Part shown: piece by piece, positions 1 to 23,768 of the stretch
How the letters are laid out: each line of letters opens with the position of its first letter
Numbering within the stretch: the first letter of the stretch is position 1
Source: a virus
Lineage: Duplodnaviria > Heunggongvirae > Uroviricota > Caudoviricetes
Reading direction: 5' to 3' (one strand)
Length of the DNA: 23,768 bases
IMG/VR virus record: IMGVR_UViG_2778261225_000015
Notes under the pieces: model-generated
The model's input: the letters and a program-made list of their open reading frames with translations, nothing else
Database searches by the model: none
Told to the model about the DNA's origin: nothing
Program-made: the position numbers and the translations under genes

Positions 1-12
1 TATCCGCTGGAG

Positions 13-405
13 ATGAAAGAGGATTACACTCAAGCTGACTCATGGCCAGATGATGCTGTTGAAGTTGATGAGCAAGCGTATATTGAGTTTTCCGGATTAC
101 CGCCGAAAGGAAAAATCCGTATCGCTGGAGAAAATGGTTTTCCTGCATGGTCTGAAATTCCACCACCAACACATGAGGAACAGATTGCTGCAGCCGAACT
201 GGAAAAGCAGCAACTGATTAATCAGGCCAACGATTATATGAACAGTAAACAATGGCCTGGTAAAGCGGCTATTGGTCGCCTGAAAGGTGAGGAACTGGCG
301 CAATATAATTTGTGGCTGGATTATCTGGACGCACTGGAACTGGTCGATACCTCCAGTGCTCCAGATATTGAATGGCCTACGCCTCCGGCAGTTCAGGCCA
401 GATGA
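13..405 (+). CDS. Tail fibre assembly protein (Tfa/gpG-like), alternate copy; frame is open back to position 1 so the true 5' end probably lies upstream of the window
   Basis: C-terminal block LWLDYLDALELVDTSSAPDIEWP parallels LNAVLDYIDAVTATDTSTAPDVIWP of the convergent ORF 377..979; no stop between position 1 and the first ATG at 13. Confidence 0.7.
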   Translation: MKEDYTQADSWPDDAVEVDEQAYIEFSGLPPKGKIRIAGENGFPAWSEIPPPTHEEQIAAAELEKQQLINQANDYMNSKQWPGKAAIGRLKGEELAQYNLWLDYLDALELVDTSSAPDIEWPTPPAVQAR

Positions 406-979
406 CATCCGGCGCGGTGCTGGTATCTGTTGCCGTCACCGCGTCAATGTAATCCAGCACGGCGTTAAGTCGGGTTGTTTCTGCCTGCGTCAACTTCCGT
501 CCGGCCTGTAATTTCAGCTGAATCAGACTAATGGAAGCCATTGCTGCATCAATCAGTGACTGGCGCTGTGCTTCTGCCGCGTCTACTGCGGCACTATGCT
601 GTGCCTCAGTATCCGTCACCCATTTCTCACCATCCCATTTATCATATGGCGTTAACGGGGCGATAGTGGTTGTATTTTCAGGGTAATCACCCGGAGCTGT
701 GATTTCTTTCGATTCTCCTGTTTCGGTGCTATAGATGATTTCACCGCGATGGTCTGGCACATATTCCCATGAGTTAAAATCTGCAGAACGGCAGATTGCA
801 TAACCAGCTTTATGTGTAACTGGTGCATCTAAACAAGAACATGCCGGGATACCGACGCCAACCGCAAGATATTCAGTTGATGTGGAAATATATTCCCGCG
901 TTTCACCATCATAATTATAAATGGTAATGTCTCCCGCTTTTATGGCAATGAGTTCGTTATTTAATACGGCTTTATTCAT
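377..979 (-). CDS. Tail fibre assembly protein (Tfa, P2 gpG-like)
   Basis: 200-aa ORF immediately downstream of the tail fibre gene on the same strand (1-nt overlap); Tfa-type C-terminal motif; converges tail-to-tail with the Tfa paralog 13..405. Confidence 0.8.
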   Translation of the reverse strand: MNKAVLNNELIAIKAGDITIYNYDGETREYISTSTEYLAVGVGIPACSCLDAPVTHKAGYAICRSADFNSWEYVPDHRGEIIYSTETGESKEITAPGDYPENTTTIAPLTPYDKWDGEKWVTDTEAQHSAAVDAAEAQRQSLIDAAMASISLIQLKLQAGRKLTQAETTRLNAVLDYIDAVTATDTSTAPDVIWPELPEA

Positions 980-2046
980 CAGGCAGCCCTCACGATATAA
1001 TTAAAGGCAATGTTACGAGGTCGGTTTTCGTTTGCAGTTGGAACAACTCTGGAAGCATCGAATGTTACTCGCTTTGCATAACCACCTTTAATTGAATCAG
1101 ATGAAGCATCTCCGATGACGCTGGTTGTAAAAACGCCAGAATCAGAAGGGTAGGTATTAAACCTGACATCCACTAATGCACCAATTATATTTCGAATGGC
1201 ATCTCCCTGTGACGAAAGCAAGCTACGGTTAGTATCTATTCCTCTTCCGTCATCCCAGCCACGAATGAACTCACCACGTAAATCAGGCAATTTATTTGTC
1301 GGGTAAGCCTTTGCCAGTTCCGGGTATTCTTCAGCAGAAAAAGCCGCACCGTTGCATTTCAGCCAGCCTGTTGGCGGAGTGGCGGAAGGCCACGGAACAG
1401 GCACACCAACGGGTAATGCCGAACCTTCTCCCAAACCAAGGTTTTTGAGAACCTCAGCAACCAATCCGGCGTCGGCCATTTCTTTTAGTGCGTTCGCAAT
1501 CAGCGGGTATTGCTTATGCGGGTTAGCCTTTGCCTCATGATCTTTCATGAGTTTGTCGGCGTAGCTCTTCACCTCGATGACTGCATCGTCGACATATTTA
1601 CGGGTTGCCAGCACGACTGACGGGTCGATTTTTAAGGTGATCGCCGAAGTGCTCGAGACAACGAGAATCATGCGAATGGTCTGCGTTCGGCCGCTCCCCT
1701 CAGCCAGTAACGGTTTATAGGTTTCCGGGCAGTTGGCGACAGCAATCAGGATACCTTCATCATCGTAAAGACCGATTTCGCGGATAAAGAAACCGCCCTC
1801 GTTTTCCGGGATGATCTGCTCGGCAATAATCTGACCGGTGTCGTTAGCATCTACTGCCAGTGAATTTAGCAGCTCGCGGCGACGCTCGTTAATGAGCTTT
1901 GTCTGAGCCGGGTCAGGTGTCGGCAGTGTGCCGTTTCCGTCCCCGACGGCCATTTGTGTAATATTCAGTTTAGTACCGAGTGCGGTCGCGTTTGCCAGTC
2001 GCGCCGCGCCCTGATGGGTCAGAATGGCAAAATATTTAGTCGTCAT
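979..2046 (-). CDS. H: Tail fibre protein H (conserved P2-type N-terminal part plus variable C-terminal receptor-binding part with tail-collar-like motif)
   Basis: N-terminus MTTKYFAILTHQGAARLANA...MAVGDGNGTLPTPD resembles the P2 gpH N-terminus as recalled; C-terminal PVGVPVPWPSATPPTGWLKCNGAAFSAEEYPELAKAY is a tail-collar-type motif; ATGA overlap with gene I. Confidence 0.85.
   Translation of the reverse strand: MTTKYFAILTHQGAARLANATALGTKLNITQMAVGDGNGTLPTPDPAQTKLINERRRELLNSLAVDANDTGQIIAEQIIPENEGGFFIREIGLYDDEGILIAVANCPETYKPLLAEGSGRTQTIRMILVVSSTSAITLKIDPSVVLATRKYVDDAVIEVKSYADKLMKDHEAKANPHKQYPLIANALKEMADAGLVAEVLKNLGLGEGSALPVGVPVPWPSATPPTGWLKCNGAAFSAEEYPELAKAYPTNKLPDLRGEFIRGWDDGRGIDTNRSLLSSQGDAIRNIIGALVDVRFNTYPSDSGVFTTSVIGDASSDSIKGGYAKRVTFDASRVVPTANENRPRNIAFNYIVRAA
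1426..1451. other. Candidate 26-bp crossover site for a Hin/Gin/Cin/Pin-family DNA invertase (hix/gix-like), inside the H coding sequence
   Basis: TTCTCCCAAACCAAGGTTTTTGAGAA: imperfect palindrome with AAACC-AA-GGTTT core, close to the hixL sequence as I recall it (TTCTTGAAAACCAAGGTTTTTGATAA); lies at about codons 198-207 of H, where the conserved N-terminus gives way to the variable C-terminus. Confidence 0.55.
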
Positions 2047-2654
2047 GCGCTTACTCGCAGGTTATCAATCAGATGAATGGCCGAAGCCGGACAAAACTCA
2101 CCACCGACGACAATCTCCCCGGAGGCATAGGGATATACGGTTAACAGGTCGCCGTCGTAGCAGCTTGCGCCCACATAAGCGCGCCCGGTGGTGCTCAGGC
2201 TGATAGCGAGCCCGGTCAGGTGTCGGCTTGCCGGTTTTGCCCCTTCAATAAGGCGCTCGAGCTCGAGATACATCTCATCGGTGATGCCGGTCTCGAGTAC
2301 GCCAACCACAAGCCGGAAAGTTCCCGGCTCTTCGTTGAGCTCCCACCACTCTTTAACCTCAATCAGATAGCCCAGCGGCTCCACCACGCGCCGTAATGCG
2401 GCGATGGTGCCTTTGTGGGCATGAACATAAAATGCGGAGGCGATAACGCTGCGTTTTGTGGCCTCCGGCCATCTCTCATCCCACCGGTCAACCGAAAATG
2501 CCCACGCCAGATACGGCAGCAGCCGCACCGGGCAAGTGCGCCAGTTCCACAACGTGCGAAGCGGTACCGGCACACGCTCAATATCTGCGGCCGCGCGGGC
2601 GGCGGCGACCTCGAGCAGCGATGAGCCAACAGGCAACAGTCGCTTATTACTCAT
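2043..2654 (-). CDS. I: Baseplate assembly protein I
   Basis: Start taken at ATG 2654 (MSNKRLLPVGSSLLEVAAAR..., matching the recalled P2 gpI N-terminus); the longer ORF to 2777 is in-frame read-through into J. Conserved WAFSVDRWDE.WPEATKR block. Confidence 0.8.
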   Translation of the reverse strand: MSNKRLLPVGSSLLEVAAARAAADIERVPVPLRTLWNWRTCPVRLLPYLAWAFSVDRWDERWPEATKRSVIASAFYVHAHKGTIAALRRVVEPLGYLIEVKEWWELNEEPGTFRLVVGVLETGITDEMYLELERLIEGAKPASRHLTGLAISLSTTGRAYVGASCYDGDLLTVYPYASGEIVVGGEFCPASAIHLIDNLRVSA

Positions 2655-3555
2655 CGGCCCCCCCGTCAGCGATGTGGTATTCGGTGCAACAGGATGCCTG
2701 GTATTTACTGAGCACAATGTCAGCCAGTGGCGCGGCGAGTTCGACACGCTGCACACCTTCGACATGCAGGGCGGCATAGATGGCCGACTGACGAATGTCC
2801 CGGCCCAGTCGCTGCTGTGCGCTGATGTATGCCTTCAGTTTTTCCTCTGCGGCCTGACGGATTGGCTCGGCCTCCGGCCCCGGATAAAAATACAGAGTTG
2901 CATCAATCTGATACGGCACGATTTCAGCACTCTGCACCGTCACCCTGTCGCCAACCGGGCGCACCTCTTCAGCATTTAGTGCTTTTTCAACGATGGTCAG
3001 AAGCTCATCGGATGCGGTGCCGTCATCCTCGCGTGACAGCACGGTGATGGTCACACAGGCCGGTGACGGGCTGACAACCGAGATATCAGCGACCCGACCG
3101 TCGGCGCTGCGACCGTGGTATTCATATGCGCCGACCGGACCAGCCACGCTGAGCCCTTCATAAGCCTGTTGTGCGCGTAACCGTAAATCGGTATCAGATT
3201 CCATGACGGCGGGTGTCGGCGGGATAGTGCTGTCATCGGCGGGCGTCACAATCTGTCGCGCGGTGTTGTTGTTTCCGGCCATCACATCAAGGTCGTTATT
3301 ACTCGCATAAGCCAGTGTGCAGCCTTTCGCCGCATCGTTTACACGCTGACGCCAGATAACCTCCCGATAGGCGTTTTCCTCCAGATACTTCACCAGTGGC
3401 TCAGACTCAAGGGCGAGAGTACGCGCAACAGCGTCCTGTTGTTCTTCAGGGTAAAGCGAGACCAGCGTCGCTTTGCGTTCCGCGAGAATAGTCTCAAAAT
3501 CCAGCGTTTCCACGACGTCAGGCGCGGGGAGCTGGCTCAGGTCGATGTTTGCCAT
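2647..3555 (-). CDS. J: Baseplate assembly protein J
   Basis: 302 aa, the same length as P2 gpJ; position between W and I; overlaps the I start by 8 nt. Confidence 0.85.
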   Translation of the reverse strand: MANIDLSQLPAPDVVETLDFETILAERKATLVSLYPEEQQDAVARTLALESEPLVKYLEENAYREVIWRQRVNDAAKGCTLAYASNNDLDVMAGNNNTARQIVTPADDSTIPPTPAVMESDTDLRLRAQQAYEGLSVAGPVGAYEYHGRSADGRVADISVVSPSPACVTITVLSREDDGTASDELLTIVEKALNAEEVRPVGDRVTVQSAEIVPYQIDATLYFYPGPEAEPIRQAAEEKLKAYISAQQRLGRDIRQSAIYAALHVEGVQRVELAAPLADIVLSKYQASCCTEYHIADGGADE

Positions 3556-3559
3556 AAAT

Positions 3560-3907
3560 TCAACTCACAGGAATAGTCAGTGACAGGGTTTTGCCGGTGT
3601 CCCGGGTCTCGCCGGTCAGCTCAACAATCATCTGACCGTTAAACTGACGTTCTACCGTCAGCGAGCTGATGCTGATGCGCGGCTCCCACTTCAGCAGCGC
3701 CATATAACAGGCGCACATAATTTGCAGTCTCAGCGCGTCGGTCTGCGGCATATCAATCAGGGAGAACAACAGCGAGCCATAATCGCGACGCATCACGCGA
3801 GAGCCGACCGGCGTTCGCAAAATATCGCCACAGCTCTGACGGATGTGATCGGCGTCAGTGATGGCGCGCCCGGTCTCCCTGTTCATACCGATATAACGGG
3901 TCGTCAT
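3560..3907 (-). CDS. W: Baseplate assembly protein W
   Basis: 115 aa, the same length as P2 gpW; ATGA overlap with V. Confidence 0.85.
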   Translation of the reverse strand: MTTRYIGMNRETGRAITDADHIRQSCGDILRTPVGSRVMRRDYGSLLFSLIDMPQTDALRLQIMCACYMALLKWEPRISISSLTVERQFNGQMIVELTGETRDTGKTLSLTIPVS

Positions 3908-4545
3908 TTCGTGCCCTCCGTCCAGGCTCCACCTCTTTGCACACCGCCGTGACCGTGGCTGTCGACCTGAACGCCGTTGGATTTAAACGTACCGTCGGTG
4001 TGTTCGATGTTTCCGCGCATGGTGCCGCCTTGTTGTACCTCAAGCGTCGCCGTCGTCAGTTTGTTGGTGCAGACCACTTCCGGTGTATCGAGGGTGATGC
4101 GGGTCTCGGCTTTCACCGTCACCAGCGGTACCGTCGCGGTGATGGAATCCGACGCCGTAACGTCTGCGGTTTTAATGCCGCTCACGGTCAGCGCGCCGGT
4201 CTCCGGCTCGTACTCGATAACAGCCCCATCAGGAAAGGTGATGTGAAAAGCATCAGCCGACGCCGACGGCGCGGGGTGGTCATCCGAAAAAATGCCGGGC
4301 AGCACAAAAGCGGTGTCGAGTTCACCACCCACGGCCAGCAGTAAAACCTGCTCGCCCACAGACGGAGCCCACCAGACACGTGAACGACCGGCGCGTGTGG
4401 TCAGCCACTGAAGCCAGTCGGTAACAATGCCGCCAGTCTGGACGCGACAGCGCCCGTCATCGAGGTCAACTTCGACGACGACGCCGGTACGTATCAGGTT
4501 GCGAAGGAGGCGTAAAGCGTCCTGAAGAGTTGCGCGAGTATTCAT
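3904..4545 (-). CDS. V: Baseplate hub/spike protein V
   Basis: Start taken at ATG 4545 (MNTRATLQDALRLLRNLIRTGVV, P2 gpV-like); the ORF-track start at 4581 is a TTG further upstream. No clear Shine-Dalgarno for either start. Confidence 0.8.
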   Translation of the reverse strand: MNTRATLQDALRLLRNLIRTGVVVEVDLDDGRCRVQTGGIVTDWLQWLTTRAGRSRVWWAPSVGEQVLLLAVGGELDTAFVLPGIFSDDHPAPSASADAFHITFPDGAVIEYEPETGALTVSGIKTADVTASDSITATVPLVTVKAETRITLDTPEVVCTNKLTTATLEVQQGGTMRGNIEHTDGTFKSNGVQVDSHGHGGVQRGGAWTEGTK

Positions 4546-4621
4546 ACAAGGAAGGATGCCGCCCGGTGCTCTGGACGGCAATTAATGCGGGTTTTACCAG
4601 ATATGGCACAACATACAAAAA

Positions 4622-5965
4622 CTAGCTTGGGGTAACTGTAACCTGACGAGAAAAAACAACAGGCTCCTTCAATTGCTCACATATAATTTTAAAATTAATA
4701 ACTCCAGAGCCAATCGTTAAGGGAATGATGACTATTTCCTCATACTCAACAGTTAAGCTCTGTAACACTTTTTTCGCACGCAACGTGATTTTATGGTCCT
4801 CTTTCATGACCCACTCATCTTGGTTAACTGTTCCTAAATCAGCCATCCGTTTAATTATTGCTGGCACTTCGAAATGAGGTTTAGCCATTACCATCGATGT
4901 ATCATCAAAAATACCCATCCTAAAATTTTCGAGTGACATTATAGCACTGAGTCTTTTTTTATGCTTACTTATTGGGGACTCAGGGATTTTTAATTTCGGC
5001 TCTTTTATAAATAAGTCTTCATTAGAACCTTTAAGCACTATTAGGAATTCAGGAAAATCAATCTCAACATAAACATTTGACGCAAAAGTCCTCCCATTAT
5101 TTCTTAAAACGGGCTTCACTGTAATTGCATTGTTTTTGTAATTACAGTGCAATCTCATTTTTTTATTATATAAATCCACATCTTTATCAGTAGGCAGTGA
5201 AGAGTTATATGATTCAATCTCATCAATGGTGATAGTGTCCTTCAACTCAAGAGGTACCGCTTCCTTGCATAGTTGTGGAAGGTAATCCTGATAAGTCGAC
5301 TCCACATCCACCGTCAAAGCTAAGTCATTATCAATCATGCTCAGCTCTAATTGAGGTGCATCGCTATGTAATTGGCTTTCATATTCGCGGACTTTTTCCC
5401 TTAATTTTCTATTTTCATTAGATAGCTCAGCCAACTCGGCGGTAATCTCTTTAGATGCGACCTGGTCACCGCGCACCCATCCTATTCGTGGATTTCGTCG
5501 CATTACTTTTGGTAAGGCGATAGCAACCTTCGTCGCTAACTCATCAATTGTCTCCCAAAAATCACACATTTTGTTAGCTTTAGCTTTTTCAATAAAAGCA
5601 TTTAGTTGCTTTTCTTTTTGAGGGTCACTTTCTCGTTCATGTGGTTTTGTTAAAACGTCCCTCCCTCTAATAAAAGCCAACACCGGTATATTTAATGATT
5701 TAGCATAGTTATATTCCATTTCAGTATAGCTAATACCATCTTTAGAAACGGACCCATACTTATGCCCAATGATAATCACATAATAATCACTAGCATCAAT
5801 AGTCTCCTTTATTATATCCCACTGCTCAGAGTCATCAGCGCTAAACATCTCCATGCCAACTGGAAAGTGGTATAAACTAAGGACCGTTTCTATGATTTTT
5901 TTGCGAGCATCAATTAAATCGACGTATGTAGAGCTCACAAATACTTGATATTTTTTATTTTCCAT
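4622..5965 (-). CDS. Cargo protein, 447 aa: N-terminal TIR-like/DUF4062-like domain (KYQVFVSSTYVDL...), central coiled coil, C-terminal domain of unknown function; candidate anti-phage defence or exclusion protein
   Basis: Start ATG at 5965 preceded by GAGGA with 4-nt spacing; AT-rich coding sequence embedded between GC-rich S and V genes; N-terminal motif recalled as typical of DUF4062. Confidence 0.75.
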   Translation of the reverse strand: MENKKYQVFVSSTYVDLIDARKKIIETVLSLYHFPVGMEMFSADDSEQWDIIKETIDASDYYVIIIGHKYGSVSKDGISYTEMEYNYAKSLNIPVLAFIRGRDVLTKPHERESDPQKEKQLNAFIEKAKANKMCDFWETIDELATKVAIALPKVMRRNPRIGWVRGDQVASKEITAELAELSNENRKLREKVREYESQLHSDAPQLELSMIDNDLALTVDVESTYQDYLPQLCKEAVPLELKDTITIDEIESYNSSLPTDKDVDLYNKKMRLHCNYKNNAITVKPVLRNNGRTFASNVYVEIDFPEFLIVLKGSNEDLFIKEPKLKIPESPISKHKKRLSAIMSLENFRMGIFDDTSMVMAKPHFEVPAIIKRMADLGTVNQDEWVMKEDHKITLRAKKVLQSLTVEYEEIVIIPLTIGSGVINFKIICEQLKEPVVFSRQVTVTPS

Positions 5966-6002
5966 AACATCCTCACTTGTATAGAAAATAAAATACATAA
6001 AA

Positions 6003-6470
6003 TCAATCAATAGATCTAGCCGCCTCAGCTAAAGAAACCATAATTATGTCATGAATCATATTTTTTGATTCATGATCAAACCCGATAAGCATTCGGGCGT
6101 CATACTGTACCGGCGCACTGTTTCGCCCAGGCTTATCTTTGAGACCGTACTGATGCACATTCGCCATCCGTTGTACCTTGCCGGTAAATTCCACGACCGC
6201 CGAGTCATTCCCCGCTGTGGCTTTCATAAAGCGACTGGTGCGGAGCTTAGCGAACATTTCCCGCTTAACCCGGCCTGTTTTGGCTTTTACCGGCTGGCGT
6301 TTTCGGGCGGCGTAAGGTGTCCCGTCCGGGGCTTTCTGCATTTTAATCCGGCGCTGTTGACGGGCTCGCAGGGTCTTAGCGATATCTGCGGCCATTCTGC
6401 GACGGGCGGCAGGAGACAGCGCTGCTATCAGCCCCGTGAGCGTATCGTCAAAGGGTTTAAAGTCATTCAT
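6003..6470 (-). CDS. S: Tail completion protein S
   Basis: 155 aa, P2 gpS-like sequence and position; overlaps R by 8 nt. Confidence 0.85.
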   Translation of the reverse strand: MNDFKPFDDTLTGLIAALSPAARRRMAADIAKTLRARQQRRIKMQKAPDGTPYAARKRQPVKAKTGRVKREMFAKLRTSRFMKATAGNDSAVVEFTGKVQRMANVHQYGLKDKPGRNSAPVQYDARMLIGFDHESKNMIHDIIMVSLAEAARSID

Positions 6471-6930
6471 GCAATCGACTCACGAGCTCACCGTTAACAT
6501 ACAGCTCAACTGGCCGGGTAACGGGCTCCGGCGGCTGCGGCTCTTCAGCCTGTTCAACGTGAAGCTTATCCCCCTGTTCTTTAACGATAGTGCGCTCGGT
6601 CAGCATCAGACTGATACTGATATCGACGCTGTCGTTGTCGTTGATATCGGCAAAATAGGTGAATCCCTTTTTACGCCCTTCATCGGTCGTCATAATGTCA
6701 GCCTGATGTATGCGTAGCCACGCCTGAATCGGGACGAGTAACAGCTCGATATCATCCGTGAAATCGGTCACCACCACATTCAGCGTGTACCGGTTCTCAA
6801 ACGACAGCGACGTCGCCAGCGTCGAGGCCAGATTCCCGTTGTCGATAAAGACACGCATCATATCGGGGTTTCGTGCCAGCACCGGCACGGCGTCAGTTAA
6901 GGCTTTTCGCAGACTCTTCGGCTTGTACAT
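6463..6930 (-). CDS. R: Tail completion protein R
   Basis: 155 aa, the same length as P2 gpR; position downstream of the lysis genes. Confidence 0.85.
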   Translation of the reverse strand: MYKPKSLRKALTDAVPVLARNPDMMRVFIDNGNLASTLATSLSFENRYTLNVVVTDFTDDIELLLVPIQAWLRIHQADIMTTDEGRKKGFTYFADINDNDSVDISISLMLTERTIVKEQGDKLHVEQAEEPQPPEPVTRPVELYVNGELVSRLHE

Positions 6931-7183
6931 CGATTTTATCCTGACAGTGTTTTATCGTTCTGACCTGAAGCGCACAGCGCTCGAGGGCGCTTTCGAGCTG
7001 GCGTATATCCGCGCTCAGGTCGCCATTGGTAGTCGGGTCACTTCCCGGCATCGGGCAAAGGCTGACCTTCGGACATGCGTTGTAAACAATCACCGGCGTC
7101 GGCACAGGCGGCGCGCTGGTGCAACCGGCGCACAGCATCAGGTAAATCAGCGCTATACCAGCGGCGAAGCTGTTCATTTTCAT
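6893..7183 (-). CDS. lysC: Outer-membrane spanin lipoprotein (LysC/Rz1-like o-spanin)
   Basis: Start taken at ATG 7183 (MKMNSFAAGIALIYLMLCAGC: signal peptide plus lipobox Cys, then Pro-rich mature part), GAGG 9 nt upstream; starts inside the lysB frame and runs past its stop (overlapped spanin architecture). Confidence 0.65.
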   Translation of the reverse strand: MKMNSFAAGIALIYLMLCAGCTSAPPVPTPVIVYNACPKVSLCPMPGSDPTTNGDLSADIRQLESALERCALQVRTIKHCQDKIDVQAEESAKSLN

Positions 7184-7451
7184 TGAGTAACCTCGTAATG
7201 GTCTGTTCCCGACGCTGTGCCCGCGCTCCGGCATCGATGAGCTCACCGCGCAGTAAGACCTGAGCGGTCTCATTTTCCCCACGGATACGGGAGGCCGTTT
7301 TAAGCTGGCTTTTCAGCATGGTAATCACCGTTTTTTGGTCACCGGCGACTTTATTCGCCCGTTCAAAGGAACGGGTCAGACTGGTGTTTTCGTGGCGCAT
7401 CCAGAGCAGCCCGGCCACGGCCAGCACTAACAACACGACTATCGTTTTCAT
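7038..7451 (-). CDS. lysB: Inner-membrane spanin (LysB/Rz-like i-spanin)
   Basis: N-terminal TM segment (IVVLLVLAVAGLLW) followed by a charged, coiled-coil-prone periplasmic domain; lies immediately downstream of the endolysin. Confidence 0.7.
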   Translation of the reverse strand: MKTIVVLLVLAVAGLLWMRHENTSLTRSFERANKVAGDQKTVITMLKSQLKTASRIRGENETAQVLLRGELIDAGARAQRREQTITRLLNENEQLRRWYSADLPDAVRRLHQRAACADAGDCLQRMSEGQPLPDAGK

Positions 7452-7957
7452 TTCACCCCCTTCAGGCAGTAGGTGCGCTCACGAAAGCGGCGGTTTTCGA
7501 CCCCGGCATTACGCTCACCATTCACAAACACCCAGCGGGTGAGCTGGTCACAGGCCTGCCACCATTGCCGGTGTTTCAGGTGATACACCAGCGTCGAGCG
7601 ACAGGCCGCGCCGGTGCCGACGTTAAAAGCGAAGCTGACCAGCGCGTCATAGACGGCGGGTGGCATGTCCACCGGCACACAGACCGCGAGTCGTTTCTCG
7701 ACGTTCAGCACGTCGGCGACCAGATTCGCGGCGGCTTCCTTCTCGGTGATATCCCGTTTCGGTACCACCCCGGCAGTGTGGCCGATGCCTGACGTCCACA
7801 CACCCGCGCTGCACTGGTAAGGACGCAACCGGCACCCCTCGAGGTCGGCAATCAGCGCGAGCCCTTCCGGCGAGGTGTGAAGCAAACGAAAATCAGGCAC
7901 CAGTGCCGCCAGCGCCAGCACGACGGCCACACTGCAACGTTTAACGAATGAGCCCAC
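7448..7957 (-). CDS. SAR (signal-anchor-release) endolysin, T4-lysozyme/P1 Lyz-like
   Basis: Block LIADLEGCRLRPYQCSAGVWTSGIGHT resembles the P1 Lyz region as recalled; N-terminal weakly hydrophobic anchor KRCSVAVVLALAALV. Start proposed at GTG 7957, 14 nt upstream of the holin stop; the 204-aa ORF to 8062 has no internal ATG and would overlap most of the holin. Confidence 0.75.
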   Translation of the reverse strand: MGSFVKRCSVAVVLALAALVPDFRLLHTSPEGLALIADLEGCRLRPYQCSAGVWTSGIGHTAGVVPKRDITEKEAAANLVADVLNVEKRLAVCVPVDMPPAVYDALVSFAFNVGTGAACRSTLVYHLKHRQWWQACDQLTRWVFVNGERNAGVENRRFRERTYCLKGVK

Positions 7958-8162
7958 GAATAACCCCCTTATCAATCCCCATCGAGACGAGATAGCGGTA
8001 TTTCTTTCGCTGGTACCAGAAGTTAACCAGCGCGGTAAAAATGGCGCAGCTTCCCCCGACATAAAGCGCGAGCCGTTCCGGCGTCTGCGTACCGAAATAC
8101 GCCAGCACCACTGACAGCCAGTAGGTCAGAAAGGTTGTGATTTTATCCACAGTCAGTCCCAT
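7941..8162 (-). CDS. Holin (two predicted TM segments, charged C-terminus)
   Basis: 73 aa with TM segments ITTFLTYWLSVVLAYFG and LALYVGGSCAIFTALVNFWY and a basic tail; located between X and the endolysin as in P2 gene Y. Confidence 0.7.
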   Translation of the reverse strand: MGLTVDKITTFLTYWLSVVLAYFGTQTPERLALYVGGSCAIFTALVNFWYQRKKYRYLVSMGIDKGVIRGLIR

Positions 8163-8356
8163 AAATTCACGGTCTCCGATACCGGTGCGGTGTCAACTTC
8201 AGGCAGACTGACCGCCGTGCCATGTGGCAGGACGACGCCCAGCTCGGCGAGTCCCGGATTAGCCAGCAATACCGCCTCGACCACACCTTCAGTGCGCCCG
8301 TAATGGCGCTGACATAACGTGTCGAGCGTGTCGCCCTGATGCGCGAAGATGTTCAT
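8153..8356 (-). CDS. X: Tail protein X
   Basis: 67 aa, the same length and position as P2 gpX. Confidence 0.8.
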   Translation of the reverse strand: MNIFAHQGDTLDTLCQRHYGRTEGVVEAVLLANPGLAELGVVLPHGTAVSLPEVDTAPVSETVNLWD

Positions 8357-8856
8357 CAGATTTGCCCCACGATGCAGCGCGCTTTGTCCTGGATACGGGC
8401 AACCGACCAGCGCATGTCACGCCACATTTCATCGATGGTGTCATCGATGCTGTCGGCCTTTTTGTCACCTTTGGCGCTCGCATCAACGCCCCGGTAACGC
8501 TCGTACAGCGTCGCGGTCGTCATCGAGCAAACAGCGTTGAAGTAGTGAAAAACCCGCACACTTTCGCCGTCGAGTTCATCCGTCGGCACATCCTCAAGTC
8601 GCGCGTAACCGGCGGCGAGCTGAAGGTCGCGCCAGTCGGTTAACTCGGCGTTGGTCTCCGCCATCGCGGTTTTAATCGCCCGGCGCAGACGCACCGGCGT
8701 CACGGTCTGCTCGAGGCGCATTTCTTCGCGCATGCGCTTCGGATCAACATCCGGGAAAAAGGCCGTGTTTTTAATCACCGGCTCGTCAACCGGCACCGGC
8801 GGGATGACCATCGGGTCGCGCTGTTGCGCCGGGTTATTCATCACAATCATGGTCAT
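8356..8856 (-). CDS. L: Head completion/stabilisation protein L
   Basis: 166 aa, P2 gpL-like size and position downstream of M. Confidence 0.8.
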   Translation of the reverse strand: MTMIVMNNPAQQRDPMVIPPVPVDEPVIKNTAFFPDVDPKRMREEMRLEQTVTPVRLRRAIKTAMAETNAELTDWRDLQLAAGYARLEDVPTDELDGESVRVFHYFNAVCSMTTATLYERYRGVDASAKGDKKADSIDDTIDEMWRDMRWSVARIQDKARCIVGQI

Positions 8857-8953
8857 GAGTACCTCAGTAAATAGGTGGGCGGTGGACGCCGGTCGCAGTT
8901 ACGGTGAATCACCGACATTGACCAGCGTGCCGCCCGGCGCGGGGCGCGTTCTG

Positions 8954-9712
8954 TTAACCGGTGACTTTCTTCGGGCGTCCCCGCCCTCGTTTCACCGGTG
9001 AATCTTGTTTTTTCGCGGGTGCCTTTTTCGCGGCTTTCGGCGCCGTTTTTTTGACGACGACCGGTTTCGGGTTCAGCTCACGAGTGAGGGTCTCAATGTC
9101 CTTTCTTACCCCGGCGTTGGTGTCGAGCTGTAAGGCGCGTTGCAGGTGCGCCAGTGCATCAGGAAGCTGACCGGCATCACGCAGGGTCAGACCGGTGACC
9201 TTATGCAGTCGGGCGCGCACTTCGTCAGGCATATCGGCGGCATCGGTCAGCCCGATGACCTCGAGCAGTTGCGAAGCGTCGACCGGCTCACCGGCGATAC
9301 GGGCGCGGAGAGCCGCGAGCGCGACCTCTTCGGCCAGCATATAAGGCGCGGGGCGGGAATGATTTTCCGGCATAGACAGGTCAAAACGCAGGGCATAGCG
9401 CGCAATCTCGACAGCGCCGGTGATATCCCCCGCATCCAGACGCCAGAGCATCACCGTCATCAGAATGTCATCCTGTGCGCCGGTGCCGCTTTCCAGTACG
9501 CCAGCGACCCACGGCAGGTACAGCGGGAGTAATTCGCGTTTTTTATCCGCTTTGCGTTCTTTAGAACGAATCGCTGATAGCGTCCGGCGGTCTGCGGCCA
9601 GCTTGACGAGCATTTGCTCGTAAGGTGAGGCATGACGCAGCGGGGCATTGTCCCGCTGCGATGCCCTGACAGCCGAGACCCGCATCGCGTGACGCTGTGC
9701 GGGGGTTGCCAT
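8954..9712 (-). CDS. M: Terminase endonuclease (small) subunit M, with AT-hook-like basic C-terminal tail
   Basis: 252 aa, P2 gpM-like size and position; C-terminus KKTAPKAAKKAPAKKQDSPVKRGRGRPKKVTG. Confidence 0.8.
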   Translation of the reverse strand: MATPAQRHAMRVSAVRASQRDNAPLRHASPYEQMLVKLAADRRTLSAIRSKERKADKKRELLPLYLPWVAGVLESGTGAQDDILMTVMLWRLDAGDITGAVEIARYALRFDLSMPENHSRPAPYMLAEEVALAALRARIAGEPVDASQLLEVIGLTDAADMPDEVRARLHKVTGLTLRDAGQLPDALAHLQRALQLDTNAGVRKDIETLTRELNPKPVVVKKTAPKAAKKAPAKKQDSPVKRGRGRPKKVTG

Positions 9713-9715
9713 CGG

Positions 9716-10921
9716 TTACGCCTCCACGCCGTCAGTGGTGCCGGTTTCAGCCGGGGAAGTTTCGCCGTCAGCGACAGGCGCGCTGGCCGGAGCGGTGCCG
9801 GTCAGAGACTGCATTGCCTTGACCATCTCAGCAGCAAATACCGCCGCGCTGACCGGTTCGGTGGTGGCGGTTTCTTCCTGCTCGAGAATTTCGATATTCT
9901 CAATCAGGCAACCGGCCTCGTAGTCTTCGATAACAAAATCGACTTTTACCTGCTCGTAGTTCTCCACCTGATCCAGTTTCGGATTCTCGACGATGTGGCG
10001 GCGGTGGCCGTCTTCGTACAGATAGATTGAAATGTTATCCAGCGTGGTGATGAAAACGCTGTTTGCCGGGAAGAACGGCGCGCGCACCGCCTGAAGCTGA
10101 CCGATGGTTTTCTGGCTGATAATCAGCTCACCGGCGAGCTGTTCGCTGTTCGCCTGGAATTTGTTAATCATCGGGAAGTATTTGTCGGTCAGGATACGGC
10201 GACCACAGATAACGACCATTTCCGGGTTTTCACGGTGAATTTCCGCGACCAGCGACTCGAAAGCATCCATGACCATCGCGTCGAGGTTGGCGTAATGACC
10301 ACCCTTATCTTTTGAGCCGATTTTGATGGTGTCGGAAATCACTTTTCCGTCATCATCGGTAATGCAGGACATTACGCGCTCGGGCGCATCGTTGCGGTAT
10401 TTCTGCAACCAGCCGACAGCCACGTCCTGAAGCAGCGGATTCTGAGCACGGTCAGAAGTCGCCGCCCGGCTCACGCCGTTAAAGCCGATAGTGATGTAAT
10501 CCAGCGCCTGACGCTTGATGATGGCGTTACGGATTCGGATTTGGAAATCCTGAAAACGCGCCCACAGGTCGAGTTTGTTGTACTTCAGGTGATAGTCGAA
10601 GTTCACCGGGTGGCAGAAATAGCGATATGCATCGAGCTTCGCGAAATCAGCGGTTTTACGCTCGACACCTCCGTCGGTGTCAGCGGTGCTGGCAATGGAG
10701 CCGGTCACATCGATGCCGACTTTCTCTTCGGTCAGCTCGGAAACGGTCACCATGTTGATGAGCTTCAGGAAGCTGGACGACTGCTGAATTTTGTCAAACA
10801 GGGTCTGAGTGACCGACGGCTCGACAGTGAATTTTTTGTCGAGGTCGCTGGCCTCGATGCCGTTCAGTTCGGCGATACGGCTCAGATATTTATTGAATTG
10901 AAAACGGGTTTCTTTACGCAT
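9716..10921 (-). CDS. N: Major capsid protein N
   Basis: N-terminus MRKETRFQFNKYLSRIAELNGIEASDLDKKFTVEPSVTQTL closely resembles P2 gpN as recalled; AAGGA upstream of ATG 10921. Confidence 0.9.
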   Translation of the reverse strand: MRKETRFQFNKYLSRIAELNGIEASDLDKKFTVEPSVTQTLFDKIQQSSSFLKLINMVTVSELTEEKVGIDVTGSIASTADTDGGVERKTADFAKLDAYRYFCHPVNFDYHLKYNKLDLWARFQDFQIRIRNAIIKRQALDYITIGFNGVSRAATSDRAQNPLLQDVAVGWLQKYRNDAPERVMSCITDDDGKVISDTIKIGSKDKGGHYANLDAMVMDAFESLVAEIHRENPEMVVICGRRILTDKYFPMINKFQANSEQLAGELIISQKTIGQLQAVRAPFFPANSVFITTLDNISIYLYEDGHRRHIVENPKLDQVENYEQVKVDFVIEDYEAGCLIENIEILEQEETATTEPVSAAVFAAEMVKAMQSLTGTAPASAPVADGETSPAETGTTDGVEA

Positions 10922-10952
10922 GGGTTATGTGTTCCTTCGGGTTTATCAGGGG

Positions 10953-11816
10953 TTAGCAGTCGGTCAGCGTGGAGCCCGCCGAATCACCGTCGCCACCGGC
11001 GCTTAACTTGCGGCGCGGTTGCGTTTTGTCTTCGGTGTTTTCCAGCGTGTTTTTGATGGTGCTGAATTGCTGCGTGGTGGCTGCGGCCTGTTCGTTCAGC
11101 GCTTTTTTGACGGTAGCGACATCACTTTCAAGCTGGCTGAAACGCACCTCAGCGCTTTCGCCGCCGGTCTGCACCTGCACGGCGATGGCGGTCACGGCTT
11201 CGTGCACGTCACCGAATCGCGCATCGTCGTCAGCCTGTTTACGGCTGAAGATGCCTTTCACGGTGTCGCTGATTTTGGTCAGCAGGTTGTCGGGCAGGTC
11301 TTCGAATTCCAGCTCGGCAAGGGTTGCCACTGAGAACAGGTCGCCCGGCTGGTCTTTCTTACCGGCCAGTGGGTTTTGTTGTACGCGGGAGCAGAATTGC
11401 AGGTATTCGGTACCGAGGCTTGCCGGGTCATCGGTTACCGCCAGCCCGATGAGGTGACATTTGCCGGTATTGGCAAAGTTCGGGCGAATTTCCATCGAGG
11501 TGTAAACCTTCTGGCCTTTCGCCAGCATCGCGAGCAGGTTGTCGAGCGGGGCAATTTTGCCGAACAGCGCCAGCTTGCCGTTGAGTGCCGAGTCGTCGTC
11601 GATCACTTGCGCTTTCACTTCCGTGACATCGCCATAGCGGCAAAACGGGCTGTCGGGAATAACGCTGCGGATATGCTCGAGGTTAATGCGACAGCCGTAG
11701 ACGCGCGGGTCAAAGCCGTCGGCCATGTCCTGAATATCGGTCGCACTGATGACGCGACCGTCGCAGGTGTCACCCTCGACGCCGATGCGAAACCATTTCG
11801 AATTTTTTTTAGCCAT
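10953..11816 (-). CDS. O: Capsid scaffolding protein O
   Basis: 287 aa, P2 gpO-like (MAKKNSKWFRIGVEGDT...); first gene of the minus-strand late operon, divergent from P. Confidence 0.85.
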   Translation of the reverse strand: MAKKNSKWFRIGVEGDTCDGRVISATDIQDMADGFDPRVYGCRINLEHIRSVIPDSPFCRYGDVTEVKAQVIDDDSALNGKLALFGKIAPLDNLLAMLAKGQKVYTSMEIRPNFANTGKCHLIGLAVTDDPASLGTEYLQFCSRVQQNPLAGKKDQPGDLFSVATLAELEFEDLPDNLLTKISDTVKGIFSRKQADDDARFGDVHEAVTAIAVQVQTGGESAEVRFSQLESDVATVKKALNEQAAATTQQFSTIKNTLENTEDKTQPRRKLSAGGDGDSAGSTLTDC

Positions 11817-11980
11817 GAGTCAGGTGTCCTGAGTTGGGTTATCGGGTCGGTTGTAGTTTCCCGACTCAGCCGCTCACCAGCCACCGGTTACAGAAGTGCA
11901 ACCCCTGACACAACAGGGGGTTAGCGATTCATCCCCCCTGAATCTTTAGCCTTGCCGTGTACTCATCACGGCGAGGTTTT
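11817..11980. promoter_or_regulatory. Divergent late-promoter region between scaffold O and terminase P
   Basis: 164-bp non-coding gap between divergently oriented late operons, as in P2; no exact TGT-N12-ACA activator site could be found by eye, so promoter positions are not assigned. Confidence 0.4.
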
Positions 11981-13750
11981 ATGACCACTACAACCGACAC
12001 ATCACTACTCAACGATCCGCGACGACAGGCCGCGCTTTTGTTCTGGCAGGGCTATTCCGTGCCACAAATCGCGGAACAGTTGCAGGTCAAGCGCCCCACG
12101 GTGCAGAGCTGGAAGCAGCGCGATAAATGGGAAAAAACCGCACCGTTAAACCGGGTCGAGTTCACGCTCGAGGCTCGGCTGATTCAGCTCTATGCAAAGC
12201 CTGACCTGACGGCTCATGACTTTAAGGTCGCGGATTTTCTGGCGCGCCAGATGGAACGCCTCGCGCGGGTCAGTCGTTACGGTCAGACAGGTAACGCAGC
12301 GGATTTAAACCCGAACGTGGCCAACCGCAACAAAGGGGAAAAGAAGAAGCCGAAAAAGAACTTTTTCAGCGAAGAGGCTATCGACAAGCTCGAAGAGATT
12401 TTCCTCGACCAGTCTTTCGACTATCAGCTCGAGTGGTGGCGCGCGGGGCTGGCGCACCGTATCAGGCACATCCTGAAATCACGACAGATTGGAGCGACAT
12501 TCTACTTTGCGCGAGAGGCGCTGTTACAGGCGCTGAAGACCGGCCACAACCAGATATTTTTATCGGCCAGTAAGACACAGGCCTATGTATTTCGAAAATA
12601 CATCATCGCCTTTGCCCGACTGGCTGGCGTCGAGCTCACCGGCGACCCGATTGTGCTCGGCAACAATGGCGCGGAGCTGATGTTTCTCGGCACCAATGCC
12701 AACACGGCGCAGAGCCACAACGGCGACCTGTATGTCGATGAAATTTTCTGGATCCCCAACTTCCAGAAGCTGAAGCGCGTTGCCGGTGGCATGTCTTCAC
12801 AGGAGCATTTGCGCACGACCTATTTTTCGACCCCCTCATCGCTGGCGCACGGTGCCTATCCGTTCTGGTCGGGTGAGCAGTTCAACAAGGGACGCTCAGA
12901 CAAGAGCGAGCGCGTCGATATCGATATCAGTCACGCAGCACTCGCGAAGGGTGTCGCTTGCCCGGACGGCCAGTGGCGGCAGATTGTCACCATCGAGGAC
13001 GCACTCGCTAAAGGGTGCACACTGTTTAACATCGACACGCTGAAGCGCGAGAACAGCGTCGATGAGTTCCGTAATCTGTTTATGTGCGAGTTCGTCGACG
13101 ATAAAGCGTCGGTATTCCCGTTCGAAGAGCTGCAACGCTGCATGGTCGACAGCCTCGAGAAATGGGAGGACTACACGCCATTTGCCGACCGGCCTTTCGG
13201 TCACCGCCCGGTGTGGATTGGTTACGACCCGTCATTACGCGGCGACAGCGCCGGGTGCGTCGTCATCGCGCCGCCAGTCGTCGCCGGTGGACGATTCCGA
13301 ATCCTCGAGCGCCATCAGTGGAAAGGGATGGATTTTGCTCAACAGGCCGAATCCATTCGCGAGCTCACGCAGAAATATACCGTCGAATACATCGGCATCG
13401 ATGCGACCGGGCTCGGACAGGGCGTTTTCCAGTTAGTGCGCTCATTCTACCCGGCAGCGCGTGAAATCCGCTACACGCCGGAAATGAAAACCGCAATGGT
13501 GCTGAAAGCCAAAGACACCATTCGCCGCGGTTGCCTCGAGTACGACGTCAGCGCGACCGATATCACGCAGTCGTTTATGTCTATCCGCAAAACCATGACC
13601 AGCAGCGGGCGCAGCTCGACCTATGAGGCCAGCCGCACCGAGGAAGCCAGTCACGCCGATCTCGCGTGGGCAACCATGCACGTATTAATCAATGAGCCGC
13701 TGACCGCCGCGACCGGCGAACAGTCATCCAGTATTATGGAGTGGAACTAA
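11981..13750 (+). CDS. P: Terminase ATPase (large) subunit P
   Basis: Start taken at ATG 11981 with GAGG 4 nt upstream (the ORF-track start 11957 is a GTG); P2 gpP-like over its whole length; stop TAA overlaps the Q start (TAATG). Confidence 0.9.
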   Translation: MTTTTDTSLLNDPRRQAALLFWQGYSVPQIAEQLQVKRPTVQSWKQRDKWEKTAPLNRVEFTLEARLIQLYAKPDLTAHDFKVADFLARQMERLARVSRYGQTGNAADLNPNVANRNKGEKKKPKKNFFSEEAIDKLEEIFLDQSFDYQLEWWRAGLAHRIRHILKSRQIGATFYFAREALLQALKTGHNQIFLSASKTQAYVFRKYIIAFARLAGVELTGDPIVLGNNGAELMFLGTNANTAQSHNGDLYVDEIFWIPNFQKLKRVAGGMSSQEHLRTTYFSTPSSLAHGAYPFWSGEQFNKGRSDKSERVDIDISHAALAKGVACPDGQWRQIVTIEDALAKGCTLFNIDTLKRENSVDEFRNLFMCEFVDDKASVFPFEELQRCMVDSLEKWEDYTPFADRPFGHRPVWIGYDPSLRGDSAGCVVIAPPVVAGGRFRILERHQWKGMDFAQQAESIRELTQKYTVEYIGIDATGLGQGVFQLVRSFYPAAREIRYTPEMKTAMVLKAKDTIRRGCLEYDVSATDITQSFMSIRKTMTSSGRSSTYEASRTEEASHADLAWATMHVLINEPLTAATGEQSSSIMEWN

Positions 13751-14778
13751 TGAGCAAGAATCGCAACAACAAGCGACAGCAGCCGCGCCCCCAAAGTCAC
13801 ACCGCCGCATCGGCACAGAGCATGGAGGCATTCACCTTTGGCGAGCCGACGCCGGTACTCGATCGCCGCGACATTCTCGATTATGTGGAGTGCATCGACA
13901 ACGGCCAATGGTATGAGCCGCCGGTGAGCTTCTCCGGGCTGGCGAAGAGCATGCGCGCCGCCGTTCATCACAGCTCACCGATTTACGTGAAGCGTAATAT
14001 TCTGGTGTCGACCTACATCCCGCACCCGCTGTTATCGCGTCAGGATTTCAGCCGGTTCGTGCTCGATTATCTGGTATTTGGCAACGCCTTTCTCGAAGAG
14101 CGTCGCGGTCTGACTGGCAAGCCGCTAAAGCTGGAGACCTCACCGGCCAAATATACCCGTCGTGGCGTTGATGATGACGTGTACTGGTATATCCAGTCCT
14201 ACACGCAACCGCACCAGTTTTCGCCCGGTTCCGTCTTCCACCTGCTTGAGCCTGATATTAATCAGGAGCTGTACGGGATGCCGGAATACCTGAGCGCACT
14301 CAATTCAGCCTGGCTGAATGAGTCAGCGACACTGTTTCGTCGCAAGTATTACCAGAACGGCGCGCACGCAGGGTACATCATGTATGTGACCGATGCCGCT
14401 CAGAACAGCACTGACGTCGAAGCGTTGCGAAAGGCGATGCGCGACTCGAAAGGGCTCGGCAATTTTAAGAATCTGTTTTTCTACGCACCGCACGGTAAAC
14501 CGGATGGGATTAAAATTGTGCCGCTGAGCGAAGTCGCGACGAAGGATGATTTTTTTAATATCAAGAAAGTCAGCGCCGCTGACCTGCTCGACGCGCACCG
14601 CATCCCGTTCCAGTTGATGGGCGGCAAGCCTGAGAACGTCGGCTCAGTGGGCGATATTGAGAAAGTGGCAAAAGTATTTGTTCGCAATGAATTAACTCCA
14701 TTGCAAGATAGGATTCGTGAATTAAATCATTGGTTTGGTGATAATTTAATTAAGTTCAAGCCGTATACCTTTGATTAA
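13750..14778 (+). CDS. Q: Portal (capsid portal vertex) protein Q
   Basis: P2 gpQ-like, about 343 aa from ATG 13750 (MSKNRNNKRQQ...), GGAG upstream; the GTG at 13741 is an alternative start. Confidence 0.9.
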   Translation: MSKNRNNKRQQPRPQSHTAASAQSMEAFTFGEPTPVLDRRDILDYVECIDNGQWYEPPVSFSGLAKSMRAAVHHSSPIYVKRNILVSTYIPHPLLSRQDFSRFVLDYLVFGNAFLEERRGLTGKPLKLETSPAKYTRRGVDDDVYWYIQSYTQPHQFSPGSVFHLLEPDINQELYGMPEYLSALNSAWLNESATLFRRKYYQNGAHAGYIMYVTDAAQNSTDVEALRKAMRDSKGLGNFKNLFFYAPHGKPDGIKIVPLSEVATKDDFFNIKKVSAADLLDAHRIPFQLMGGKPENVGSVGDIEKVAKVFVRNELTPLQDRIRELNHWFGDNLIKFKPYTFD

Positions 14779-14794
14779 GTATGAATGCAAAAAA

Positions 14795-14824
14795 TCCAGA
14801 GTCCATTATAATAATGACTCTGGA
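14795..14824. terminator. Hairpin between convergent portal gene and cargo operon; likely rho-independent terminator for the minus-strand operon, possibly bidirectional
   Basis: Perfect 9-bp stem TCCAGAGTC / GACTCTGGA (14795..14803 and 14816..14824) with a 12-nt AT-rich loop; on the minus strand it is followed directly by a T6 run (complement of AAAAAA 14789..14794). Confidence 0.5.
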
Positions 14825-14834
14825 TGAAAATGTT

Positions 14835-15521
14835 TTATTGCTTATCTTGTGGTGGTGGAACCTCTTTTTCTAAATTATCTACATACTCTCTAATATTGAA
14901 TGCTTTGTTTTTCCTTATTTCGGTAGTGTTAACCTTACTAACACCATCACGAATGTTTTTATTTATGGTGTCTATTAATTTTTGTCTTTCTTGTTCTGTT
15001 TTTATTATTTCACTTAAGAATGACTTTGCGTTTCTTGAAATGTCCGTCTGTCTATTAATGAATAGTATCGCATACACTGAAAAAACCAAGCAAGTAGTCG
15101 TTAGTGCGGAATTAAAAAATACCCCATAATAAACATTAACTTTTGTTATTGACGCTGATAACGTTAGTGATATCAAAAAAAACAAAATCAGGGTAAAAAT
15201 ATATGCAATGGTTACTTTGTTTTTAGTGGTGTCAAGAATGTATGAAGTTCTTTGATCATCAAAGTAATCCTTTATCCTTGATGGAGTGTTTGCGGGGAGT
15301 TCTAACTCCTTTATTTTATCATCAGCATCAATTAGTCGCTTAAACATGAGGCTAATGATTACGGCGCTAAAGACAGAGATCCCCTTTGAAATTATAGGAT
15401 CGAAATCAATTAAAAATGAGTATTTTGAATAAACAAAAACAATAACAAAACCACATATAAGCCCAATTACAATTGAGCTTGCTATGTTTTTTGCATATGT
15501 TTGTAACGTATTGTTTATCAT
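14835..15521 (-). CDS. Integral membrane protein, 228 aa, four predicted TM helices (2 + loop + 2) with cytoplasmic charged tail; second gene of a two-gene cargo operon
   Basis: Hydrophobic segments near residues 13-31, 47-60, 114-135 and 141-165; ATGA start/stop overlap with the upstream gene; AT-rich. Confidence 0.7.
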   Translation of the reverse strand: MINNTLQTYAKNIASSIVIGLICGFVIVFVYSKYSFLIDFDPIISKGISVFSAVIISLMFKRLIDADDKIKELELPANTPSRIKDYFDDQRTSYILDTTKNKVTIAYIFTLILFFLISLTLSASITKVNVYYGVFFNSALTTTCLVFSVYAILFINRQTDISRNAKSFLSEIIKTEQERQKLIDTINKNIRDGVSKVNTTEIRKNKAFNIREYVDNLEKEVPPPQDKQ

Positions 15522-16501
15522 GGGTTAATTACTCCGGTGTCTAGTAAGCGCAATAACCATGAAATCATTTCTTCAGCAACGTTGTCAGCAATTAGCATTC
15601 CATTGCTGTATTCAATATTAACTGAATCCTTTAGTTGAATCTCATCATTCCTGAGTATTCCTGCACCTTTTAACTCAATTGTTAAGCTTTCATCTCTATT
15701 ATCAACCAAGCCTTGTGTAATTTTACGCAACATGTCTTGCTCAGACTCGCTTGCTTTATATTTATACCCAATGGAAATATCAATTGATAGAGATTCCCTG
15801 TCAGGTGAACCATCATTTAAAATGGTATTTTTCTTCATTTCATTAATTCGATGTTCACCTACGAGCGTTTTTAATAGCTCACTAGCTGTATCATCAATAT
15901 TATTTCCATAGTAGGTTAAAGGCAGCTTTAAGCTAACATTTTTTACTATGTTACGTTTTAAAAAATCCGTATTTAGAGACAGGTTGTTTGCCTGTAAAAC
16001 GATGAAGTTATCATCAGTAATAGATAGGTTGTCTTGTAGTATGAAATTTATATAATTTTCAATATCTTTTATTCTAATAGATCTGCTTTGCAGAATTATG
16101 AAGTGGTTCTTAATCACACCAATGTATGCAATGCTTTCTAAATACTCTCTAGCATTCCCACTTGATAAATTTAATGTCTCGTATGTTAAAGCTGTTTTAG
16201 CATAATCGCTAACAGAGAAAACAGGAATGCTACTACCCGGTTCAATATAGACAATTTCCGCAAAAAACATTCCATGAATTTCTTTGCTATTTGAAAGAAC
16301 CATGTGGGCGTGAGCAGCGACATTACCATTATTATCTGGAACATCAGGGAAGAATAATCTATCAGCAACATTTGGAACCTTGATTTTCACAAGGTTTGCC
16401 AACCTATCTTGCAGGTTTGATGTTAAAAGAGCATCCTTTTTAGGAAGCATTATTGCATGGCGATAATGCAGCATTTTACTCTTATAATCTTGCGTTGCCA
16501 T
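15518..16501 (-). CDS. Uncharacterised soluble protein, 327 aa; first gene of a two-gene cargo operon at the portal/cos hotspot
   Basis: ATG 16501 preceded by AGAGGGA; no Walker A, HxH or GxSxG motif seen by eye; AT-rich codon usage unlike the phage backbone. Confidence 0.75.
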   Translation of the reverse strand: MATQDYKSKMLHYRHAIMLPKKDALLTSNLQDRLANLVKIKVPNVADRLFFPDVPDNNGNVAAHAHMVLSNSKEIHGMFFAEIVYIEPGSSIPVFSVSDYAKTALTYETLNLSSGNAREYLESIAYIGVIKNHFIILQSRSIRIKDIENYINFILQDNLSITDDNFIVLQANNLSLNTDFLKRNIVKNVSLKLPLTYYGNNIDDTASELLKTLVGEHRINEMKKNTILNDGSPDRESLSIDISIGYKYKASESEQDMLRKITQGLVDNRDESLTIELKGAGILRNDEIQLKDSVNIEYSNGMLIADNVAEEMISWLLRLLDTGVINP

Positions 16502-16572
16502 AGAATCCCTCTTGCTATGAATATGTTATACACGGAGCGAAGCAATTATGTATTGTATTGCTCTGGCGCGCA

Positions 16573-16591
16573 ATGCTATCCCCGCCACGCC
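16573..16591. other. Putative cos site (19-nt cohesive-end sequence of a 186-like phage)
   Basis: ATGCTATCCCCGCCACGCC; its reverse complement GGCGTGGCGGGGATAGCAT differs at one position from the phage 186 cohesive end as I recall it (GGCGTGGCGGGGAAAGCAT; P2 is GGCGAGGCGGGGAAAGCAC). Confidence 0.55.
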
Positions 16592-16872
16592 TGCCCGCTT
16601 TATGGGGCGGTTTTAATGCAGTTGCATGACCACTCTGGATACGCGCCAGCTGTGGCGGCACACGGCTAGAACGTGCAACCCATGTCGCATGCAAAATCAT
16701 GCGCCTGATGCATGCACAGCTAAAAAACGGGAAATTCGTGGAAAAATGGCATAAAAAACGACTTTGAAAGTGCCGGCCATGGTCAGATTTTCAAGGGCAG
16801 GCTAACGCCTCGCGCGGCTCGTTGTTCAAACCCGCTGACGCCAAAATCTAGTTTTTGCATCAGCGCGTTTAC

Positions 16873-17055
16873 CTATTCAGCCTTATAGAAAATTTCGTCT
16901 TTTTCTTCGTCGCTTTCGCTGTTAGCTAGGCCGGCAATTAGAGTTAGTGCCAGCTTCAAATCTGCCGGTTTGCAGTTGGCAATAAGAGATATCTCGGCGA
17001 TAAATTGCACACAAGCCCACTTTTGCTGCGTTCGGCTGAAATGTTTCCCAACCAT
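16873..17055 (-). CDS. Small SOS-regulated protein, 60 aa, acidic C-terminus; candidate Tum-like antirepressor (function inferred from position and regulation only)
   Basis: ATG 17055 preceded by GGGAGGG with 5-nt spacing; consensus LexA box 21 bp upstream; lies between replication gene A and cos, where 186 carries its SOS-inducible tum gene. Confidence 0.55.
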   Translation of the reverse strand: MVGKHFSRTQQKWACVQFIAEISLIANCKPADLKLALTLIAGLANSESDEEKDEIFYKAE

Positions 17056-17075
17056 GAAATCCCTCCCAATAGGAT

Positions 17076-17095
17076 TACTGTGTATTTATACAGTA
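17076..17095. promoter_or_regulatory. LexA operator (SOS box)
   Basis: TACTGTGTATTTATACAGTA fits CTGT-N8-ACAG with the flanking TA..TA of the E. coli consensus TACTGTATATATATACAGTA; immediately upstream of the RBS of ORF 16873..17055. Confidence 0.7.
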
Positions 17096-17244
17096 TAACG
17101 TATTGGCAAAAGATGGGAAGAGAAAAAGTGAATCGGGTAGGTGTTGTATGTACATGATATGGATGTAAATTAATCACCTGTGAGTTTTGATGTTTCTGCC
17201 AGCACCGCAACACGATTAAGGATTTCCCTAGGCTTTGCCTGAAG

Positions 17245-19392
17245 CTATGGCGCTGCGGAGAAAATTTCACCTTTGGACGTTCCACGCAACCATTTACCGT
17301 TAATACAACTTTTGCCACCTGCTATCAGGTGCAGGGCTTCTCCCCGGCTGATGGTAATGCCGGTTGTCAGACGGATCTCGTCGATAGTTTTTTCTATCGG
17401 AGCACTTTGCTCATCTGTTCCGTGGATAAATTTCGGCCTCTTAGGTGGCTTTGGTTTCCTGATTCGGTTCGTCAGCTCTCGCCTTTCACGTCGACTCAGG
17501 GGTTTTGATAAATCGAGTTCCGGTGGATCGCTTTCGCTTCCCGTACAGTTATTGACAGAACTCCAAGGGACGGCGAAGCCGTCCTTAACGTCAACGGCCA
17601 AATCAACGGCACGCTTCGGAACAATTTTCCATTGCGTGAGCCGGGTTAAAATCGGAGTGCCAACACCAACGGTGGAGTCGTACACACCACGAATGCAGAC
17701 AGTTTCCTCACCATACTGGTTAAACTCGGTGCGCGGTTCATAAAGCGTACGCACCTGCAAATCATCGCGACGGACAAACGGACCGCCCTGCGCATTAACA
17801 TAGCCAGCCCAATCACCGGCATCGGCGGCATCATGGACAGCCGCAAACTCAACACTTAGACCGTGCGCGGTCTCGGTATCTGCAAGGCGACGCAATTCAC
17901 GATAAACAGTCACTGGTGCACCACCGATAAACTGAAACTGACGAATATGCCAGCGCGCCGCCCATGCTGAAACGGCGGGGGCTGTCTCTTTCAACAGTTC
18001 ACCGTTTTCGTCATCGGTTTCGTCATCAAGAGCGTAACCGTCGATATTTTTCGAGATGTATTTCGCGACGTAGCCGGTTGCGCTGCCTTTCTCCGGATCA
18101 ATGGCTTCTGCGTGGAAACGTGCTTTTTTGGCTTTATCGCTTTTGAGTTCGTGAAAATCTTCTTGCCATGCGTAGTCCCGAATAATGCCACGAACGGTAT
18201 CGACGTCCTCCGGGAGCATAAACATCAGCATATGCCAGTGAGGGCACCCGTCATGGTGAGGCTCTGCAACGCGGATCCCGAAAATACGAATGTCTTCACG
18301 GTGGAGTTTTGCGCGAATGCGTGCCCACAGGCCAGTGAGATAACATTGCGTATCGGATGGATTGGATCCATTCCATTTGGTGTTACGGTAGCCTGCCTTT
18401 GTCGTGGCGTGATATTTAGACGGTGCGGTCAGGGTGTAAAACTCACCAACATAACCGAGCTCATTGCAGATATTTTCAAACCCACGAATGCGGGTCATAA
18501 GCTCACAGCGTCGAATCGCAGAGTTAGCGACTGAACCATCGTATTTTTCAATCAGGCTGATACGGTTGCCGTCTTCGTCTTCAAGCTCCAGACCTTTGAG
18601 AAATTCGCGCGTCCGGCGCTTCTGTTCACGCCAGTCTGTCACGCAGTTTTTACTCGCGTAGACATGTTTTTTCTTACTGACATTTCCGATTGCGATTTGC
18701 AGGTGTTCGCGCCACGCAGCCGCAATGCGACGCAGACGGCCACGCCACCATTTTTCCGAAAACATACGGGCAATTGCTGGAGCGACTTTATCCTGATCCC
18801 AATATTTATCCCGCGACCGTTCCCACTCTGGTGGCATTATCCTGAATTGCTGAGTGATGAAACCAGCATGCATATACCAGGCATTTAATGTCTCCAGTTC
18901 ACACATGTCAGAATCGTCAATGTTGACTAACTCTGCACGGATAAAATCGGCGATATCAGCAGCCAGCAGGTCGATGTCGGCGCGTGCCATATCCGGGAGT
19001 CGGTTGTATCTGGCGACTATGTTGACCATGCGAGACGCCAGATATTGCATAAGCTGAGTATCGAAATGACAACCGAAAACAGCGGCTGATACGTTGCTGT
19101 TAATACCGGTACACTCGTATTTTTTTGCGACCAGTTCAAAACGCGGCAATGCCTTTTTGCAGAAGCTTATTAAAAAAGCATTGGCTCGTTGACTGCCCTG
19201 ATTTTGCTCCAGCACCGCAGCAGTGCGATAAACGTCAAAACGTACACACTCGGGCTGGAGGGAAAGCACCTTTCTAGCATGCAGCAAAGCCGCGAGCATA
19301 CGGTCGCGGCGATACTGTTGGTCGTAGGTAAGATATGGACTGGCTATTGCCGACCGTGGAGCATTCCACGGAAACGCGAATTGAACAGCCAA
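17245..19392 (-). CDS. A: Replication initiation protein A (rolling-circle replication endonuclease, P2/186 gpA family)
   Basis: 715 aa, gpA-like size and position; the first codon is TTG at 19392 with GGGGGA 7 nt upstream, directly after the stop of the upstream zinc-finger gene; no in-frame ATG near the 5' end. Confidence 0.85.
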   Translation of the reverse strand: MAVQFAFPWNAPRSAIASPYLTYDQQYRRDRMLAALLHARKVLSLQPECVRFDVYRTAAVLEQNQGSQRANAFLISFCKKALPRFELVAKKYECTGINSNVSAAVFGCHFDTQLMQYLASRMVNIVARYNRLPDMARADIDLLAADIADFIRAELVNIDDSDMCELETLNAWYMHAGFITQQFRIMPPEWERSRDKYWDQDKVAPAIARMFSEKWWRGRLRRIAAAWREHLQIAIGNVSKKKHVYASKNCVTDWREQKRRTREFLKGLELEDEDGNRISLIEKYDGSVANSAIRRCELMTRIRGFENICNELGYVGEFYTLTAPSKYHATTKAGYRNTKWNGSNPSDTQCYLTGLWARIRAKLHREDIRIFGIRVAEPHHDGCPHWHMLMFMLPEDVDTVRGIIRDYAWQEDFHELKSDKAKKARFHAEAIDPEKGSATGYVAKYISKNIDGYALDDETDDENGELLKETAPAVSAWAARWHIRQFQFIGGAPVTVYRELRRLADTETAHGLSVEFAAVHDAADAGDWAGYVNAQGGPFVRRDDLQVRTLYEPRTEFNQYGEETVCIRGVYDSTVGVGTPILTRLTQWKIVPKRAVDLAVDVKDGFAVPWSSVNNCTGSESDPPELDLSKPLSRRERRELTNRIRKPKPPKRPKFIHGTDEQSAPIEKTIDEIRLTTGITISRGEALHLIAGGKSCINGKWLRGTSKGEIFSAAP

Positions 19393-19393
19393 T

Positions 19394-19615
19394 TCATATC
19401 CCCCGATAATGCTTTGATTTAAGCTCGGCGATTTGCTGGCAGGTCACGCACAAGCCCACACCCGGAAGCGCGATTCGTCGGGCTTCCGGAATTGGTACGT
19501 CACATACTTCACAGAGGAAACGAGAAGGCACAGTAATACGGCTGCGCGCGTTGTTGATATGGCGCTCGCGCTCGGCTTGTTCGCGCTCCTGTACTCCATC
19601 CATAACATCGGCCAT
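19394..19615 (-). CDS. TraR/DksA-family C4 zinc-finger protein
   Basis: 73 aa with CxxC...17 residues...CxxC (CEVCDVPIPEARRIALPGVGLCVTC); AGGAG upstream of ATG 19615. Confidence 0.75.
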   Translation of the reverse strand: MADVMDGVQEREQAERERHINNARSRITVPSRFLCEVCDVPIPEARRIALPGVGLCVTCQQIAELKSKHYRGI

Positions 19616-19842
19616 TAGTGCAACTCCTGAGATTCGTTTTCAAAGCGGGTGGCTTCACGGCGCAGCAGTTCAGCGGCTTCTTTGCCGTTCATGCCTTCTT
19701 TGGTTATATGGATAGCCAGCGCCTCAAGACGGATTGAAACGGCGAGTGCACGGTCTTTGCGTTCTTCTTTTTTGGCATCTGTCAGCAGCACGGCCAGCGC
19801 GTCACTATCAGTATTAAAACTACGGGGTTCGGTATTGCGCAT
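19615..19842 (-). CDS. Hypothetical early-region protein, 75 aa
   Basis: ATG 19842 preceded by AGGAGA; start/stop overlap with the downstream zinc-finger gene. Confidence 0.6.
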   Translation of the reverse strand: MRNTEPRSFNTDSDALAVLLTDAKKEERKDRALAVSIRLEALAIHITKEGMNGKEAAELLRREATRFENESQELH

Positions 19843-19911
19843 AACTAACTCTCCTGATTTCGGGCAATAAAATGCCCGGCGGGTTTACGCCAGATAATTA
19901 ATTGTGATTAA

Positions 19912-20112
19912 TTAGCTATAGCCAAATACAACGGCAGGTTTACTTTTCAACTGGCTGATAATTTCAGCTTTCAGGCCATCCTTAAACTCTTTGCAGCATT
20001 CCCACTCAGGGTCAACCCGAAGTATTGCACCGTCGCGAGTTTTAATTTCAAAACCGTCTTCCATATTCGGAATCATGGCTCCTAAAACAATTCTTAATTC
20101 ATCGCGTGACAT
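19912..20112 (-). CDS. Hypothetical early-region protein, about 66 aa
   Basis: Start taken at internal ATG 20112 (MSRDELRIVLG...) with AAGGGA upstream; the ORF-track start at 20151 would overlap the neighbouring ORF. Confidence 0.5.
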   Translation of the reverse strand: MSRDELRIVLGAMIPNMEDGFEIKTRDGAILRVDPEWECCKEFKDGLKAEIISQLKSKPAVVFGYS

Positions 20113-20359
20113 GTTTAATCCCTTTAATAATAAAGTGGACAATACGAACAATTAAAAAGCCTGACGACTTCGGCGGCTTTGTTTCCAGCCCTTTTAATAA
20201 TTCGGACTGTGAGCAGCACGGATGCCAGCGCCTGCCATCTTTCCCCGCAATCCAGCCGTGACCGTAATGCATGCCGGGACTTTGCTTAACGAGCAGAGAA
20301 GCGAATGAAGGTTCATTTTTCAGCACAGGTACCTCATACCAAACCGAATGTTGCGCCAA
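20099..20359 (-). CDS. Hypothetical small protein downstream of cII (at the position of 186 fil/dhr); start uncertain
   Basis: ORF begins with TTG at 20359 inside the cII 3' end; alternative ATG at 20272 has a weak RBS. Low confidence that it is expressed as annotated. Confidence 0.25.
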   Translation of the reverse strand: MAQHSVWYEVPVLKNEPSFASLLVKQSPGMHYGHGWIAGKDGRRWHPCCSQSELLKGLETKPPKSSGFLIVRIVHFIIKGIKHVTR

Positions 20360-20843
20360 TGCCGGTCATGGTGTCGACGACGCTCGACATTGCCGGGTTA
20401 GCCTGGAGGCGAGCCTGTAACGCCAGCGCCGACAATGACAGCATGCGAATACCGGCGTTAACGCTTTCAACCATGTTGTGTTTACGAGCAGAGGTCAGGC
20501 GTTCATCAGATGCAGCACCGTTCGCCAGTTCGCCGAGTTCGCTCATTGCGCGCATGACATAGGACTGCAATTTATCTTTAGCCAACTCATTAACCGGCAC
20601 ACAAGGTAGACAATGGATCTGCGCCAGAAAGCCATCAACGAGGGTTGAGTCTTCGGTCAGATCAGTCAGCAGCCATAACTCAGGCGGTGTGAACTGGTGA
20701 GGCTGTTCCGGGTTAAGTTTGTTACGTAACGTCTGAACATTCATACCCGCATGCTCGGCCAGCTTCGCCATATTGTGACGCTGCGCGAAAGCCCGGCACG
20801 CTTCGTCATAGTGGGGATGTTTGGAAATTTGAAAATCAAACAT
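20334..20843 (-). CDS. cII: CII-type lysogeny-establishment transcriptional activator (phage 186 CII-like)
   Basis: 169 aa, the length I recall for 186 CII; N-terminus MFDFQISKHPHYDEACRAFAQRHNMAKLAE matches 186 CII as recalled; GAGGG upstream of ATG 20843. Confidence 0.85.
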   Translation of the reverse strand: MFDFQISKHPHYDEACRAFAQRHNMAKLAEHAGMNVQTLRNKLNPEQPHQFTPPELWLLTDLTEDSTLVDGFLAQIHCLPCVPVNELAKDKLQSYVMRAMSELGELANGAASDERLTSARKHNMVESVNAGIRMLSLSALALQARLQANPAMSSVVDTMTGIGATFGLV

Positions 20844-20878
20844 GTATTTTCCCTCGCTATCTTAAATAATCGAGTTTC

Positions 20879-21103
20879 TTAGGCTGCCACATAGCGGCAA
20901 TTAAGGCCCTGAGCCAAGAGTCGAGCACGGAAGGCAACCATATTGATACGCGCAGCACCACCGTCTTTTTTACGGGGCATCAGGAGGAGATCTCCATCAG
21001 CAACCATCTGTTTTACAGTGCGAATGCTGTAGCCGTAGCATTCAGCAAATTCGTCATAAGTCATGAGATCCGCGCCGGACGGGATTGCAATTTGTGGAGT
21101 CAT
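20879..21103 (-). CDS. apl: Apl/Cox-like excisionase and switch repressor (small HTH protein)
   Basis: 74 aa, first gene of the lytic transcript divergent from cI; HTH-like segment MTYDEFAECYGYSIRTVKQMVADG. Confidence 0.7.
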   Translation of the reverse strand: MTPQIAIPSGADLMTYDEFAECYGYSIRTVKQMVADGDLLLMPRKKDGGAARINMVAFRARLLAQGLNCRYVAA

Positions 21104-21189
21104 AAGTAATCATCTCCGGTTACTAGTTGGTTTGGTGCATTGGCGTGCATTTTTAAATTCAAGCGAGAATCTTATCTCGAAAAAGCGAG
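21104..21189. promoter_or_regulatory. Lysis/lysogeny switch region between apl and cI (promoters and operators)
   Basis: 86-bp gap between divergent apl and cI with direct repeats AAGCGAGA (21161..21168 and 21183..21190), a near-palindrome CGAGAATCTTATCTCG (21164..21179) and GTGCAT repeats (21135..21150). Confidence 0.5.
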
Positions 21190-21807
21190 ATGTCAATTTG
21201 GATTTTCGCGATAACTCGGATTTTTAAGATGAAATTGGATGAGTTAGAGGGTGGAAAAGCAGTGCTGCAGCGCATCCTTGATGCGTATGGCTTCACCATG
21301 CAAAAACAACTCGGTGACTTGCATGAGCTGTCATCGGGAACAATCAGCACTTGGGTTCGGCGTAATTTTTTCCCCGGGGATGTTGTTGTTGCATGCGCTT
21401 TGGACACTGGGGTGTCTTTACGTTGGTTGGCAACAGGGAAGGGGAACAAGTTTGATGCAGACCATACTAATGGCGAAATGAAAACATTAGACCGATTGGA
21501 TATTGTTGCAGGTAAGCTGCAGGAAAACGGTCATTGGATTGTTGATGCTAACCTCTTTTCTACTGAGGCGACGCACCCCAATTACATAGTAAAAGGCCAG
21601 CAGTCCTGGATAGTTGATTTTGATATGACTGATATAGCAAATGGGCGATGGATGCTCAGTATCGACGGGGATCATGATGTCTATGACGTTGCAAGGATCC
21701 CGGGGAACAGAATAAAAGTCAGCAACGCTGATGCCGATTTTCAATGCTCAGTTTCTGAGGTTAAGTGTATTGGCATGGTGCTGGTAAGCCTGACGAAATC
21801 TAGCTAA
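21190..21807 (+). CDS. cI: CI-type immunity repressor
   Basis: HTH-containing N-terminal domain (LQRILDAYGFTMQKQLGDLHELSSGTISTWV) plus C-terminal oligomerisation domain; immediately upstream of int on the same strand as in 186. Alternative start ATG 21229. Confidence 0.8.
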   Translation: MSIWIFAITRIFKMKLDELEGGKAVLQRILDAYGFTMQKQLGDLHELSSGTISTWVRRNFFPGDVVVACALDTGVSLRWLATGKGNKFDADHTNGEMKTLDRLDIVAGKLQENGHWIVDANLFSTEATHPNYIVKGQQSWIVDFDMTDIANGRWMLSIDGDHDVYDVARIPGNRIKVSNADADFQCSVSEVKCIGMVLVSLTKSS

Positions 21808-21811
21808 CGAT

Positions 21812-22849
21812 ATGAGTGTTAAAAAACTGACATCGGGTGAATGGCTTTGTGATTTCCGCGTCGACGGGGCTGAAAGTCGCCGCGTGCGTAAGAAGTTTTC
21901 AACCAAAGGTGAAGCCGTTGCCTTCGAGCAGTATTACCGAGAAGAGGCACAAAATAAGCCGTGGATGGGTGAGAAGGAAGACCGTCGACGTTTGAGTGAA
22001 CTGATTGAGCTGTGGCATAACCTCCATGGCCAGTCGCTCGCTGCCAGCAAATCGCGATTGGCCAAACTGCACATTGTTTGCCGGGGTCTTGGCGACCCAA
22101 TCGCTACCCAGCTTACCGCCAAAGATTTCGCCCATTATCGGGATAAACGTCTCAAGGGTGAAATCGACAATGGCTATCACGCAAATTCTGAAAAGTGGAT
22201 TGCGAAACCTGTGACTGTGAACCGGGAACAACAGTACCTCGAAGCTGTTTTCAATGAGCTGAAGCGCTTGGGTGAGTGGAGTCTGCCAAATCCTCTCGAA
22301 GGTGTGCGAGTTTTCAAAGAAGCCGAAAAAGAAATGTCTTGGCTTACCCAGCCTCAAATTCGCGAAGTGCTCAATGCTTGTGAGTCATACGGGAAAATTT
22401 ATTTAACCCGTATCGTCAAAGTGTGCTTAGCGACTGGTGCTCGATGGAGCGAGGCCGAGCGTCTTACTCGTTCACAGCTTTCACCCCACAAGTTGACTTT
22501 CACTAAAACGAAGGGAAAGAAGAATCGTACAGTACCGATCCCTCGGTGGCTATATGACGAGTTGGCTCCTTTACAGGGAAAAATGTTCCACCCCTGCTAT
22601 CAGGAGTTCAAGAAAATGCTCGCTCTGACCGATATAGAGTTAGCTGAAGGGCAAAAAACGCATGTGTTACGTCATACATTTGCGAGTCACTTTATGATGA
22701 ATGGTGGGAACATTTTAGTACTGCAACGAATCTTGGGCCATTCTAACATTAGGGAAACCATGAGATACGCTCATTTTGCACCAGATCATTTAGAAGAAGC
22801 TGTAACTCTTAACCCTATTTCTAATTTAACAGGATTATATGATGAGTGA
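21812..22849 (+). CDS. int: Tyrosine-recombinase integrase
   Basis: 345 aa; C-terminal catalytic block HVLRHTFASHFMMNGGNILVLQRILGHSNIRETMRYAHF (R..H-x-x-R...Y signature). Confidence 0.9.
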   Translation: MSVKKLTSGEWLCDFRVDGAESRRVRKKFSTKGEAVAFEQYYREEAQNKPWMGEKEDRRRLSELIELWHNLHGQSLAASKSRLAKLHIVCRGLGDPIATQLTAKDFAHYRDKRLKGEIDNGYHANSEKWIAKPVTVNREQQYLEAVFNELKRLGEWSLPNPLEGVRVFKEAEKEMSWLTQPQIREVLNACESYGKIYLTRIVKVCLATGARWSEAERLTRSQLSPHKLTFTKTKGKKNRTVPIPRWLYDELAPLQGKMFHPCYQEFKKMLALTDIELAEGQKTHVLRHTFASHFMMNGGNILVLQRILGHSNIRETMRYAHFAPDHLEEAVTLNPISNLTGLYDE

Positions 22850-23768
22850 GCCAACCATCGAAACACCTCCAAGAATGACCGAGGCCAAAGTCATTAGGGT
22901 ACGCACTCGTGGTTTTTATAATTTAGTTGAGATAGGTGCAGTCTTTCTAGTTGCAAATGTAATTTTTGCTACAGGGATATTAGACTCAACCTTTTATTAT
23001 TTATTTCCCAGTGCGAGAGCAGATCTTACACATTTGCCGAGCTTTATCAGGTCAATATTCGCAGTGTCATTTGTAATCGTTTACACCATTATCTATGGTG
23101 TGTCTCCAATCCAAAGAATGTTTATGAGAATTACAGGGAGTGATTCAGTCGACAAATCATCGATGTTTAATATTGTCGATATTATAAATGAGATAAAACT
23201 ACTCAAGAAGGCTCAAGAGGAAAGGGCTGCTGCTGATGAAGATGAATCTCTGGATTTTTATCTTAAAGGTTTGATTAATAGCTCTGAAGGTCTTGCGAAA
23301 AACATATATTCTCGCGGTAGTCTTTATTTATTAGTCGGTGTTTGTTTTGCAATAGTTGGATTAGGTTTCTTCTATTCTCAATCACATGTAATTGATGCTA
23401 AGGATGATGCGGTAACCAAGGTAATGTATCTTCTCCCTAATTTTGGCGTGTTGATTTTCTTGGAGTTAATCGCATTTTTCTTTTTGAAGCAATATCGGGT
23501 TACGATGGATGAGTTTCGCTATTACGAGGCAATAAAACGTTCACGTGAGGAAAGCTATGCCATTATAAAGCTTGTAATGGCTAGCCAGAAAGATATCGAT
23601 ATGATAGACCTTCTGGATAAAATTAATTTTAGCTCAAGAGTTGGAAAACTAGAATCAGGGCAGACTACTGAAATTATTGAAGCAAGAAAATTAGACAAAA
23701 ATGAACTTGAAACCTTAGTAAAGCTTACCGAGGCAGTTGCGGGTAAGATTGGACAGGGAAATAAGTAG
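22839..23768 (+). CDS. Integral membrane protein, 309 aa, four predicted TM helices with cytoplasmic loop and tail; cargo gene downstream of int
   Basis: AGGA upstream of tandem ATGs at 22839/22842; overlaps the int stop by 11 nt; AT-rich; stop codon is the last three bases of the window. Confidence 0.7.
   Translation: MMSEPTIETPPRMTEAKVIRVRTRGFYNLVEIGAVFLVANVIFATGILDSTFYYLFPSARADLTHLPSFIRSIFAVSFVIVYTIIYGVSPIQRMFMRITGSDSVDKSSMFNIVDIINEIKLLKKAQEERAAADEDESLDFYLKGLINSSEGLAKNIYSRGSLYLLVGVCFAIVGLGFFYSQSHVIDAKDDAVTKVMYLLPNFGVLIFLELIAFFFLKQYRVTMDEFRYYEAIKRSREESYAIIKLVMASQKDIDMIDLLDKINFSSRVGKLESGQTTEIIEARKLDKNELETLVKLTEAVAGKIGQGNK

Follow-up and report, generated by a model that had tools for sequence, protein, structure and literature searches.

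The window analysed here is a stretch of 23,768 nucleotides, and at its left end two genes for tail-fibre assembly proteins (Tfa) converge next to the tail-fibre gene H (Table 1). The earlier note on this DNA had described the two convergent Tfa genes, and both the open reading frames and the Pfam matches support that description, but the start assigned to the plus-strand gene, position 13, was not retained because the ATG found there is internal to a frame that is open from the first base. The first 12 codons of this gene, here called Tfa', lie in the 36 bases to the left of the window, as seen in the identical genomes described below, and the full protein has 146 aa (WP_001106837.1; gene at positions 7965-8405 of the FORC 064 locus, L001). 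Tfa and full-length Tfa' both match the tail-fibre assembly protein family Caudo_TAP (Pfam PF02413), with E = 1.7e-32 and 2.9e-38, respectively, and the 3' ends of the two genes share 29 bases (377-405). The C-termini had been called related but diverged, which agrees with a likeness limited to the C-terminal ~72 residues at 38% identity (E = 3e-12). The minus-strand Tfa gene comes directly after the tail fibre, also as described before, and its start coincides with the stop codon of H.

Table 1. Features of the tail-fibre locus. Positions are those of the window unless the FORC 064 locus (L001) is named.
Feature	Position	Strand or context	Basis or remark
Tfa' gene	1..405	+	frame open from base 1; codons 13-146 and stop within the window
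Tfa gene (annotated tfaE, 200 aa, WP_001030515.1)	377..979	-	ORF and Pfam Caudo_TAP
Tail-fibre gene H, 355 aa	979-2046	-	Phage_tail_fib N-terminal and Collar domains (Pfam)
Hv, variable C-terminal part of H (about residues 203-355, Collar)	979..1439	-	inside the invertible segment
Hc, constant N-terminal part of H (about residues 1-202)	1440..2046	-	outside the invertible segment
Fibre-proximal crossover site, 26 bp, hix/gix-like	1426-1451	inside H	codes for LKNLGLGE
In-window part of the 1,847-bp invertible segment	1..1438		78% of the segment; the other 409 bases lie left of the window
Serine invertase, 192 aa	FORC 064 L001 6946-7524, outside the window	-	Resolvase and HTH_7

The H protein has two recognizable domains, Phage_tail_fib at residues 1-150 (E = 1.4e-61) and Collar at residues 214-261 (E = 6.1e-15). 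In the identical region of FORC 064, the PGAP annotation gives the P2 gene order (lysis, R, S, V, W, J, I, H, G, FI, FII, E, E', T, U, D) together with capsid, portal, terminase, integrase and repressor genes of the P2 family, and the nearest deposited phages are Peduoviridae. Judged from this gene content, the prophage is classified as P2-like (Peduoviridae). The replication endonuclease gene A (17170-19392, minus strand) is interrupted by an in-frame stop codon (17245-17247) that falls 24 codons short of the expected end, and the identical gene of FORC 064 is annotated as a pseudogene by PGAP ('internal stop').

Two further regions of the prophage were noted. The minus strand at 4622-6010, between the virion morphogenesis gene S and the baseplate gene V, encodes a protein of 462 aa whose N-terminal part matches DUF4062 (Pfam E = 1.9e-28). 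This gene is located in a low-GC island (34-41% GC, compared with 55-61% in the flanks) at the position of the P2 orf30 moron, and from its sequence it looks like acquired cargo, possibly with an anti-phage role. A pair of overlapping ORFs for hypothetical proteins of 228 and 327 aa occupies 14835-16501 on the minus strand, flanked by the portal gene and the early region, a usual cargo position of P2-like phages. PADLOC gave no match for these three cargo ORFs (462, 228 and 327 aa).

The region to the left of the window could be read from genomes that contain the same prophage. Three E. coli chromosomes in RefSeq (JNE070796, AST20 and GmM066) matched all 23,768 bases of the window at 100%, and FORC 064 differed from it by a single mismatch in the 10,400 bases compared. 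The left flank is alike in all four genomes, and contains the first 12 codons of Tfa', a gp53-like ORF, a second crossover site, a gene for a 'recombinase family protein' on the opposite strand and the P2 sheath gene FI. The gp53-like ORF is a start-less alternative fibre C-terminus of 393 bp, annotated as 'gp53-like domain-containing protein'. The earlier note had predicted an alternate fibre C-terminus, a second site and a serine invertase in this direction and had pointed further left for the variable exon, the second site and a Hin/Gin/Pin-like gene, and all of them are present in the four window-matching genomes. As a matter of calibration, three unseen features were thus correctly predicted from the layout alone, without tools. 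We infer from the layout that Tfa' is the chaperone for assembly of the alternative tip, which is silent in the orientation of the window, and that Tfa serves the tip expressed in that orientation.

The recombinase gene, located just outside the far site between the invertible segment and the sheath gene FI, encodes a protein with Resolvase (E = 5.2e-51) and HTH_7 (E = 9.9e-13) domains that is 70% identical to the Mu invertase Gin (PDB 3uj3, E = 1.2e-86) and keeps the Ser9 motif, YVRVSTNEQ. Enhancer-dependent invertases contact Fis through a patch of Gln, Arg and Leu residues (PMC3798978), and the equivalents of these three residues are retained here. The 5' region of the gene aligns with Mu gin, free of gaps inside the coding part. 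Scanning this 5' region for Fis sites returned many weak candidates, as it also did in Mu, and no clear pair; because the Fis motif is so highly degenerate, no enhancer is demonstrable by such a scan.

Inspection of H by eye revealed a candidate crossover site, TTCTCCCAAACCAAGGTTTTTGAGAA, which was then confirmed by a DNA pattern search. The site, which the earlier note had overlooked although it lies within the window, occurs in a single copy in the window and in 0 of 100 shuffles. It is an imperfect palindrome, TTCTCCCAAACC AA GGTTTTTGAGAA, with the central AA at 1438-1439, and it has the AAACC-NN-GGTTT core in common with gixL and gixR of Mu. The partner site, TTTTCTTAAACGTTGGTTTAGGAGAA, is located at positions 7579-7604 of the FORC 064 locus and separates the gp53-like ORF from the recombinase gene. 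Aligned with the reverse complement of the window site, it agrees at 21 of the 26 positions, the central dinucleotide (TT/AA core) included, so that the two sites are in inverted orientation. A repeat-finding search did not report this pair because 21 matches in 26 bases leave no exact seed of 9 bases. In many other E. coli prophages, similarity to the left part of the window ends at 1442-1451, and therefore a module boundary is located at the crossover site.

When AAACCNNGGTTT was searched with at most one mismatch in 18.4 kb around the locus, these two sites were the only matches and a third crossover site was not found. The number of sites bears on the reading of the locus as a shufflon or Min-type system that has several sites and offers three or more fibre tips, for which the three-repeat locus of a P2-like prophage in E2348/69 provides a precedent (PMC4272514). 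Since just two sites in 18.4 kb and just two modules of tip plus Tfa are present, we give this reading practically no chance, and membership of the shufflon or Min (p15B) group, which needs at least three sites, was rejected.

The consequence of recombination between the two sites was computed by cutting FORC 064 at the centres of both and reversing the 1,847 bases between them (L001 7592-9438). In the product, Hc is joined in frame to the gp53-like tip, giving H', an intact ORF of 319 aa with a Gp53-like_C domain (E = 3e-14), followed by Tfa'. Both orientations therefore give an in-frame fibre, H ending in the Collar tip and H' in the Gp53-like tip, with residues 1 to ~202 in common and Phage_tail_fib at residues 1-150 in each.

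The computed product is found in nature. Over 6,001 bases, strain 1190 showed 0 mismatches to it and 1,371 to the uninverted form, and PCN033 carries the flipped allele at 100%. In both strains Hv is replaced, and Hc, which is common to both fibre forms, is identical in the two orientation states; the rest of the two prophages corresponds to window 1425-23768 at 100.0%. The hybrid sites in strain 1190 limit the exchange to 7 bp common to both sites, window 1433-1439, which include the central AA. The exact agreement of strain 1190 with the computed product indicates that the inversion has happened in nature, and the switch in orientation that had been proposed from the layout is seen between strains. 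Among the prophages of this lineage in the collection, 9 (99.9-100% identity) are oriented as in the window and 2 are flipped, and this skew suggests that switching may be slow or biased.

These observations also bear on a reading without any invertible segment, in which illegitimate or homologous recombination among the fibre regions of prophages left the plus-strand Tfa-like ORF behind, lacking a partner tip, a site and an invertase. Stray stf/tfa fragments are common in E. coli prophages, and within the window alone nothing to the left of base 1 is visible, so such an origin would be compatible with the window itself. The partner tip, the second site and the invertase are nevertheless present in every window-matching genome, and the exact inversion product occurs in two strains, which makes this reading vanishingly improbable. 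The earlier note had itself set this scenario against its proposal, and it is ruled out by the genes of the left flank together with the inversion product of strain 1190. The layout that had been likened to Mu G, P1 C and e14 Pin, by contrast, was recovered in full: two convergent modules of tip plus Tfa, two inverted sites and an invertase.

Taken together, we consider with high confidence that a P2/186-like prophage next to yfiB carries at this locus an invertible host-range cassette with two states, of the Gin/Cin/Pin/Hin type, and the tail-fibre switch is a real and very probably functional feature. The segment carries two convergent modules, in each of which a fibre tip precedes the Tfa chaperone gene that belongs to it. 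In the state of the window, H has the Collar tip (355 aa) with the 200-aa Tfa after it, and in the flipped state it has the Gp53-like tip (319 aa) with the 146-aa Tfa' after it. The mechanism can be sketched from Mu G, P1 C and Hin: cleavage by the invertase would take place at the central dinucleotide of both sites, followed by rotation of the ends, and Fis would presumably be needed, as would an enhancer within the 5' end of the invertase gene. By the same comparison, only the arm joined to Hc would be expressed, from the late V-W-J-I-H operon, and by analogy the two tips may bind different receptors. The P2 late promoter element TGT-N12-ACA was absent upstream of V, and the total of 5 occurrences equals the chance expectation (4.98); a sigma-70 promoter and terminator scan of the cassette also gave promoters at chance level. 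Because the promoter scans were at the level of chance, expression from the late operon is something we infer from the related systems.

Flipping would presumably be done by the prophage's own invertase. Members of this invertase family, however, can also work in trans (PMC12529663), and for this reason the enzyme of the prophage is the presumed, rather than the proven, agent. The anatomy of the locus may thus be right while the capacity to switch by itself has been lost, the two orientations being rare past events or the work of an invertase of another prophage. One such case is the e14 P segment, which is inverted in trans by PinQ from the Qin prophage (PMC12529663), and e14 Pin, PinQ, PinR and Gin are candidates for such an enzyme here. 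The skew of 9 to 2 and the premature stop in gene A, by which the prophage may be decaying, are in line with this reading, as is residue 46 of the invertase: it is Asn (PGLNRAL) where Gin (PGLKRAL) and Hin (Lys47) carry Lys, and the Hin Lys47 position is Lys in 15 of 15 aligned invertases (PMC3798978). The invertase of E2348/69, 99% identical, also has Asn at this position. Against the loss of self-switching, the invertase ORF is intact, keeps its catalytic Ser9 motif and Fis-contact residues, and is nearly the same as the E2348/69 copy; the two fibre tips and the two Tfa genes likewise have uninterrupted reading frames. In addition, about one substitution or none separates flipped from unflipped prophages over 22 kb, which indicates that the flips are very recent. 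On balance, a cassette frozen in this way is improbable, and we retain the active two-state switch as the preferred reading.

The stop in gene A is relevant also to the use of the switch. Because of it, virion production is uncertain, and judged from this sequence the prophage may be replication-defective and produce no virions. In that case the switch would have no consequence for host range. It could then be kept for the benefit of the host, rather than for phage host range, in a replication-impaired prophage, although we regard this as a very long shot. If it were so, alternative fibre or Tfa products would possibly mask surface receptors against other phages, as has been reported for the e14 segment flipped by PinQ (PMC12529663); another possibility would be the retargeting of tailocin-like particles.

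With the two-state switch as the preferred reading, the locus adds one more P2-like prophage to a textbook mechanism, the bet-hedging of phage receptor specificity by site-specific inversion. For annotation, H and the 'gp53-like domain' ORF are to be read as two ends of one switchable gene, and an assembly shows the orientation at one moment rather than a fixed character of the strain.

The design itself is known, as it has been reported in P2-like prophages before and the genes are already annotated in RefSeq. Phase variation by inversion was measured by sequencing and PCR in two P2-like prophages of E2348/69 (PMC4272514), and Fels-2 of Salmonella is found in opposite orientations in LT2 and LT7, with a pin/fin homologue, STM2702 (PMC7953296). 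For Fels-2, as here, inversion was deduced by comparing two strains that differ in orientation. The E2348/69 and Fels-2 loci occupy the same place in the P2-type tail cluster as the present one, with the invertase between the cassette and FI, and a survey found invertases to be frequent in the P2 fibre hotspot (10.1101/2024.10.15.618418).

A close relative of the present cassette is also found in E2348/69, in a P2-like remnant with 96% DNA identity over the cassette and 99% protein identity of the invertase. This copy lacks the constant part of H and is not tied to the loci of PMC4272514, the main text of which gives no coordinates. The remnant (NC_011601.1, 2977243-2980112) is truncated and has the same yfiB-side location as the prophage described here; its fibre tip borders directly on an integrase fragment, and the deletion takes in the constant part of H together with all that would follow. 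Deposited P2-like phages such as NC_041848 (O157:H43 T22) and Salmonella phage MET_P1_103_31 share the layout of the present locus, with a DNA identity of 79-84%. The cassette also recurs at 95-99% identity on other fibre N-termini, including those on E. coli plasmids of 66-216 kb. Since the cassette recurs and the similarity ends at the crossover site, the whole cassette moves as a module between unrelated elements.

The G segment of Mu with its invertase Gin has the same order as the present locus, in which a constant part is followed by a variable part and chaperone that face an inverted alternative pair, with the invertase just outside. In Mu, too, the 26-bp sites with the AAACC-NN-GGTTT core are found where the fibre gene encodes an NLGL peptide. 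The systems differ in the length of the segment (about 3 kb in Mu, 1.85 kb here) and in the phage that carries it, which is Mu-like in one case and P2/186-like in the other. Comparison of the fibre tips with Mu S and S' gave no significant similarity, and on these sequence comparisons the link to Mu is one of architecture and invertase rather than of receptor-binding domains.

The P segment of e14, a defective lambdoid element, with Pin (and PinQ and PinR), and the C segment of P1 with Cin use invertases of the same family and the same logic of tip plus Tfa; the likeness is drawn by family and layout. The expressed Tfa of the present locus is annotated tfaE by PGAP, in line with the likeness to e14. 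In K-12, inversion of the e14 segment was recently tied to blocking of T2 adsorption (PMC12529663).

In P2 itself, the tail order V-W-J-I-H-G-FI and the N-terminal Phage_tail_fib domain of H are the same as here. Canonical P2 has one fixed H of 669 aa and one G, and is not known to have an invertase. In contrast to this fixed fibre, H of the present prophage is switchable, with a length of 355 or 319 aa.

Follow-up and report, generated by a model that had tools for sequence, protein, structure and literature searches.

A pix-type crossover site within the tail-fibre gene of a P2/186-like Escherichia coli prophage marks one end of an invertible segment

The tail-fibre locus and its crossover site

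The window (i.e., the whole 23,768-nucleotide stretch of DNA that was analysed) is a prophage of the P2/186 family. Its minus strand encodes the baseplate genes V, W, J, and I, then the tail-fibre gene H, then a Caudo_TAP chaperone, and farther right in the window lie the capsid and terminase genes, gpA, CII, the CI repressor, and the integrase. Over positions 1-2100, several complete E. coli chromosomes, including that of strain FORC 064, show 100% identity to the window. The parts of the locus outside the window were read in an 18.1-kb stretch of the FORC 064 chromosome (hereafter, L001), in which window base 1 corresponds to position 8001 (Table 1). Several further open reading frames (ORFs) were noted. 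A 462-aa ORF (window 4622-6010, minus strand), which carries only a DUF4062 domain and appears low in G+C by eye, sits between baseplate gene V and the virion-morphogenesis/tail-completion genes in what looks like a cargo (moron) position. Two overlapping ORFs of 228 and 327 aa (14835-15521 and 15518-16501, both minus strand) between the portal gene and the gpA region could be uncharacterised cargo genes, and an ORF of at least 309 aa (22839-23768, plus strand), whose start overlaps the end of the integrase gene, reaches the window edge. PADLOC returned no match for these four ORFs, and Pfam returned none for the latter three.

Table 1 Features of the tail-fibre inversion locus. Positions refer to the window unless preceded by L001 (FORC 064); the last four rows are taken from the alignment of the four junctions.
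Feature	Position	Strand	Description
gpH-like tail-fibre gene H	979-2046	-	ORF, 355 aa
Constant part of H (residues 1-203)	1440-2046	-	Phage_tail_fib N-terminal domain
Variable part of H, Hv (residues 204-355), StfE-like	979-1437	-	Pfam Collar PF07484, residues 214-261
Crossover site 1, pix-type, 26 bp	1426-1451	-	TTCTCCCAAACCAAGGTTTTTGAGAA
Central (core) dinucleotide of site 1	1438-1439		AA on +, TT on -; putative point of staggered cleavage and strand exchange
Tail-fibre assembly chaperone gene G, TfaE-type, 200 aa	377-979	-	Pfam Caudo_TAP, E 1.7e-32; RefSeq tfaE
Alternative chaperone gene G', 3' part	1-405	+	Runs off the left window edge; Caudo_TAP, E 2.9e-38 (full gene)
In-window part of invertible segment	1-1437	both	99.9% collinear with interior of flipped prophage, flanks reversed
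Alternative tip Hv' (gp53-like)	L001 7605-7943 (window -395..-57)	+	Promoterless fragment
'gp53-like domain-containing' fragment, 130 codons	L001 7551-7943	+	RefSeq annotation in FORC 064
Crossover site 2	L001 7579-7604 (window -421..-396)	+ (opposite strand to site 1)	TTTTCTTAAACGTTGGTTTAGGAGAA
Serine invertase gene, 192 aa	L001 6946-7524 (window -1054..-476)	-	Resolvase and HTH_7 domains; RefSeq 'recombinase family protein'
Candidate Fis enhancer	L001 7440-7502		Within invertase 5' coding region; two Fis-consensus matches
H-side site, FORC 064 (site 1 in the direction of gene H)			TTCTCAAAAACC TT GGTTTGGGAGAA
Invertase-side site, FORC 064 (site 2)			TTTTCTTAAACG TT GGTTTAGGAGAA
H-side site, PCN033			TTCTCAAAAACC TT GGTTTAGGAGAA
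Invertase-side site, PCN033			TTTTCTTAAACG TT GGTTTGGGAGAA

Gene H consists of two parts that meet at crossover site 1. Residues 1-150 match Pfam PF12571 (Phage tail-collar fibre protein, N-terminal; E 1.4e-61), and the constant part, which stays fixed beside gene I, has an N-terminus in common with the 319-aa H' protein of E. coli PCN033. In the variable part, the first 70 residues past site 1 are nearly identical to StfE of prophage e14; the Hv piece is detached in PCN033, where it adjoins the invertase gene. The chaperone gene G is co-oriented with Hv. Its counterpart G', a gene of 146 aa in full (L001 7965-8405) that starts 35 bases left of the window, is convergent with G; in the orientation of the window, G is predicted to be expressed and G' to be silent. 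The 3' ends of the two chaperone genes overlap by 29 bp (window 377-405), similar to tfaP/tfaE in e14, and the middle of the invertible segment therefore codes on both strands. The whole invertible segment measures about 1845 bp between core dinucleotides, with 408 bases of it lying left of the window.

Site 1 had been picked out in an earlier, sequence-only reading of the window as an imperfect 26-bp palindrome with an AAACC-AA-GGTTT core. The sequence is as noted there: it is self-complementary at 20 of 26 positions and comprises two 12-bp half-sites around a 2-bp core, i.e., the structure of the Din-family (Hin/Gin/Cin/Pin) sites, and it carries the Din consensus positions TTC...AAAC / GTTT...GAA. 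Within the 23.8-kb window it occurs once when up to three mismatches are allowed, compared to 0.00 occurrences expected from shuffled sequences. Using the published table of Din-family sites (PMC3241671 Table 3), we found identity at 24/26 positions to pixL of e14 (TTCTCCCAAACC AA GGTTTTCGAGAG) and at 22/26 to hixL (TTCTTGAAAACC AA GGTTTTTGATAA), the latter in agreement with the value of about 22 that had been given; identity to gix is 19/26. The label 'hix/gix-like' thus holds for the family, whereas the nearest relative is neither hix nor gix, but the pix site of e14. The placement inside H was also accurate: the peptide EVLKNLGLGE, assigned to roughly codons 198-207, corresponds to residues 198-207, the 26 bp fall within codons 199-207, codon 203 carrying the central dinucleotide, and the Collar domain of the C-terminus begins shortly beyond, as had been described. 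The half-site at 1440-1451 is outside the invertible segment (constant side) and that at 1426-1437 is inside (variable side). Site 1 is a genuine pix-type crossover site of the Din family and forms one end of an invertible tail-fibre segment.

Partner site, invertase, and reciprocal junctions

Opposed chaperone genes together with a fibre gene that has an internal hix-like site are the signature of the Mu G, P1 C, and e14 P segments, and the remaining parts of such a module were therefore expected outside the window. A search with a degenerate pattern (up to three mismatches) found no second site within the window, since the left edge of the window is still 396 bases away from it. To the left of window base 1, FORC 064 carries the rest of G', a gp53-like tip, crossover site 2, the invertase gene, and then the tail sheath gene. 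Site 2 is 55 bp from the invertase start codon, and its reading frame continues into the tip peptide. Sites 1 (minus strand) and 2 (plus strand) are the sole matches to the degenerate pattern (three mismatches) in the 18.1 kb of L001, with 0 expected from shuffles; they are 1847 bp apart from centre to centre in inverted relative orientation and, when read from outside to inside, both have TT as the core and have 21 of 26 positions in common. A repeat search of the wider locus misses this pair, given that the longest exact seed common to the two sites is shorter than 8-9 bases; the partner was found by reading the sequence and was confirmed by the pattern search. An inverted copy in the upstream flank, the check that had been put forward for site 1, is thus present in FORC 064 (100% identical) at a distance of 1847 bp and beside an invertase gene. 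Its absence within a few kb, which had been named as grounds for rejecting the site, applies to the window only, the partner being located past the window edge. A shufflon or other multi-site system (Rci, or the six-site Min type) was ruled out by the presence of only two sites in 18.1 kb and of a serine recombinase.

The invertase has its catalytic serine at position 9 in the motif YVRVST and shares 81% identity with PinE (e14) and 75% with Gin (Mu); a PDB search matched it to the Gin structure 3UJ3 with an E-value of 1e-86. It keeps the Fis-contact residues of Hin (Q151/R154/L155, in EWAQAGRL) and has arginine at the positions equivalent to Hin 48 and 51. At the position of Hin Lys47, however, residue 46 (RPGLNRALR) is asparagine, whereas PinE and Gin both have lysine. 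This position contacts enhancer DNA and was always lysine in 15 aligned DNA invertases (PMC3798978). The asparagine could weaken contact with the enhancer, and an altered dependence of the invertase on the enhancer is a possibility.

The 5' end of the invertase gene may contain such an enhancer. In the Din family, the enhancer is a 60-bp Fis-bound element located about 100 bp from one of the sites (PMC3798978). Using a degenerate Fis consensus (KNNYRNNWNNYRNNM), we identified two matches in the invertase gene, of which the proximal one (TATCAACAAATGAAC) has its centre 96.5 bp from that of site 2 and the other (GGTCGGGATGTGAGC) 144.5 bp from it, i.e., 48 bp beyond the proximal match. The Fis sites of enhancers are spaced about 48 bp apart. 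By our estimate, about 0.02 such pairs would occur by chance in 400 nt, and the pair has identical positions in e14; the aligned Mu gin sequence fits as well. The enhancer reading is only suggestive, because the proximal match codes for the conserved catalytic motif, and for the same reason the conservation of these candidate sites is not independent evidence of an enhancer.

Flanks were compared by DNA alignment and BLAST tables. The prophage of the window is also present in two other complete genomes, those of E. coli PCN033 and strain 1190, with the segment flipped, so that, as the sequence-only reading had proposed, the site marks the boundary of an invertible segment, with hybrid half-sites at this very position. 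FORC 064, PCN033, and 1190 have identical RefSeq accessions for the DUF4062 protein, V, W, J, I, both chaperones, the invertase, sheath, tube, and tape measure proteins. The interior of the segment is 99.9% identical and collinear between the two states, with the flanks reversed. In the flipped state, H' (319 aa) combines the Phage_tail_fib and Gp53-like_C domains and is followed by G'; both fusions (355 aa and 319 aa) are open and in frame. The four junctions (Table 1) are exact reciprocal hybrids, in which the left halves of the sites stay with the flanks and the right halves move with the segment. This pattern places the exchange between site positions 12 and 20, within TTGGTTT (positions 13-19), which includes the core. 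Among complete genomes with the exact prophage, 9-11 have the orientation of the window and two are flipped. More broadly, junctions between the invertase and the gp53-like tip were found in 112 genomes and those between the invertase and the Collar tip in 848 genomes, with partial matches breaking at the site centre.

The occurrence of both orientations in nature with reciprocal hybrid sites, as compared between genomes rather than within one culture, indicates that the segment has inverted. Prophages that are otherwise identical at the protein level, present in both orientations, and bounded by exact hybrid sites require a recent site-specific inversion. RecA-dependent homologous recombination at short inverted repeats, in which the invertase would have no part, could in principle yield the same two orientations, given that the sites are inverted repeats with 21 of 26 bases in common. 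Nevertheless, the homology extends over no more than 26 bp, with 7 bp as the longest uninterrupted identity at the point of exchange (far below the need of RecA), and this point falls in the core region of a canonical recombinase site that adjoins a Din invertase gene. With flanks that are unrelated beyond the 26 bp, RecA-type recombination is not credible, and we give it almost no weight. Hardly more can be said for the idea that the palindrome is a by-product of a conserved fibre peptide (NLGLGE) with no role at the DNA level: although the in-frame motif has conserved counterparts in Mu S (NLGLQE) and e14 StfP (NLGLGE), site 2 retains both the 26-bp structure and the core even though it belongs to no complete gene and is situated in a spacer ahead of a promoterless fragment, and the flipped genomes carry hybrid sites at the DNA level. 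We regard this as extremely improbable. Site 1 is, with high confidence, a recombination site of a two-site Din-family inversion switch in a P2/186-like prophage.

The 3.1-kb contigs of strain 2020N21-246 had been considered as a sign of mixed orientation and were set aside as uninformative, since a copy of IS1203 lies at the other end and they represent a plasmid fragment.

Proposed switch and comparison with known systems

Based on gene order and Pfam domains (PF12571 / Collar and Caudo_TAP / Caudo_TAP and Gp53-like_C / Resolvase), the locus has the layout of a tail-fibre inversion module, with its parts in the order H-constant, site 1, Hv(Collar)-G, G'-Hv'(gp53-like), site 2, and invertase. 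In the proposed switch, each 26-bp site would be bound by a dimer of the 192-aa serine invertase, and the two sites would be brought into synapsis, probably on an enhancer to which Fis binds within the 5' end of the invertase gene. Cleavage of all four strands at the core TT/AA, staggered by 2 nt, would be followed by a 180-degree rotation of half of the tetramer, and religation of the ends would leave the ~1.85-kb segment inverted. We infer the cleavage chemistry and the dependence on Fis from homology to Hin, Gin, and Pin.

Because site 1 is in frame within H (N-L-G-L-G-E), either tip can be attached to the fixed promoter and the initial 203 codons. The state of the window provides a 152-residue Collar-type tip with chaperone G (200 aa, TfaE type), and the state of PCN033 and strain 1190 a 116-residue gp53-like tip with chaperone G' (146 aa). 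Inversion exchanges residues 204-355 of H for the 116-residue tip and switches the chaperone as well. The sequence-only reading had predicted a swap of the last third of H; the C-terminal swap stands, but 'a third' is too low, as 152 of 355 residues (43%) lie past the crossover. By analogy with Mu and P1, the two states are expected to be two host-range variants of one phage.

The 355-aa H protein is only one of two expressible tail fibres of the prophage, and the RefSeq 'gp53-like domain-containing protein' and short 'phage tail protein' ORFs are silent cassette fragments rather than independent genes. Assemblies of this region may legitimately differ in orientation. Bet-hedging host-range switches of this kind have been understood since the 1980s, and the known picture of them is unchanged by our findings; the system is a routine case of the textbook phage inversion switch.

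The closest relative is the P segment of e14 in E. coli K-12 (pixL/pixR, PinE), which has the same gene order: constant fibre part, pix, tip-chaperone / chaperone-tip, pix, and invertase. In addition to the match between site 1 and pixL (24/26), the invertase-side site matches pixR at 24-25 of 26 positions (25/26 in the flipped state), the Collar-type tip and TfaE chaperone correspond to the stfE/tfaE cassette, the core is AA/TT in both, and the invertase is 81% identical to PinE. The two differ in that e14 is a defective lambdoid element, whereas the prophage described here is an intact-looking P2/186-like myovirus with a gpH-type N-terminus (PF12571). Furthermore, the second cassette of e14 encodes StfP instead of a gp53-like tip, and PinE has lysine at the Hin-Lys47 position, where asparagine is found here.

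The architecture is also shared with the G segment of Mu (gix, Gin) and the C segment of P1 (cix, Cin), in which the order is Sc, gix, Sv-U / U'-Sv', gix, and gin. In Mu, gix is in frame in the fibre gene with N-L-G-L in the same register, the invertase here is 75% identical to Gin, and its 5' DNA aligns with the gin region, the two Fis-consensus matches included. Compared to Mu, however, site 1 matches gix at 19/26 positions only, the core reads TT/AA where Mu has TC/GA, the segment is shorter (1.85 kb compared to about 3 kb), and the sites have 21/26 positions in common, whereas those of Mu lie in perfect 34-bp repeats. The Hin/hix system of Salmonella resembles the present one in its site (22/26 to hixL, with the AA core shared), its recombinase subfamily, and its conserved Fis-contact residues, with the comparison to Hin in the PDB search made by the DNA-binding domain only. 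Hin flips a promoter, whereas here a coding segment is flipped that exchanges protein C-termini.

The P2-like prophages of E. coli E2348/69 and Fels-2 of Salmonella (Fin) are P2-family prophages that have Din invertases and invertible fibre segments, as is the case here. Fibre segments of e14 and of P2-like prophages of E. coli flip in clonal cultures, based on paired-end sequencing and PCR (PMC4272514), and inversion in Fels-2 is attributed to Kutsukake et al. 2006, as cited in that paper. Because the E2348/69 locus compared below is a truncated remnant, it could not be equated with any of the loci seen flipping in PMC4272514.

The site as a joint between unrelated phages and in other records

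In other phages, homology to the Collar-tip and chaperone cassette ends within a few bases of the site (BLAST breakpoint window 1444-1451). Such a breakpoint was found in the stf genes of HK97 and HK106, in pro483, 500465-1, Klebsiella phages, and Citrobacter phage Omnitron. The stf gene of HK97, a phage without the invertase, keeps TTCTCCCAAACC AA GGTTT (L009 2637-2662) and then diverges. Since homology stops at the site in these phages, the site is also a mosaic joint between unrelated phages. In a related P2-like remnant in E2348/69 (L004 ~5379-5395), the invertase, site 2, both chaperones, and the Collar tip are still present. The remnant breaks off within site 1, two bases beyond the core (TTCTCCCAAACCAAGG followed by gaaagaag), where it is joined to a tyrosine-integrase pseudogene, and it has lost the constant part of H and all upstream phage genes.

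These breakpoints bear on the possibility that site 1 is the fossil joint of a past horizontal exchange of tail-fibre cassettes in a prophage in which recombination has ceased. The homology breaks in phages that have no invertase, including the inner half-site and core retained by HK97 stf, the one remnant truncated within the site, and the unusual asparagine at the Hin-Lys47 position would all fit such a history. It does not account for an intact invertase ORF with its catalytic serine and DNA-binding domain, an intact partner site with a matching core, or otherwise protein-identical prophages in both orientations with exact reciprocal hybrid sites, and we consider it improbable. The inversion switch is, accordingly, the reading that we retain for this prophage.

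A broader role of the site as a portable joint is a more speculative matter. Din invertases might occasionally recombine different DNA molecules or pseudo-sites, thereby moving tip-chaperone cassettes between unrelated phages (with P2/186-like phages, e14, HK97-like lambdoids, and Klebsiella phages as the candidates) and causing truncations such as that in E2348/69. The evidence for this consists solely of homology breakpoints near the core (within a few bases) in hundreds of genomes and several phages, and we view the proposal as doubtful, if worth keeping in mind. The idea itself is reportedly an old one, going back to Sandmeier, Iida and Arber in the early 1990s.

Related cassettes were also present in plasmid records. 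In strain 2020N21-246, a 3095-bp 'plasmid' contig (L007; NZ_JBQJRR010000008.1) begins exactly at the crossover site and carries a related cassette pair with a gp53-like tip that is split by IS1203; the same contig is found in a sister assembly. The same invertible cassette pair occurs in E. coli plasmid records of 66-216 kb (H75-H77, H105), with a recombinase gene adjoining it in one of them, and these records may represent phage-plasmids.

Follow-up and report, generated by a model that had tools for sequence, protein, structure and literature searches.

A DUF4062 protein with a predicted β-sandwich sensor domain at the S–V junction of a P2-like prophage, a probable single-gene abortive-infection system

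An AT-rich cargo gene between S and V

The window, that is, the whole stretch of 23,768 nucleotides analysed here (IMG/VR record IMGVR_UViG_2778261225_000015; Caudoviricetes), carries a single minus-strand gene encoding a DUF4062 protein (hereafter the cargo gene) between the tail completion gene S and the baseplate gene V of a P2-like E. coli prophage. The features of the locus, in window coordinates, are the following.

3904–4545, minus strand: gpV, baseplate assembly protein V, first gene of the V operon and downstream flank of the cargo gene (annotation)
4608–4613, minus strand: TGTTGT element in the P_V late-promoter region, downstream edge of the slot (alignment with P2)
4622–5965, minus strand: cargo gene, 447-aa DUF4062 protein WP_001366609.1, TAG stop at 4622–4624 included (ORF, sequence, RefSeq)
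4625–5356, minus strand: C-terminal ‘long AUX’, residues 204–447, comprising the post-stalk hairpin, helices and an Ig-like β-sandwich; predicted sensor
4817–4915, minus strand: hypervariable low-confidence loop, residues 351–383 (pLDDT and family identity)
5357–5470, minus strand: linker and coiled-coil stalk, residues 166–203, with the W163-proximal GWVRGD and LSxENRxLR motifs (predicted helix, homology)
5471–5953, minus strand: TIR-like DUF4062 domain, residues ~5–165, predicted NADase effector (Pfam, phmmer, AF2)
5714–5716, minus strand: codon of E84, the predicted catalytic Glu, in the motif ISYTEMEY (alignment with KpSwz E97 and Eva01 E87)
5970–5974, minus strand: Shine–Dalgarno sequence GAGGA, with a 4-nt spacer to the cargo ATG (read from sequence)
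6003–6470, minus strand: gpS, tail completion or virion morphogenesis protein, upstream edge of the slot (annotation and tblastn)

The original prediction of one AT-rich minus-strand gene between S and V, with an ATG at 5965, a GAGGA ribosome-binding site and a stop at 4622, was confirmed by the ORF, the sequence and the GC content. Specifically, GC content is 0.34–0.40 over 4700–6100 versus 0.55–0.62 on either flank, and the final ~70 nt of gpS, a gene with tblastn matches in phage 186 and other P2-like phages, are already AT-rich. The ORF list gives the gene as 4622–6010 (minus strand, 462 aa from a TTG), and initiation at the ATG at 5965–5963 yields 447 aa. Because 38 of the 40 cargo-family members begin at the same methionine in the family alignment, we take this ATG to be where translation truly begins; some records annotate the 462-aa form instead. 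A GAGG/GGAG-like motif occupies the equivalent position in other alleles of the S–V slot. The cargo gene stands alone, with intergenic gaps of 37 nt and 76 nt on its two sides, and RefSeq labels its product ‘DUF4062 domain-containing protein’ and gpS ‘phage virion morphogenesis protein’. The gene is rare in E. coli (15 of 5,426 complete genomes); in 15 unrelated genomes of this species its ORF is uninterrupted, with an identity of 99.6% or more.

The S–V junction as a slot for exchangeable cargo

In P2, the S–V junction holds a terminator and the Ogr-dependent P_V promoter, together with orf30. The original prediction had called orf30 small; the reference P2 annotation instead gives Orf30 as a 261-aa protein encoded on the opposite strand. 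The cargo gene takes the exact orf30 position, from the end of S to the P_V promoter, but it is unrelated to orf30 in sequence and lies on the late-gene strand, whereas Orf30 is antisense, and the terminator that follows S in P2 is not recognisable at the cargo locus. The TGTTGT element lies 9–14 nt past the cargo stop codon and is invariant in comparison with P2 and three other S–V slot loci; the P2 annotation places both the activator-binding site and the P_V promoter in this region. The slot lies where the O operon, with S as its last gene, meets the V operon, so that the earlier description of a moron inside the late operon has to be revised.

Compared with a related locus (L096), DNA identity falls into three tiers with sharp edges: 89–97% in the flanks, 72–81% in the effector region and 44–55% in the sensor region. 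It drops from 93–97% to 82% at 6190–6041 and is back to 93–96% from 4540 downward. The order gpS–cargo–gpV is found in all 21 IMG/VR loci with full-length homologues (44–100% identity), and relatives occur at other P2 cargo sites, one beside the portal gene Q, at the classic old/tin hotspot, the other behind the tail-fibre genes. The cargo gene resembles the nonessential cargo of P2 (orf30; old/tin at A–Q; Z/fun in the tail region) in consisting of AT-rich, horizontally acquired DNA. P2 hotspots are well known to harbour defence systems, and the S–V junction lies outside the named, well-studied ones. The cargo gene is thus a variable, compositionally foreign insert at a recurrent P2-type hotspot position.

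Beyond P2-like elements, the long-AUX architecture is present in many phyla, including Firmicutes, Bacteroidota and Verrucomicrobia, and no full-length cargo homologue was found by megablast or tblastn in 50,697 deposited phage genomes. In the fetched flanks of the non-P2 homologues (up to 8 kb per side), no P2-type structural genes were detected. Their neighbours, surveyed as 134 flanking proteins at 23 loci without a baseline, include type I restriction–modification subunits, AAA_15 and AAA_21 ATPases, reverse transcriptases and integrases, and are weakly suggestive of an immune role.

A TIR-like DUF4062 domain followed by a helical stalk

The N-terminal region was originally read as DUF4062-like or TIR-like. 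A full-length match to the DUF4062 model PF13271 bears this out (hmmscan; residues 7–88 against profile positions 1–82 of 82, E = 1.8e-28, 99 bits against a gathering cutoff of 24.7 bits). No other domain family matches this N-terminal part at E ≤ 1; in particular, none of the TIR-family models of the STIR clan (TIR, TIR_2 and others) does. The relationship between DUF4062 and TIR domains lies at the level of fold and clan (10.64898/2026.05.01.722283), and the AF2 model of the cargo protein has an α/β fold at residues 8–157. None of the defence families of PADLOC-DB v2 (2023) matched the protein at E ≤ 1, a null result that is uninformative because the characterised KpSwz protein (P0135; see below) also lacks a PADLOC match.

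Conservation is concentrated in this N-terminal core, in which F9, Q48–W49, E84–Y85 and W163 are invariant across all 40 members of the cargo family. A long helix is predicted at residues 172–201 and is homologous to the KpSwz stalk, in agreement with the coiled coil that had been expected after the N-terminal domain.

Relationship to Swarozyc, Evangelion and canonical TIR defences

Two 2026 preprints describe DUF4062 as a TIR-like NADase in single-gene abortive-infection defence (10.64898/2026.05.01.722283 and 10.64898/2026.06.25.731849). The first, on Swarozyc (Osinski et al., bioRxiv 10.64898/2026.05.01.722283), characterised KpSwz of K. pneumoniae (WP_202404386; PDB 10wc, 11cq and 11cv), a portal-activated NADase solved by cryo-EM that acts by abortive infection and needs both E97 and its AUX. 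The KpSwz AUX is a helix-turn-helix/winged-helix domain of ~120 residues that includes an α-loop-β module and forms a crescent on the portal, and the first post-stalk hairpin serves as a portal ‘hairpin anchor’ through W238/Y239. The enzyme, which has a distinct AB dimer interface, releases ADP-ribose plus nicotinamide without making a cyclic signalling nucleotide; DUF4062 TIR-like NADases conserve a catalytic Glu at the position of KpSwz E97 and TEP1 E1008. The same authors note that DUF4062 activities may exceed simple NAD+ hydrolysis in complexity (10.64898/2026.05.01.722283). The second preprint, on Evangelion (Ibarra-Chavez et al., bioRxiv 10.64898/2026.06.25.731849), describes Eva01 from pMW2-type plasmids of S. 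aureus, which lowers NAD+, causes abortive infection and needs F11, E87 and W162 as well as its AUX; phages that escape it carry changes in recombination and replication genes. No protection was seen in the published tests of Eva02, a further DUF4062 lineage (10.64898/2026.06.25.731849), and belonging to the superfamily is therefore no guarantee of a measurable phenotype.

The cargo protein shares with KpSwz a single-gene organisation, the DUF4062 TIR-like domain, the helical stalk and the first post-stalk hairpin. Residues 3–209 match chain A of PDB 10wc at E = 3.3e-46 (phmmer; 41% identity over the first ~209 residues), the family profile matches KpSwz at E = 1e-64 over residues 3–259, and hhalign aligns the two at 100% probability (E = 5.8e-61, residues 1–247), with the profile–profile alignment ending at ~247 in the cargo protein and ~252 in KpSwz. 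Both proteins have the catalytic Glu (E97 in KpSwz, E84 in the cargo protein) and a conserved Trp (W176 and W163). E84 falls opposite the substituted Ala in the E97A chain of PDB 10wc and opposite Eva01 E87, and W163 pairs with KpSwz W176 and Eva01 W162. By sharp contrast, the C termini differ: the cargo protein (447 aa versus 325 aa) ends in a β-sandwich region of ~245 residues and KpSwz in its ~120-residue winged-helix AUX. Set against the make-up of Swarozyc, the protein therefore has the TIR-like domain and a KpSwz-type stalk and lacks a KpSwz-type AUX. The short-AUX class of Swarozyc itself is found on mobile elements of Enterobacteriaceae, including P2 hotspots, and a 326-aa short-AUX homologue is present on 364 E. 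coli contigs. This homologue is likely to be the tested EcDUF4062 (UniParc UPI0002A39D72), and there is a small chance, the EcDUF4062 match being unproven, that a long-AUX protein is already among the tested DUF4062 proteins.

Similarity to Eva01 is confined to the core, with residues 5–165 aligning at 38% identity (tblastn against 201 Staphylococcus plasmids) and no alignment to Eva01 beyond W163, so that full-length similarity to the Eva01 lineage is lacking. Within the core, the residues essential in Eva01 are kept (F11, E87 and W162 correspond to F9, E84 and W163), and the block S79–Y80–T81–E82–M83–E84–Y85 is identical. The Q-W-E motif of Eva01 is Q48–W49–D50 in the cargo protein, the consensus of the cargo family being QWE. 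Both proteins combine a conserved DUF4062 core with a diversified AUX region, which Eva01 needs for defence; Eva01, however, lacks a long coiled-coil stalk, has a short AUX, and is plasmid-borne in Gram-positive hosts. The architecture (Pfam, AF2) and the single-gene organisation of the cargo system agree with the broad definition of Evangelion, and the core motifs are also present.

Canonical TIR defences (Thoeris ThsB/ThsA, TIR-STAND or Avs-like systems, and SARM1-type proteins) offer a more distant comparison, with a flavodoxin-like TIR fold, a catalytic Glu, NAD+ consumption as oligomerisation-activated output, and occurrence in P2/P4 hotspots, but the cargo system has neither a STAND NTPase nor a separate effector gene. 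The original suggestion of a correspondence to TIR systems of the P2/P4 hotspots gives way to Swarozyc and Evangelion as the precedents.

A hypervariable C-terminal domain with a predicted β-sandwich fold

No Pfam, NCBIfam or PADLOC family covers residues 205–447, as expected from the earlier observation of about 250 C-terminal residues without a recognisable motif. The long AUX is nevertheless predicted confidently (pLDDT 89.9), as an Ig-like β-sandwich with helical inserts, and family members keep N254, P258, N289, G291, A295, P305, P331, P415 and G419 invariant; to judge from the model, it is a real, conserved fold. The exception is a loop with pLDDT below 50 at residues 352–381, which shows 14% mean pairwise identity and a length of 19–39 residues across the family. 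The top PDB fold match is TTHA1873 (Foldseek), and this and the other PDB matches are of the generic Ig-like or macroglobulin sandwich type at 6–19% identity; the BFVD search of viral folds returned only generic β-sandwich matches. The fold is of a binding type for which the structure search gave no enzyme match, and such generic matches were not taken to indicate an enzymatic function.

Sequence divergence is strongly partitioned along the protein. Among the alleles of the S–V slot, amino-acid identity is 78–85% in the N-terminal part versus 31–38% in the C-terminal part, and within the cargo family as a whole the mean pairwise identity of the N-terminal core is 69% versus 14–36% for the C-terminal segments. 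The long AUX is thus a fast-evolving, probable sensor domain. It is also found joined to a HetE-N domain (P0335), which we take to be of the death-effector type and on which a full-text search returned no relevant literature, and to a hydrophobic, apparently membrane-spanning N terminus (P0359). Conversely, the C termini that follow the DUF4062 N-terminal module fall into at least two large classes and about 12 small ones. The occurrence of the long AUX behind alternative N termini is as expected of a swappable sensor. We tentatively propose, as a possibility short of an even chance, that the long AUX is a new type of phage sensor, able to work on its own and to be transferred between proteins, that has been joined to at least three N-terminal modules, and that the S–V alleles form a library of specificities with a mode of recognition other than that of Swarozyc. 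The phage target of these alleles would possibly be a structural protein other than the portal.

A probable abortive-infection system and its alternatives

Judged from sequence and predicted structure, this member of the DUF4062 (Swarozyc/Evangelion) superfamily is probably a one-protein anti-phage system that works by abortive infection, its gene being carried by a P2-like prophage as exchangeable cargo at the S–V junction. The homology to KpSwz and the retention of the residues essential in Eva01 support the single-gene defence or abortive-infection effector first proposed. Under this model, residues ~5–165 would act as a TIR-like NADase with E84 as catalytic Glu, and the stalk (residues ~166–203) would keep the TIR-like domains autoinhibited in a head-to-head oligomer, as in KpSwz. 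The β-sandwich sensor (residues 204–447) would bind a component of the infecting phage, and the resulting NAD+ depletion would halt the infected cell and keep the phage from propagating, to the benefit of the lysogen population and thereby of the prophage. Because the long AUX is unrelated to the KpSwz AUX, the trigger is probably recognised differently and may not be the portal.

This last point bears on a first alternative, in which the protein is a plain Swarozyc orthologue that senses the portal as KpSwz does, its C terminus being a divergent portal-binding AUX. The N-terminal 209–250 residues, first post-stalk hairpin included, are indeed homologous to KpSwz, and large multimeric phage structural proteins are frequent triggers of defence (10.64898/2026.05.01.722283). 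We nonetheless consider this reading unlikely, in that the long AUX differs from the KpSwz AUX in fold and length and shares no sequence similarity with it (BLASTP E = 8.5; best cross-class hit E = 0.04 over 28 residues), the hairpin tip of the cargo protein lacks the W238/Y239 pair, and both tested Swarozyc proteins that could be mapped (KpSwz and Salmonella UPI0021D4C267) are of the short-AUX class, with 325–326 aa.

The abortive-infection reading also has to accommodate how the gene would be expressed. Over 4300–6500, predicted sigma-70 promoters and intrinsic terminators do not exceed the shuffled expectation; the scan placed no promoter upstream of the cargo gene and no terminator between gpS and the cargo gene, and no convincing −35/−10 pair is seen by eye. 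Expression in the lysogen is accordingly presumed, and most transcription of the gene may occur together with the late genes. Its position directly behind the late O operon means that it might be boosted during late-gene activation, in which case a role in phage–phage or phage–satellite conflict is possible besides lysogen protection. These signals, with the late-gene orientation of the cargo gene and the contrast to the P2 slot gene, which is antisense behind a terminator, would also suit a late-expressed enzyme that benefits the phage, for example an NAD(P)-nucleotide hydrolase with a role in counter-defence or lysogenic conversion that aids P2 itself or acts against P4-type satellites and co-infecting phages while P2 runs its lytic cycle. 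However, a GGTATTTT-like motif ~25 nt upstream of the ATG is conserved across divergent alleles and could be the gene's own −10 element. The whole architecture also recurs in many phyla with no P2-type structural genes detected in the flanks, the closest characterised relatives are host-protective abortive-infection systems, and a hypervariable C terminus with alternative N termini fits an immune sensor rather than a housekeeping enzyme. A phage-serving enzyme thus appears distinctly improbable.

We see very little likelihood in a decaying or silent passenger, or in a toxin-type addiction module stabilising the prophage. The replication gene A of the host prophage carries an internal stop and is annotated as a pseudogene, and the element may therefore be defective; the lack of a detected promoter points the same way. 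Yet the cargo ORF is intact and nearly identical in the unrelated E. coli genomes and keeps all of its catalytic and structural invariants, and the two intergenic gaps are too small for the ORF of a partner antitoxin. It is hardly credible that the gene encodes a tail protein, structural or virion-associated, whose Ig-like domain serves for decoration, despite the flanking tail genes and the resemblance of the Ig-like β-sandwich core to phage decoration and adhesin domains, given that the gene is AT-rich foreign DNA whose N-terminal half is a TIR-like NADase homologue, that neither P2 nor 186 nor any of the deposited phage genomes searched has it, that P2-like phages work without it, and that the protein occurs in other phyla with no P2-type structural genes detected nearby. 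The relic, addiction-module and structural-protein readings were rejected on these grounds.

Implications of a second predicted sensor class

It was not until 2026 that DUF4062 was shown to act as a TIR-like NADase, both in bacterial immunity and in TEP1, a human vault protein, and the activation logic has so far been solved for one sensor type, the portal-binding AUX of KpSwz. The general function proposed here is already known from the Swarozyc and Evangelion preprints; what differs is the C-terminal sensor class. The long AUX represents a second, widespread and structurally unrelated class of predicted sensor on the same effector and stalk. The S–V slot supplies a natural allele series at one site, with a conserved effector and a diverged sensor, which makes it testable what the sensor recognises, whether exchange of the C terminus swaps specificity, and how the prophage avoids triggering its own NADase during late gene expression. 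Defence annotation of the 2023 era (PADLOC) is blind to the whole DUF4062 family, and the S–V (orf30) junction of P2-like phages deserves inclusion among the defence cargo sites used in hotspot-based discovery.

A probable DUF4062 effector carried by a P2-like prophage

The window is an E. coli prophage of the P2-like type (Peduoviridae), in which a cargo gene labelled 'DUF4062 domain-containing protein' by RefSeq (WP_001366609.1) separates the genes for a 'phage virion morphogenesis protein' (gpS) and 'baseplate assembly protein V' (gpV). Its GC content is 0.34–0.40, versus 0.55–0.62 in the flanks.

4622–5965, minus strand: cargo ORF, 447 aa, from ATG at 5965 to TAG at 4624–4622
5974–5970, minus strand: GAGGA upstream of the cargo ATG, read from the sequence

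Some database records hold a 462-aa form starting at an upstream TTG (6010); the ATG start is matched by 38 of the 40 homologues in the family alignment. The original prediction had described a single AT-rich minus-strand gene between S and V, with an ATG at 5965 preceded by GAGGA; ORF, sequence and GC content agree and, together with the annotation, bear out this description throughout. The region 4400–6150 recurs at 100% identity in E. coli FORC 064 and nine further complete genomes, and at 99.6% identity or higher in 15 of 5,426 complete E. coli genomes. Separately, the replication endonuclease gene A (~17170–19392, minus strand) is a RefSeq pseudogene with an internal stop, listed among the ORFs as pieces of 715 and 120 aa, from which the prophage may be replication-defective; even so, the cargo region is fully identical across the ten strains, which are unrelated.

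The DUF4062-like N-terminus suspected from the sequence was recovered by the corresponding profile search, with hmmscan covering the entire model (PF13271, E=1.8e-28). DUF4062 is a TIR-like NADase, and the K. pneumoniae protein KpSwz ('Swarozyc') confers broad anti-phage defence via abortive infection that requires E97 and a C-terminal AUX domain; this domain, of the HTH/winged-helix type and bearing a hairpin anchor at W238/Y239, binds the portal of phage Bas14, which activates KpSwz (Osinski et al., 10.64898/2026.05.01.722283). Window residues 3–209 match the solved KpSwz chain (PDB 10wc/11cq/11cv) at E=3.3e-46, the family profile matches KpSwz at E=1e-64 across residues 3–259, and hhalign of the two family alignments gives a probability of 100% over residues 1–247 (window) and 1–252 (KpSwz). 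The PDB chain carries the E97A mutation, whose alanine pairs with window E84, and KpSwz W176 pairs with window W163. 'Evangelion' denotes single-gene DUF4062+AUX systems, among which Eva01 requires F11, E87, W162 and the AUX region, and infection lowers NAD+ (Ibarra-Chavez et al., 10.64898/2026.06.25.731849). The alignment between an Eva01-type gene carried on a plasmid of S. aureus and the window protein is confined to the core, where F11, W51-E52, E87-Y88 and W162 correspond to window F9, W49-D50, E84-Y85 and W163, and the ISYTEMEY block is the same in both; window F9, W49, E84-Y85 and W163 are invariant in 40 family members. AlphaFold (mean pLDDT 81) predicts an alpha/beta domain at 8–157 and, where a coiled coil had been anticipated, a long stalk helix at 172–201. 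PADLOC 2023 matched neither the window protein nor KpSwz, the founding Swarozyc protein.

The Eva01-type gene of S. aureus plasmid NZ_CP062335.1 (L169 1183–1737) is annotated at 184 aa, stopping soon past W162 with a separate 134-aa ORF next, and published Eva01 reaches at least F212 (10.64898/2026.06.25.731849), suggesting that some plasmids carry a variant that is frameshifted or split.

A distinct class of C-terminal domains

As first read, the C-terminal ~250 residues carry no recognisable motif: no Pfam, NCBIfam or PADLOC family matched residues 204–447. Identification of this region with the KpSwz AUX was rejected, with BLASTP against full-length KpSwz giving E=8.5 and the profile–profile alignment ending at about residue 247. 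Within the family, N254, P258, N289, G291, A295, P305, P331, P415 and G419 are invariant in this half. The model of the domain alone, built from 54 sequences, is of high confidence (pLDDT 89.9, pTM 0.77) and shows a hairpin behind the stalk, helices, a beta-sandwich of the Ig-like kind and a single disordered loop.

Clustering of ORFs from 160 fetched loci on their C-terminal regions yielded a long-AUX class (80 loci, about 440–460 aa, window included), a short-AUX class (55 loci, about 320–360 aa, KpSwz AUX included) and about 12 further classes, all small. Long and short AUX share no significant similarity (best match E=0.04 over 28 residues). In database clusters, KpSwz (WP_202404386) falls, like the Salmonella protein UniRef100_UPI0021D4C267 that was also tested, among short-AUX proteins of 325–326 aa, and E. 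coli has its own short-AUX homologue of 326 aa on 364 contigs. Because the five proteins tested in the Swarozyc study are reported to have similar AUX domains (Osinski et al., 10.64898/2026.05.01.722283) and the two mapped to sequences, KpSwz and the Salmonella protein, are short-AUX, the long-AUX class most likely lies outside the proteins tested so far. Two further E. coli DUF4062 genes have other C-termini: one of 344 aa lies immediately beside the portal gene at the Q-A hotspot of P2 (L164 3227–4261), and one of 273 aa lies in an integrase/reverse-transcriptase island beside mutS (L163 3443–4264).

What the analysis itself establishes is the homology, the conserved residues, the predicted fold, the slot and the modular build; expression, enzymatic activity, trigger and phenotype are inferred. 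The window protein would be an oligomeric, autoinhibited TIR-like NADase whose beta-sandwich domain detects a phage component; binding would rearrange the stalk and permit E84-dependent NAD+ hydrolysis, upon which the infected lysogen would abort the infection. Taken whole, this reading is probable. It would work in the manner of Swarozyc and Evangelion; the window protein fits the broad definition of Evangelion but lies outside the Eva01 lineage, and it resembles Swarozyc in effector and stalk but not in its AUX domain, and a plain portal-sensing Swarozyc orthologue is an unlikely alternative. The general function of the cargo is no longer surprising; what deserves attention is a distinct class of putative sensors that is widespread, the series of its alleles at a P2 cargo site that has drawn little notice, and its trigger.

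A cargo site at the junction of two late operons

In reference P2, S is the last gene of the O operon, and the annotation places behind it, in order, a rho-independent terminator, Orf30 (261 aa, nonessential, opposite strand), an activator-binding site, the P_V promoter and V. The window has the invariant TGTTGT element of the P_V region 9–14 nt past the cargo stop codon, which puts the cargo where two late operons meet. The proposal of a moron inside the late operon thus holds for the placement between S and V but not for the interior of an operon. A phage-benefit or late-cycle function of the cargo gene is improbable.

A terminator scan found no recognisable terminator between S and the cargo, and a sigma-70-like promoter scan gave nothing above chance at the cargo. 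A GGTATTTT-like motif with a T-run in front of it is present ~25 nt before the start codon (5985–6000) and is kept in most divergent S-V slot alleles (L087-L102), in which the intergenic surroundings have diverged; it could be a candidate -10 element or a piece of the O-operon terminator. That the gene is a silent or addiction element is more improbable still.

The last ~70 nt of gpS (6003–6075) are already AT-rich, identity to other P2-like gpS genes falls within this stretch, and the gpS alignment with phage 186 and relatives is limited to residues 1–149 of 155; the end of gpS therefore appears to have been replaced by the cargo cassette.

Divergence and modularity of the putative sensor

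S-V slot alleles are 78–85% identical to the window protein over the N-terminal 200 residues and 31–38% in the C-terminal domain, and identity declines along the protein family-wide.

Mean pairwise identity across the family
TIR-like core: 69%
Stalk: 46%
Hairpin: 24%
C-terminal segments without the loop: 26–36%
Loop 351–383: 14% (length 19–39 residues)

DNA comparison with another slot allele (L096) gives three sharp-edged tiers: gpR/gpS at 89–97% and gpV at 93–96%, the effector half at 72–81% and the sensor half at 44–55%.

An exhaustive phmmer search of 1.84 billion cluster representatives with the C-terminal domain alone (E<=1e-3) returned just 155 matches, nearly all proteins of 420–490 aa matched at about 200–447. 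Two complete proteins carry a long AUX without DUF4062. In P0335 (371 aa; L165 267–1382; BLASTP to the window C-terminus E=2e-22) it is preceded by HetE-N (PF20701, E=1.6e-11), a death-effector-type domain; in P0359 (646 aa; L166 3227–5167), found among DUF6119 and AAA_15/AAA_21 ATPase genes, by a hydrophobic, apparently membrane-spanning N-terminus and an unknown region. Both are possible further single-gene defence architectures. Many C-termini per effector and several N-termini per C-terminus form the pattern expected of a sensor–effector immune protein.

Distribution and genomic context

With the full-length architecture, 1,235 homologues were detected; among the best 120, query coverage is at least 96% (one partial sequence excepted) and identity 40–62%, the query's own 96% cluster aside. 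They span Enterobacterales, Vibrionaceae, Pasteurellaceae, Bacillota, Bacteroidota, Verrucomicrobiota, Spirochaetota, Planctomycetota and others. The order gpR-gpS-cargo-gpV-gpW-gpJ is kept in all 21 IMG/VR loci with full-length homologues (44–100% identity). Other relatives lie downstream of P2 tail-fibre genes (L103, L104, L108) and beside Q, the portal gene, at the classic old/tin hotspot, with a long AUX (L112) or other AUX domains (L140, L141, L144, L154-158). The role of P2 hotspots as reservoirs of defence systems is established, and the S-V junction is absent from those named in the same three studies (PMC9122126; 10.64898/2026.02.27.708500; 10.1101/2024.10.15.618418).

At 23 non-P2 homologue loci, the nearest neighbours include type I R-M subunits, ResIII, AAA_15/AAA_21 ATPases, reverse transcriptases, Fic, integrases and transposases, which is at most suggestive of a defence role. 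A structural protein, for all that gpS and gpV flank the gene, is scarcely credible. The cargo gene was not found among 50,697 deposited phage genomes; homologues occur on one Salmonella plasmid (95.7% identity) and a Priestia plasmid (40%).

Elsewhere in the window, overlapping minus-strand ORFs of 228 and 327 aa (14835–16501, GC 0.32–0.35) lie between Q and A in the old/tin hotspot; no Pfam or PADLOC match is significant for either, and the pair is a candidate two-gene defence cassette. An AT-rich plus-strand ORF (22839–23768, GC 0.36–0.41, at least 309 aa), running past the window end, overlaps the integrase gene at its 3' end; Pfam and PADLOC gave nothing convincing for it, and the integrase-att position has been reported as a minor P2 defence hotspot (10.64898/2026.02.27.708500). 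Finally, tail-fibre assembly genes occur both ways round (window 13–979; L001 14547–16580) with a recombinase-family gene adjoining them just beyond the window, and the region looks like an invertible host-range segment; an invertible tail-fibre segment has been noted at the P2 Z/fun-region hotspot (10.1101/2024.10.15.618418).

Follow-up and report, generated by a model that had tools for sequence, protein, structure and literature searches.

Three characteristic moron regions are recognised in P2-like phages, one of which, the 'orf30 region', lies between genes S and V (PMC3091744, PMC6823313), the others being Z/fun, between G and FI, and the tin/old or 'TO region', between A and cos. The interval between int and att is a further P2 defence hotspot, which accounts for 3% of systems, and 10% of defence-carrying P2 hold systems in several hotspots (PMC13586616). 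Another hotspot, between a tail protein and CI, has been reported in a preprint (10.1101/2024.10.15.618418), and papers of 2024-2026 describe both the int-att site and P2 prophages whose several defence systems occupy separate hotspots. Partition systems and cytolethal distending toxin are non-defence cargo that also occurs in P2 hotspots (Rousset 2022). That P2-like prophages yield anti-phage systems is proven, and the prophage described here offers a compact test case.

The window analysed (the whole stretch of DNA, of 23,768 nt) is most of a 32.6-kb 186-like (P2-family) E. coli prophage that is integrated in the 3' end of rplS, and yfiB-aroF-pheA are among the genes flanking it. A Salmonella host, which these flanking genes might suggest, is ruled out because the exact sequence occurs in 13 complete E. 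coli genomes. We consider it probable that its backbone is interrupted at three known hotspots by separately acquired AT-rich moron cargo, which most likely protects the lysogen from other phages. A first-pass annotation had taken only the Q/A locus to be documented and had proposed S|V and int|att as possibly uncatalogued; both sites are already in the literature, and the prophage illustrates an established pattern well rather than revealing a new one. Current understanding is left unchanged, and concrete cloning candidates are gained.

The backbone order and the insertion points at S/V and A/Q are common to this prophage and P2. The insert between S and V is AT-rich and variable in content, as in the orf30 region; variable cargo adjoining cos lies between A and Q, as in the gpA-gpQ (TO) region; and at int-att the cargo lies between the int stop and the att core, inside the element. 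AT-rich, non-essential, laterally acquired cargo is a trait shared with the P2 morons, which have anti-phage functions at the TO region. The backbone differs from that of P2 in its 186-like features, namely a CI repressor with Phage_CI_C, plus cII, fil and dhr. Further, the TO-type cargo is here on the Q side of cos, a side used by ~12% of 75 relatives (9-12/75), whereas on the canonical side only 656 nt separate cos from A, the shortest such distance in this set of 75. The Z/fun position holds a DNA invertase with alternative tail-fibre segments, and there is additional cargo on both sides of att. Cargo between the int stop and att that is mobilised with the element is also found at the int-att hotspot of P2-like prophages and PICIs (PMC13586616), but here it is an uncharacterised 4-TM protein without PADLOC or Pfam match, and the ogr|att side is occupied too.

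Composition and hotspot occupancy of the prophage

Features of the prophage, with positions in the window
Feature	Positions	Strand	Basis or remark
gpV baseplate spike gene; flank of island 1	3904..4545	-	Pfam Phage_base_V, Phage_spike; RefSeq annotation in lysogen L015
Island 1, insert in the S|V ('orf30') hotspot	4582..6002		gap 1424 nt vs 35-72 nt when empty; GC 0.365
DUF4062/NIR TIR-like NADase gene (predicted)	4622..5965	-	Pfam DUF4062, E 1.9e-28
gpS tail completion gene; flank of island 1	6003..6470	-	Pfam Phage_tail_S, E 6.6e-34
Portal gene Q; flank of island 2	13750..14778	+	Pfam Phage_portal; RefSeq annotation
Island 2, AT-rich insert between Q and cos	14779..16565		supplants a ~185-nt GC-rich spacer; GC 0.33 (14779-16520)
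RexB-like partner, 228 aa, charged C-terminal tail	14835..15521	-	hydropathy scan; homologous partners
RexA-fold protein (predicted fold), 327 aa	15518..16501	-	stop overlaps the partner's start by 4 nt
cos cohesive-end 18-mer GGCGTGGCGGGGATAGCA	16574..16591	-	one mismatch vs P2/186 cos consensus
Replication gene A; far flank of the Q-A hotspot	17245..19392	-	Pfam Phage_GPA, E 2.4e-128
CI repressor, 186-type	21190..21807	+	Pfam Phage_CI_repr, Phage_CI_C; lysogenic operon cI-int-cargo starts here
Tyrosine integrase, target rplS 3' end; flank of island 3	21812..22849	+	Pfam Int_N, Phage_integrase
Island 3, 309-aa protein, four predicted TM helices	22839..23768	+	insert = ORF; GC 0.37 (22850-23768)

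The segments picked out in the first-pass annotation are open reading frames, namely the DUF4062 gene, a two-gene cassette (14835-16501) and the 309-aa gene, and its junction labels S|V, Q|cos and int|att are correct, as the flanking genes were identified with Pfam and both cos and the att core were located. The cos match has a chance expectation of 0.03, and cos is in the same place in 75/75 relatives. Sliding-window GC is far from uniform: 30 windows of 400 nt within the islands have a mean GC of 0.347 (range 0.30-0.415) vs 0.539 (sd 0.052, minimum 0.405) in 184 such windows wholly outside them, and the two distributions scarcely touch. Per-gene computation likewise bears out the proposed difference in codon usage, with the island genes at GC 0.31-0.37, GC3 0.28-0.35 and codon adaptation 0.54-0.60 (reference: pooled backbone), and the backbone genes at 0.42-0.63, 0.39-0.74 and 0.63-0.84, respectively. 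The description of structural and replication genes alike as GC-rich needs correction: the early, replication and lysogeny genes, at 0.42-0.55, are not especially GC-rich. Milder GC dips occur in the tail-fibre/assembly genes (about 600-1400, GC 0.41-0.48) and in dhr (about 19912-20112, GC 0.42), all of them backbone genes, not islands.

Independent acquisition at permissive sites, as had been proposed, is supported since at all three junctions the flanks are conserved and the AT-rich inserts are absent or highly variable, in 74, 75 and 33 relatives for S|V, Q-A and int|att respectively; family-wide conservation of the same three genes is not what we found, the relatives having empty sites or other cargo. 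At S|V, 11 relatives are empty (35-72 nt) and 63 occupied, with 48 protein clusters in 33 arrangements, and every occupied gap has GC 0.32-0.39 vs 0.55-0.63 in its flanks; the cargo of these relatives includes proteins with AAA_21/AAA_15 and AAA-TIR domains, such as are typically seen in defence genes. The Q-A interval holds 93 cargo clusters in 65 arrangements. At int|att, 22 of the 33 informative relatives are empty (core 110-170 nt past int), and the other 11 have ~1 kb of varied cargo, with the core at +1026 to +1304. A sister prophage in E. coli A15 carries the same DUF4062 gene (99.6% identity), with other cargo at Q-A, int|att and ogr|att and another integrase. The earlier estimate of up to three accessory systems at once is too low: a fourth AT-rich cargo gene, for a 240-aa protein, lies outside the window at the opposite end of the prophage (ogr|att). 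The 32.6-kb phage thus carries four cargo loci, and PADLOC recognises none of them.

A DUF4062 protein between S and V

The island 1 protein has 447 aa from the ATG at 5965, which is the RefSeq form; the ORF reaches a TTG at 6010, and an exact-sequence look-up found no record of this 458-aa form. Its residues 18-224 match the KpSwz structures in the PDB (10wc/11cq/11cv) with E 3.5e-46 and ~50% identity over 207 residues, and Glu97 (in the motif SYTEMEY) is aligned with the Glu of FTEKAF in the KpSwz chain, the catalytic glutamate of KpSwz being E97. The alignment, which is one of sequence only, runs to residue 224 (chain residue 209) and so spans the modelled stalk region. Like Swarozyc (KpSwz), this is a single gene whose product starts with a DUF4062 TIR-like domain that has the catalytic Glu in the same place. 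A putative helical stalk comes next, which in Swarozyc mediates an intertwined dimer, and over enzyme domain and stalk the product is likely a Swarozyc-related NADase.

Past residue 224, sequence comparison gave no alignment to the HTH/winged portal-binding AUX domain of KpSwz, and unlike in KpSwz the C-terminal domain is a distinct one of ~240 aa vs ~117 aa. Relatives whose N-terminal half is 77-84% identical share only 30-39% in the C-terminal half. Searched alone, the C-terminal domain recovered only two relatives, one partial and one on the same stalk, neither with a different effector. The protein lacks the HEAT repeats of Vulcan and a Vesta-type phosphatase partner; the DUF4062/NIR defence NADases also include Avs-NIR. 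Unlike Swarozyc and its kin, the gene is within a phage late-gene region, not a chromosomal defence island. The DUF4062 proteins experimentally tested so far are defence NADases, and an E. coli member (UniParc UPI0002A39D72) was tested by Osinski et al.

If the island 1 protein works as KpSwz does, its DUF4062/NIR TIR-like domain would be held autoinhibited in an oligomer; once the C-terminal domain, as sensor, bound some protein of an invading phage, NAD+ would be hydrolysed and the infection aborted. Since the sensor differs from the portal-binding domain of KpSwz, the trigger is probably not the same. A Swarozyc-type NADase with a different sensor lets one ask how an exchange of sensors redirects a TIR-like effector, and it raises the question of how the phage itself can assemble in the presence of such a weapon.

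The cassette at Q|cos and the gene at int|att

The Q-to-cos distance is 1798 nt here vs 175-193 nt in 63/75 relatives, and homology with the relatives starts again ~8 nt from cos. Of the two proteins encoded in the insert, that of 327 aa has RexA as its top structural match by two methods, and its predicted fold is that of RexA, an RdgC-like two-domain DNA-binding protein. The AF2 model was built from a 59-sequence alignment (pLDDT 86), an earlier 16-sequence model having been poor (pLDDT 66). For the 228-aa partner, a simple hydropathy scan predicts four TM helices (13-31, 42-60, 103-121 and 134-152), and it is 26% identical to the partners in Aeromonas and Vibrio cassettes (E 5e-16 and 7e-10), in which it is conserved. 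Neither cassette protein matches Pfam RexA (PF15969) or RexB (PF15968), or any other Pfam family, even at E <= 10. No Pfam family is matched by any of the 59 members of the RexA-fold family, whose profile found nothing among PDB sequences and no locus in a scan of the genome contigs. With no PADLOC and no Pfam RexA/RexB match, the Rex assignment rests on predicted fold, TM topology and gene context, and on these island 2 is most likely a RexAB-type pair.

A comparable RexA-fold + 4-TM pair, RexABpp of a P. putida prophage, is a validated defence system. RexAB excludes phages of the T4 rII type by depolarising the membrane. Unlike lambda RexAB and RexABpp, the present cassette is not in an immunity operon but beside cos of a P2-family phage. 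Lambda RexB has 144 aa; the partner here is longer and has a charged C-terminal tail. In Kiwa, which likewise combines a TM protein (KwaA) with a second protein (KwaB, DUF4868), the TM gene is upstream, opposite to the order seen here, and the cassette proteins have no PADLOC or Pfam match to KwaA or KwaB/DUF4868. The cassette is mobile: in a Vibrio element it lies in the P4 psu-int hotspot, 3' of a P4-type primase, and in lambdoid phages it lies immediately after cI, the position of lambda rexAB. Its presence in P2, P4-satellite and lambdoid hotspots makes it a clean case of cassette shuttling. We suggest that the RexA-fold protein may sense phage DNA or replication intermediates and activate the 4-TM partner, which would then depolarise or permeabilise the membrane and cause abortive infection.

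The island 3 ORF starts 11 nt before the end of int, and relatives with an empty site align to the 3' end of int and then again directly past the ORF stop. The 309-aa protein, unmatched in Pfam even at E <= 10, has no informative homologue and belongs to a 117-cluster family for which neither Pfam nor PADLOC gave a match above threshold. Members are found at int|att of other prophages, and one homologue is beside Lamassu genes in a Pseudomonas island. The gene is probably co-transcribed with cI and int and would therefore be made in the lysogen, its product being a candidate superinfection-exclusion or abortive-infection membrane effector. Because promoter and terminator scans were no better than on shuffled sequence, independent expression of the islands is not established.

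Two further proposals, which we advance together and tentatively, as possible but doubtful, are that the 309-aa protein (possibly with the 240-aa protein) is a new anti-phage or superinfection-exclusion determinant and, separately, that the Q side of cos is a distinct insertion sub-site. Were they true, the 309-aa protein would be useful enough to its host to outlast the element as sole remnant at rplS in Enterobacter and Citrobacter, and joining at cos would let RexAB-type cassettes pass between P2-like phages and their P4-like satellites.

Origin and role of the cargo

An unlikely alternative to protection of the lysogen is that the cargo consists of lysogenic-conversion or phage-lifestyle genes rather than anti-phage systems, the RexA-fold protein, for example, tuning the lysis-lysogeny switch and the membrane proteins altering the envelope or host physiology. 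Lambda RexA does have such a non-defence role, and works on the bistable switch independently of RexB, according to PMC11077077; the partition and toxin cargo of other P2 hotspots, the lack of any island protein above threshold in PADLOC and the want of recognisable domains in the 309-aa and 240-aa proteins point the same way, and NCBIfam gave only sub-threshold noise for island proteins. Against this, the tested DUF4062 proteins act in defence, the RexA-fold cassette occupies what is a canonical defence hotspot in P4, the 309-aa homologue adjoins Lamassu genes, and in the DUF4062 protein the sensor half shows the fast divergence that an arms race predicts. We therefore favour anti-phage cargo. 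To the notion that the AT-rich segments are ancestral, with their low GC a functional constraint (membrane proteins, H-NS-silenced regulatory regions) and not a sign of foreign origin, we give next to no credence, even though membrane proteins account for two of the four island products and all three islands are present in every full prophage copy among complete E. coli genomes (together in the same 13/5426, at ~100% identity). At each junction close relatives are empty or have unrelated genes, and the same cassettes are found in unrelated elements. The AT-richness is, moreover, just as strong in the genes for the soluble DUF4062 and RexA-fold proteins, where it extends to all three codon positions.

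That island 3 is host chromosome or an older resident islet, so that the 'int|att' junction would simply be the prophage end, is highly improbable. It was suggested by Enterobacter hormaechei and Citrobacter, whose rplS-yfiB interval contains a homologue of the 309-aa gene but no structural genes of a phage, and by an exact k-mer search that found no direct repeats of >=12 nt between the two prophage ends. However, the rplS-yfiB junction of K-12 is uninterrupted and lacks the gene, and in the lysogen a second copy of the rplS 3' end (AGCGTCTTAACTAA + native downstream sequence) occurs 114 nt past the gene stop. Comparison of L015 with the empty K-12 site thereby gives att cores (AGCGYCTTAACTAA) at 3251 and 35813, the one on the int side being ~114 nt beyond the last base of the window and +1033 nt from the int stop, placing the gene inside the prophage. 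In relatives with the same int the core is 110-127 nt past int without the gene and ~1.03-1.30 kb past it with cargo, and the overlap of the ORF start with int is also at odds with host DNA. As both att cores flank the Enterobacter and Citrobacter loci, these are remnants of the element, so that island 3 is best read as int|att cargo, and the two unannotated att-flanking genes appear to outlive the prophage. An imperfect 22-nt repeat (TGTCCA...CAG, 16/22 identical) considered as att core was ruled out by the empty K-12 site, from which the true core is the 14-nt 3' end of rplS.

Composition and variability of the islands

The first-pass annotation had described, by eye, three AT-rich islands with different codon usage at three module junctions of a GC-rich prophage. 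Computed GC, GC3 and codon adaptation confirm the islands: GC is not uniform, with 400-nt windows inside the islands (n=30) having a mean of 0.347 and a maximum of 0.415, against a mean of 0.539 outside (n=184; sd 0.052, minimum 0.405). Likewise, the island genes have a GC3 of 0.28-0.35, against 0.39-0.74 in the backbone genes, and are less adapted to backbone codon usage (0.54-0.60 against 0.63-0.84). The description as GC-rich does not fit the early and lysogeny genes, whose GC is only 0.42-0.55; shallower dips, in dhr and the tail-fibre genes, belong to the backbone and not to the islands. The junctions had been correctly labeled as S-V, Q-cos and int-att, the second being established by an 18-mer cos site that differs from the P2/186 consensus at one position.

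Comparison across relatives bears out conserved flanks and variable inserts at all three junctions and, instead of the same genes being conserved across the family, reveals empty sites and differing cargo. S and V are both present in 74 relatives on viral contigs; the gap between the two genes is 35-72 nt in 11 and 723-4538 nt in the remaining 63, where its GC is always 0.32-0.39 against 0.55-0.63 in the flanks. The 63 occupied sites hold 48 protein clusters in 33 arrangements, with the DUF4062 gene being the most frequent cargo (11 loci) and others coding for an AAA_21/AAA_15 ATPase or an AAA-TIR protein. Given that, across the S-V gaps of loci L018-L097, the occupied ones all fall in this GC range whatever genes they contain, AT-richness is general to the cargo pool and carries no signature of a single donor. 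The interval from Q to A spans 1.06-6.19 kb in 75 relatives and accommodates 93 cargo clusters in 65 arrangements; among them, the cassette of the window is confined to a copy of the same phage. The int-att junction is informative in 33 relatives whose integrase is similar: the att core follows int by 110-170 nt in 22, and 11 hold about 1 kb of AT-rich cargo, with the core at +1026 to +1304 where the contig reaches it. Five of these 11 cargoes are relatives of the 309-aa protein (40-100% identity) and the remainder are ORFs of 240-437 aa with no match to its family. Empty-site relatives align up to the 3' end of int and resume directly past the stop of the 309-aa ORF, indicating that the insert is precisely this ORF. 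In E. coli A15 a sister prophage, integrated at tRNA-Ile, shares S, R and the DUF4062 gene (99.6% identity) but has another integrase and other cargo at Q-A, int-att and ogr-att. With neither uniform GC nor family-wide conservation of the same genes, separate acquisition at permissive sites is supported, and so are the islands as genuine and correctly located.

The further proposal that only the Q/A locus is a documented hotspot, leaving the S-V and int-distal junctions as possible additional sites to be catalogued, is overturned by the literature, which already contains all three. In P2-like phages the stretch between S and V is known as the 'orf30 region', which together with Z/fun and TO makes up their three characteristic moron regions (PMC3091744; PMC6823313), and Rousset et al. 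2022 (PMC9122126) studied the hotspot bounded by gpA and gpQ. A survey from 2026, covering 1511 dereplicated P2-like prophages, adds hotspots downstream of gpL (16% of systems), at int-primase (8%) and at int-att (3%), and reports that 10% of defence-carrying P2 hold systems in several hotspots (PMC13586616); a third hotspot, from a tail protein to CI, is described in a 2024 preprint (10.1101/2024.10.15.618418). Both the hotspots and P2 prophages with several defence systems in different hotspots are thus already documented, and the remaining value lies in the cargo: an apparently sensor-swapped relative of Swarozyc, a shuttling cassette of RexAB type whose side of cos is unusual, and an uncharacterised pair of genes that flank att.

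The prophage, its attachment site and the cos region

Pfam assignments, comparison with phage records and exact matches in complete genomes identify the window as a 186-like member of the P2 family, with a CI repressor bearing the 186-type C-terminal domain, cII, fil, dhr and gpA, and with the genes from the Q-P/O-N-M-L head block to S, V, W, J, I and H. Thirteen of 5426 complete E. coli genomes contain its sequence at 99.8-100% identity, which argues against the Salmonella host suggested by the flanking genes, and assemblies of EPEC E2348/69 contain a deleted remnant. The window starts within an invertible host-range region: the place that Z/fun takes in P2 holds a DNA invertase and alternative tail-fibre C-terminal and assembly segments.

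In E. coli FORC 064 (locus L015) the complete element sits between rplS and yfiB, a junction that is unbroken in K-12 (locus L016). The lysogen rplS has a phage-derived 3' end followed by a new terminator, and the native 3' end AGCGTCTTAACTAA, with the K-12 downstream sequence, recurs 114 nt past the stop of the 309-aa gene. The two copies of a 14-nt att core in L015 delimit an element of 32.6 kb and, as window coordinates equal those of L015 minus 11931, place attR just beyond the window end. The integration target is the 3' end of a ribosomal protein gene, not a tRNA gene; the prophage substitutes the last rplS codons (one synonymous T-to-C difference) and brings a new terminator hairpin. 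An imperfect 22-nt direct repeat (TGTCCATAGAGTGTCCACGCAG and TGTCCACAATCTGCCCACACAG, 16/22 identical), with one copy per arm around the core and the second beginning 1 base past the window end, may provide arm-type binding sites for the integrase.

Among loci L103-L182, 175-193 nt of GC-rich spacer separate Q from cos in 63 of the 75 relatives, whose cargo is placed between cos and A. In the window the cargo (1798 nt) lies on the Q side of cos instead and wholly replaces the usual spacer, with homology to relatives restarting about 8 nt from cos; the cos-A side, at 656 nt, is the shortest among the 75. The Q-cos distance exceeds 400 nt in nine relatives and is about 388 nt in three more, making cargo on the Q side of cos a minority arrangement (9-12 of 75); the published gpA-gpQ definition of the hotspot covers both sides. 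With cos at this position, the Rex-like cassette would be at the left end of the phage genome. One conceivable route for Q-side cargo is an exchange with a P4-like satellite at cos, by recombination or by end-joining (window 16502-16591). The 61-aa ORF that is annotated in some genomes overlaps cos and is probably not a gene, and a 60-aa ORF called in all copies is the sole candidate gene between cos and A. Replication gene A is a RefSeq pseudogene with an internal stop in FORC 064, and its products are shortened in two genomes (684 and 674 aa versus 715); some prophage copies may be replication-defective.

Coordinates of features in the window and in related loci
Feature	Window	Locus	Strand	Length	GC
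Z/fun position	1-405	L015 10877-12336
S-V insert	4582-6002				0.365
DUF4062 gene	4622-5965		-	447 aa
Portal gene	13750-14778
Q-cos island	14779-16520				0.33
4-TM partner gene	14835-15521		-	228 aa
RexA-fold gene	15518-16501		-	327 aa
ORF overlapping cos	16515-16700		-	61 aa
cos	16574-16591			18 nt
ORF between cos and A	16873-17055			60 aa
Replication gene A	17170-19392	L015 29101-31323
309-aa protein gene	22839-23768		+	309 aa
int-att island	22850-23768				0.37
att cores		L015 3251-3264, 35813-35826		14 nt
K-12 att counterpart		L016 ~3184-3200
Imperfect direct repeats		L015 3342-3363, 35700-35721		22 nt
attL-ogr gene		L015 3470-4192		240 aa	0.39
Remnants in Enterobacter hormaechei and Citrobacter		L100 4583-7083; L098 4869-7047; L267 3879-5947		2.1-2.5 kb
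E2348/69 remnant		L004 (LT903847.1) 9175-10930

Cargo of the islands

The DUF4062 ORF (RefSeq WP_001366609.1), read from the ATG at 5965, contains a full-length DUF4062 domain (Pfam E 1.9e-28). This domain, renamed NIR, is a TIR-like NADase in anti-phage defence (two 2026 preprints); in Swarozyc (KpSwz) the phage portal, bound at the C-terminal AUX domain, activates the protein and NAD+ is depleted (2026 preprint), and Vulcan, Vesta and Avs-NIR have other sensors (2026 preprint). The solved KpSwz chain matches residues 18-224 (E 3.5e-46), with Glu97 aligning to the catalytic glutamate, and nothing aligns past the stalk. The C-terminal domain is about twice as long as that of KpSwz and has no counterpart of the portal-binding AUX domain at the sequence level. 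In same-site relatives the N-terminal 205 residues are 77-84% identical whereas the C-terminal half is 30-39% identical, which matches the expectation for a fast-evolving sensor. We read the protein as a putative Swarozyc-type NADase with a different sensor. The phage, which encodes its own portal, carries this relative of a portal-activated NADase among its late genes, in the orientation of S and V.

In the second island, the RexA-fold gene is followed, with a 4-nt overlap, by the gene for a partner with four hydrophobic segments, which shows 26% identity to the partners in Aeromonas and Vibrio cassettes. The cassette lies between psu and int in an Enterobacter P4-like satellite, past a P4-type primase in Aeromonas, and also in a Vibrio element. 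Distant relatives in lambdoid phages are directly past cI with a small membrane-protein gene next (two records examined), the position of lambda rexAB, and one such gene is annotated 'DefenseFinder protein'. The cassette is mobile. A RexA-fold and 4-TM pair in a P. putida prophage is a validated defence system (PMC12894663). As neither protein matches Pfam RexA or RexB, we term the cassette RexAB-like by fold, topology and context and not as a member of the sequence family.

Four TM helices are predicted in the 309-aa protein, and Pfam and other profile searches found no informative domain in it. The 11-nt overlap between the ATG of its gene and the int stop suggests that it is expressed together with cI and int in the lysogen. 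The family comprises 117 clusters, whose members recur at int-att of related rplS prophages, adjoin Lamassu genes in a Pseudomonas island, and persist, flanked by both att cores, in remnants devoid of any phage core gene: that of E. hormaechei retains only the 309-aa homologue and the 240-aa gene described below, and those of Citrobacter the homologue, sometimes accompanied by an int fragment. Such persistence suggests that att-proximal cargo is retained once the phage has decayed. Our best guess, at low confidence, is that the protein acts in membrane-level exclusion or as an abortive-infection effector. In the E2348/69 remnant, the tail-fibre gene through most of int has been lost, leaving the int 3' fragment and the 309-aa gene directly 3' of the truncated tail-fibre gene. 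A fourth AT-rich cargo gene lies beyond the window, at the opposite end of the prophage, between attL and ogr, its 240-aa product having no Pfam match and no TM segment; the ogr-att site of the A15 sister prophage holds an unrelated 215-aa gene. When the phage is circular, attP has the 309-aa gene on one side and the 240-aa gene on the other.

Follow-up and report, generated by a model that had tools for sequence, protein, structure and literature searches.

A candidate divergent RexAB-type anti-phage operon in the portal-cos hotspot of a P2/186-like Escherichia coli prophage

A P2/186-like E. coli prophage carries, in its portal-cos-gpA hotspot, a two-gene cargo operon that is probably a two-component anti-phage system of RexAB type, though a highly divergent one. 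RexAB-type is used here in a broad, structure-defined sense that takes in lambda Rex, Sbash/CarolAnn, RexABpp, and Sucellos. The upstream gene encodes a soluble protein, A, whose predicted fold most resembles that of lambda RexA. Directly downstream in the same operon, as in RexAB-type systems, lies the gene for a four-TM inner-membrane partner, B. From this combination we infer that the pair aborts infection or arrests growth. No abortive-infection system was discovered before RexAB, which came to light through Benzer's T4 rII exclusion, and we know of no settled account of its trigger or of how it is activated.

Setting and anatomy of the operon

The window, meaning the whole 23,768-nt stretch of DNA that was analyzed (IMG/VR record IMGVR_UViG_2778261225_000015), contains the following features in and around the operon.

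13741..14778 (+), portal gene Q, a flanking core gene convergent with gene B (Pfam Phage_portal, 3.3e-14; RefSeq 'phage portal protein')
14779..16562 (no strand), AT-rich variable insert of about 1.78 kb, from the portal stop codon to the conserved cos flank (GC profile; relatives without the insert)
14788..14825 (-), intrinsic terminator, a bulged 14-bp hairpin plus U-run, between convergent B and Q (RNA folding)
15521..14835 (-), gene B, encoding a basic 228-aa protein (pI 9.05), a four-TM inner-membrane protein and proposed membrane effector
15518..15521 (-), ATGA stop/start overlap, putatively coupling translation of A and B (read from the sequence)
15532..15535 (-), Shine-Dalgarno-like GGAG, 10 nt ahead of B's ATG and within the 3' end of A (read from the sequence)
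16501..15518 (-), gene A, encoding an acidic, soluble 327-aa protein (pI 5.3) with a predicted RexA/RdgC-like fold; proposed cytoplasmic sensor/activator
16508..16513 (-), Shine-Dalgarno-like AGAGGG, 6 nt ahead of A's ATG (read from the sequence)
16574..16591 (-), cos-like core 18-mer GGCGTGGCGGGGATAGCA, the hotspot boundary, 72 bp upstream of the A start (read from the sequence)
17245..19392 (-), replication gene A (hereafter gpA), the core gene flanking the insert beyond cos (Pfam Phage_GPA, 2.4e-128)

Pfam confirms both flanking genes and also recognizes 186-type CI, CII, and integrase further along the window. The cos-like 18-mer, which we take to resemble the P2 cos 19-mer, coincides with the place (window 16563-16592) where linear P2-like phage records have their ends, as in Midge, EtG, and PHB48. 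A and B together make up an insertion of ~1.7 kb. From the portal stop to the cos flank the distance is 1,785 bp, compared with ~170 bp in related E. coli prophages that lack the operon. Only 13 of the 1,051 E. coli genomes having the same cos flank possess the insert, so the operon is dispensable for P2-like phages. Its GC content of 32.9%, as against 52.8% in Q, 56.7% in P, and 51% in gpA, marks it as horizontally acquired cargo. The interval between gpQ and gpA is thus occupied, next to cos, by variable and compositionally foreign genes, and this same gpA-gpQ/cos interval is a documented defence hotspot of P2 (PMC9122126, PMC13586616). The gene for CI lies ~4.7 kb away (21190-21807), placing the operon apart from the immunity repressor.

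What the first-pass annotation read from the letters holds on closer inspection: cargo at the Q/cos hotspot on the strand opposite Q, two minus-strand ORFs of 327 and 228 aa that share an ATGA, ribosome-binding sites ahead of both (AGAGGG for A and GGAG for B), and an AT-rich operon (~33% GC) within a GC-richer backbone (51-57% in the flanks). The 4-nt overlap recurs in homologous pairs at other loci (L001, L004, L005, L007, and L016). The proposed hairpin terminator is likewise borne out by folding of 14784-14840 (-), in which a stem at 14794-14825 precedes the U-run with a dG of -15.9 kcal/mol (z -4.65), none of 200 shuffles folding as well; a consensus terminator scan missed this hairpin after B because of the scan's own hairpin definition. 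A promoter scan of the 72 bp that separate cos from the A start detected no convincing sigma-70 promoter, and the nearest minus-strand candidate (17119-17092) is situated upstream of a 60-aa ORF.

Fold, topology, and conserved pairing of A and B

It is predicted structure that connects A with RexA. Foldseek comparison of the A model with the PDB returned lambda RexA (8TWQ_B) as by far the best structural match, at E 5e-5 and probability 1.0, all others having E values of at least 0.06. On the strength of this model, which is of moderate confidence (pLDDT 66.8, with an inserted domain of low confidence), A is predicted to adopt a RexA/RdgC fold.

Sequence comparison did not recover this relationship. 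The PADLOC RexA model, which detects lambda RexA itself at 9e-110, matched neither A nor four phage homologues, and Pfam identified RexA neither in A nor in 117 superfamily members, 0/117 of which matched RdgC. When the 117-sequence superfamily profile was aligned by hhalign to a 4-sequence RexA alignment the probability was 0.1%; A set against the single lambda RexA sequence gave no link either, and probabilities stayed below 1% across the RexA tests. Two further searches were negative: hmmsearch for an A-RexA link in a small database with filters off, and a profile search of PDB sequences with the A family. A belongs to PHROG 3482, which is unlabelled, and RexA to PHROG 12654. For B, the PADLOC RexB model gave no match (lambda RexB scored 8.6e-61), and hhalign of the B family was negative against both RexB and a 4-sequence RexB alignment. 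By sequence-defined standards (PADLOC, Pfam, PHROG, hhalign), then, A and B fall outside lambda-type RexAB, for which the identifiers are Pfam/PADLOC RexA/RexB, PHROG 12654/14878, and PDB 8TWQ. PADLOC, Pfam, and NCBIfam offered no credible family for either protein, and weak matches to MgtE, ArcB, DUF3908, and a Bestrophin-like family were dismissed as below curated cut-offs. The original reader had been unable to assign either protein by eye, and profile searches of PADLOC, Pfam, PHROGs, and NCBIfam agree.

The four TM segments claimed for B are supported by hydropathy, which places them at residues 13-31, 42-60, 103-121, and 137-155, and by an AF2 model that also contains four. In that model (pLDDT 70) B is all-helical, its 2+2 TM helices accompanied by a ~40-aa loop and TM4 running into a long charged C-terminal helix (H130-195). 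Foldseek search of the viral structure library BFVD with the B model yielded no significant match and no RexB in the top 50, small helical TM bundles being hard to match.

Pairing of an A homologue with a four-TM protein is conserved over an unlabelled superfamily of 502 representative clusters (50% identity), whose names are 'hypothetical protein' or none. In every informative neighbourhood, near or distant, the membrane partner lies immediately downstream of the A homologue. B partners align collinearly, with a recurring E..R..LI..L motif after TM4, and all four-TM partners share a 2+2 layout like that of lambda RexB; motifs in the A family include HYRH, YIEPG, and DNRDESLTIELKGAG. Judging by sequence identity, B diverges much faster than A: relative to the window pair, one homologous locus (L029) retains 63% identity in A and 32% in B, and another (L028) 99% and 93%.

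Near relatives occupy the P2 gpA-gpQ hotspot (the window and L027-L030), the P4 psu-integrase hotspot (L005, Enterobacter), and a position following the primase, on the margin of a P4-like satellite (L001, Aeromonas); these three are described defence hotspots (PMC9122126; PMC13586616). Homologous pairs also occur in unrelated prophages and phage-plasmid-like contigs, and the family extends to Stx phages and to Vibrio and Aeromonas mobile elements. In the lambdoid phage Perceval the order is CI, A homologue, and 'transmembrane protein', the position of rexAB in lambda; window A aligns with the Perceval homologue at 24% identity over 350 aa (E 1e-22). Acinetobacter phage phi1_092021 likewise carries the pair just downstream of CI, and its A homologue is annotated 'DefenseFinder protein'. 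Profile scans of genome contigs with the family alignment and with one relative, P0113, found no P. putida or V. cholerae loci. P0113 had itself been suspected, from HicAB neighbours, of being the P. putida system, an identification rejected because P0113 is from Achromobacter.

Likeness to validated systems and a proposed mechanism

Compared with lambda RexAB, the window pair has the same plan, a two-gene prophage operon in which the soluble gene precedes the four-TM gene, and its homologues in Perceval and the Acinetobacter phage hold the rex position downstream of cI. The differences are nonetheless considerable. Neither protein has detectable sequence similarity to its lambda counterpart; A is 48 aa longer than RexA, and B is 84 aa longer than RexB, with a ~70-aa cytoplasmic tail, formed by the long C-terminal helix, that RexB lacks. 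A and B overlap by 4 nt, whereas a 15-nt gap separates rexA from rexB, and the window copy resides in the P2 portal-cos hotspot rather than beside a repressor. Not all accepted Rex-like systems lie next to a repressor, however (PMC11077077). A is acidic (pI 5.3) and lambda RexA basic (pI 8.6), so RexA-like non-specific DNA binding by A is not assured. E. coli RdgC (PDB 2OWL) differs in that it modulates recombination from a chromosomal gene standing alone, unaccompanied by a membrane protein. The first-pass suggestion of a resemblance to RexA/RexB is therefore upheld in part: the predicted fold of A, with lambda RexA as best structural match, and the four-TM partner speak for it, but there is no sequence link for either protein and no RexB fold match.

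Two Rex-type pairs already validated lack sequence similarity to lambda Rex. The relation of RexABpp, from P. putida prophage P1 (PP_5643/PP_5644), to RexA came from HHpred (98% probability for PP_5643) and structure rather than BLAST, and its partner PP_5644 has four TM segments and no detectable RexB homology; overexpression of the soluble protein causes membrane damage that depends on the membrane partner (PMC12894663). Compared by description only, RexABpp and the window operon share a ~37 kDa RexA-related soluble protein, a four-TM partner, and a place in prophage cargo. They differ in host, in the location of RexABpp downstream of a CI-like repressor, and in that HHpred link, for which the window family has only negative hhalign tests. 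Sucellos (SclA/SclB), encoded by cassette 68 of the V. cholerae superintegron, is RexAB-like by predicted structure and has no Rex Pfam match; SclB is a predicted transmembrane pore, the system has its own promoter, and its homologues are found mainly in prophages (bioRxiv 10.1101/2024.07.02.601686). Again compared by description only, it too is a two-gene, structurally RexAB-like system unmatched by Rex Pfam domains, though found in an integron cassette rather than a P2 hotspot. Neither RexABpp nor Sucellos defends without both of its genes, and the phenotype in each is abortive infection or growth arrest (PMC12894663; bioRxiv 10.1101/2024.07.02.601686).

These precedents temper the proposal, made at first pass, that the operon may be an undescribed system. 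As to family it stands, Pfam 2025, NCBIfam 2026, and PADLOC 2.0 having no label for A or B. As to kind it is too strong: the RexAB-type reading of A and B does without a sequence link to lambda Rex, but RexAB-like systems recognized by structure alone, Sucellos and RexABpp, are already validated (bioRxiv 10.1101/2024.07.02.601686; PMC12894663), and the Acinetobacter homologue already bears its DefenseFinder label, so the pair is not a wholly new kind of defence.

Kiwa, the other resemblance raised at first pass, does not survive. It likewise joins a four-TM protein to a soluble one of ~315-330 aa, in its case a DNA-binding dimer. KwaB, however, combines a Rossmann-like domain with DUF4868, and KwaA adds a cytoplasmic beta-barrel to its four TM segments (PMC11785009). 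The window proteins have no Pfam DUF4868 and no PADLOC KwaA or KwaB match (KwaB at E<=1), A has a RexA-like predicted fold, B is entirely helical, and the membrane gene lies downstream rather than upstream of the soluble gene. Crouga, Bandua, Aernus, Toga, Reve, and Hailong, new P4-hotspot systems from a 2026 P2/P4 survey, were rejected on their described domains.

How might a RexAB-type pair of this form work? A, probably dimeric and cytoplasmic, would detect something that infection produces, for instance a protein of the phage or a protein-DNA intermediate of replication or recombination. Activated A would then engage B, perhaps by contact with the long, charged helix at B's cytoplasmic C terminus, at an A:B ratio that translational coupling would fix. 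B might oligomerize or open as a channel or pore, whereupon membrane potential would collapse, ATP would fall, growth would stop, and the superinfecting phage would fail to complete its cycle. Defence activity, the division into sensor and executor, any DNA binding by A, and channel formation by B are all conjectural elements of this scheme.

Competing readings and wider meaning

The roles of the two proteins could be the reverse of those proposed, in the manner of Kiwa or Butters, although we consider this unlikely. B would then be a membrane sensor or anchor, responding to injection or membrane stress or sequestering A, and A would be the effector, clamping phage DNA and blocking replication or late transcription with no membrane collapse. 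RexA and RdgC are indeed DNA-binding clamps (PMC11077077); the cytosolic Rex-like gp30 of mycobacteriophage Butters is an effector that membrane gp31 only restrains (PMC12894663); and in Kiwa the four-TM protein senses and the soluble dimer binds DNA (PMC11785009). Against these parallels, A is acidic, the gene order, domain searches, and lack of a KwaA beta-barrel in B exclude membership of Kiwa, and the membrane protein is the effector in the validated systems closest in architecture—lambda Rex, RexABpp, and Sucellos. The faster divergence of B would suit a protein facing phage-imposed selection, but is common among TM proteins and so not specific.

We hold it improbable that B is a holin-like toxin restrained by A, in a membrane toxin-antitoxin or addiction module stabilizing the prophage or hotspot cargo, with any effect on phage secondary. 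A small four-TM protein whose translation is coupled to that of a soluble partner encoded upstream would fit such a module, but the RexA fold predicted for A is not an antitoxin fold, and cells with validated Rex-type systems survive deletion of the soluble partner (PMC12894663). HicAB toxin-antitoxin genes are frequent neighbours of homologous pairs (L010, L014), as is typical of prophage accessory regions, and a weak PHROG match of B to bacteriocin immunity/production proteins (E 0.056) is not significant. Slimmer still are the chances that the operon serves the prophage itself, whether by modulating the switch from lysogeny to lysis in a RexA-like way or by influencing recombination or packaging near cos in the manner of RdgC. 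RdgC does modulate RecA (PMC12315714) and cos is only 72 bp from the operon, but the rarity that makes the operon dispensable, the AT-richness of acquired cargo, and the presence of the pair in P4-like satellites, unrelated prophages, and phage-plasmid-like contigs all point elsewhere, and an obligate membrane partner would be left unexplained.

A RexAB-type assignment carries implications beyond this prophage. A 2026 paper counts "only five" Rex-like systems (PMC12894663). Pairs of a predicted RexA-fold protein and a four-TM protein form a large family, of ~500 clusters at 50% identity, whose tie to Rex escapes sequence methods, and many pairs now named 'hypothetical protein' become Rex-type candidates open to testing. 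Diversity within the family, including the E..R..LI..L helix after TM4 and the motifs of A, should be useful for understanding how soluble and membrane partners communicate. In a more speculative reading of low probability, the pair would represent a large, sequence-distinct Rex-like branch across Proteobacteria, comprising 500 or more clusters at 50% identity, separate from lambda Rex and Sucellos and working differently from lambda Rex, in which fast-evolving B would be a sensor at the injection site and A an effector, or else A would recognize a phage protein rather than DNA. Were that so, 'Rex', far from being a lambda curiosity, would name an ancient superfamily of defence systems, widely distributed and working in several ways. 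For E. coli lysogens of this P2-like phage, the operon adds one more unannotated defence candidate, and the exact A protein is present on more than 600 contigs.

A two-gene insertion beside cos

Two minus-strand genes, A (encoding a soluble protein) and B (encoding a four-helix membrane protein), lie between the portal gene Q and a cos-like core, exactly where the first-pass annotation had placed them.

Features of the portal-cos-gpA interval
13741-14778, portal (Pfam)
14794-14825, minus strand, terminator hairpin with a 14-bp bulged stem (RNA folding of 14784-14840)
15521..14835, minus strand, gene B, 228-aa ORF
16501..15518, minus strand, gene A, 327-aa ORF
16574-16591, cos-like core GGCGTGGCGGGGATAGCA
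17245-19392, GPA replication protein (Pfam)

The anatomy of the operon is likewise as that annotation described. Read directly, the A stop and B start overlap as ATGA, AGAGGG and GGAG precede the A and B start codons, respectively, and the operon is AT-rich at 32.9% GC, against 52.8% for Q, 56.7% for P and 51% for gpA. The claimed terminator folds on the minus strand at -15.9 kcal/mol (z-score -4.65) and is followed by a U-run; a consensus terminator scan did not pick it up, owing to that scan's definition of a hairpin. A promoter scan between cos and A returned no good promoter. The sole minus-strand promoter-like site upstream of the operon (17092-17119, TTCCCA-16-TATACT) precedes a 60-aa ORF between gpA and cos (16873-17055, minus) that matches no family, and transcripts from this site would need to read through cos to get to gene A.

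Judged by its Pfam-confirmed neighbours (portal and GPA, with a 186-type CII, CI and integrase farther along the window), the host element is a P2/186-family prophage. The termini of linear P2-like phage records fall at window 16563-16592. The operon itself is a true insertion, because, among 5,426 complete E. coli genomes, 1,051 have the cos flank and only 13 the operon, and because the gap from the portal stop to the conserved flank is ~170 bp in two operon-less relatives versus 1,785 bp in the window. Both genes are labelled "hypothetical protein" in all 13 operon-bearing genomes. At L028, a homologous locus in another genome, the operon moves with the portal side: the portal is 95% identical and gpA has been swapped (34% identical), which shows recombination at or near cos. 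E. coli FORC 064 is 100% identical over a 2-kb query (window 14700-16700), and RefSeq records its gpA replication endonuclease, whose annotated span corresponds to window 17170-19392, as a pseudogene interrupted by an internal stop. In the window, the open gpA frame stops at 17245, ~25 codons short of that span (3' end ~17170-17245, minus). The prophage may be replication-impaired, or may only carry a gpA C-terminal variant.

A predicted RexA-like fold in a conserved pair

As anticipated, neither protein can be named from sequence: nothing in PADLOC 2.0, Pfam or NCBIfam rises above threshold for A or B, and the sole PHROG match of A is PHROG 3482, of unknown function (7.5e-35). In a word-seeded search A yielded 17 clusters and B few; an exhaustive profile search of 1.84 billion representatives placed A in a superfamily of 502 representatives at E<=1e-3 (276 at E<=1e-10), nearly all of 315-360 aa. 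A Pfam/PADLOC scan of 117 of these assigned a family to none. Near-family motifs of A comprise HYRH, YIEPG, NH..(I/L)QS..IRIKDIE, GYKY and DNRDESLTIELKGAG.

Structure gives the clearer lead. A template-free AF2 model of A (pLDDT 66.8, pTM 0.63) is well predicted at the C-terminus and over the first ~160 residues, and weak in the middle. Searched with Foldseek against the PDB, it matches significantly only the two lambda RexA chains of 8TWQ (E 5e-5 and 5e-4, probability 1.0 and 0.99), with the next match at E 0.065. The two top fold matches support each other, since RdgC is the structural homologue of RexA according to the RexA crystallographers (PMC11077077). Lambda RexA is basic (pI 8.6), whereas A is acidic (pI 5.3; 43 D+E versus 34 K+R), and any DNA binding by A would have to rely on a local patch of its surface. 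Another possibility is that what this branch senses is a protein, not DNA.

B has four transmembrane helices in a 2+2 arrangement, the fourth extending into a long charged helix (130-195). In every informative neighbourhood a small multi-pass membrane gene lies directly downstream of the A-homologue, usually overlapping it by 4 nt. These partners align collinearly, share an E..R..LI..L motif right after TM4, and all have the 2+2 layout of lambda RexB. In Shigella phage SfIV (L018, 3501-4324) the partner is only 108 aa, with three transmembrane segments and without the post-TM4 helix, and adjoins a transposase gene; the SfIV system appears to have been disrupted by an IS insertion.

Sequence comparison with lambda Rex is negative throughout. 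The PADLOC Rex models recover the lambda proteins (9e-110 and 8.6e-61) and match neither the window pair nor four phage homologues; and profile-profile and HMM tests are negative even with a four-sequence RexA or RexB alignment. In a viral structure library, the B model finds no significant match, RexB included. Four things thus carry the Rex assignment: the fold that A adopts, the way the operon is built, the constancy of the pairing and the matching position in lambdoid phages.

Genomic contexts and proposed mode of action

Homologous pairs occupy several mobile-element contexts. The P2 portal-cos-gpA hotspot holds those of the window and of four further loci (L027-L030). In Enterobacter a pair occupies the P4 hotspot, flanked by psu and integrase; in Aeromonas one occupies a minor P4 hotspot, following the primase at the margin of a P4-like satellite. 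Another lies on a phage-plasmid-like contig, and in Stx2a phages and SfIV the pair falls between the Q antiterminator and stx or lysis genes. A Vibrio vulnificus pair resides in an integrated element (L004, 1-12454) whose RNA polymerase is a T7-like single-subunit enzyme and whose DNA polymerase belongs to family A. The element also encodes a helicase-primase of T7 type and a serine recombinase, and appears to be a temperate T7-like prophage.

Most weight attaches to two further contexts. Lambdoid phage Perceval has the order CII, cro-like, CI, A-homologue (340 aa), "transmembrane protein" (168 aa), kil/gam/bet, which puts the pair in precisely the cI-rexA-rexB slot of lambda; its A protein is a clear homologue of the window's (24% identity over 350 aa, E 1e-22). 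Acinetobacter phage phi1_092021 shares this gene plan, and its A-homologue is labelled "DefenseFinder protein".

We consider it likely, with fairly high confidence, that the operon serves defence in one way or another, and the best-supported reading, held with moderate confidence, makes it a system of the RexAB type that acts by abortive infection or growth arrest. A would be the cytoplasmic sensor or activator and B the membrane effector, with the B cytoplasmic tail a plausible docking site for A and translational coupling setting the A:B ratio; stoichiometry matters for lambda Rex and for the Pseudomonas putida pair RexABpp (PMC12894663). The main rival reverses these roles, following the logic of Kiwa or of mycobacteriophage Butters gp30/gp31, such that sensing or restraint falls to B and action on DNA to A. 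Identities to the window of 99% (A) and 93% (B) at L028, 63% and 32% at L029, and 48% and 25% at the Aeromonas locus show that B evolves much faster than A, which favours role reversal, although quicker divergence is common among transmembrane proteins generally.

Kiwa membership itself is excluded by PADLOC, Pfam and the B model (PMC11785009). Of the initial interpretation, then, the Rex analogy stands, borne out by the RexA fold of A, and the Kiwa analogy was wrong. The suggestion of an undescribed kind of system was overstated: RexABpp and Sucellos of V. cholerae, neither of them similar to lambda Rex at the BLAST or Pfam level, have recently been assigned to the Rex type and validated experimentally. 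Sucellos lacks a Rex Pfam match, needs both genes and gives an abortive phenotype; its SclB is a predicted pore-former, with a phage pentapeptide-repeat protein serving as anti-defence (bioRxiv 10.1101/2024.07.02.601686). The window pair may be a member of one of these families or of a parallel branch; in either case its kind is known. What is new is how large and broad the unlabelled A superfamily is, that it occurs in P2 and P4 hotspots, and that its pairs fill the rex slot in other lambdoid phages.

Possible further cargo in the prophage

Within the tail-gene block, late genes of 155 aa and 225 aa flank a second AT-rich island (4622-6010, minus; GC 0.34-0.41). Its 462-aa product has an N-terminal DUF4062 (Pfam 1.9e-28) and no PADLOC match, and its position fits the minor P2 defence hotspot described "within tail genes" (PMC13586616). 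A third AT-rich stretch (22839-23768, plus; GC 0.36-0.41) includes an ORF that overlaps the integrase stop by 11 nt, continues past the window end and is 309 aa or longer; neither Pfam nor PADLOC has a family for it. Such a location is consistent with the minor integrase-att hotspot of P2-like prophages, and the prophage may thus hold three cargo loci.

What the first reader, a model, noticed from the sequence alone, without database searches (positions are those of the whole stretch)
16573..16591. 186-type cos site places the two-gene cargo operon at the very left end of the packaged genome
Seen in sequence: the reverse complement of 16573..16591 is GGCGTGGCGGGGATAGCAT, one mismatch from the 186 cohesive end as recalled. 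Inference: in the linear virion DNA the cargo operon (start codon about 70 bp from cos) would be the first DNA adjacent to the end, upstream of Q, whereas the SOS ORF and A lie at the other end. This supports a 186-like rather than P2-like lineage and defines the true phage genome termini inside the prophage.
Basis: partly seen in the sequence, partly recalled or inferred. Interest (0 to 1): 0.45.

Follow-up and report, generated by a model that had tools for sequence, protein, structure and literature searches.

The report
Prophage cos site with Rex-like cargo
The 19-base sequence is the real DNA-packaging cut site (cos) of a 186-like E. coli prophage, which puts a two-gene cargo at the left tip of the packaged genome in an insertion slot known since 1996; the cargo looks like a distant structural relative of phage lambda's RexAB exclusion system.

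Summary
The reverse complement of 16573..16591 is GGCGTGGCGGGGATAGCAT, one mismatch from the annotated 186 cos and three from P2 cosL. No match appeared in 100 shuffles.

It is the homologous cos, not a chance match. The last 282 bp of the 186 genome align up to 16592. All 159 related loci that held enough sequence carry the same conserved core at the same place and orientation downstream of the portal gene. The "mismatch" (T at position 14) is a common natural allele.

Termini are therefore predicted at 16591 and 16573. The cargo operon (14835..16501) occupies map positions 91-1757 at the left end. The LexA-controlled 60-aa ORF and gene A lie at the right end.

This is not new in kind:
- The cos-to-portal slot was described in 1996 (retrons Ec67/Ec86) and 1999 (phiCTX ctx).
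- It lies inside the gpA-gpQ defence hotspot of Rousset 2022, whose table lists this very locus as "hypothetical x3".

New here:
- Cargo on the portal side is a minority layout: 12/80 relatives, 2/79 in P2 proper.
- The pair recurs next to cos in a P4-like satellite.

The 186-like label holds for the early genes only. Virion ends were not tested.

The parts
16573..16591 (-). 19-nt cohesive-end sequence of cos (GGCGTGGCGGGGATAGCAT). Predicted nicks lie 5' of 16591 on the minus strand and after 16573 on the plus strand, giving 19-nt 5' overhangs.
   Evidence: The 186 annotation reads 'top strand cut at 5' end and bottom strand cut at 3' end'. The identical 19-mer occurs in 6 of 80 related loci, and a 39-nt stretch that includes it is 100% identical in Erwinia phage ENT90.
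16561..16572 (-). Left flank of cos: TGCGCGC (16566..16572), at least 95% conserved across relatives, plus CAGAG shared with 186. Homology to other phages ends here.
   Evidence: In every locus with portal-side cargo, similarity breaks 5-12 bp after the 19-mer.
16592..16627 (-). Right flank of the conserved cos core (about -1..-36: CATGCAACTGCATTAAAACCGCCCCATAAAGCGGGCA), the presumed terminase recognition region.
   Evidence: Per-column conservation over 150 distinct segments from 159 loci. PMC5694545 cites a 55-bp cos core from Ziermann & Calendar 1990.
16592..16870 (-). Right-end non-coding region, homologous to the last 282 bp of the 186 genome, including a weakened counterpart of terminator t95b.
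   Evidence: blastn gives 82% identity to U32222.1 30343..30624, and the record ends exactly at window 16592. Alignment; folding.
15518..16501 (-). Cargo gene A, 327 aa, soluble, with a RexA/RdgC-type fold.
14835..15521 (-). Cargo gene B, 228 aa, with four hydrophobic (predicted transmembrane) segments and a charged C-terminal tail. It overlaps gene A by 4 nt.
   Evidence: Homologous or analogous 219-240 aa partners follow every cargo-A homologue examined.
14788..14825 (-). Hairpin plus T6 terminator of the cargo operon. It replaces the tW/tQ terminator of 186/P2.
   Evidence: ATCCAGAGTC...GACTCTGGAT TTTTTT, -15.9 kcal/mol.
13741..14778 (+). Portal gene (P2 Q / 186 W homologue), convergent with the cargo operon.
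   Evidence: Pfam Phage_portal; 80% identity to 186 W and 78% to P2 Q.
11957..13750 (+). Large terminase subunit (P2 P homologue), the enzyme expected to cut cos.
   Evidence: Pfam Terminase_6N/6C/Terminase_5; 81% identity to both 186 and P2.
8954..9712 (-). Small terminase/endonuclease subunit (P2 M / 186 R homologue).
   Evidence: tblastn 66-67% identity; RefSeq annotation 'terminase endonuclease subunit'.
16873..17119 (-). SOS cassette at the right end: promoter TTCCCA-16-TATACT, LexA box CTGTATAAATACACAG (17078..17093) overlapping the -10 element, and a 60-aa ORF (16873..17055).
   Evidence: phrog_1993; 83% identity to a 60-aa ORF of Klebsiella phage RCIP0057.
17245..19392 (-). Replication gene A, the last large gene before the right end.
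   Evidence: Pfam Phage_GPA at 2.4e-128; 86% identity to 186 A. A premature TAG removes 24 codons relative to relatives.

Best explanation
16573..16591 is the cohesive-end site of an essentially complete prophage of about 32.5 kb, with 186-like early genes, integrated between rplS and yfiB in E. coli.

The phage terminase (small subunit 8954..9712, large subunit 11957..13750) is expected to recognise a conserved core of about 60 bp, roughly 16566..16627. Most of that core lies on the A-gene side of the cut. The terminase would make staggered nicks that leave 19-nt 5' overhangs, as annotated for 186. Packaged DNA would then start at 16591 and run downward in window coordinates, ending at 16573 coming from the A-gene side.

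Only 7-12 bp to the left of the overhang belong to the conserved core. The DNA between that point and the portal gene's stop codon is therefore free to vary. Here the usual spacer of about 180 bp, including terminator tW/tQ, has been replaced by a 1.8-kb AT-rich cassette with its own terminator.

The cassette encodes a RexA-fold protein and a four-segment membrane protein. It is most likely a RexAB-type two-component phage-exclusion (abortive infection) module expressed from the prophage.

Shown here: sequence identity and homology of cos, conservation of the core, gene order, and fold similarity. Inferred: actual cleavage and packaging, the cassette's promoter, and its anti-phage function.
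For: - The 19-mer is one mismatch from the annotated 186 cos, with 0 of 100 shuffles matching.
- The 186 right end aligns up to 16592, and 12 more bp are shared after the 19-mer.
- All 80 loci found with the window's Q, and 79 of 80 found with P2 Q, have a cos 19-mer downstream of Q in the same orientation. The one exception is a contig that ends about 165 bp after Q.
- The core from about -36 to +7 is at least 80% conserved in nearly every column, and the window matches it.
- T at position 14 occurs in 37 of 80 relatives, and a 39-nt stretch that includes the window's 19-mer is 100% identical in phage ENT90.
- Both terminase subunits, the portal gene and the full head/tail set are present.
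- The estimated prophage size lies between 186 (30.6 kb) and P2 (33.6 kb).
- The gene pair is conserved in a second P2-like prophage, two satellites and a Vibrio prophage.
- Other occupants of the same slot include DRT2 and an NsnA/GmrSD-like system.
Against: - No virion DNA was examined.
- Gene A carries a premature stop that removes its last 24 codons, and PGAP calls it a pseudogene. The prophage could therefore be replication-defective, although 186 A lacks that tail altogether.
- No promoter above the scan threshold lies in the 71 bp between cos and the cargo ATG.
- Cargo A shows no sequence-level relationship to RexA: hhalign probability 0.1-0.3 with single sequences and with profiles of 16 and 60 members, and no Pfam PF15969 hit.
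- Cargo B is not similar to RexB.
- There is no PADLOC hit.
Confidence: 0.85

Rival explanations
1. The cos sequence is intact but the prophage is defective, for example in replication because of the A nonsense codon. No particles are made, and the 'left end of the packaged genome' is only historical.
For: There is a premature TAG in A relative to more than 20 relatives, and RefSeq gives it a pseudogene flag. The DinI-like tum ORF that follows the same 60-aa SOS ORF in phage RCIP0057 is absent. PMC13586616 notes that the primase/A gene is the core gene most often pseudogenised in inactive P2 elements.
Against: Only 24 C-terminal codons are lost, and 186 A ends even earlier in a different frame. 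All other core genes give full-length ORFs. The cos core shows no degenerate positions. An identical 2-kb cargo region occurs in 13 complete E. coli genomes from varied sources.
Confidence: 0.12
2. The 19-mer is a chance or relic match and the real packaging site lies elsewhere.
For: None found beyond the single mismatch to 186.
Against: There were 0 matches in 100 shuffles. The flanks are homologous to the 186 and P2 junctions. The position and orientation match those in 159 related loci. No second cos-like site with up to 3 mismatches exists in the window.
Confidence: 0.01
3. The two-gene cargo is not an anti-phage system. It could be another lysogenic-conversion or membrane function, or a toxin-antitoxin-like addiction module, and the RexA-like fold would reflect only generic DNA binding, as in RdgC.
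For: There is no sequence homology to RexA/RexB and no PADLOC or Pfam hit. The RexA fold is shared with non-defence proteins (RdgC, CHL4/IML3). Rousset's RexAB-like clone pFR86 is listed among 'additional tested systems' (Table S2B), separate from the table of the other cloned systems, so no validated phenotype is recorded for it.
Confidence: 0.3

Closest known systems
cos of coliphage 186 (U32222.1, bases 1..19 plus flanks)
   Same: 18 of 19 bases match. Positions 5 and 19 are the 186 alleles (T, T). The right-end 282 bp are 82% identical, and 12 bp after the overhang are shared. Orientation relative to the portal gene and gene A is the same.
   Different: Position 14 is T, a common allele in relatives. 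The 176-bp spacer to the portal gene, including terminator tW, is replaced by a 1.8-kb cassette. orf97 and a full-length tum are absent from the right end.
cos of P2 (AF063097 cosL/cosR) and the 55-bp core of Ziermann & Calendar 1990
   Same: The conserved core and gene neighbourhood (A ... cos ... Q) are the same (core cited in PMC5694545).
   Different: There are three mismatches in the 19-mer. P2 keeps its cargo (old, tin, orf91) on the A side of cos, whereas the A side here is the shortest in the sample at 656 bp.
cos-to-portal insertion slot: retrons Ec67/Ec86 in 186-related prophages (Dodd & Egan 1996), ctx in phiCTX (Nakayama 1999), ORF1-4 in phiRSY1
   Same: Foreign DNA lies between the cos core and the portal gene, and this has been proposed as a hotspot (PMC5694545). 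DRT2 (a reverse-transcriptase defence system) occupies this slot in locus L032.
   Different: The cargo is different. I could not read the 1996 and 1999 papers themselves, so exact junctions were not compared.
gpA-gpQ defence hotspot of P2-like phages and the cos-adjacent hotspot of P4 (Rousset et al. 2022; Moura de Sousa et al. 2026)
   Same: The locus lies inside that hotspot. Rousset's Table S5 lists NZ_CP022664 with exactly these proteins as 'hypothetical + hypothetical + hypothetical'. In P4-like loci the cargo starts right after cos+TGCGCGC, as it does here.
   Different: Those studies treat gpA-gpQ as one interval and do not separate the two sides of cos. Here the portal side is occupied in 12 of 80 relatives and 2 of 79 P2-proper loci.
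Lambda RexAB and RexAB-type systems (P. putida RexABpp; actinophage Sbash gp30/31)
   Different: There is no detectable sequence homology to RexA or RexB. Cargo B is 228 aa with a long charged tail, against 144 aa for RexB. The operon sits next to cos, not next to the immunity repressor. Function is untested.

Membership tests
P2/186-family (Peduoviridae) cos site | 19-nt cohesive-end sequence of the form GGCG[A/T]GGCGGGGA[A/T]AGCA[C/T] | tested here: met
   GGCGTGGCGGGGATAGCAT at 16573..16591(-). The same 19-mer occurs in 6 of 80 related loci, and a 39-nt stretch including it is 100% identical in phage ENT90.
P2/186-family (Peduoviridae) cos site | Conserved core flanks (about 36 bp on the A side, TGCGCGC on the Q side; 55-bp core in the literature) | tested here: met
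   The window matches the consensus of 150 distinct segments at almost every column that is at least 80% conserved; its differences fall at polymorphic positions such as 5, 14 and 19 of the 19-mer. The 55-bp core is cited in PMC5694545.
P2/186-family (Peduoviridae) cos site | Position between replication gene A and portal gene Q, with the 19-mer reading toward Q | tested here: met
P2/186-family (Peduoviridae) cos site | Cognate two-subunit terminase (gpM and gpP homologues) encoded by the same element | tested here: met
P2/186-family (Peduoviridae) cos site | Cleavage in vivo giving 19-nt 5' single-stranded ends on virion DNA | not testable with these tools
   Requires induced particles and end sequencing.
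186-like lineage (as opposed to P2-like) | 186-type early region: A, CII, Fil, Dhr | tested here: met
   A is 86% identical to 186 versus 36% to P2. CII is 93%, the ORF at the 186 fil locus (20099..20359) is 83% and the ORF at the dhr locus (19912..20151) is 94%; these three have no P2 counterpart.
186-like lineage (as opposed to P2-like) | 186 CI/Apl immunity switch | tested here: inconclusive
   CI is 28% identical to 186 CI. The Apl-position protein has no tblastn hit but matches the Cox-like phrog_575. The architecture is the same but the phage is heteroimmune.
186-like lineage (as opposed to P2-like) | LexA-controlled tum antirepressor operon at the right end | tested here: inconclusive
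   A perfect LexA box overlaps a -10 element upstream of a 60-aa ORF. The ORF has no BLAST similarity to 186 Tum, and the DinI-like part is absent.
186-like lineage (as opposed to P2-like) | Structural genes closer to 186 than to P2 | tested here: not met
   Head, tail and terminase proteins are 54-81% identical to both, with no consistent preference.
cos-to-portal cargo slot of P2-like phages | Variable, compositionally foreign DNA between the cos core and the portal stop, differing between close relatives | tested here: met
   The spacer is 1794 bp against a median of 181 bp. GC is 0.30-0.37. Eight different contents were seen in 12 of 80 relatives.
RexAB phage-exclusion system | Sequence membership of the RexA family (Pfam PF15969) | tested here: not met
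   No Pfam hit for 16 or 60 family members. hhalign of the family profiles against a 19-member RexA profile gives probability 0.1-0.3.
RexAB phage-exclusion system | RexA two-domain fold | tested here: met
RexAB phage-exclusion system | Adjacent small membrane partner with four transmembrane segments | tested here: met
   Four hydrophobic segments lie at about 13-31, 42-66, 103-121 and 134-155. The genes overlap by 4 nt. The partner is conserved in four other loci. This rests on hydropathy only, with no similarity to RexB.
RexAB phage-exclusion system | Exclusion of superinfecting phage with membrane depolarisation or growth arrest | not testable with these tools
   Needs cloning and phage challenge.

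The most novel reading that the evidence does not exclude
The cargo may be a sequence-orphan branch of RexAB-type abortive-infection systems. The family is Pfam-less, with about 500 clusters at 50% identity. Its enterobacterial members sit preferentially in the slot immediately left of cos, in both helper phages (186-like and P2-like) and P4-like satellites. That slot would then be the positional equivalent of the P4 hotspot, and the shared cos core could act as the common anchor through which helpers and satellites acquired the same module, at least anciently.
Probability: 0.35. Interest if true: 0.5.

Novelty: new member of a known kind. Interest (0 to 1): 0.3.

Why it matters
For annotation, the cos call fixes the true ends and the map origin of this prophage. 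It also shows that the gpA-gpQ "hotspot" is really two slots separated by an immovable core of about 60 bp.

That distinction matters when comparing cargo between P2-like phages, which mostly load the A side, and P4 satellites, which load the other side of cos as this phage does.

The practical gain is a testable candidate defence system. The pair has a RexA-fold protein and a four-segment membrane protein, was so far catalogued only as "hypothetical", and is present in 13 complete E. coli genomes, with relatives in Aeromonas, Vibrio and Enterobacter elements.

The cos site itself is ordinary biology.

Tried and rejected
- Sequence routes to name the cargo all gave nothing: PADLOC, Pfam (single proteins, 16-member and 60-member sets, up to E=10), a PDB sequence profile search, BLASTP of cargo B against RexB, hhalign of A1 and A3 against lambda RexA, against a 19-member RexA profile, and against Rousset's pFR86 RexA-like protein.
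- Foldseek against BFVD returned only uncharacterised phage proteins, plus weak RdgC hits.
- The afdb50 library was not available.
- The promoter scan found no sigma-70 site above threshold in the 71 bp between cos and the cargo ATG. A by-eye candidate, TTGCGC-17-CATAAT, straddles the cos boundary but scores only 8/12, and I do not rely on it.
- I considered read-through from the SOS promoter across cos, because the t95b-like hairpin looks weaker than in 186. There is no evidence either way.
- Dodd & Egan 1996 could not be read, so its content is cited only through PMC5694545.
- I considered and dropped any statement on packaging direction or on which end is injected first, because I could not source it.
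- The sos60 ORF has no BLAST hit to 186 Tum. Only a short LxLIA-type motif resemblance was seen by eye.

Full report
OBSERVATION

The minus strand of 16573..16591 reads GGCGTGGCGGGGATAGCAT. The GenBank record of phage 186 annotates its first 19 bases, GGCGTGGCGGGGAAAGCAT, as [quoted passage not shown]. P2 cosL/cosR is GGCGAGGCGGGGAAAGCAC. The window site therefore differs from 186 at one position (14, A to T) and from P2 at three. Allowing up to three mismatches, the pattern occurs once in the window and never in 100 dinucleotide-preserving shuffles.

IS IT THE HOMOLOGOUS SITE?

Yes. blastn of the region against the phage collection aligns 186 bases 30343..30624, the very end of that linear record, to window 16870..16592 at 82% identity. 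The alignment stops exactly at the base next to the 19-mer. A three-way alignment of the circularised 186 and P2 junctions with the window shows a continuous conserved block running through the 19-mer. Twelve further shared bases follow (TGCGCGCCAGAG, 16572..16561), after which the window diverges completely.

I then fetched 80 IMG/VR loci encoding relatives of the window's portal protein and 80 encoding relatives of P2 gpQ.
- Every locus with enough sequence (159 of 160) carries a cos 19-mer downstream of the portal gene in the same orientation.
- Anchoring 150 distinct 159-nt segments on the 19-mer shows a core, at least 80% conserved in nearly every column, from about -36 to +7. Outside it, conservation falls away.
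- The window agrees with the consensus throughout this core.

THE "MISMATCH"

Position 14 is polymorphic in nature. Among the 80 closer relatives the 19-mer alleles were:

| Allele at positions 5..14..19 | Loci |
|---|---|
| A..A..C (P2 type) | 26 |
| A..T..C | 23 |
| T..A..T (186 type) | 9 |
| A..T..T | 7 |
| T..T..T (the window's) | 6 |
| minor forms | the rest |

A 39-nt stretch that includes the window's 19-mer and the seven bases after it is 100% identical in the deposited genome of Erwinia phage ENT90. T14 is therefore not a sign of decay. The same table shows that positions 5, 14 and 19 reassort freely, so the 19-mer alone is a weak lineage marker.

TERMINI AND MAP

Transferring the 186 annotation, mature DNA would begin with a 5' overhang at 16591 and run downward in window coordinates. 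It would end at 16573 coming from the A-gene side. In map coordinates the left end then reads as follows:

| Feature | Map position |
|---|---|
| 19-mer | 1-19 |
| Conserved left flank | 20-31 |
| Cargo A | 91-1074 |
| Cargo B | 1071-1757 |
| Hairpin/T6 terminator | about 1767-1804 |
| Portal gene Q (complement) | 1814-2851 |
| Large terminase | follows Q |

The cargo ATG lies 71 nt after the 19-mer.

The right end carries gene A (17245..19392). After it comes a promoter, TTCCCA-16-TATACT, whose -10 element overlaps a perfect LexA box, CTGTATAAATACACAG (17078..17093). A 60-aa ORF (16873..17055) follows, and then 281 bp of 186-like non-coding DNA.

In E. coli FORC 064, which is 100% identical over the 2-kb cargo and cos region that was compared (window 14700..16700), the prophage lies between rplS and yfiB and spans about 32.5 kb. 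That is between 186 (30.6 kb) and P2 (33.6 kb), so the genome is of packageable size.

WHICH SIDE OF cos, AND IS THAT NEW?

P2 keeps its non-essential genes old, tin and orf91 on the A side of cos. In the surveys the portal-stop-to-cos spacer was tightly fixed and the A side was the variable one.

| Sample | Median portal-to-cos spacer | Median A-to-cos distance | Spacer >300 bp | Spacer >1 kb |
|---|---|---|---|---|
| Relatives of the window's Q (80 loci) | 181 bp | 2.6 kb | 12 | 8 |
| Relatives of P2 Q (79 loci) | 172 bp | 2.9 kb | 2 | 2 |

The window is one of the exceptions, and it has the shortest A side of its sample (656 bp).

In all exceptions similarity breaks 5-12 bp after the 19-mer. 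The inserted DNA is AT-rich (GC 0.35-0.47). Its contents include DRT2 (E 5e-205), an NsnA/GmrSD-like protein with a partner, a DndB/DpdB-like protein with a partner, DUF2188, and several unknowns.

The slot itself is not a discovery.
[quoted passage not shown] - Rousset et al. 2022 defined the whole gpA-gpQ interval as a defence hotspot "adjacent to the cos site".
- Their Table S5 lists NZ_CP022664 with exactly these three proteins as "hypothetical + hypothetical + hypothetical".

What the present analysis adds is a split of that interval at the cos core, with rough frequencies for each side.

LINEAGE

Protein-by-protein tblastn against the full 186 and P2 genomes gives the following.
- Replication protein A is 86% identical to 186 and 36% to P2.
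- CII is 93% identical to 186. The ORFs at the 186 fil and dhr loci are 83% and 94% identical. All three are absent from P2.
- Head, terminase, tail and baseplate proteins are 54-81% identical to both, with no preference.
- CI is only 28% identical to 186 CI.
- The Apl-position protein matches only a Cox-like PHROG.

"186-like" is therefore right for the early and replication module and for the cos flank. The late module is equidistant, and the phage is heteroimmune.

THE CARGO

Cargo A (327 aa) and cargo B (228 aa) overlap by 4 nt and have GC 0.30-0.37. They end in their own hairpin/T6 terminator, which replaces tW/tQ.

Sequence searches were unhelpful.
- Neither protein hits PADLOC, and neither has a significant Pfam hit (only a sub-threshold MgtE match for cargo B).
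- Cargo A matches phrog_3482, of unknown function.
- Close relatives are few: 17 clusters in 5.8 billion proteins.
- A profile search of 1.84 billion representatives finds 502 clusters at E up to 1e-3, mostly 320-350 aa, with no Pfam family.

Structure prediction was more informative.
- That is the same set of structural relatives reported for RexA itself in PMC11077077.

Cargo B has four hydrophobic segments, as do RexB and RexBpp.

At sequence level, however, hhalign finds nothing between the cargo-A profiles and RexA or a 19-member RexA profile (probability 0.1-0.3). I therefore say it probably works like RexAB, and I do not file it as a member of the RexA family.

CONTEXT OF THE CASSETTE ELSEWHERE

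Every homologue examined is followed by a 219-240 aa partner with a similar hydropathy pattern. The partners are 26-30% identical to cargo B in three cases.

| Homologue | Identity to cargo A | Host and element | Position |
|---|---|---|---|
| P0003 | 64% | E. coli, another P2-like prophage | Between a variant cos (GGCGTGGCGGGGATACGAG/CGCGCG, also in Rousset's pFR109 clone) and the portal gene |
| P0016 | 40% | Enterobacter, P4-like satellite | Order psu - cos - TGCGCGC - cassette - int, the canonical P4 hotspot |
| P0010 | 48% | Aeromonas, satellite-like element | After the primase |
| P0012 | 46% | Vibrio, prophage | |

Paired inheritance across hotspots of unrelated mobile elements is typical of defence modules.

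PMC13586616 reports that P2 and P4 almost never share closely related (>85%) defence genes. The sharing seen here is at 40% identity, so it is old and does not contradict that result. It does show that the portal side of cos in helper phages corresponds in position to the P4 hotspot.

MECHANISM, WITH ITS STATUS

Shown:
- The sequence and its homology.
- The conserved core.
- The presence of both terminase subunits and the portal gene.
- The gene order.
- The replacement of the spacer.
- The fold similarity and the paired partner.

Established for the family (P2 and 186; my own knowledge, plus the 186 annotation): terminase cuts cos to give 19-nt 5' cohesive ends, which anneal after injection.

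Inferred:
- That this copy is cut.
- That only about 7-12 bp to the left of the overhang are needed, which is why the slot tolerates insertions.
- That the cassette is expressed in the lysogen. No convincing promoter was found in the 71-bp leader.
- That it excludes other phages by a RexAB-like sensor and membrane-effector route.

REASONS FOR CAUTION

- Gene A carries a premature TAG. The lost 24 codons are still readable downstream, so the change is recent. 186 A lacks that tail entirely.
- The survey samples are the 80 best hits per query from IMG/VR, so the frequencies are rough and biased by lineage.
- The transmembrane segments come from a hydropathy scan only.

VERDICT

The finding is correct and useful for annotation, but it describes ordinary P2/186-family biology in a slot known for decades. 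The modest extra interest lies in the Rex-like cargo and in the two-sided view of the cos hotspot.

Noticed in passing
window 4622..6010 (-): A 462-aa DUF4062 protein (Pfam 1.9e-28, phrog_9489) lies between tail-completion gene S and baseplate gene V, the slot that holds the non-essential orf30 in P2. It has no PADLOC hit and is probably a second cargo or defence candidate.
   Followed up: partly
window 22839..23768 (+): A 309-aa ORF overlaps the integrase stop codon and lies between int and the chromosomal gene yfiB. It has no Pfam or PADLOC hit and only a weak phrog_5157 match. The int-to-att position is listed as a minor P2 defence hotspot in PMC13586616.
   Followed up: partly
window 17170..17250 (-), 3' end of gene A: A premature TAG truncates the replication protein by 24 residues relative to more than 20 relatives, and the downstream codons are still conserved. 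RefSeq flags the gene as a pseudogene in NZ_CP022664. 186 A ends earlier in another frame, so the tail may be dispensable.
   Followed up: partly
window 16873..17119 (-): The LexA-controlled operon holds only a 60-aa ORF (phrog_1993). In Klebsiella phage RCIP0057 the same ORF (83% identical) is followed by a 77-aa DinI-like 'tum' ORF, which corresponds to the C-terminal half of 186 Tum. That ORF is missing here, so it is unclear how, or whether, SOS induces this prophage.
   Followed up: partly
window 20879..21807: The immunity region is heteroimmune to 186. CI (205 aa) is 28% identical to 186 CI. The Apl-position protein (74 aa) has no 186 or P2 match but hits the Cox-like phrog_575. The neighbouring CII is 93% identical to 186.
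   Followed up: partly
window 7448..8162 (-): The endolysin and holin-position genes have no tblastn match in 186 or P2, although the flanking genes X and lysB do. The lysis cassette appears to have been swapped.
   Followed up: no
L175 5869..5893; Rousset Table S2 clone pFR109: A distinct cos variant, GGCGTGGCGGGGATACGAG followed by CGCGCG instead of ...AGCAT TGCGCGC, occurs in at least two E. coli P2-like prophages. It may be a separate packaging-specificity allele or a degenerate site.
   Followed up: no
L003 36296..37755 (E. coli FORC 064, just beyond the window's left edge): A recombinase (invertase) gene sits with oppositely oriented alternative tail-fibre and tail-fibre-assembly genes downstream of H. 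This suggests an invertible host-range segment.
   Followed up: no
L179 3470..4192 (FORC 064, beyond the ogr/B-like gene): A 240-aa hypothetical gene lies between the late-gene activator and rplS, at the other prophage end. It is possibly further cargo next to the att site.
   Followed up: no
window 16591..16610 (+): A conserved hairpin, CTGCCCGC...GGGGCGG followed by TTTTAATGCA, directly abuts the 19-mer on the A side. It reads as a terminator-like element for transcripts coming from the Q side and is part of the conserved cos core in 186 and P2. Its role (terminase recognition or terminator) is open.
   Followed up: no

Follow-up and report, generated by a model that had tools for sequence, protein, structure and literature searches.

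Whether DNA damage could switch on a P2-family prophage through a very small gene lying next to its cohesive end is the question raised by the locus described here. The window, i.e., the whole stretch of 23,768 nucleotides that was analysed, is a 186/PSP3-type (Eganvirus-like) P2-family prophage of E. coli, with terminase, portal, capsid, lysis and tail genes on one side of the locus and CII, CI and integrase on the other. Between the P2/186-type replication gene A (17245..19392, minus strand; Pfam Phage_GPA, E = 2e-128; phrog_91) and cos, downstream of A and on the same strand, lies tumA (16873..17055, minus strand; ATG at 17055, TAG stop at 16873-16875), which encodes a 60-aa predicted CI antirepressor. 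The reading preferred here, to which a probability of roughly 0.8 is given, is that this locus constitutes the SOS induction module of a 186/PSP3-type prophage, in which tumA would be repressed by LexA and its product would inactivate CI.

For the control region, the first-pass annotation had proposed a near-consensus LexA operator just upstream of the ORF, and this proposal was borne out. The predicted operator, or SOS box (17076..17095, minus strand), reads TACTGTATAAATACACAGTA in the direction of the gene and TACTGTGTATTTATACAGTA on the plus strand, matching the consensus TACTG(TA)5CAGTA at 18 of 20 positions, with both the CTG and the CAG arms intact. It is the only match to the consensus with three mismatches or fewer in the 23.8-kb window, and none of 100 dinucleotide-preserving shuffles of the window produced one. 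The box is separated from the tumA ATG by 20 nt, where 21 bp had been given earlier, and the strong ribosome-binding site that had been noted, a GGGAGGG Shine-Dalgarno sequence read at 17061-17067 (minus strand), is indeed placed 5 nt before the ATG. Additionally, a p95-like sigma-70 promoter was recognized at 17092..17119 (minus strand), with a -35 hexamer TTCCCA (17119-17114), a 16-nt spacer and a -10 hexamer TATACT (17097-17092) that overlaps the LexA box; this was the sole promoter-like site in a scan of 16500-17300. In phage 186, the elements that align with this promoter and this box are annotated as p95 and a LexA site. The locus thus presents a CTG-N10-CAG palindrome near the consensus and over a core promoter, the arrangement by which LexA-regulon membership is judged.

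This arrangement is shared by the whole set of loci compared, which comprised 33 tumA loci, namely 30 fetched from different species together with PSP3, phage 613R3 and the window, and which spans many Enterobacterales. Each of the 33 has, 35-43 nt ahead of the start codon, a CTG-N10-CAG box, which persists down to a TumA identity of 54%. When the upstream regions were aligned, the best-conserved columns corresponded to the box (TACTGTA...ATACAGT), which forms the most conserved block of all, and to the -35 block CTTC.CA; a GGGAGGG-like block was also kept.

Farther upstream, about 25 nt before the -35 hexamer, a motif CATATCATGTACATAC containing the palindrome ATGTACAT (17146-17161, minus strand) is conserved with 186 and PSP3, and at its position the more distant tumA loci carry other inverted repeats, such as ATATC-N5-GATAT. 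The palindrome was considered as a CI operator and dropped, being absent elsewhere in the window, including the cI-apl intergenic region, and the motif is unlike the cI-apl operator region. The element might serve to bind a regulator, or it might mark where the early operon ends.

The ORF behind this control region had been described as a 60-aa protein with an acidic tail, and its C-terminal tail, ESDEEKDEIFYKAE, is acidic as stated. A tblastn search of sequenced phages returned ten matches with 82-83% identity over the full 60 residues. Among these ten is PSP3 tumA (83% identity over 60/60 residues, E = 2e-28), annotated as "similar to 5' end 186 tum; UV induction of prophage", and a second phage match of the ten also bears the annotation 'UV induction of prophage'. 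The ORF further matches phrog_1993 (E = 3.2e-28). In a large protein database the family comprises 112 clusters, nearly all of 60-62 aa, from Escherichia, Salmonella, Klebsiella, Citrobacter, Enterobacter, Cronobacter, Kosakonia, Pantoea and other genera, several of which have already been named TumA by UniRef. The ORF is a new member of this already named family, and the minimal arrangement in which it occurs is a frequent one in nature.

In the family alignment the ends vary and the core, ACVQFIAE(V/I)SLIANCKPxDLKLALxLIADLA, is essentially invariant; this core is present in the TumA of the window. When the core was compared between the window and 31 relatives, the mean pS was 0.71 and the mean pN 0.083 (pN/pS about 0.12), with the synonymous sites near saturation; judged by these substitution patterns, tumA encodes a real protein whose core is under strong purifying selection. 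In an AlphaFold model (pLDDT 66), TumA adopts a two-helix hairpin, with helices at residues 4-26 and 30-49, followed by a tail (residues 50-60) of low confidence, so that the acidic tail is predicted to be disordered. Alignment with Tum, a check that had been suggested by the first-pass annotation, gave in addition to the close match with PSP3 TumA a weak one with 186 Tum, in which residues 15-47 of the TumA profile align with residues 13-45 of Tum (hhalign, E = 1.5e-4, probability only 52%) over 33 columns at about 29-33% identity.

On the other side of tumA, a stable hairpin of about 45 nt (16827..16871, minus strand; -22 kcal/mol) directly follows the stop codon and is accompanied by a short U run only. 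Hairpins of like shape and different, compensating sequence are found after orf97 in 186 and after tumB in PSP3. The 16827-16871 hairpin would mark a module boundary and possibly acts as a terminator; genes accessory to the SOS operon seem to be gained or lost at this conserved point. When the 191-nt stretch downstream of tumA was folded as one RNA, a z of -0.10 was obtained, and meaning is attached to the short local hairpin alone. Rfam gave no match anywhere in the window. The hairpin is followed, in this order, by a counterpart of the 186 terminator t95b and by cos. The former (16729..16784, minus strand) consists of a weak stem and T6, with a fold of only -6.8 kcal/mol, and aligns with the t95b region of 186. 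The latter, a 19-nt cohesive end (16573..16591, minus strand; reverse complement GGCGTGGCGGGGATAGCAT), is located 281 nt downstream of the tumA stop, in agreement with the earlier statement that the ORF lies next to cos; 18 of its 19 positions are shared with the annotated cos of 186, as are the next 12 nt. The final 246 bp of the 186 genome align with 16592-16835 at about 85% identity, and this right-end homology stops at 16592.

A DinI-like gene was sought downstream of tumA with a profile built from five DinI-like proteins, and none was found within 3 kb. Across the family loci such a gene is present in 12 of 33 and absent in 21 of 33, and in seven of them (the window, L016, L020, L024, L026, L030 and L032) cos is reached in about 190-560 nt without any DinI-like gene. 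Since it is absent in 21 of the 33 family loci, the DinI-like tumB is an accessory and not a defining component. From the comparison of these loci, the constant core of the 186-type SOS operon is the LexA box plus tumA, the rest, including the DinI-like gene, being accessory.

The presumed target of TumA is the product of cI (21190..21807, plus strand), a 186-family immunity repressor recognized by its match to the structure of 186 CI (PDB 2fjr, E = 4e-23). Its ten best matches among sequenced phages (47-50% identity) belong to exactly the ten TumA-bearing phages, whereas the other 186-type CIs among sequenced phages are at or below about 35% identity. The two domains of the repressor behave differently. 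Over the 24 TumA loci covered by the CI comparison, the N-terminal HTH domain (residues 20-86 of the window CI) is 66-91% identical to that of the window in 23 loci, with the outlier L035 at 42%, whereas the C-terminal domain is 33-67% identical, with L035 at 25%. Similarly, in an alignment of 26 TumA-type CIs (22 of the loci, without L035 and with L036 counted apart, plus PSP3 and the window), a conservation of at least 95% is reached by 33 of 67 columns in the N-terminal HTH domain, versus 14 of 104 in the C-terminal domain. In phages with other Tum types, the CI N-terminal domains are 37% (186) and 42% (DuoHS of E. coli HS) identical to that of the window.

Because an almost invariant TumA must recognize a conserved surface, these patterns suggest that TumA would contact the N-terminal HTH domain of CI. 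TumA identity was not significantly correlated with identity of the CI N-terminal domain (rho 0.33, p 0.11) or of the CI C-terminal domain (rho -0.20), so the argument draws on levels of conservation rather than on covariation. As a separate observation, most CIs of TumA-bearing prophages, including PSP3 CI (286 aa; L005:1198-2058), contain two tandem HTH domains, and the CIs of the window, L016, L020 and L036 (about 192-210 aa) contain a single one, the retained domain being the highly conserved one.

The mechanism proposed for this locus can be outlined as follows. In the lysogen, a LexA dimer would occupy the SOS box over the -10 and start region of the p95-type promoter, keeping tumA silent. 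Upon DNA damage, activated RecA would promote self-cleavage of LexA and the promoter would fire. The 60-residue TumA would then accumulate, bind the 186-family CI and reversibly block its binding to the operator, releasing the lytic promoter. As the module has no DinI-like partner, nothing phage-encoded would modulate the RecA filament. Here, LexA binding, the TumA-CI interaction and productive induction are inferred from the work on 186 Tum and from the annotation of PSP3. Published papers support this mechanism by analogy and by homology of the module. In these, 186 Tum is stated to bind CI and to prevent its operator binding (PMC3121763), a p95-tum module is used to render a CI-controlled switch UV-inducible (PMC7708051), and in the P2-like prophage of E. 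coli HS the deletion of tum, or a non-cleavable lexA, is shown to abolish induction by mitomycin C (PMC12055606). According to PMC3121763, 186 Tum is composed of an antirepressor half and a DinI-like half, which PSP3 and Fels-2 split, the antirepressor activity of PSP3 residing in the upstream small gene; this last point is a personal communication of G. E. Christie via Bunny et al. 2002. The function assigned to PSP3 TumA thus comes from a database note together with a personal communication cited second-hand. Taken together, the TumA family membership, the p95-like promoter with its LexA box and the 186-family CI favor the earlier suggestion of a small SOS-controlled antirepressor in the position of 186 tum. 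That suggestion had also left open a minimal or a different antirepressor; given the split Tum of PSP3 and Fels-2, "minimal" describes the protein well, and "different" does not hold.

The alternative that survives best, which is nevertheless unlikely, is that the module is intact and SOS-regulated in a defective prophage, so that tumA would be turned on without phage being produced, as a relic or a domesticated switch. It draws on gene A, in which the TAG at 17245-17247 (minus strand) replaces a Ser codon of the PSP3 and 613R3 A genes with the loss of 24 C-terminal residues, and which was called a pseudogene with an internal stop by PGAP in the 99.9% identical locus of E. coli FORC 064; given this call, productive induction is not assured. 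It is further compatible with BTP5, a related Salmonella prophage that expresses tum and for which no infectious phage was detected (PMC7067206), and with an unusual residue in TumA itself. Within the near-invariant LIADLA motif, position 42 is Gly in the lineage of the window TumA (including clusters P0001 and P0002), whereas it is Asp or Glu in the 32 other loci. Gly42 may represent an adaptation to a single-HTH CI or a weakening of TumA; the latter could count against the mechanism as well. However, phage 186 is viable with an A protein that, owing to a frame change, stops about 45 residues earlier, so the tail of A appears dispensable and the truncation is probably tolerated and harmless; that the 'internal stop' in gene A had by itself killed the prophage was judged unlikely on the same ground. 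Moreover, every other structural and regulatory gene seen in the window has an open reading frame, and of 5,426 complete E. coli genomes, 13, from food, animal and human isolates, have preserved the 2.6-kb locus around tumA with 99.9% identity.

A second alternative, less probable than the first, is that TumA is controlled by LexA and is not a CI antirepressor, acting instead on the RecA filament, on cell division or on superinfection exclusion, with induction proceeding via another factor. The antirepressor role of TumA proteins is assigned by inference, TumA had no match in Pfam, NCBIfam or PADLOC scans, and a PDB sequence search with its profile gave none either, all of which leaves room for such a role. 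The 186 SOS operon also includes genes with roles other than induction, since its annotation states that the nested DinI-like Tum products 'modulate SOS induction' and that orf97 'blocks 186 infection'. Against this, the weak alignment of TumA with 186 Tum falls on the N-terminal part outside the DinI-like half, a part found in the one tum product whose annotation mentions inhibition of CI. Furthermore, tumA is the one constant gene of the operon, while tumB and orf97-like genes come and go, TumA is found only alongside one clade of CI repressors, and the literature (PMC3121763) assigns antirepression to the upstream small gene. Finally, a chance palindrome beside a spurious short ORF, suggested by the shortness of the ORF and its want of a Pfam or NCBIfam family, has a negligible probability and is already refuted by the comparative data, given the 0/100 shuffles with a box, the joint conservation of box and ORF in 33/33 loci, the strong purifying selection on the core and the 112 clusters of constant length.

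Beyond the preferred reading of a LexA-repressed tumA whose product inactivates CI, a more far-reaching version can be put forward only tentatively, its probability being well below one half. TumA might be a self-sufficient 60-residue antirepressor, functioning without a DinI-like partner, that occludes the conserved N-terminal HTH throughout one clade of 186-type CIs, in the form of a helical hairpin whose acidic tail may mimic DNA. Since the TumA core and the HTH are nearly constant while the CI C-terminal domains differ widely, one TumA could then induce in trans other P2-like prophages with divergent CIs. If true, this would amount to TumA cross-talk between P2-like prophages, like that of the Gifsy antirepressors.

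The region on the far side of cos was also inspected. Between cos (16573) and the end of the portal gene (14778), an insert of 1.7 kb (14835-16501, minus strand) carries two overlapping genes with a G+C content of 30-34%, versus 52-58% in the neighbouring phage genes. The first (15518..16501, minus strand) encodes a 327-aa protein of phrog_3482, a rare family of 17 clusters, which had no Pfam or PADLOC match. In lambdoid phages, its distant homologues occupy the rexA-rexB position, directly behind cI and ahead of a small membrane protein, and one of these homologues is labelled 'DefenseFinder protein'. The AlphaFold model of the 327-aa protein (pLDDT 67, pTM 0.63) has lambda RexA (8twq) as its sole significant PDB fold match (Foldseek, E = 5e-5, probability 1.00, TM 0.38-0.43); BLASTP between the 327-aa protein and lambda RexA was not significant, the link being one of fold comparison only. 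The second gene (14835..15521, minus strand) encodes 228 aa with about four hydrophobic, membrane-like segments, as judged from its sequence. On the basis of the model and of this gene order, 14835-16501 is probably a RexAB-like exclusion module next to cos. As the cargo lies downstream of the SOS promoter and on the same strand, read-through from this promoter into it is conceivable. At the edge of the prophage, a 309-aa ORF (22839-23768, plus strand) annotated as hypothetical overlaps the end of the integrase gene by 11 nt; it gave only an insignificant PADLOC match (Cas5a, E = 0.0015) and may likewise represent cargo. The neighbours of the prophage in FORC 064 are yfiB and dgcN.

The proposed mechanism predicts that quinolones, mitomycin C and UV would switch this prophage on through LexA and not through cleavage of its repressor, and such a damage-induced switch would matter for how the prophage and its RexA-like cargo spread. 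Two modest points are added to what was known of these modules. The first is that the small tumA and its LexA box form the constant core, with the DinI-like gene optional (missing from 21 of the 33 species-level loci). The second is that TumA is accompanied by CIs in which the DNA-binding domain is conserved and the oligomerisation domain varies, which suggests the site at which the antirepressor would act.

Among known systems, the closest is PSP3 (GenBank AY135486; TumA, AAN08399, phrog_1993), whose TumA likewise has 60 aa and is encoded between gene A and cos, behind a LexA box (TACTGTATAAATATACAGTA) at the same distance from the start codon and a GGGAGGG ribosome-binding site, and is partnered with a CI of the same clade. 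The differences lie downstream and in the repressor. In PSP3, tumA is followed by the DinI-like tumB, orf37 and orf38, tumB starting 4 nt after tumA there and in 613R3, with further ORFs behind it, whereas in the window tumA is followed by the boundary hairpin and cos. In addition, PSP3 CI has 286 aa and a duplicated HTH, whereas the CI of the window (about 192-205 aa) has a single HTH and a C-terminal domain only about 35% identical to that of PSP3, and residue 42 of TumA is Asp in PSP3 and Gly in the window.

The Tum of phage 186 resembles TumA in its genomic position, in a promoter and LexA operator that are homologous at the DNA level, and in having a 186-type CI as target, a presumed one in the case of TumA. 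Its N-terminal 45 residues share with TumA the motif hydrophobic-x-x-I-A ... C ... D ... (L/I)AL.LIA(D/E)(L/I)A, the Cys and the (L/I)AL.LIA(D/E)(L/I)A segment being common to both in the profile alignment. However, 186 Tum has 146 aa, with a fused DinI-like C-terminal domain and nested shorter products, and is encoded in an operon with orf97, none of which is found in the window, where the TumA polypeptide ends at residue 60.

A working precedent for a Tum of roughly 60 aa is provided by DuoHS, the P2-like prophage of E. coli HS. Its tum was located as ECHS_RS04495, which encodes a stand-alone protein of 62 aa and has a LexA box upstream and a separate DinI-like gene downstream. As in the window, a small stand-alone protein is thus encoded after gene A behind a LexA box, but DuoHS Tum is not significantly similar to TumA (hhalign E = 0.08), and the DinI-like gene that follows it has no counterpart behind tumA in the window. 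Finally, the same logic of a LexA-repressed small antirepressor that binds a non-cleavable repressor is followed by GfoA and GftA of the Gifsy prophages and by AntC of N15 (PMC3121763). The Gifsy proteins differ in that they act on unrelated repressors of the gfoR/gtgR type and in that their operons are reversed, with dinI first (PMC3121763).

Follow-up and report, generated by a model that had tools for sequence, protein, structure and literature searches.

A 186-type, heteroimmune mosaic of the lysis/lysogeny switch predicted in a P2-family prophage of Escherichia coli

Results

A switch laid out on the 186 plan

We analysed a 23,768-nt stretch of DNA from a tailed phage (IMG/VR record IMGVR_UViG_2778261225_000015; hereafter the window), in which an integrated E. 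coli prophage of the P2 family very probably has its lysis/lysogeny switch, laid out on the plan of coliphage 186 (Eganvirus ev186) rather than that of P2 and assembled as a modular mosaic, the working of which we infer from homology and anatomy. The locus is best described as a '186-type, heteroimmune mosaic'. It is an ordinary, previously uncharacterised immunity variant of the well-known 186 system and, judged by its sequence, a heteroimmune modular mosaic of an already known sort.

The division of regulatory regions into a P2 type and a 186 type is established (PMC3448106). The locus falls on the 186 side, with a cII gene, a CI of about 190 aa instead of a P2 C repressor, and a putative antirepressor under LexA control. 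As in 186, the genes run int-cI on one strand and apl-cII on the other, with fil and dhr downstream. The original prediction, which had favoured a 186-type over a P2-type switch, is thus supported by gene content, gene order, Pfam domains and cis elements; by homology, the CII-dependent establishment of lysogeny and the SOS induction that it proposed would also be expected. A P2-type switch would instead pair a short C repressor with Cox, lack CII and not be SOS-inducible. The late genes are indeed like those of P2-family phages, and the best solved relative of the small helix-turn-helix (HTH) protein is P2 Cox. However, the locus has a full-length cII, a 192-aa repressor with both domains of 186 CI (the P2 C repressor is roughly half the size of CI; PMC3448106), and a LexA-box promoter with TumA. 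Moreover, Cox and Apl have a common origin but C and CI do not (PMC3448106). Gene content therefore refutes a P2-type switch, to which we assign a negligible probability.

CII and its operator resemble those of 186

The cII gene (20334..20843, minus strand) is the second gene of the lytic operon, immediately 3' of the apl-like gene, and encodes the activator for lysogeny establishment. Its 169-aa ORF opens with MFDFQISKHPHYDEACRAFAQRHNMAKLAE, exactly the peptide from which it had been recognised as essentially 186 CII. Pairwise alignment confirmed this, giving 93% identity over all 169 residues without a gap, the HTH region and C-terminal region 146-169 included, and the protein scored 160.7 bits against PF06892 (cut-off 26). 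CII is nearer to 186 than to Salmonella phage PSP3 (Eganvirus PsP3), since PSP3 CII is only 76% identical.

Within the first 27 nt of cII lies the CII operator (20817..20843), formed by the inverted 7-mers ATGTTTG (20817-23) and CAAACAT (20837-43), 20 bp apart centre to centre. The CII binding site annotated in the 186 record (L001 5782-5809) has the same two half-sites, which are also invariant in the related loci L006 and L007. We take the geometry of the site from the annotation of the 186 record. A candidate -10 region for the CII-dependent promoter pE (20858..20870, reading towards cI) can be placed only tentatively, from its position relative to the CII site and by analogy with 186 pE, at TATCTT (20858-63) or AATAAT (20865-70). 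In 186, the TACAAT of pE begins 10 nt past CAAACAT, whereas the best candidate here is 4 bp farther from the CII site. This stretch is not homologous to 186 in sequence, and a consensus promoter scan of the pE region reported no site and no convincing -10. The gene and its operator move as a single unit, here joined to a foreign pE core.

A conserved Apl-like gene and its candidate binding sites

Directly upstream of cII on the same strand, where a small HTH gene had been predicted, lies a 74-aa ORF (20879..21103, minus strand), the first gene of the lytic operon. Its product is an Apl-like protein of the Cox/Apl family, shorter than 186 Apl (87 aa) and 32% identical to it across 72 residues. 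It matched the PHROG profile phrog_575, 'Cox-like excisionase and repressor', with an E value of 3.1e-20, and a profile-profile comparison with 186 Apl (hhalign) gave an E value of 3.8e-5 at a probability of 71%. The best PDB profile match was P2 Cox (4LHF, E 0.018), and the top fold matches of a structure model (pLDDT 71.6) were P2 Cox (4LHF, first) and Pukovnik Xis. In Pfam, the score against Phage_Cox (17.5 bits) was under the cut-off of 27.5, as were all matches to HTH_17 and Rv2175c, and an NCBIfam search returned no family for this protein or for CI. These profile and fold matches place the protein in the Cox/Apl family, within which it belongs to a separate conserved subfamily. RefSeq names the gene 'hypothetical', 'MerR family' or 'QIAIP family'. 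PSP3 gp30 (117 aa) gave no direct match to the window, but in related loci the Apl-like protein has close homologues to which the C-terminal part of gp30 is distantly related (~35-40%).

Apl sites are direct repeats of 10-11 bp between face-to-face promoters (PMC7498355). Two copies of GTGCATT, spaced by 10 bp and lying between pL and pR (21135..21152, plus strand), are candidate sites for the Apl-like protein, and both their location and their direct-repeat spacing fit the Apl/Cox site rule (PMC7498355). All 10 loci with this Apl-like protein (that of the window and nine others) carry TGCATTGGCGTGCATT without change, while its flanks vary. Only these two repeats are clear and a third is not evident, compared with seven in 186, where Apl requires at least three adjacent sites (PMC7498355). 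A search of the attL region (L002 8970-9172) for GTGCATT-type repeats found no convincing array. Across the related loci, conservation of the Apl-like protein (84-99%) follows that of Int (76-95%) and not that of CI (48-77%). The protein probably binds the GTGCATT repeats and probably serves as an excisionase with Int.

The repressor combines a PSP3-like N-terminus with a divergent C-terminus

Facing cII and the apl-like gene, as originally described, is a CI-like repressor gene (cI, 21229..21807, plus strand) followed by int (21812..22849, plus strand). CI has the length of 186 CI (192 aa) and the same two domains, with an HTH at the N-terminus and an oligomerisation domain at the C-terminus (PF07022, 85.4 bits; PF16452, 86.9 bits; both above cut-off). 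It aligned end to end with 186 CI (E 2e-29) at 28% identity, and with PSP3 CI at 47.5% over the whole length. The two domains behaved very differently: the N-terminal domain has the recognition helix of PSP3 CI and is 83% identical to its PSP3 counterpart and 38% identical to that of 186, whereas the corresponding figures for the C-terminal domain are 33% and 22%. PSP3 CI is annotated as a 286-aa protein with two tandem N-terminal domains; here there is a single one. The first ATG of the ORF, at 21190, would give a protein of 205 aa, but it falls in the predicted -35 hexamer of pR, and we therefore favour the RefSeq start at 21229; conservation with relatives also begins there, and the upstream start was rejected.

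The int gene lies 3' of cI in the lysogenic operon and encodes a tyrosine integrase (PF24624 and PF00589), 53% identical to 186 Int and 76.5% identical to PSP3 Int. Downstream of int and overlapping it is an ORF of 309 aa, for which tblastn against phages found no match. Given the Pfam scores of CII (PF06892), CI (PF07022 and PF16452) and Int (PF24624 and PF00589), the pattern of ORFs is not a product of chance.

Predicted face-to-face promoters and candidate CI operators

The apl-cI intergenic region, 125 bp here and 129 bp in 186, has a predicted anatomy like that of its 186 counterpart. The predicted early lytic promoter pR (21169..21196, minus strand) has a -35 of TTGACA (21196-91), a spacer of 16 nt and a -10 of TAAGAT (21174-69). 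It matched 10 of 12 consensus positions in a promoter scan and lies in the same place as 186 pR in the alignment, and the position of its -35 is kept in 10 loci. The candidate lysogenic promoter pL (21085..21113, plus strand; TTGCAA at 21085-90, 17 nt, AATCAT at 21108-13) was not detected by the consensus scan, because only 8 of 12 positions match and it falls under the threshold. It is, however, the position-for-position equivalent of the annotated 186 pL (TTGCGA, 17 nt, CATGAT). As in 186, its -35 lies inside the start of the apl gene, where, opposite conserved Q-I-A-I codons, it reads TTGCAA in eight and TTGTAA in two of the 10 related loci. The two promoters would therefore face each other, pR being predicted by the scan and pL by its position in 186 and the conservation of its -35. 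Their predicted start points overlap by about 42 bp, compared with 62 bp in 186.

The primary CI operator candidate, O1 (21174..21191), is a perfect palindrome, ATCTCG-AAAAAG-CGAGAT, in the pR spacer, where 186 also has an inverted repeat (TATCTC-N8-GAGATA). It is followed by O2 (21195-212; AATTTG-GATTTT-CGCGAT, two mismatches) and O3 (21213-230; AACTCG-GATTTT-TAAGAT, exact), the latter overlapping the cI start codon. CI operators of 186 lie two helical turns apart, with additional distal sites about 300 bp away (PMC3675496), and the centres of O1 and O2 are separated by 21 bp, the two-turn spacing of the 186 pR operators (PMC3675496). A distal candidate (20859..20876; ATCTTA-AATAAT-CGAGTT) lies between cII and the apl-like gene, over the pE core, as does the distal operator FR of 186 (ATTCAC...GTGAAT); it begins 16 nt past CAAACAT, compared with 15 nt for FR. 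This site fits AWCTYR-N6-YRAGWT exactly and repeats O3 in inverted orientation, and in a Franconibacter locus CGAG is changed to CAAG at the equivalents of both. The window holds three exact matches to AWCTYR-N6-YRAGWT, all within the switch region, the consensus having been derived from the same three sites that it recovers. When two mismatches were allowed, matches were at chance level (24 found, 26.8 expected), no FL-like CI site was found within cI, and looking for more copies of the operator gave none beyond the three exact sites.

Boundaries of the mosaic and relation to the 186 immunity group

The closest overall switch regions are those of nine uncharacterised prophages, one in Citrobacter sp. 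OP27 (L006) and the others in related Enterobacterales (L007-L011, L016, L022 and L023), with ~82% nucleotide identity over 20196-22800; these loci were compared with 2.5-kb flanks only, a span that does not reach tum. Compared with the window, the Citrobacter locus is 99% identical in the Apl-like protein, 94% in Int, 90% in CII and 77% in CI. The CI C-terminal domain is 66% identical. The palindrome at the position of O1 differs in each related locus, with both arms changed symmetrically; it reads ACCTTA...TAAGCT in L006 and ACCTTA...TAAGGT in L007, both unlike the window. In L006-L008, the closest relatives, the pR palindromes differ although the recognition helix of CI is near-identical and its N-terminal domain 91-92% identical, so a different palindrome does not necessarily imply a different specificity.

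The resemblance to 186 DNA breaks off exactly at the cII ATG (20845); that to L010 DNA is lost at 21161 and returns at 21808. These boundaries suggest an exchangeable immunity cassette, made up of the pR operator and cI and with limits at about 21161 and 21808, within a constant frame of promoters and Apl. By sequence affinity the mosaic is of diverse origins: cII and its operator resemble 186, the CI N-terminal domain, TumA and Int resemble PSP3, and the Apl-like gene with its putative sites makes up a separate conserved module. With different immunity parts in the mosaic, the prophage is expected to be heteroimmune to 186.

Could the locus nevertheless be simply the switch of 186, in the same immunity group and with orthologues of its CI, Apl and Tum? 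The identities of CII (93%), Fil (88%), Dhr (97%) and replication protein A (86%), 18 of 19 cos bases and a retained p95 promoter all point that way. However, the homology of the DNA stops at the cII ATG, CI and Apl are only 28% and 32% identical, the operator sequences differ, and the SOS-controlled 60-aa ORF gave no BLASTP alignment with 186 Tum. Membership of the 186 immunity group would call for the same operators and a near-identical CI (at least 95% identity, the figure reported for P2-type C repressors in PMC3448106 and applied here by analogy), whereas CI here is 28% identical overall (38% in the N-terminal domain) and the palindromes differ. Identity with the 186 switch is thus refuted at the sequence level, and we regard it as exceedingly improbable. 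The original prediction had itself named low identity to 186 CII, Apl or CI as grounds for its rejection, a test that CII passes but that Apl and CI do not. Apl and CI accordingly stand as members of their families but not as 186 orthologues at the level of immunity.

A predicted SOS promoter upstream of a PSP3-type tumA

A LexA-regulated ORF and a cos-like sequence, both part of the original case for a 186-like phage, are present. The latter (16573-16591) has 18 of the 19 bases of the annotated 186 cos. The former is preceded by a p95-like promoter (17078..17119, minus strand; TTCCCA, 16 nt, TATACT), matched in the promoter scan, with the LexA box CTGTATAAATACACAG at 17078-17093, a perfect CTGT-N8-ACAG. 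Promoter and LexA box align with p95 and the LexA site of 186, and also with PSP3. The ORF itself (tumA, 16873..17055, minus strand) encodes 60 aa that are 83% identical to PSP3 TumA; the SOS gene, predicted to be under LexA control as claimed, is of the PSP3 TumA type rather than 186 Tum. A Smith-Waterman alignment with residues 13-42 of 186 Tum scored 52, compared with 24 +/- 4 for shuffled sequences, none of 2000 reaching 52. In PSP3 and Fels-2, tum is split into two halves, of which the upstream one is the antirepressor (PMC3121763). Unlike PSP3, which has a DinI-like tumB, and unlike 186 Tum with its DinI-like half, this prophage has TumA only: tblastn of the window found neither a TumB/DinI-like sequence nor orf97, and orf69 of 186 is also absent. 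TumA is a candidate for antirepression in this prophage.

TumA and the repressor might have been acquired as separate modules and be mismatched, in which case induction would not depend on SOS or would take another route. The unequal resemblance to PSP3 (83% for TumA, 47.5% for CI and 33% for its C-terminal domain) would fit such a history. However, the CI N-terminal domain agrees with its PSP3 counterpart at 83% of positions and throughout the recognition helix, and it is DNA binding by CI that 186 Tum blocks, according to the passage of PMC3121763 that cites Shearwin 1998. Furthermore, TumA occurs in exactly 10 records of the phage collection, the same 10 that give the best CI matches and carry this type of N-terminal domain. 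We therefore consider a mismatch improbable and favour a TumA that acts on the resident CI.

Lytic genes and the integrity of the prophage

The early lytic genes 3' of cII, fil and dhr (19912..20326, minus strand), encode proteins 88% and 97% identical to 186 Fil and Dhr, and Fil also matched Pfam Phage_186_Fil. Replication protein A is 86% identical to 186 A, but in RefSeq its gene is a pseudogene with an internal stop, and the prophage could therefore be defective, its switch a relic with genes intact by descent that maintains repression without induction or replication. A ends 24 codons short of the PSP3-type protein end, and the missing TumB/DinI partner would be in keeping with decay. However, the C-terminal tail of A is of the PSP3 type, and 186 A, itself shorter (694 aa), has a different ending at this point, which suggests that the tail can be dispensed with. 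We rejected a frameshift in A, because the PSP3-type tail is cut by a stop codon and it is 186 that ends differently. In addition, all switch ORFs are full length and their cis elements conserved, the cos site and the portal and terminase genes are present, and positions 20800-23768 recur at 100% identity in 11 complete E. coli genomes, which come from different hosts, and at 99.8% in two more. A relic thus seems unlikely.

The prophage differs from 186 in its attachment site, which adjoins yfiB and does not lie in a tRNA-Ile gene. There was no tRNA gene at the site and no Rfam match anywhere in the window, and PADLOC returned no match for the cargo ORFs.

Discussion

The anatomy described above suggests how the switch might work. 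In the lysogen, CI would bind the 18-bp inverted repeat in the pR spacer (21174-21191), together with the related neighbouring (21195-21230) and distal (20859-20876) sites. This would shut pR and leave cI-int and the overlapping 309-aa ORF to be transcribed from pL. An active pR would interfere with pL, since the two face-to-face promoters start about 40 bp from each other. After infection, pR would direct synthesis of the Apl-like protein, CII, Fil, Dhr and the replication genes. CII would then bind the two 7-mers in the first 27 nt of its own gene and activate pE, lying to the left and reading rightward, and the resulting cI-int RNA would establish lysogeny. The Apl-like winged-helix factor would act probably on the GTGCATT repeats between pL and pR, and probably as an excisionase with Int. 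Finally, DNA damage would remove LexA from the p95-like promoter, and the 60-aa TumA so produced would inactivate CI, probably through its N-terminal domain.

Prophages that differ in their CI C-terminal domain and pR operator have the same type of N-terminal domain (83-92% identical, with the same recognition helix), together with TumA. We therefore raise a speculative proposal, which we think clearly less likely to be right than wrong. In this natural three-module chimera TumA may match the type of the CI N-terminal domain and not the immunity type, such that one SOS-induced TumA could derepress several heteroimmune 186-like prophages in trans, while the Apl-like module and TGCATTGGCGTGCATT could form an immunity-independent unit for excision and control against pL. 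If this were true, the cross-derepression by TumA would resemble the cross-talk reportedly demonstrated for the Gifsy and Fels-1 prophages.

The main gain of the analysis is the correct class of the prophage, 186-type, probably SOS-inducible and heteroimmune to 186, which should help annotation. Existing knowledge of 186 is left unchallenged by these observations. The locus and its relatives offer natural chimeras of the well-studied 186 switch and, with them, ready tests of the modularity of the 186 circuit. In RefSeq, tumA is named 'hypothetical'.

Gene content of the switch region

The window is contained in a P2-family prophage of Escherichia coli; its stretch 20800-23768 recurs at 100% identity in 11 complete E. 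coli genomes and at 99.8% in two more, adjoining yfiB in these matching genomes. All the open reading frames of the original prediction were confirmed: cII (20334-20843, minus strand; 169 aa, N-terminus MFDFQISKHPHYDEACRAFAQRHNMAKLAE), a small HTH gene directly upstream (the 74-aa Apl-like ORF, 20879-21103, minus strand), an opposed repressor gene, cI (21229-21807; 192 aa), and downstream of it int (21812-22849). The first ATG of the repressor ORF (21190) lies within the predicted pR -35 hexamer. Starting at 21229, as RefSeq does, yields a protein as long as 186 CI, and similarity to the relatives also sets in there; we adopted 21229.

Proteins were compared with the annotated phage 186 record and with PSP3. 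CII was 93% identical to that of 186 (157/169, no gaps) and 76% to that of PSP3, and high values against 186 were also obtained for Fil (88%), Dhr (97%) and A (86%, with a PSP3-type C-terminal tail). Int gave 53% against 186 and 76.5% against PSP3. CI reached only 28% over 174 aa with 186 (E 2e-29) and 47.5% with PSP3, and the Apl-like protein 32% over 72 aa with 186 Apl (pairwise E 2e-5), with no match to PSP3 gp30. The proposed close likeness to 186 therefore held for CII, but not for Apl or CI.

Pfam assigned CII to PF06892 and CI to PF07022 plus PF16452. The Apl-like protein fell under the Pfam Cox cut-off; PHROG 575, 'Cox-like excisionase and repressor', matched its full length (E 3e-20), and a profile of 23 homologues aligned with 186 Apl in hhalign (E 3.8e-5) and had P2 Cox as its top PDB match. 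The top fold matches of its AlphaFold model (pLDDT 71.6) were P2 Cox and Pukovnik Xis. By these comparisons, the gene content is that of a 186-type regulatory region, as predicted from the presence of cII and this type of CI, and not of the clearly distinct P2 type (int-C-cox, no cII) (PMC3448106). The switch is an uncharacterised example of a well-known kind, and all statements on its mechanism rest on homology and sequence anatomy.

The switch as a mosaic

DNA matches to sequenced phages, 186 included, all end at position 20845, the cII start codon. To the right, the nearest relatives are uncharacterised prophages of Citrobacter sp. OP27 and other Enterobacterales. (One such locus, CACSKA010000005.1, labelled Chryseobacterium sp. 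18061, is an enterobacterial 186-like prophage, ~82% identical to the window and near-identical to the Citrobacter one; the assembly is probably contaminated or mislabelled.) Identity across ten related loci was 84-99% for the Apl-like protein, 76-95% for Int, 48-77% for CI and 56-90% for CII. In one of them (L010) similarity breaks off at 21161 and returns at 21808, so the pR operator and cI behave as a unit that can be swapped, set between int and an Apl module that stays constant.

The N-terminal domain of CI is 83% identical to that of PSP3 CI, with the same recognition helix (SSGTISTWVRR), and 38% to that of 186, whereas the C-terminal domain reaches only 33% and 22%, respectively. PSP3 CI as annotated (286 aa; 2198-3058 of its locus, L004) carries two tandem N-terminal HTH domains (residues 16-76 and 102-170), each of which aligns with the one such domain of the window protein; a two-part match of ~830 nt is also present in most of the more distant loci (L009-L011, L013-L023).

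As judged from these comparisons, the switch is a mosaic rather than the 186 switch: only cII is '186', and CI with its operators, the Apl-like protein, Int and the antirepressor derive from other lineages. Heteroimmunity to 186 is therefore expected of the prophage.

Promoters and operators

The inverted 7-mers ATGTTTG (20817-20823) and CAAACAT (20837-20843) are identical to those in the annotated CII-site stretch of 186. They lie inside cII, so activator and predicted site were inherited together. Together with the similarity of CII, this anatomy supports the predicted CII-dependent establishment of lysogeny. The pE core, downstream of the CII site, is part of the foreign module; neither -10 candidate, TATCTT (20858-20863) or AATAAT (20865-20870), can be assigned with confidence. 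In 186 TACAAT begins 10 nt past CAAACAT.

At the aligned position of 186 pR we predict pR (21196-21169; TTGACA, 16 nt, TAAGAT). A candidate pL (TTGCAA 21085-21090, 17 nt, AATCAT 21108-21113) is positionally homologous to annotated 186 pL (TTGCGA, 17 nt, CATGAT). Its -35 is kept in the ten loci (TTGCAA in 8, TTGTAA in 2) and lies opposite the codons for Q-I-A-I in the apl-like gene, part of a conserved N-terminal motif, Q-I-A-I-P (21085-21095; alignment A5). The motif and the predicted promoter element would therefore constrain each other; 186 Apl has E-I-A-I-I opposite TTGCGA. The predicted start points face each other ~42 bp apart, less than the 62 bp calculated from the promoter coordinates of the 186 record; the distance falls within the 40-60 bp usual among P2-like phages (PMC7498355).

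The pR spacer holds a candidate CI operator, the perfect 18-bp palindrome ATCTCG-AAAAAG-CGAGAT (21174-21191), where 186 has TATCTC-N8-GAGATA. Two further candidates, over the cI start (21213-21230) and in the cII-apl spacer (20859-20876), also show the half-site pattern AWCTYR, which was built from these three sites and in relaxed form occurs at chance level. The latter begins 16 nt past CAAACAT, compared with 15 nt for FR, a distal CI site of 186. A weaker site (21195-21212) lies 21 bp from the palindrome; in 186, too, operators are reported to be two helical turns apart (PMC3675496). In all nine other loci the pR spacer is also palindromic, each differently, with both arms changed symmetrically and the flanking -35 constant; this pattern offers independent support for the operator candidates. 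Some of the variation may lie within one CI specificity, because the closest relatives share almost the same recognition helix.

Two copies of GTGCATT, spaced 10 bp apart, lie between pL and pR, and the block TGCATTGGCGTGCATT is invariant in 10/10 loci, as expected for sites of a conserved Apl-like protein. Only two clear repeats of these putative Apl-type sites were seen, and no matching array was found in attL.

Predicted SOS control and the putative antirepressor

A p95-like promoter, which can be aligned base for base with 186 p95 and with the corresponding promoter of PSP3, contains a perfect LexA box (17078-17093), supporting the predicted SOS induction through a LexA-controlled gene. 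Downstream is the candidate antirepressor gene tumA (16873-17055; 60 aa, 83% identical to PSP3 TumA). BLASTP of this ORF against 186 Tum gave no similarity; a local alignment of residues 15-44 with Tum 13-42 scored 52, against 24 ± 4 for shuffles, none of 2000 reaching 52. In PSP3 and Fels-2 tum is split in two, and it is the upstream part that acts as antirepressor (PMC3121763). The window lacks the DinI-like half entirely. In the phage collection, the ten TumA-encoding records coincide exactly with those that gave the ten best CI matches, which fits TumA being matched to this CI N-terminal domain. It is conceivable, though rather unlikely, that this domain type is common to otherwise heteroimmune prophages and TumA matched to it; if so, cross-induction between them would be possible.

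Other loci in and next to the window

The predicted cos-like sequence was found at 16573-16591 (18/19 bases). Between cos and the portal gene Q (13741-14778) lies a 1.8-kb insert (14835-16501, minus strand) with two overlapping ORFs of unknown function, where 186 has <200 bp. The 327-aa ORF (15518-16501, minus strand) matches phrog_3482 (unknown function). Relatives with 23-26% identity occur in Stx2, SfIV and Acinetobacter prophages, and one of them is annotated 'DefenseFinder protein'. The 228-aa ORF (14835-15521, minus strand) is hydrophobic. Neither matched Pfam or PADLOC. The position corresponds to a known cargo hotspot of P2-like phages; the two could thus be an uncharacterised defence pair.

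Replication gene A (17245-19392, minus strand; 715 aa) ends at a TAG, and RefSeq flags it a pseudogene ('internal stop'). PSP3 A runs 24 residues further, and the in-frame sequence beyond the stop is still PSP3-tail-like. The A protein of 186 is shorter still (694 aa) and terminates at this same point in another reading frame, so the tail is probably not required.

A 309-aa membrane ORF (22839-23768, plus strand), hydrophobic in its N-terminal and central parts, overlaps the end of int, stop codon included, by 11 nt, and would thus be part of the lysogenic operon, co-transcribed with cI-int in the lysogen. Its sole match was phrog_5157 (unknown function): neither Pfam nor PADLOC gave a family, and tblastn against 50,697 phage records found nothing. 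Together with the int 3' half it is 99.8% identical in E. coli E2348/69. No tRNA gene was found at the attachment site, and no Rfam family matched anywhere in the window. The ORF is the final gene before attL and yfiB. In the attL region, which lies immediately past the end of the window (8970-9172 of L002, a locus reaching yfiB), between this ORF and the yfiB terminator, GCATGTTTAT occurs twice, at 8991-9000 and 9056-9065, 65 bp apart; the pair may be Int arm-type sites.

Follow-up and report, generated by a model that had tools for sequence, protein, structure and literature searches.

The 309-aa open reading frame (ORF) at positions 22839..23768 (+) of the window, i.e. the whole 23,768-nt stretch of viral DNA that was analysed, is a prophage cargo gene located between the integrase gene (int) and the attachment site (att), and encodes an inner-membrane protein (WP_001408077 / WP_001294850; 308 aa when counted from 22842). 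Its most likely role is that of a lysogen-expressed membrane anti-phage factor, a candidate for defence or exclusion, to which we assign a probability of roughly 0.55. This figure covers the explanation as a whole: the cargo status, the reading of the gene from the cI-int transcript, the protection of the lysogen and the channel mechanism.

The cargo gene between int and the attachment site

The first gene of the putative cI-int-cargo operon encodes a 186-type CI repressor (21190..21807 (+); Pfam Phage_CI_repr and Phage_CI_C) and is followed by the gene for a tyrosine integrase with Int_N and Phage_integrase domains (21812..22849 (+); Pfam E 5e-34 and 4e-21). Two in-frame ATGs are present in the cargo ORF, at 22839 and 22842, and with the int stop TGA at 22847-22849 they give an overlap of 11 nt for the first ATG and of 8 nt for the second. 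Such an overlap between the start of the cargo gene and the end of int (ATGATGAGTGA, 22839..22849 (+)) suggests translational coupling. A Shine-Dalgarno-like AGGA, read directly from the sequence at 22831..22834 (+), is spaced 4 nt from ATG 22839 and 7 nt from ATG 22842, which makes the second ATG the likelier start; both start forms occur in RefSeq, with 930 nt in FORC64 and 927 nt in E2348/69. At 37%, the GC content of the ORF is below that of int (47%) and that of the window (50%), a deviation of the kind seen in morons. An earlier note on this DNA had described the 309-aa ORF, the 11-nt overlap, the AGGA ribosome-binding site, the AT-richness and the end of the window exactly at the stop codon of the ORF, all of which were found as described. 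Furthermore, the ORF is 100% identical across 13 complete E. coli genomes, has 117 homologues in a 90% cluster database and belongs to a family of 2,434 cluster representatives (E<=1e-3) under purifying selection (dN/dS 0.08-0.11), so that, judged by sequence comparison, it is no chance reading frame.

The att site lies outside the window and was recovered from identical E. coli genomes; both prophage junctions of E. coli FORC64 were mapped against the empty site of K-12 and the attP of PSP3. The att core, AGCG(T/C)CTTAACTAA, is found at L001:10071-10086, 114-129 nt past the ORF stop in lysogens, and is the 3' end of rplS, while a 17-bp core, GAGCGTCTTAACTAAGA, is common to the K-12 empty site and PSP3 attP. 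The extension past the window thereby bears out the placement of the cargo gene between int and att that had been proposed from the window alone. At the left junction, a PSP3-like terminator replaces that of rplS. On the other side, the cargo ORF is followed in E. coli by attR and then by the host gene yfiB. With yfiB as the next annotated gene, and with a window ending at a stop codon as would result from gene-boundary trimming by a prophage predictor, the ORF could be taken for a host-flank gene or for a spurious ORF at the end of a predicted provirus; the first of these the earlier note had itself raised. However, only ~75 bp separate rplS from yfiB in K-12, with no cargo gene there, identity to the host restarts at the att core, 114 nt past the end of the ORF, and the homologues under purifying selection number in the hundreds. 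The junction alignment places the ORF inside the att-delimited element, and since the att core lies beyond the ORF stop in the mapped junctions, the ORF is phage cargo and not host flank; the alignment refutes the alternative and leaves it practically no probability.

A second cargo gene, of 240 aa, is located across attP from the 309-aa ORF. An operon of the two genes in the circular phage was considered and is unlikely, because a phage-borne rplS-replacement terminator stands between them in the circular form.

The slot between int and att is variable among related phages. PSP3, the closest sequenced phage, has a gene-free int-ogr gap of 240 bp, and in both PSP3 and vB_EcoM-613R3 int is directly followed by attP or attR. 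A diverged cargo homologue follows int in 12 further 186-like proviruses, with 37-45% identity for the cargo and 60-95% for int, and the int-cargo junction is abutting or overlapping (-38 to +2 nt) in 10 of these 12. In a set of the 80 closest relatives of int, the provirus ends no more than 100 bp from int in 27 cases, and an ORF starts at the int stop in 17; these ORFs are diverse, with defence candidates of the FRG/PDC-S15 (E 1e-112) and RelA_SpoT/PDC-S33 types among them. No copy of the ORF was found by blastn and tblastn in 50,697 deposited phage genomes, and its absence from these and from PSP3 makes the cargo dispensable. Located inside an att-delimited element, dispensable, in a variable slot and of deviant base composition, the gene is a moron. 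The best explanation for its origin is horizontal acquisition by a PSP3/186-like prophage, with insertion between int and the P arm of attP.

Expression of the cargo gene together with cI and int is plausible, and the gene is probably co-transcribed with int. A candidate lysogenic pL-like promoter at 21012..21041 (+), facing a pR-like site at 21196-21169 (-), is the sole + strand promoter-like site upstream of the cargo gene in a consensus scan, which returned no such site from 21041 to the ORF start; the scan is weak evidence, because the number of sites was not above chance. From the int gene up to the native terminator of rplS (L001:10110-10141, beyond attR), no terminator-like site was found.

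Topology and conserved residues of the cargo protein

Kyte-Doolittle analysis yields four hydrophobic segments, at residues ~28-48, 68-88, 161-181 and 196-216. The N-terminus contains 5 Lys and Arg residues, the loop 89-160 has 10 and the tail 218-309 has 16, whereas the short loops have 1 and 2. For the 309-aa protein, this distribution indicates an N-in/C-in topology, in which the long loop and the 92-residue tail would be cytoplasmic; the periplasmic loops are estimated from hydropathy at ~19 and 12 residues. The order of two helices, a charged loop, two helices and a cytoplasmic tail of ~90 residues, as stated in the earlier note, agrees with both the hydropathy and the positive-inside counts. 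The same holds for the layout said to be shared, with no sequence similarity, with the 228-aa protein encoded at 14835-15521 (-), which has a similar 2+2+tail arrangement; homology of the cargo protein to this 4-TM protein was not detectable (hhalign E 0.23). An internal duplication of a 2TM-plus-helix module found no support either (hhalign of the N-half vs the C-half, probability 0.5%).

The N-terminal half, containing TM1 (aa 28-48, with the invariant Glu31), a short periplasmic loop and TM2 (aa 68-88; 22920..23102 (+), from hydropathy and alignment A2), is the variable part of the protein, with 19-36% identity among int-linked alleles. The conserved core is the TM3-TM4 hairpin (aa 161-216; 23319..23486 (+)), in which G167, G174 and P200 are invariant and Glu209 is near-invariant in alignment A2. 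The most conserved motif, FFFLKQYRxxMDEFRYYEAIKRSREE (aa 213-238; 23475..23552 (+)), with invariant or near-invariant columns in alignments A2 and A3, is positioned at the membrane-cytoplasm boundary, just past TM4. The AF2 model, which is of moderate confidence (pLDDT 73.7), shows a long helical hairpin formed by residues 134-182 and 191-248, and a fold search with the cargo protein gave no significant match.

Genomic context and proposed role of the family

The family spans many phage types and is found in Proteobacteria, Bacteroidota, Bacillota, Cyanobacteria and Acidobacteriota. Searches with the window protein gave nothing above threshold in Pfam and NCBIfam, no match in a profile search of PDB sequences and no significant match to the PADLOC-DB v2 defence models, and in PHROGs it matched only phrog_5157, a family of unknown function. 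A match to the Cas5a model of PADLOC (E 0.0015 over a helical stretch) was taken as noise. The protein accessions are absent from a full-text literature search. The cargo protein is stand-alone, without a partner gene, any given neighbouring gene family being present in at most 2 of 37 loci; as no neighbour family recurs, the idea of a two-gene system formed with the downstream gene found no support. Weak Mrr_cat matches were seen in the downstream genes of the Variovorax and Pseudomonas loci; these genes are related neither to one another nor to the 240-aa gene on the far side of attP.

Homologues are found at prophage edges, downstream of prophage repressors (L012, L156) and, in L031, between cI and int. 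The last two of these positions, and the fact that most 186-like alleles are tightly coupled to the int stop, would suit a phage life-cycle function tied to int, with the protein as a membrane factor for the establishment of lysogeny, the timing of induction or excision, or lysis, to the benefit of the phage and not of the host. We consider such a function rather improbable, as the gene's absence from PSP3 and from the deposited phage genomes makes it dispensable, unrelated proteins occupy the slot in sister phages, the cargo is kept intact where int and the remaining prophage have been destroyed, and some homologues belong to no prophage and lie in small islets of defence or toxin-antitoxin genes.

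The intact cargo beside a truncated int is observed in four kinds of decayed prophage (E2348/69, two Citrobacter remnant kinds and E. hormaechei), although this retention could reflect where deletions end and not selection. Persistence in remnants, and the presence of toxin-antitoxin genes near homologues (YafO in L005, CcdB in L155), could also be expected of a membrane toxin or addiction element, which would keep the prophage or remnant in place through damage to cells in which it is lost or misregulated; the small size and the hydrophobic hairpin of the protein, with its buried charges, would fit this as well. However, there is no conserved adjacent antitoxin candidate, a single chromosomal gene alone cannot enforce its own retention, and the gene is apparently tolerated as a single gene in many genomes, which leaves this alternative with a very small probability.

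Retention in the decayed prophages of several genera and purifying selection are likewise consistent with a lysogenic-conversion or host-fitness moron unrelated to defence, useful in some niche through stress tolerance, ion homeostasis or envelope modification. The location and the expression logic are as for known morons, and the conserved buried glutamates would also suit a housekeeping-like function as transporter or channel. This is nevertheless unlikely: no transporter or enzyme family is matched, periplasmic loops of such length are poorly suited to surface modification, glycosyltransferase or flippase partners are lacking, the contexts are mostly prophage lysogeny modules and defence-type genes, and deep allelic divergence at a fixed locus by a conserved int is more typical of conflict genes.

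The anti-phage role remains the preferred reading. Homologues adjoin Lamassu, reverse transcriptase and OLD-type TOPRIM genes, Abi_C, a ScoMcrA-type SRA gene and CcdB, and the argument drawn from such neighbours is one of guilt by association. The proposal of superinfection exclusion or lysogenic conversion made in the earlier note is strengthened by the slot contents in relatives, by the existence of a minor int-att defence hotspot in P2-like phages, holding 3% of their defence systems (PMC13586616), and by DefensePredictor, which lists WP_001294850.1 as a putative novel defence gene with a mean log-odds of 6.22, the threshold being 4 (PMC13092281 Table S10). The overall validation rate in the DefensePredictor study was 45%, and the cargo gene is absent from its table of tested transcription units (PMC13092281).

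From these observations, we infer an anti-phage role with a channel mechanism along the following lines. The cargo would probably be read from the lysogenic transcript of cI and int, its start being coupled to the stop of int, and in the lysogen this transcript would end at the native rplS terminator just past attR. The product is a stand-alone four-helix inner-membrane protein with both ends in the cytoplasm, in which the conserved TM3-TM4 hairpin contains the buried Glu209, TM1 a second glutamate, the invariant Glu31, and in which a highly conserved helix follows TM4 at the membrane boundary; the N-terminal half diverges fast. Such a protein would protect the lysogen from other phages. Slightly favoured is a course in which it oligomerises in the membrane and, once a phage cue is sensed at or near the membrane, lets ions leak through the conserved hairpin, so that the membrane potential would collapse and the infection would be aborted, comparable to the supposed action of RexB or of 2TM-effector modules; the variable half would decide what is sensed. 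A block of DNA entry without cell death, i.e. superinfection exclusion, is nearly as likely as the ion leak. A more far-reaching version, possible but clearly tentative, would be that of a new and widespread family of single-gene membrane immunity, sensing and acting without a partner: the N-terminal TM pair and the loop would detect the phage at the inner membrane, the C-terminal hairpin, as a distant relative of TRADD-N-fused 2TM effectors, would open an ion path lined by Glu31 and Glu209 and so abort the infection, and the coupling to int would arm every 186-like lysogen from the repressor transcript.

If protective, the protein would represent a new single-protein membrane defence or exclusion family of at least 2,434 sequence clusters, unrecognised by every defence annotation tool used here, and would put the int-att hotspot of P2-like phages, so far little studied, on an experimental footing. 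The family would offer a compact model for how a lone membrane protein senses and stops a phage, with Glu31, Glu209, Pro200 and the FFFLKQYR...RYYEAIKR helix as mutational targets and with a natural allelic series of swapped N-terminal halves usable for specificity mapping. If not protective, it would be an ordinary prophage moron of unknown function.

Comparison with known membrane effectors and exclusion proteins

The gross layout of MotA, with two helices, a cytoplasmic loop, two helices and a cytoplasmic tail, is matched by the cargo protein at ~300 aa, as are the conserved Pro/Gly residues in the second hairpin and the long helices reaching into the cytoplasm that characterise MotA-type proteins (MotA/ExbB/TolQ and ZorA of Zorya). 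This amounts to no more than a resemblance. The weak Foldseek matches (E 0.75-2, not significant) repeatedly include ExbB and PomA, homology to MotA found no support (hhalign vs E. coli MotA, probability 0.2%; no PF01618 match), and no MotB/ExbD/TolR/ZorB-like partner gene was found across 37 loci.

A 2TM-plus-helix layout is described for predicted pore-forming effectors (PMC7159879), and the TM3-TM4 hairpin with its cytoplasmic helix resembles that of the 2TM effectors of the PF20712 and SLATT types, from which the cargo protein differs by its additional N-terminal TM pair. PF20712 (CyanoTRADDas_TM), the 2TM domain of cyanobacterial TRADD-N conflict proteins, gave weak matches on the hairpin in 27 of 60 members, all below its gathering threshold of 24.3 bits (best E 5e-4), and matched 6 of 10 further relatives at 11.6-15.1 bits; the window protein itself was not matched. 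No TRADD-N, SMODS or SLOG domain, fused or adjacent, was found in the family members and neighbours examined, and a core-profile search toward PF20712-annotated proteins returned only unannotated, mostly short relatives. The 25 families matched most often by the 60 members at E<=1 include no SLATT model, and SLATT proteins appeared among the fold matches at noise level only.

T4 Imm, P22 SieA and HK97 gp15 are small phage inner-membrane proteins that block incoming phage DNA. The cargo gene shares their status as single-gene morons, but not their sequence, PHROGs having returned only the one family of unknown function; in addition, the wide spread of the family over phyla and phage types is unusual for blockers tied to a receptor or to ejection.

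RexB of lambda is a four-helix inner-membrane protein of ~144 aa that is co-transcribed with cI and is thought to be an ion channel collapsing the membrane potential on superinfection, for which it requires the cytoplasmic sensor RexA. The cargo protein is alike in its four-helix inner-membrane type, its location in the repressor operon and its proposed mechanism. However, RexA/RexB is a two-component system, whereas the cargo protein is encoded by a single gene without a recurrent partner and comprises, within its 309 aa, ~190 cytoplasmic residues.

The accessory hotspots of P2-like phages (old/tin between gpA and gpQ, Z/fun, and int-att) likewise hold AT-rich cargo in a fixed variable slot. 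Compared to the known systems at these hotspots, the present cargo protein is a new slot occupant that PADLOC does not recognise.

Gene structure and position in the prophage

The cargo ORF (22839-23768, + strand; 309 aa in both the ORF listing and the sequence) is a real feature that had been read correctly, and it is an uncharacterised, computationally flagged defence candidate. The role considered most likely for its product (confidence roughly 0.55) is to shield the lysogen against other phages. On its 5' side lie a 186-type CI repressor gene and a tyrosine integrase gene (int). Two in-frame ATGs, at 22839 and 22842, are candidate starts, which places the int stop codon (22847-22849) within an overlap of 11 or 8 nt, respectively; an AGGA motif (22831-22834, + strand) is better spaced for the second ATG, and both versions are annotated in RefSeq. 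The GC content is 37%; that of int is 47%, and that of the window as a whole 50%. The sequence thereby bears out the earlier note, which had described an AT-rich 309-aa ORF with an AGGA ribosome-binding site and an 11-nt overlap with the int stop. Its proposed arrangement of two helices, a loop, two helices and a tail of roughly 90 residues is likewise recovered by hydropathy analysis, with helices at about residues 28-48, 68-88, 161-181 and 196-216 and a tail of 92 residues. As Lys and Arg are concentrated in the N-terminus (5), the loop 89-160 (10) and the tail (16), whereas the two short loops have only 1 and 2, the sequence indicates an N-in/C-in protein with most of its predicted mass on the cytoplasmic side.

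Ten complete E. coli chromosomes carry the int-cargo segment at 100% identity and three others at 99.9% or more, while in four E2348/69 records the cargo ORF adjoins a truncated int. Extension of the sequence rightward through these identical genomes led to the attachment site, 114 nt past the cargo stop. In strain FORC64 the prophage (left part L003, right part L001) lies between rplS, an essential gene, and yfiB, a gap that is empty and about 75 bp long in K-12. Both lysogen junctions were aligned with K-12 at this position and with the stretch separating int from ogr in phage PSP3. PSP3 attP and K-12 attB have a 17-bp core in common, GAGCGTCTTAACTAAGA, which lies at the 3' end of rplS. Host identity restarts only at L001:10071, beyond the cargo stop, and at the left junction rplS has received a PSP3-like replacement 3' end and terminator. 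As had been claimed, the cargo ORF is therefore part of the element, with int on one side and the P arm of attP on the other, and does not belong to the host flank. The phage thus targets the 3' end of rplS and brings a replacement C-terminal coding end and terminator (L003:10265-10345; GGGGTTAGCGTAGAGCTAACCCC, followed by a T-run), and the core and native rplS terminator are found on the attR side (L001:10071-10141).

A consensus scan of the + strand detected no promoter-like site between a pL-like site (21012-21041) and the cargo start, and no terminator-like site from int to the native rplS terminator (L001:10110-10141), which integration places just 3' of attR; the sole + strand terminator candidate is a weak hairpin within cI (21395-21415). 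Because such intervening sites are lacking and the start overlaps the int stop, the arrangement fits a predicted lysogenic cI-int-cargo transcript. The displaced native terminator would end this transcript. The pL-like site faces a second promoter-like site (21196-21169, - strand); the pair lies between the apl/cII side and cI in a layout like that of pR/pL in 186, although both are consensus matches only. The earlier reading stands: a prophage cargo gene that is coupled to int, lies upstream of att and is plausibly expressed in the lysogen.

Other cargo genes and retention in remnants

PSP3 is the closest sequenced phage (about 72% identity across the cI-int region); its int-ogr interval spans 240 bp and holds no gene, and in a PSP3-like prophage at the same site yfiB directly follows int. 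The prophage has therefore acquired the cargo ORF on the int side of attP, and on the ogr side it has acquired ORF240, a 240-aa gene (WP_000948616; L003:10470-11192, + strand). Pfam, PADLOC, NCBIfam and PHROGs give no convincing match for the ORF240 product. A copy with 91% identity to it adjoins the membrane-protein gene in an E. hormaechei remnant (L013:7036-7758), and a homologue lies 134 bp past int in an IMG/VR locus (L078). A single operon of the two genes in the circular phage is unlikely, because the replacement terminator sits between them.

The main defence hotspot of P2-like phages is the gpA-gpQ slot. Here it holds an overlapping AT-rich pair (31-34% GC) on the - strand, encoding a 228-aa protein with four TM helices and a charged tail (14835-15521; WP_000609549.1) and a 327-aa soluble protein (15518-16501; phrog_3482, of unknown function), neither with a Pfam match above threshold or a PADLOC match. 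The former is listed as a "putative novel defense gene" with a mean DefensePredictor log-odds of 9.12 (PMC13092281, Table S10). The replication endonuclease gene gpA (17245-19392, - strand; L001:3359-5581) is annotated in FORC64 as a pseudogene with an internal stop and is shortened in the window to 715 aa with a TTG start, so the prophage may be replication-defective.

Compared to Cedecea and Citrobacter orthologues, the cargo gene has a dN/dS of 0.08-0.11 (N-terminal half 0.10-0.17, C-terminal half about 0.06). Decayed elements of four kinds, each broken at a different point within int, keep the gene intact: in E. coli E2348/69, with tail genes fused to a C-terminal int fragment; in a Citrobacter lineage, with int residues 228-339 only; in C. 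portucalensis, with a 77-aa int fragment; and in E. hormaechei, with int residues 287-339 only and ORF240 kept upstream. This retention is suggestive of a benefit to the host, although a bias in deletion endpoints might also produce it. A role in the phage's own life cycle is less well supported than protection of the lysogen, as is a fitness function unrelated to phages.

The int-coupled slot and the protein family

A scan of IMG/VR yielded 25 loci with homologues. Twelve further 186/PSP3-like proviruses carry cII (opposite strand) followed by cI, int and a homologue, which in ten starts at -38 to +2 nt relative to the int stop; in the other arrangements it lies between cI and int (L031) or after a second, truncated int copy (L025). 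Across the twelve, identity to the window is 60-95% for int but only 37-45% for the cargo protein (N-terminal half 19-36%, C-terminal half 47-60%), so that the slot displays deep allelic diversity at a fixed position.

For the 80 closest relatives of the window's int, the provirus ends within 100 bp of this gene in 27 cases, and in 17 an ORF of 305-509 aa starts at -37 to +23 nt from the int stop. Five of these 17 belong to the cargo family. Two FRG-domain proteins match the PADLOC candidate PDC-S15 (E 1e-112), two proteins with a RelA/SpoT domain match PDC-S33, and the remainder form three unknown families. The ORFs of other families, starting at the int stop, are those of L076, L112, L089, L114, L137, L138, L147, L153, L143, L150, L151 and L148. 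At least five other families thus occupy the slot; the PDC-S33 proteins are possibly CapRel-like, and the 395-406-aa, 366-380-aa (membrane) and 509-aa proteins have no family match. Given this range of occupants, the slot behaves as a small hotspot for cargo genes, with defence candidates among them.

Homologues are also present outside 186-like phages, where they lie at the edges of other prophages (Enterobacter, Alcaligenes, Chromobacterium) and 3' of prophage repressors (Variovorax, Sphingomonas, Flavobacterium). Some adjoin Lamassu genes, one lies near a reverse transcriptase and an OLD-type TOPRIM gene, and others adjoin Abi_C, a ScoMcrA-type SRA gene or CcdB. Across 37 non-redundant loci, no family of neighbouring ORFs is shared by more than two, so the protein appears to need no dedicated partner; action as an addiction toxin is again less well supported than lysogen protection. 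Genes directly 3' of the homologue in Variovorax (L012:9136-10125) and Pseudomonas (L007:8956-10374) give weak Mrr_cat-type restriction-endonuclease signals (21.4 and 16.9 bits, respectively), but these proteins are unrelated to each other and a conserved partner of this kind was rejected.

The family comprises 117 homologues in a 90% cluster database, every one unnamed, and a profile search of 1.84 billion representatives gave 2,434 with E<=1e-3, of which 317 have E<=1e-30. Almost all of these proteins are stand-alone and 280-340 aa long, and the family's sources are Enterobacterales, Pseudomonas, Alcaligenes, Variovorax, Sphingomonas, Flavobacteriia, Chitinophagia, Bacillus, cyanobacteria and Acidobacteriota. 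The N-terminal half is variable, yet has an invariant Glu31 (TM1) and Pro90 (after TM2); the C-terminal half is strongly conserved, with G167 and G174 (TM3), P200 and a near-invariant Glu209 (TM4), and, where TM4 ends on the cytoplasmic side, the motif FFFLKQYRxxMDEFRYYEAIKRSREE. In the AF2 model (pLDDT 73.7) the protein is entirely helical, and 134-182 and 191-248 form a long hairpin. Five proteins of 137-197 aa on long contigs (P0242, P0243, P0249, P0252, P0260) consist of the C-terminal module (TM3-TM4 and tail) alone, which hints that it can stand alone, although some may be truncated gene calls.

PF20712 (CyanoTRADDas_TM) is a 2TM domain accompanying TRADD-N in cyanobacterial conflict proteins. 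It is matched on the TM3-TM4 hairpin by 27 of 60 aligned members (best E 5e-4) and by six of ten further relatives, every other Pfam family being matched by four members at most. Because no member reaches the Pfam threshold and a core-profile search reached no annotated protein, this weak likeness is kept as a lead and not as membership.

Predicted mechanism and known systems

The cargo protein is not mentioned by name in the literature searched. The version from the second ATG (WP_001294850.1) is listed as a putative novel defence gene in the DefensePredictor survey of 3,000 E. coli strains, with a mean log-odds of 6.22 (range 5.09-7.87; strict threshold 4; PMC13092281, Table S10). The units picked for testing in that study do not include it, and the overall validation rate was 45%. 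For the mechanism at the membrane we lean slightly toward an ion leak that would be triggered by infection, i.e., abortive infection, because buried carboxylates are conserved, the conserved hairpin weakly resembles predicted pore-forming 2TM effectors, most of the protein's mass is cytoplasmic while its periplasmic loops are minimal, and the family is spread over phyla and phage types. Blocking of DNA entry without killing the cell is almost as probable. As a defence candidate, the cargo ORF represents a new family in a known kind of system, at a minor hotspot described only recently: a 2026 survey reports that the int-att region holds 3% of the defence systems in P2-like phages (PMC13586616).
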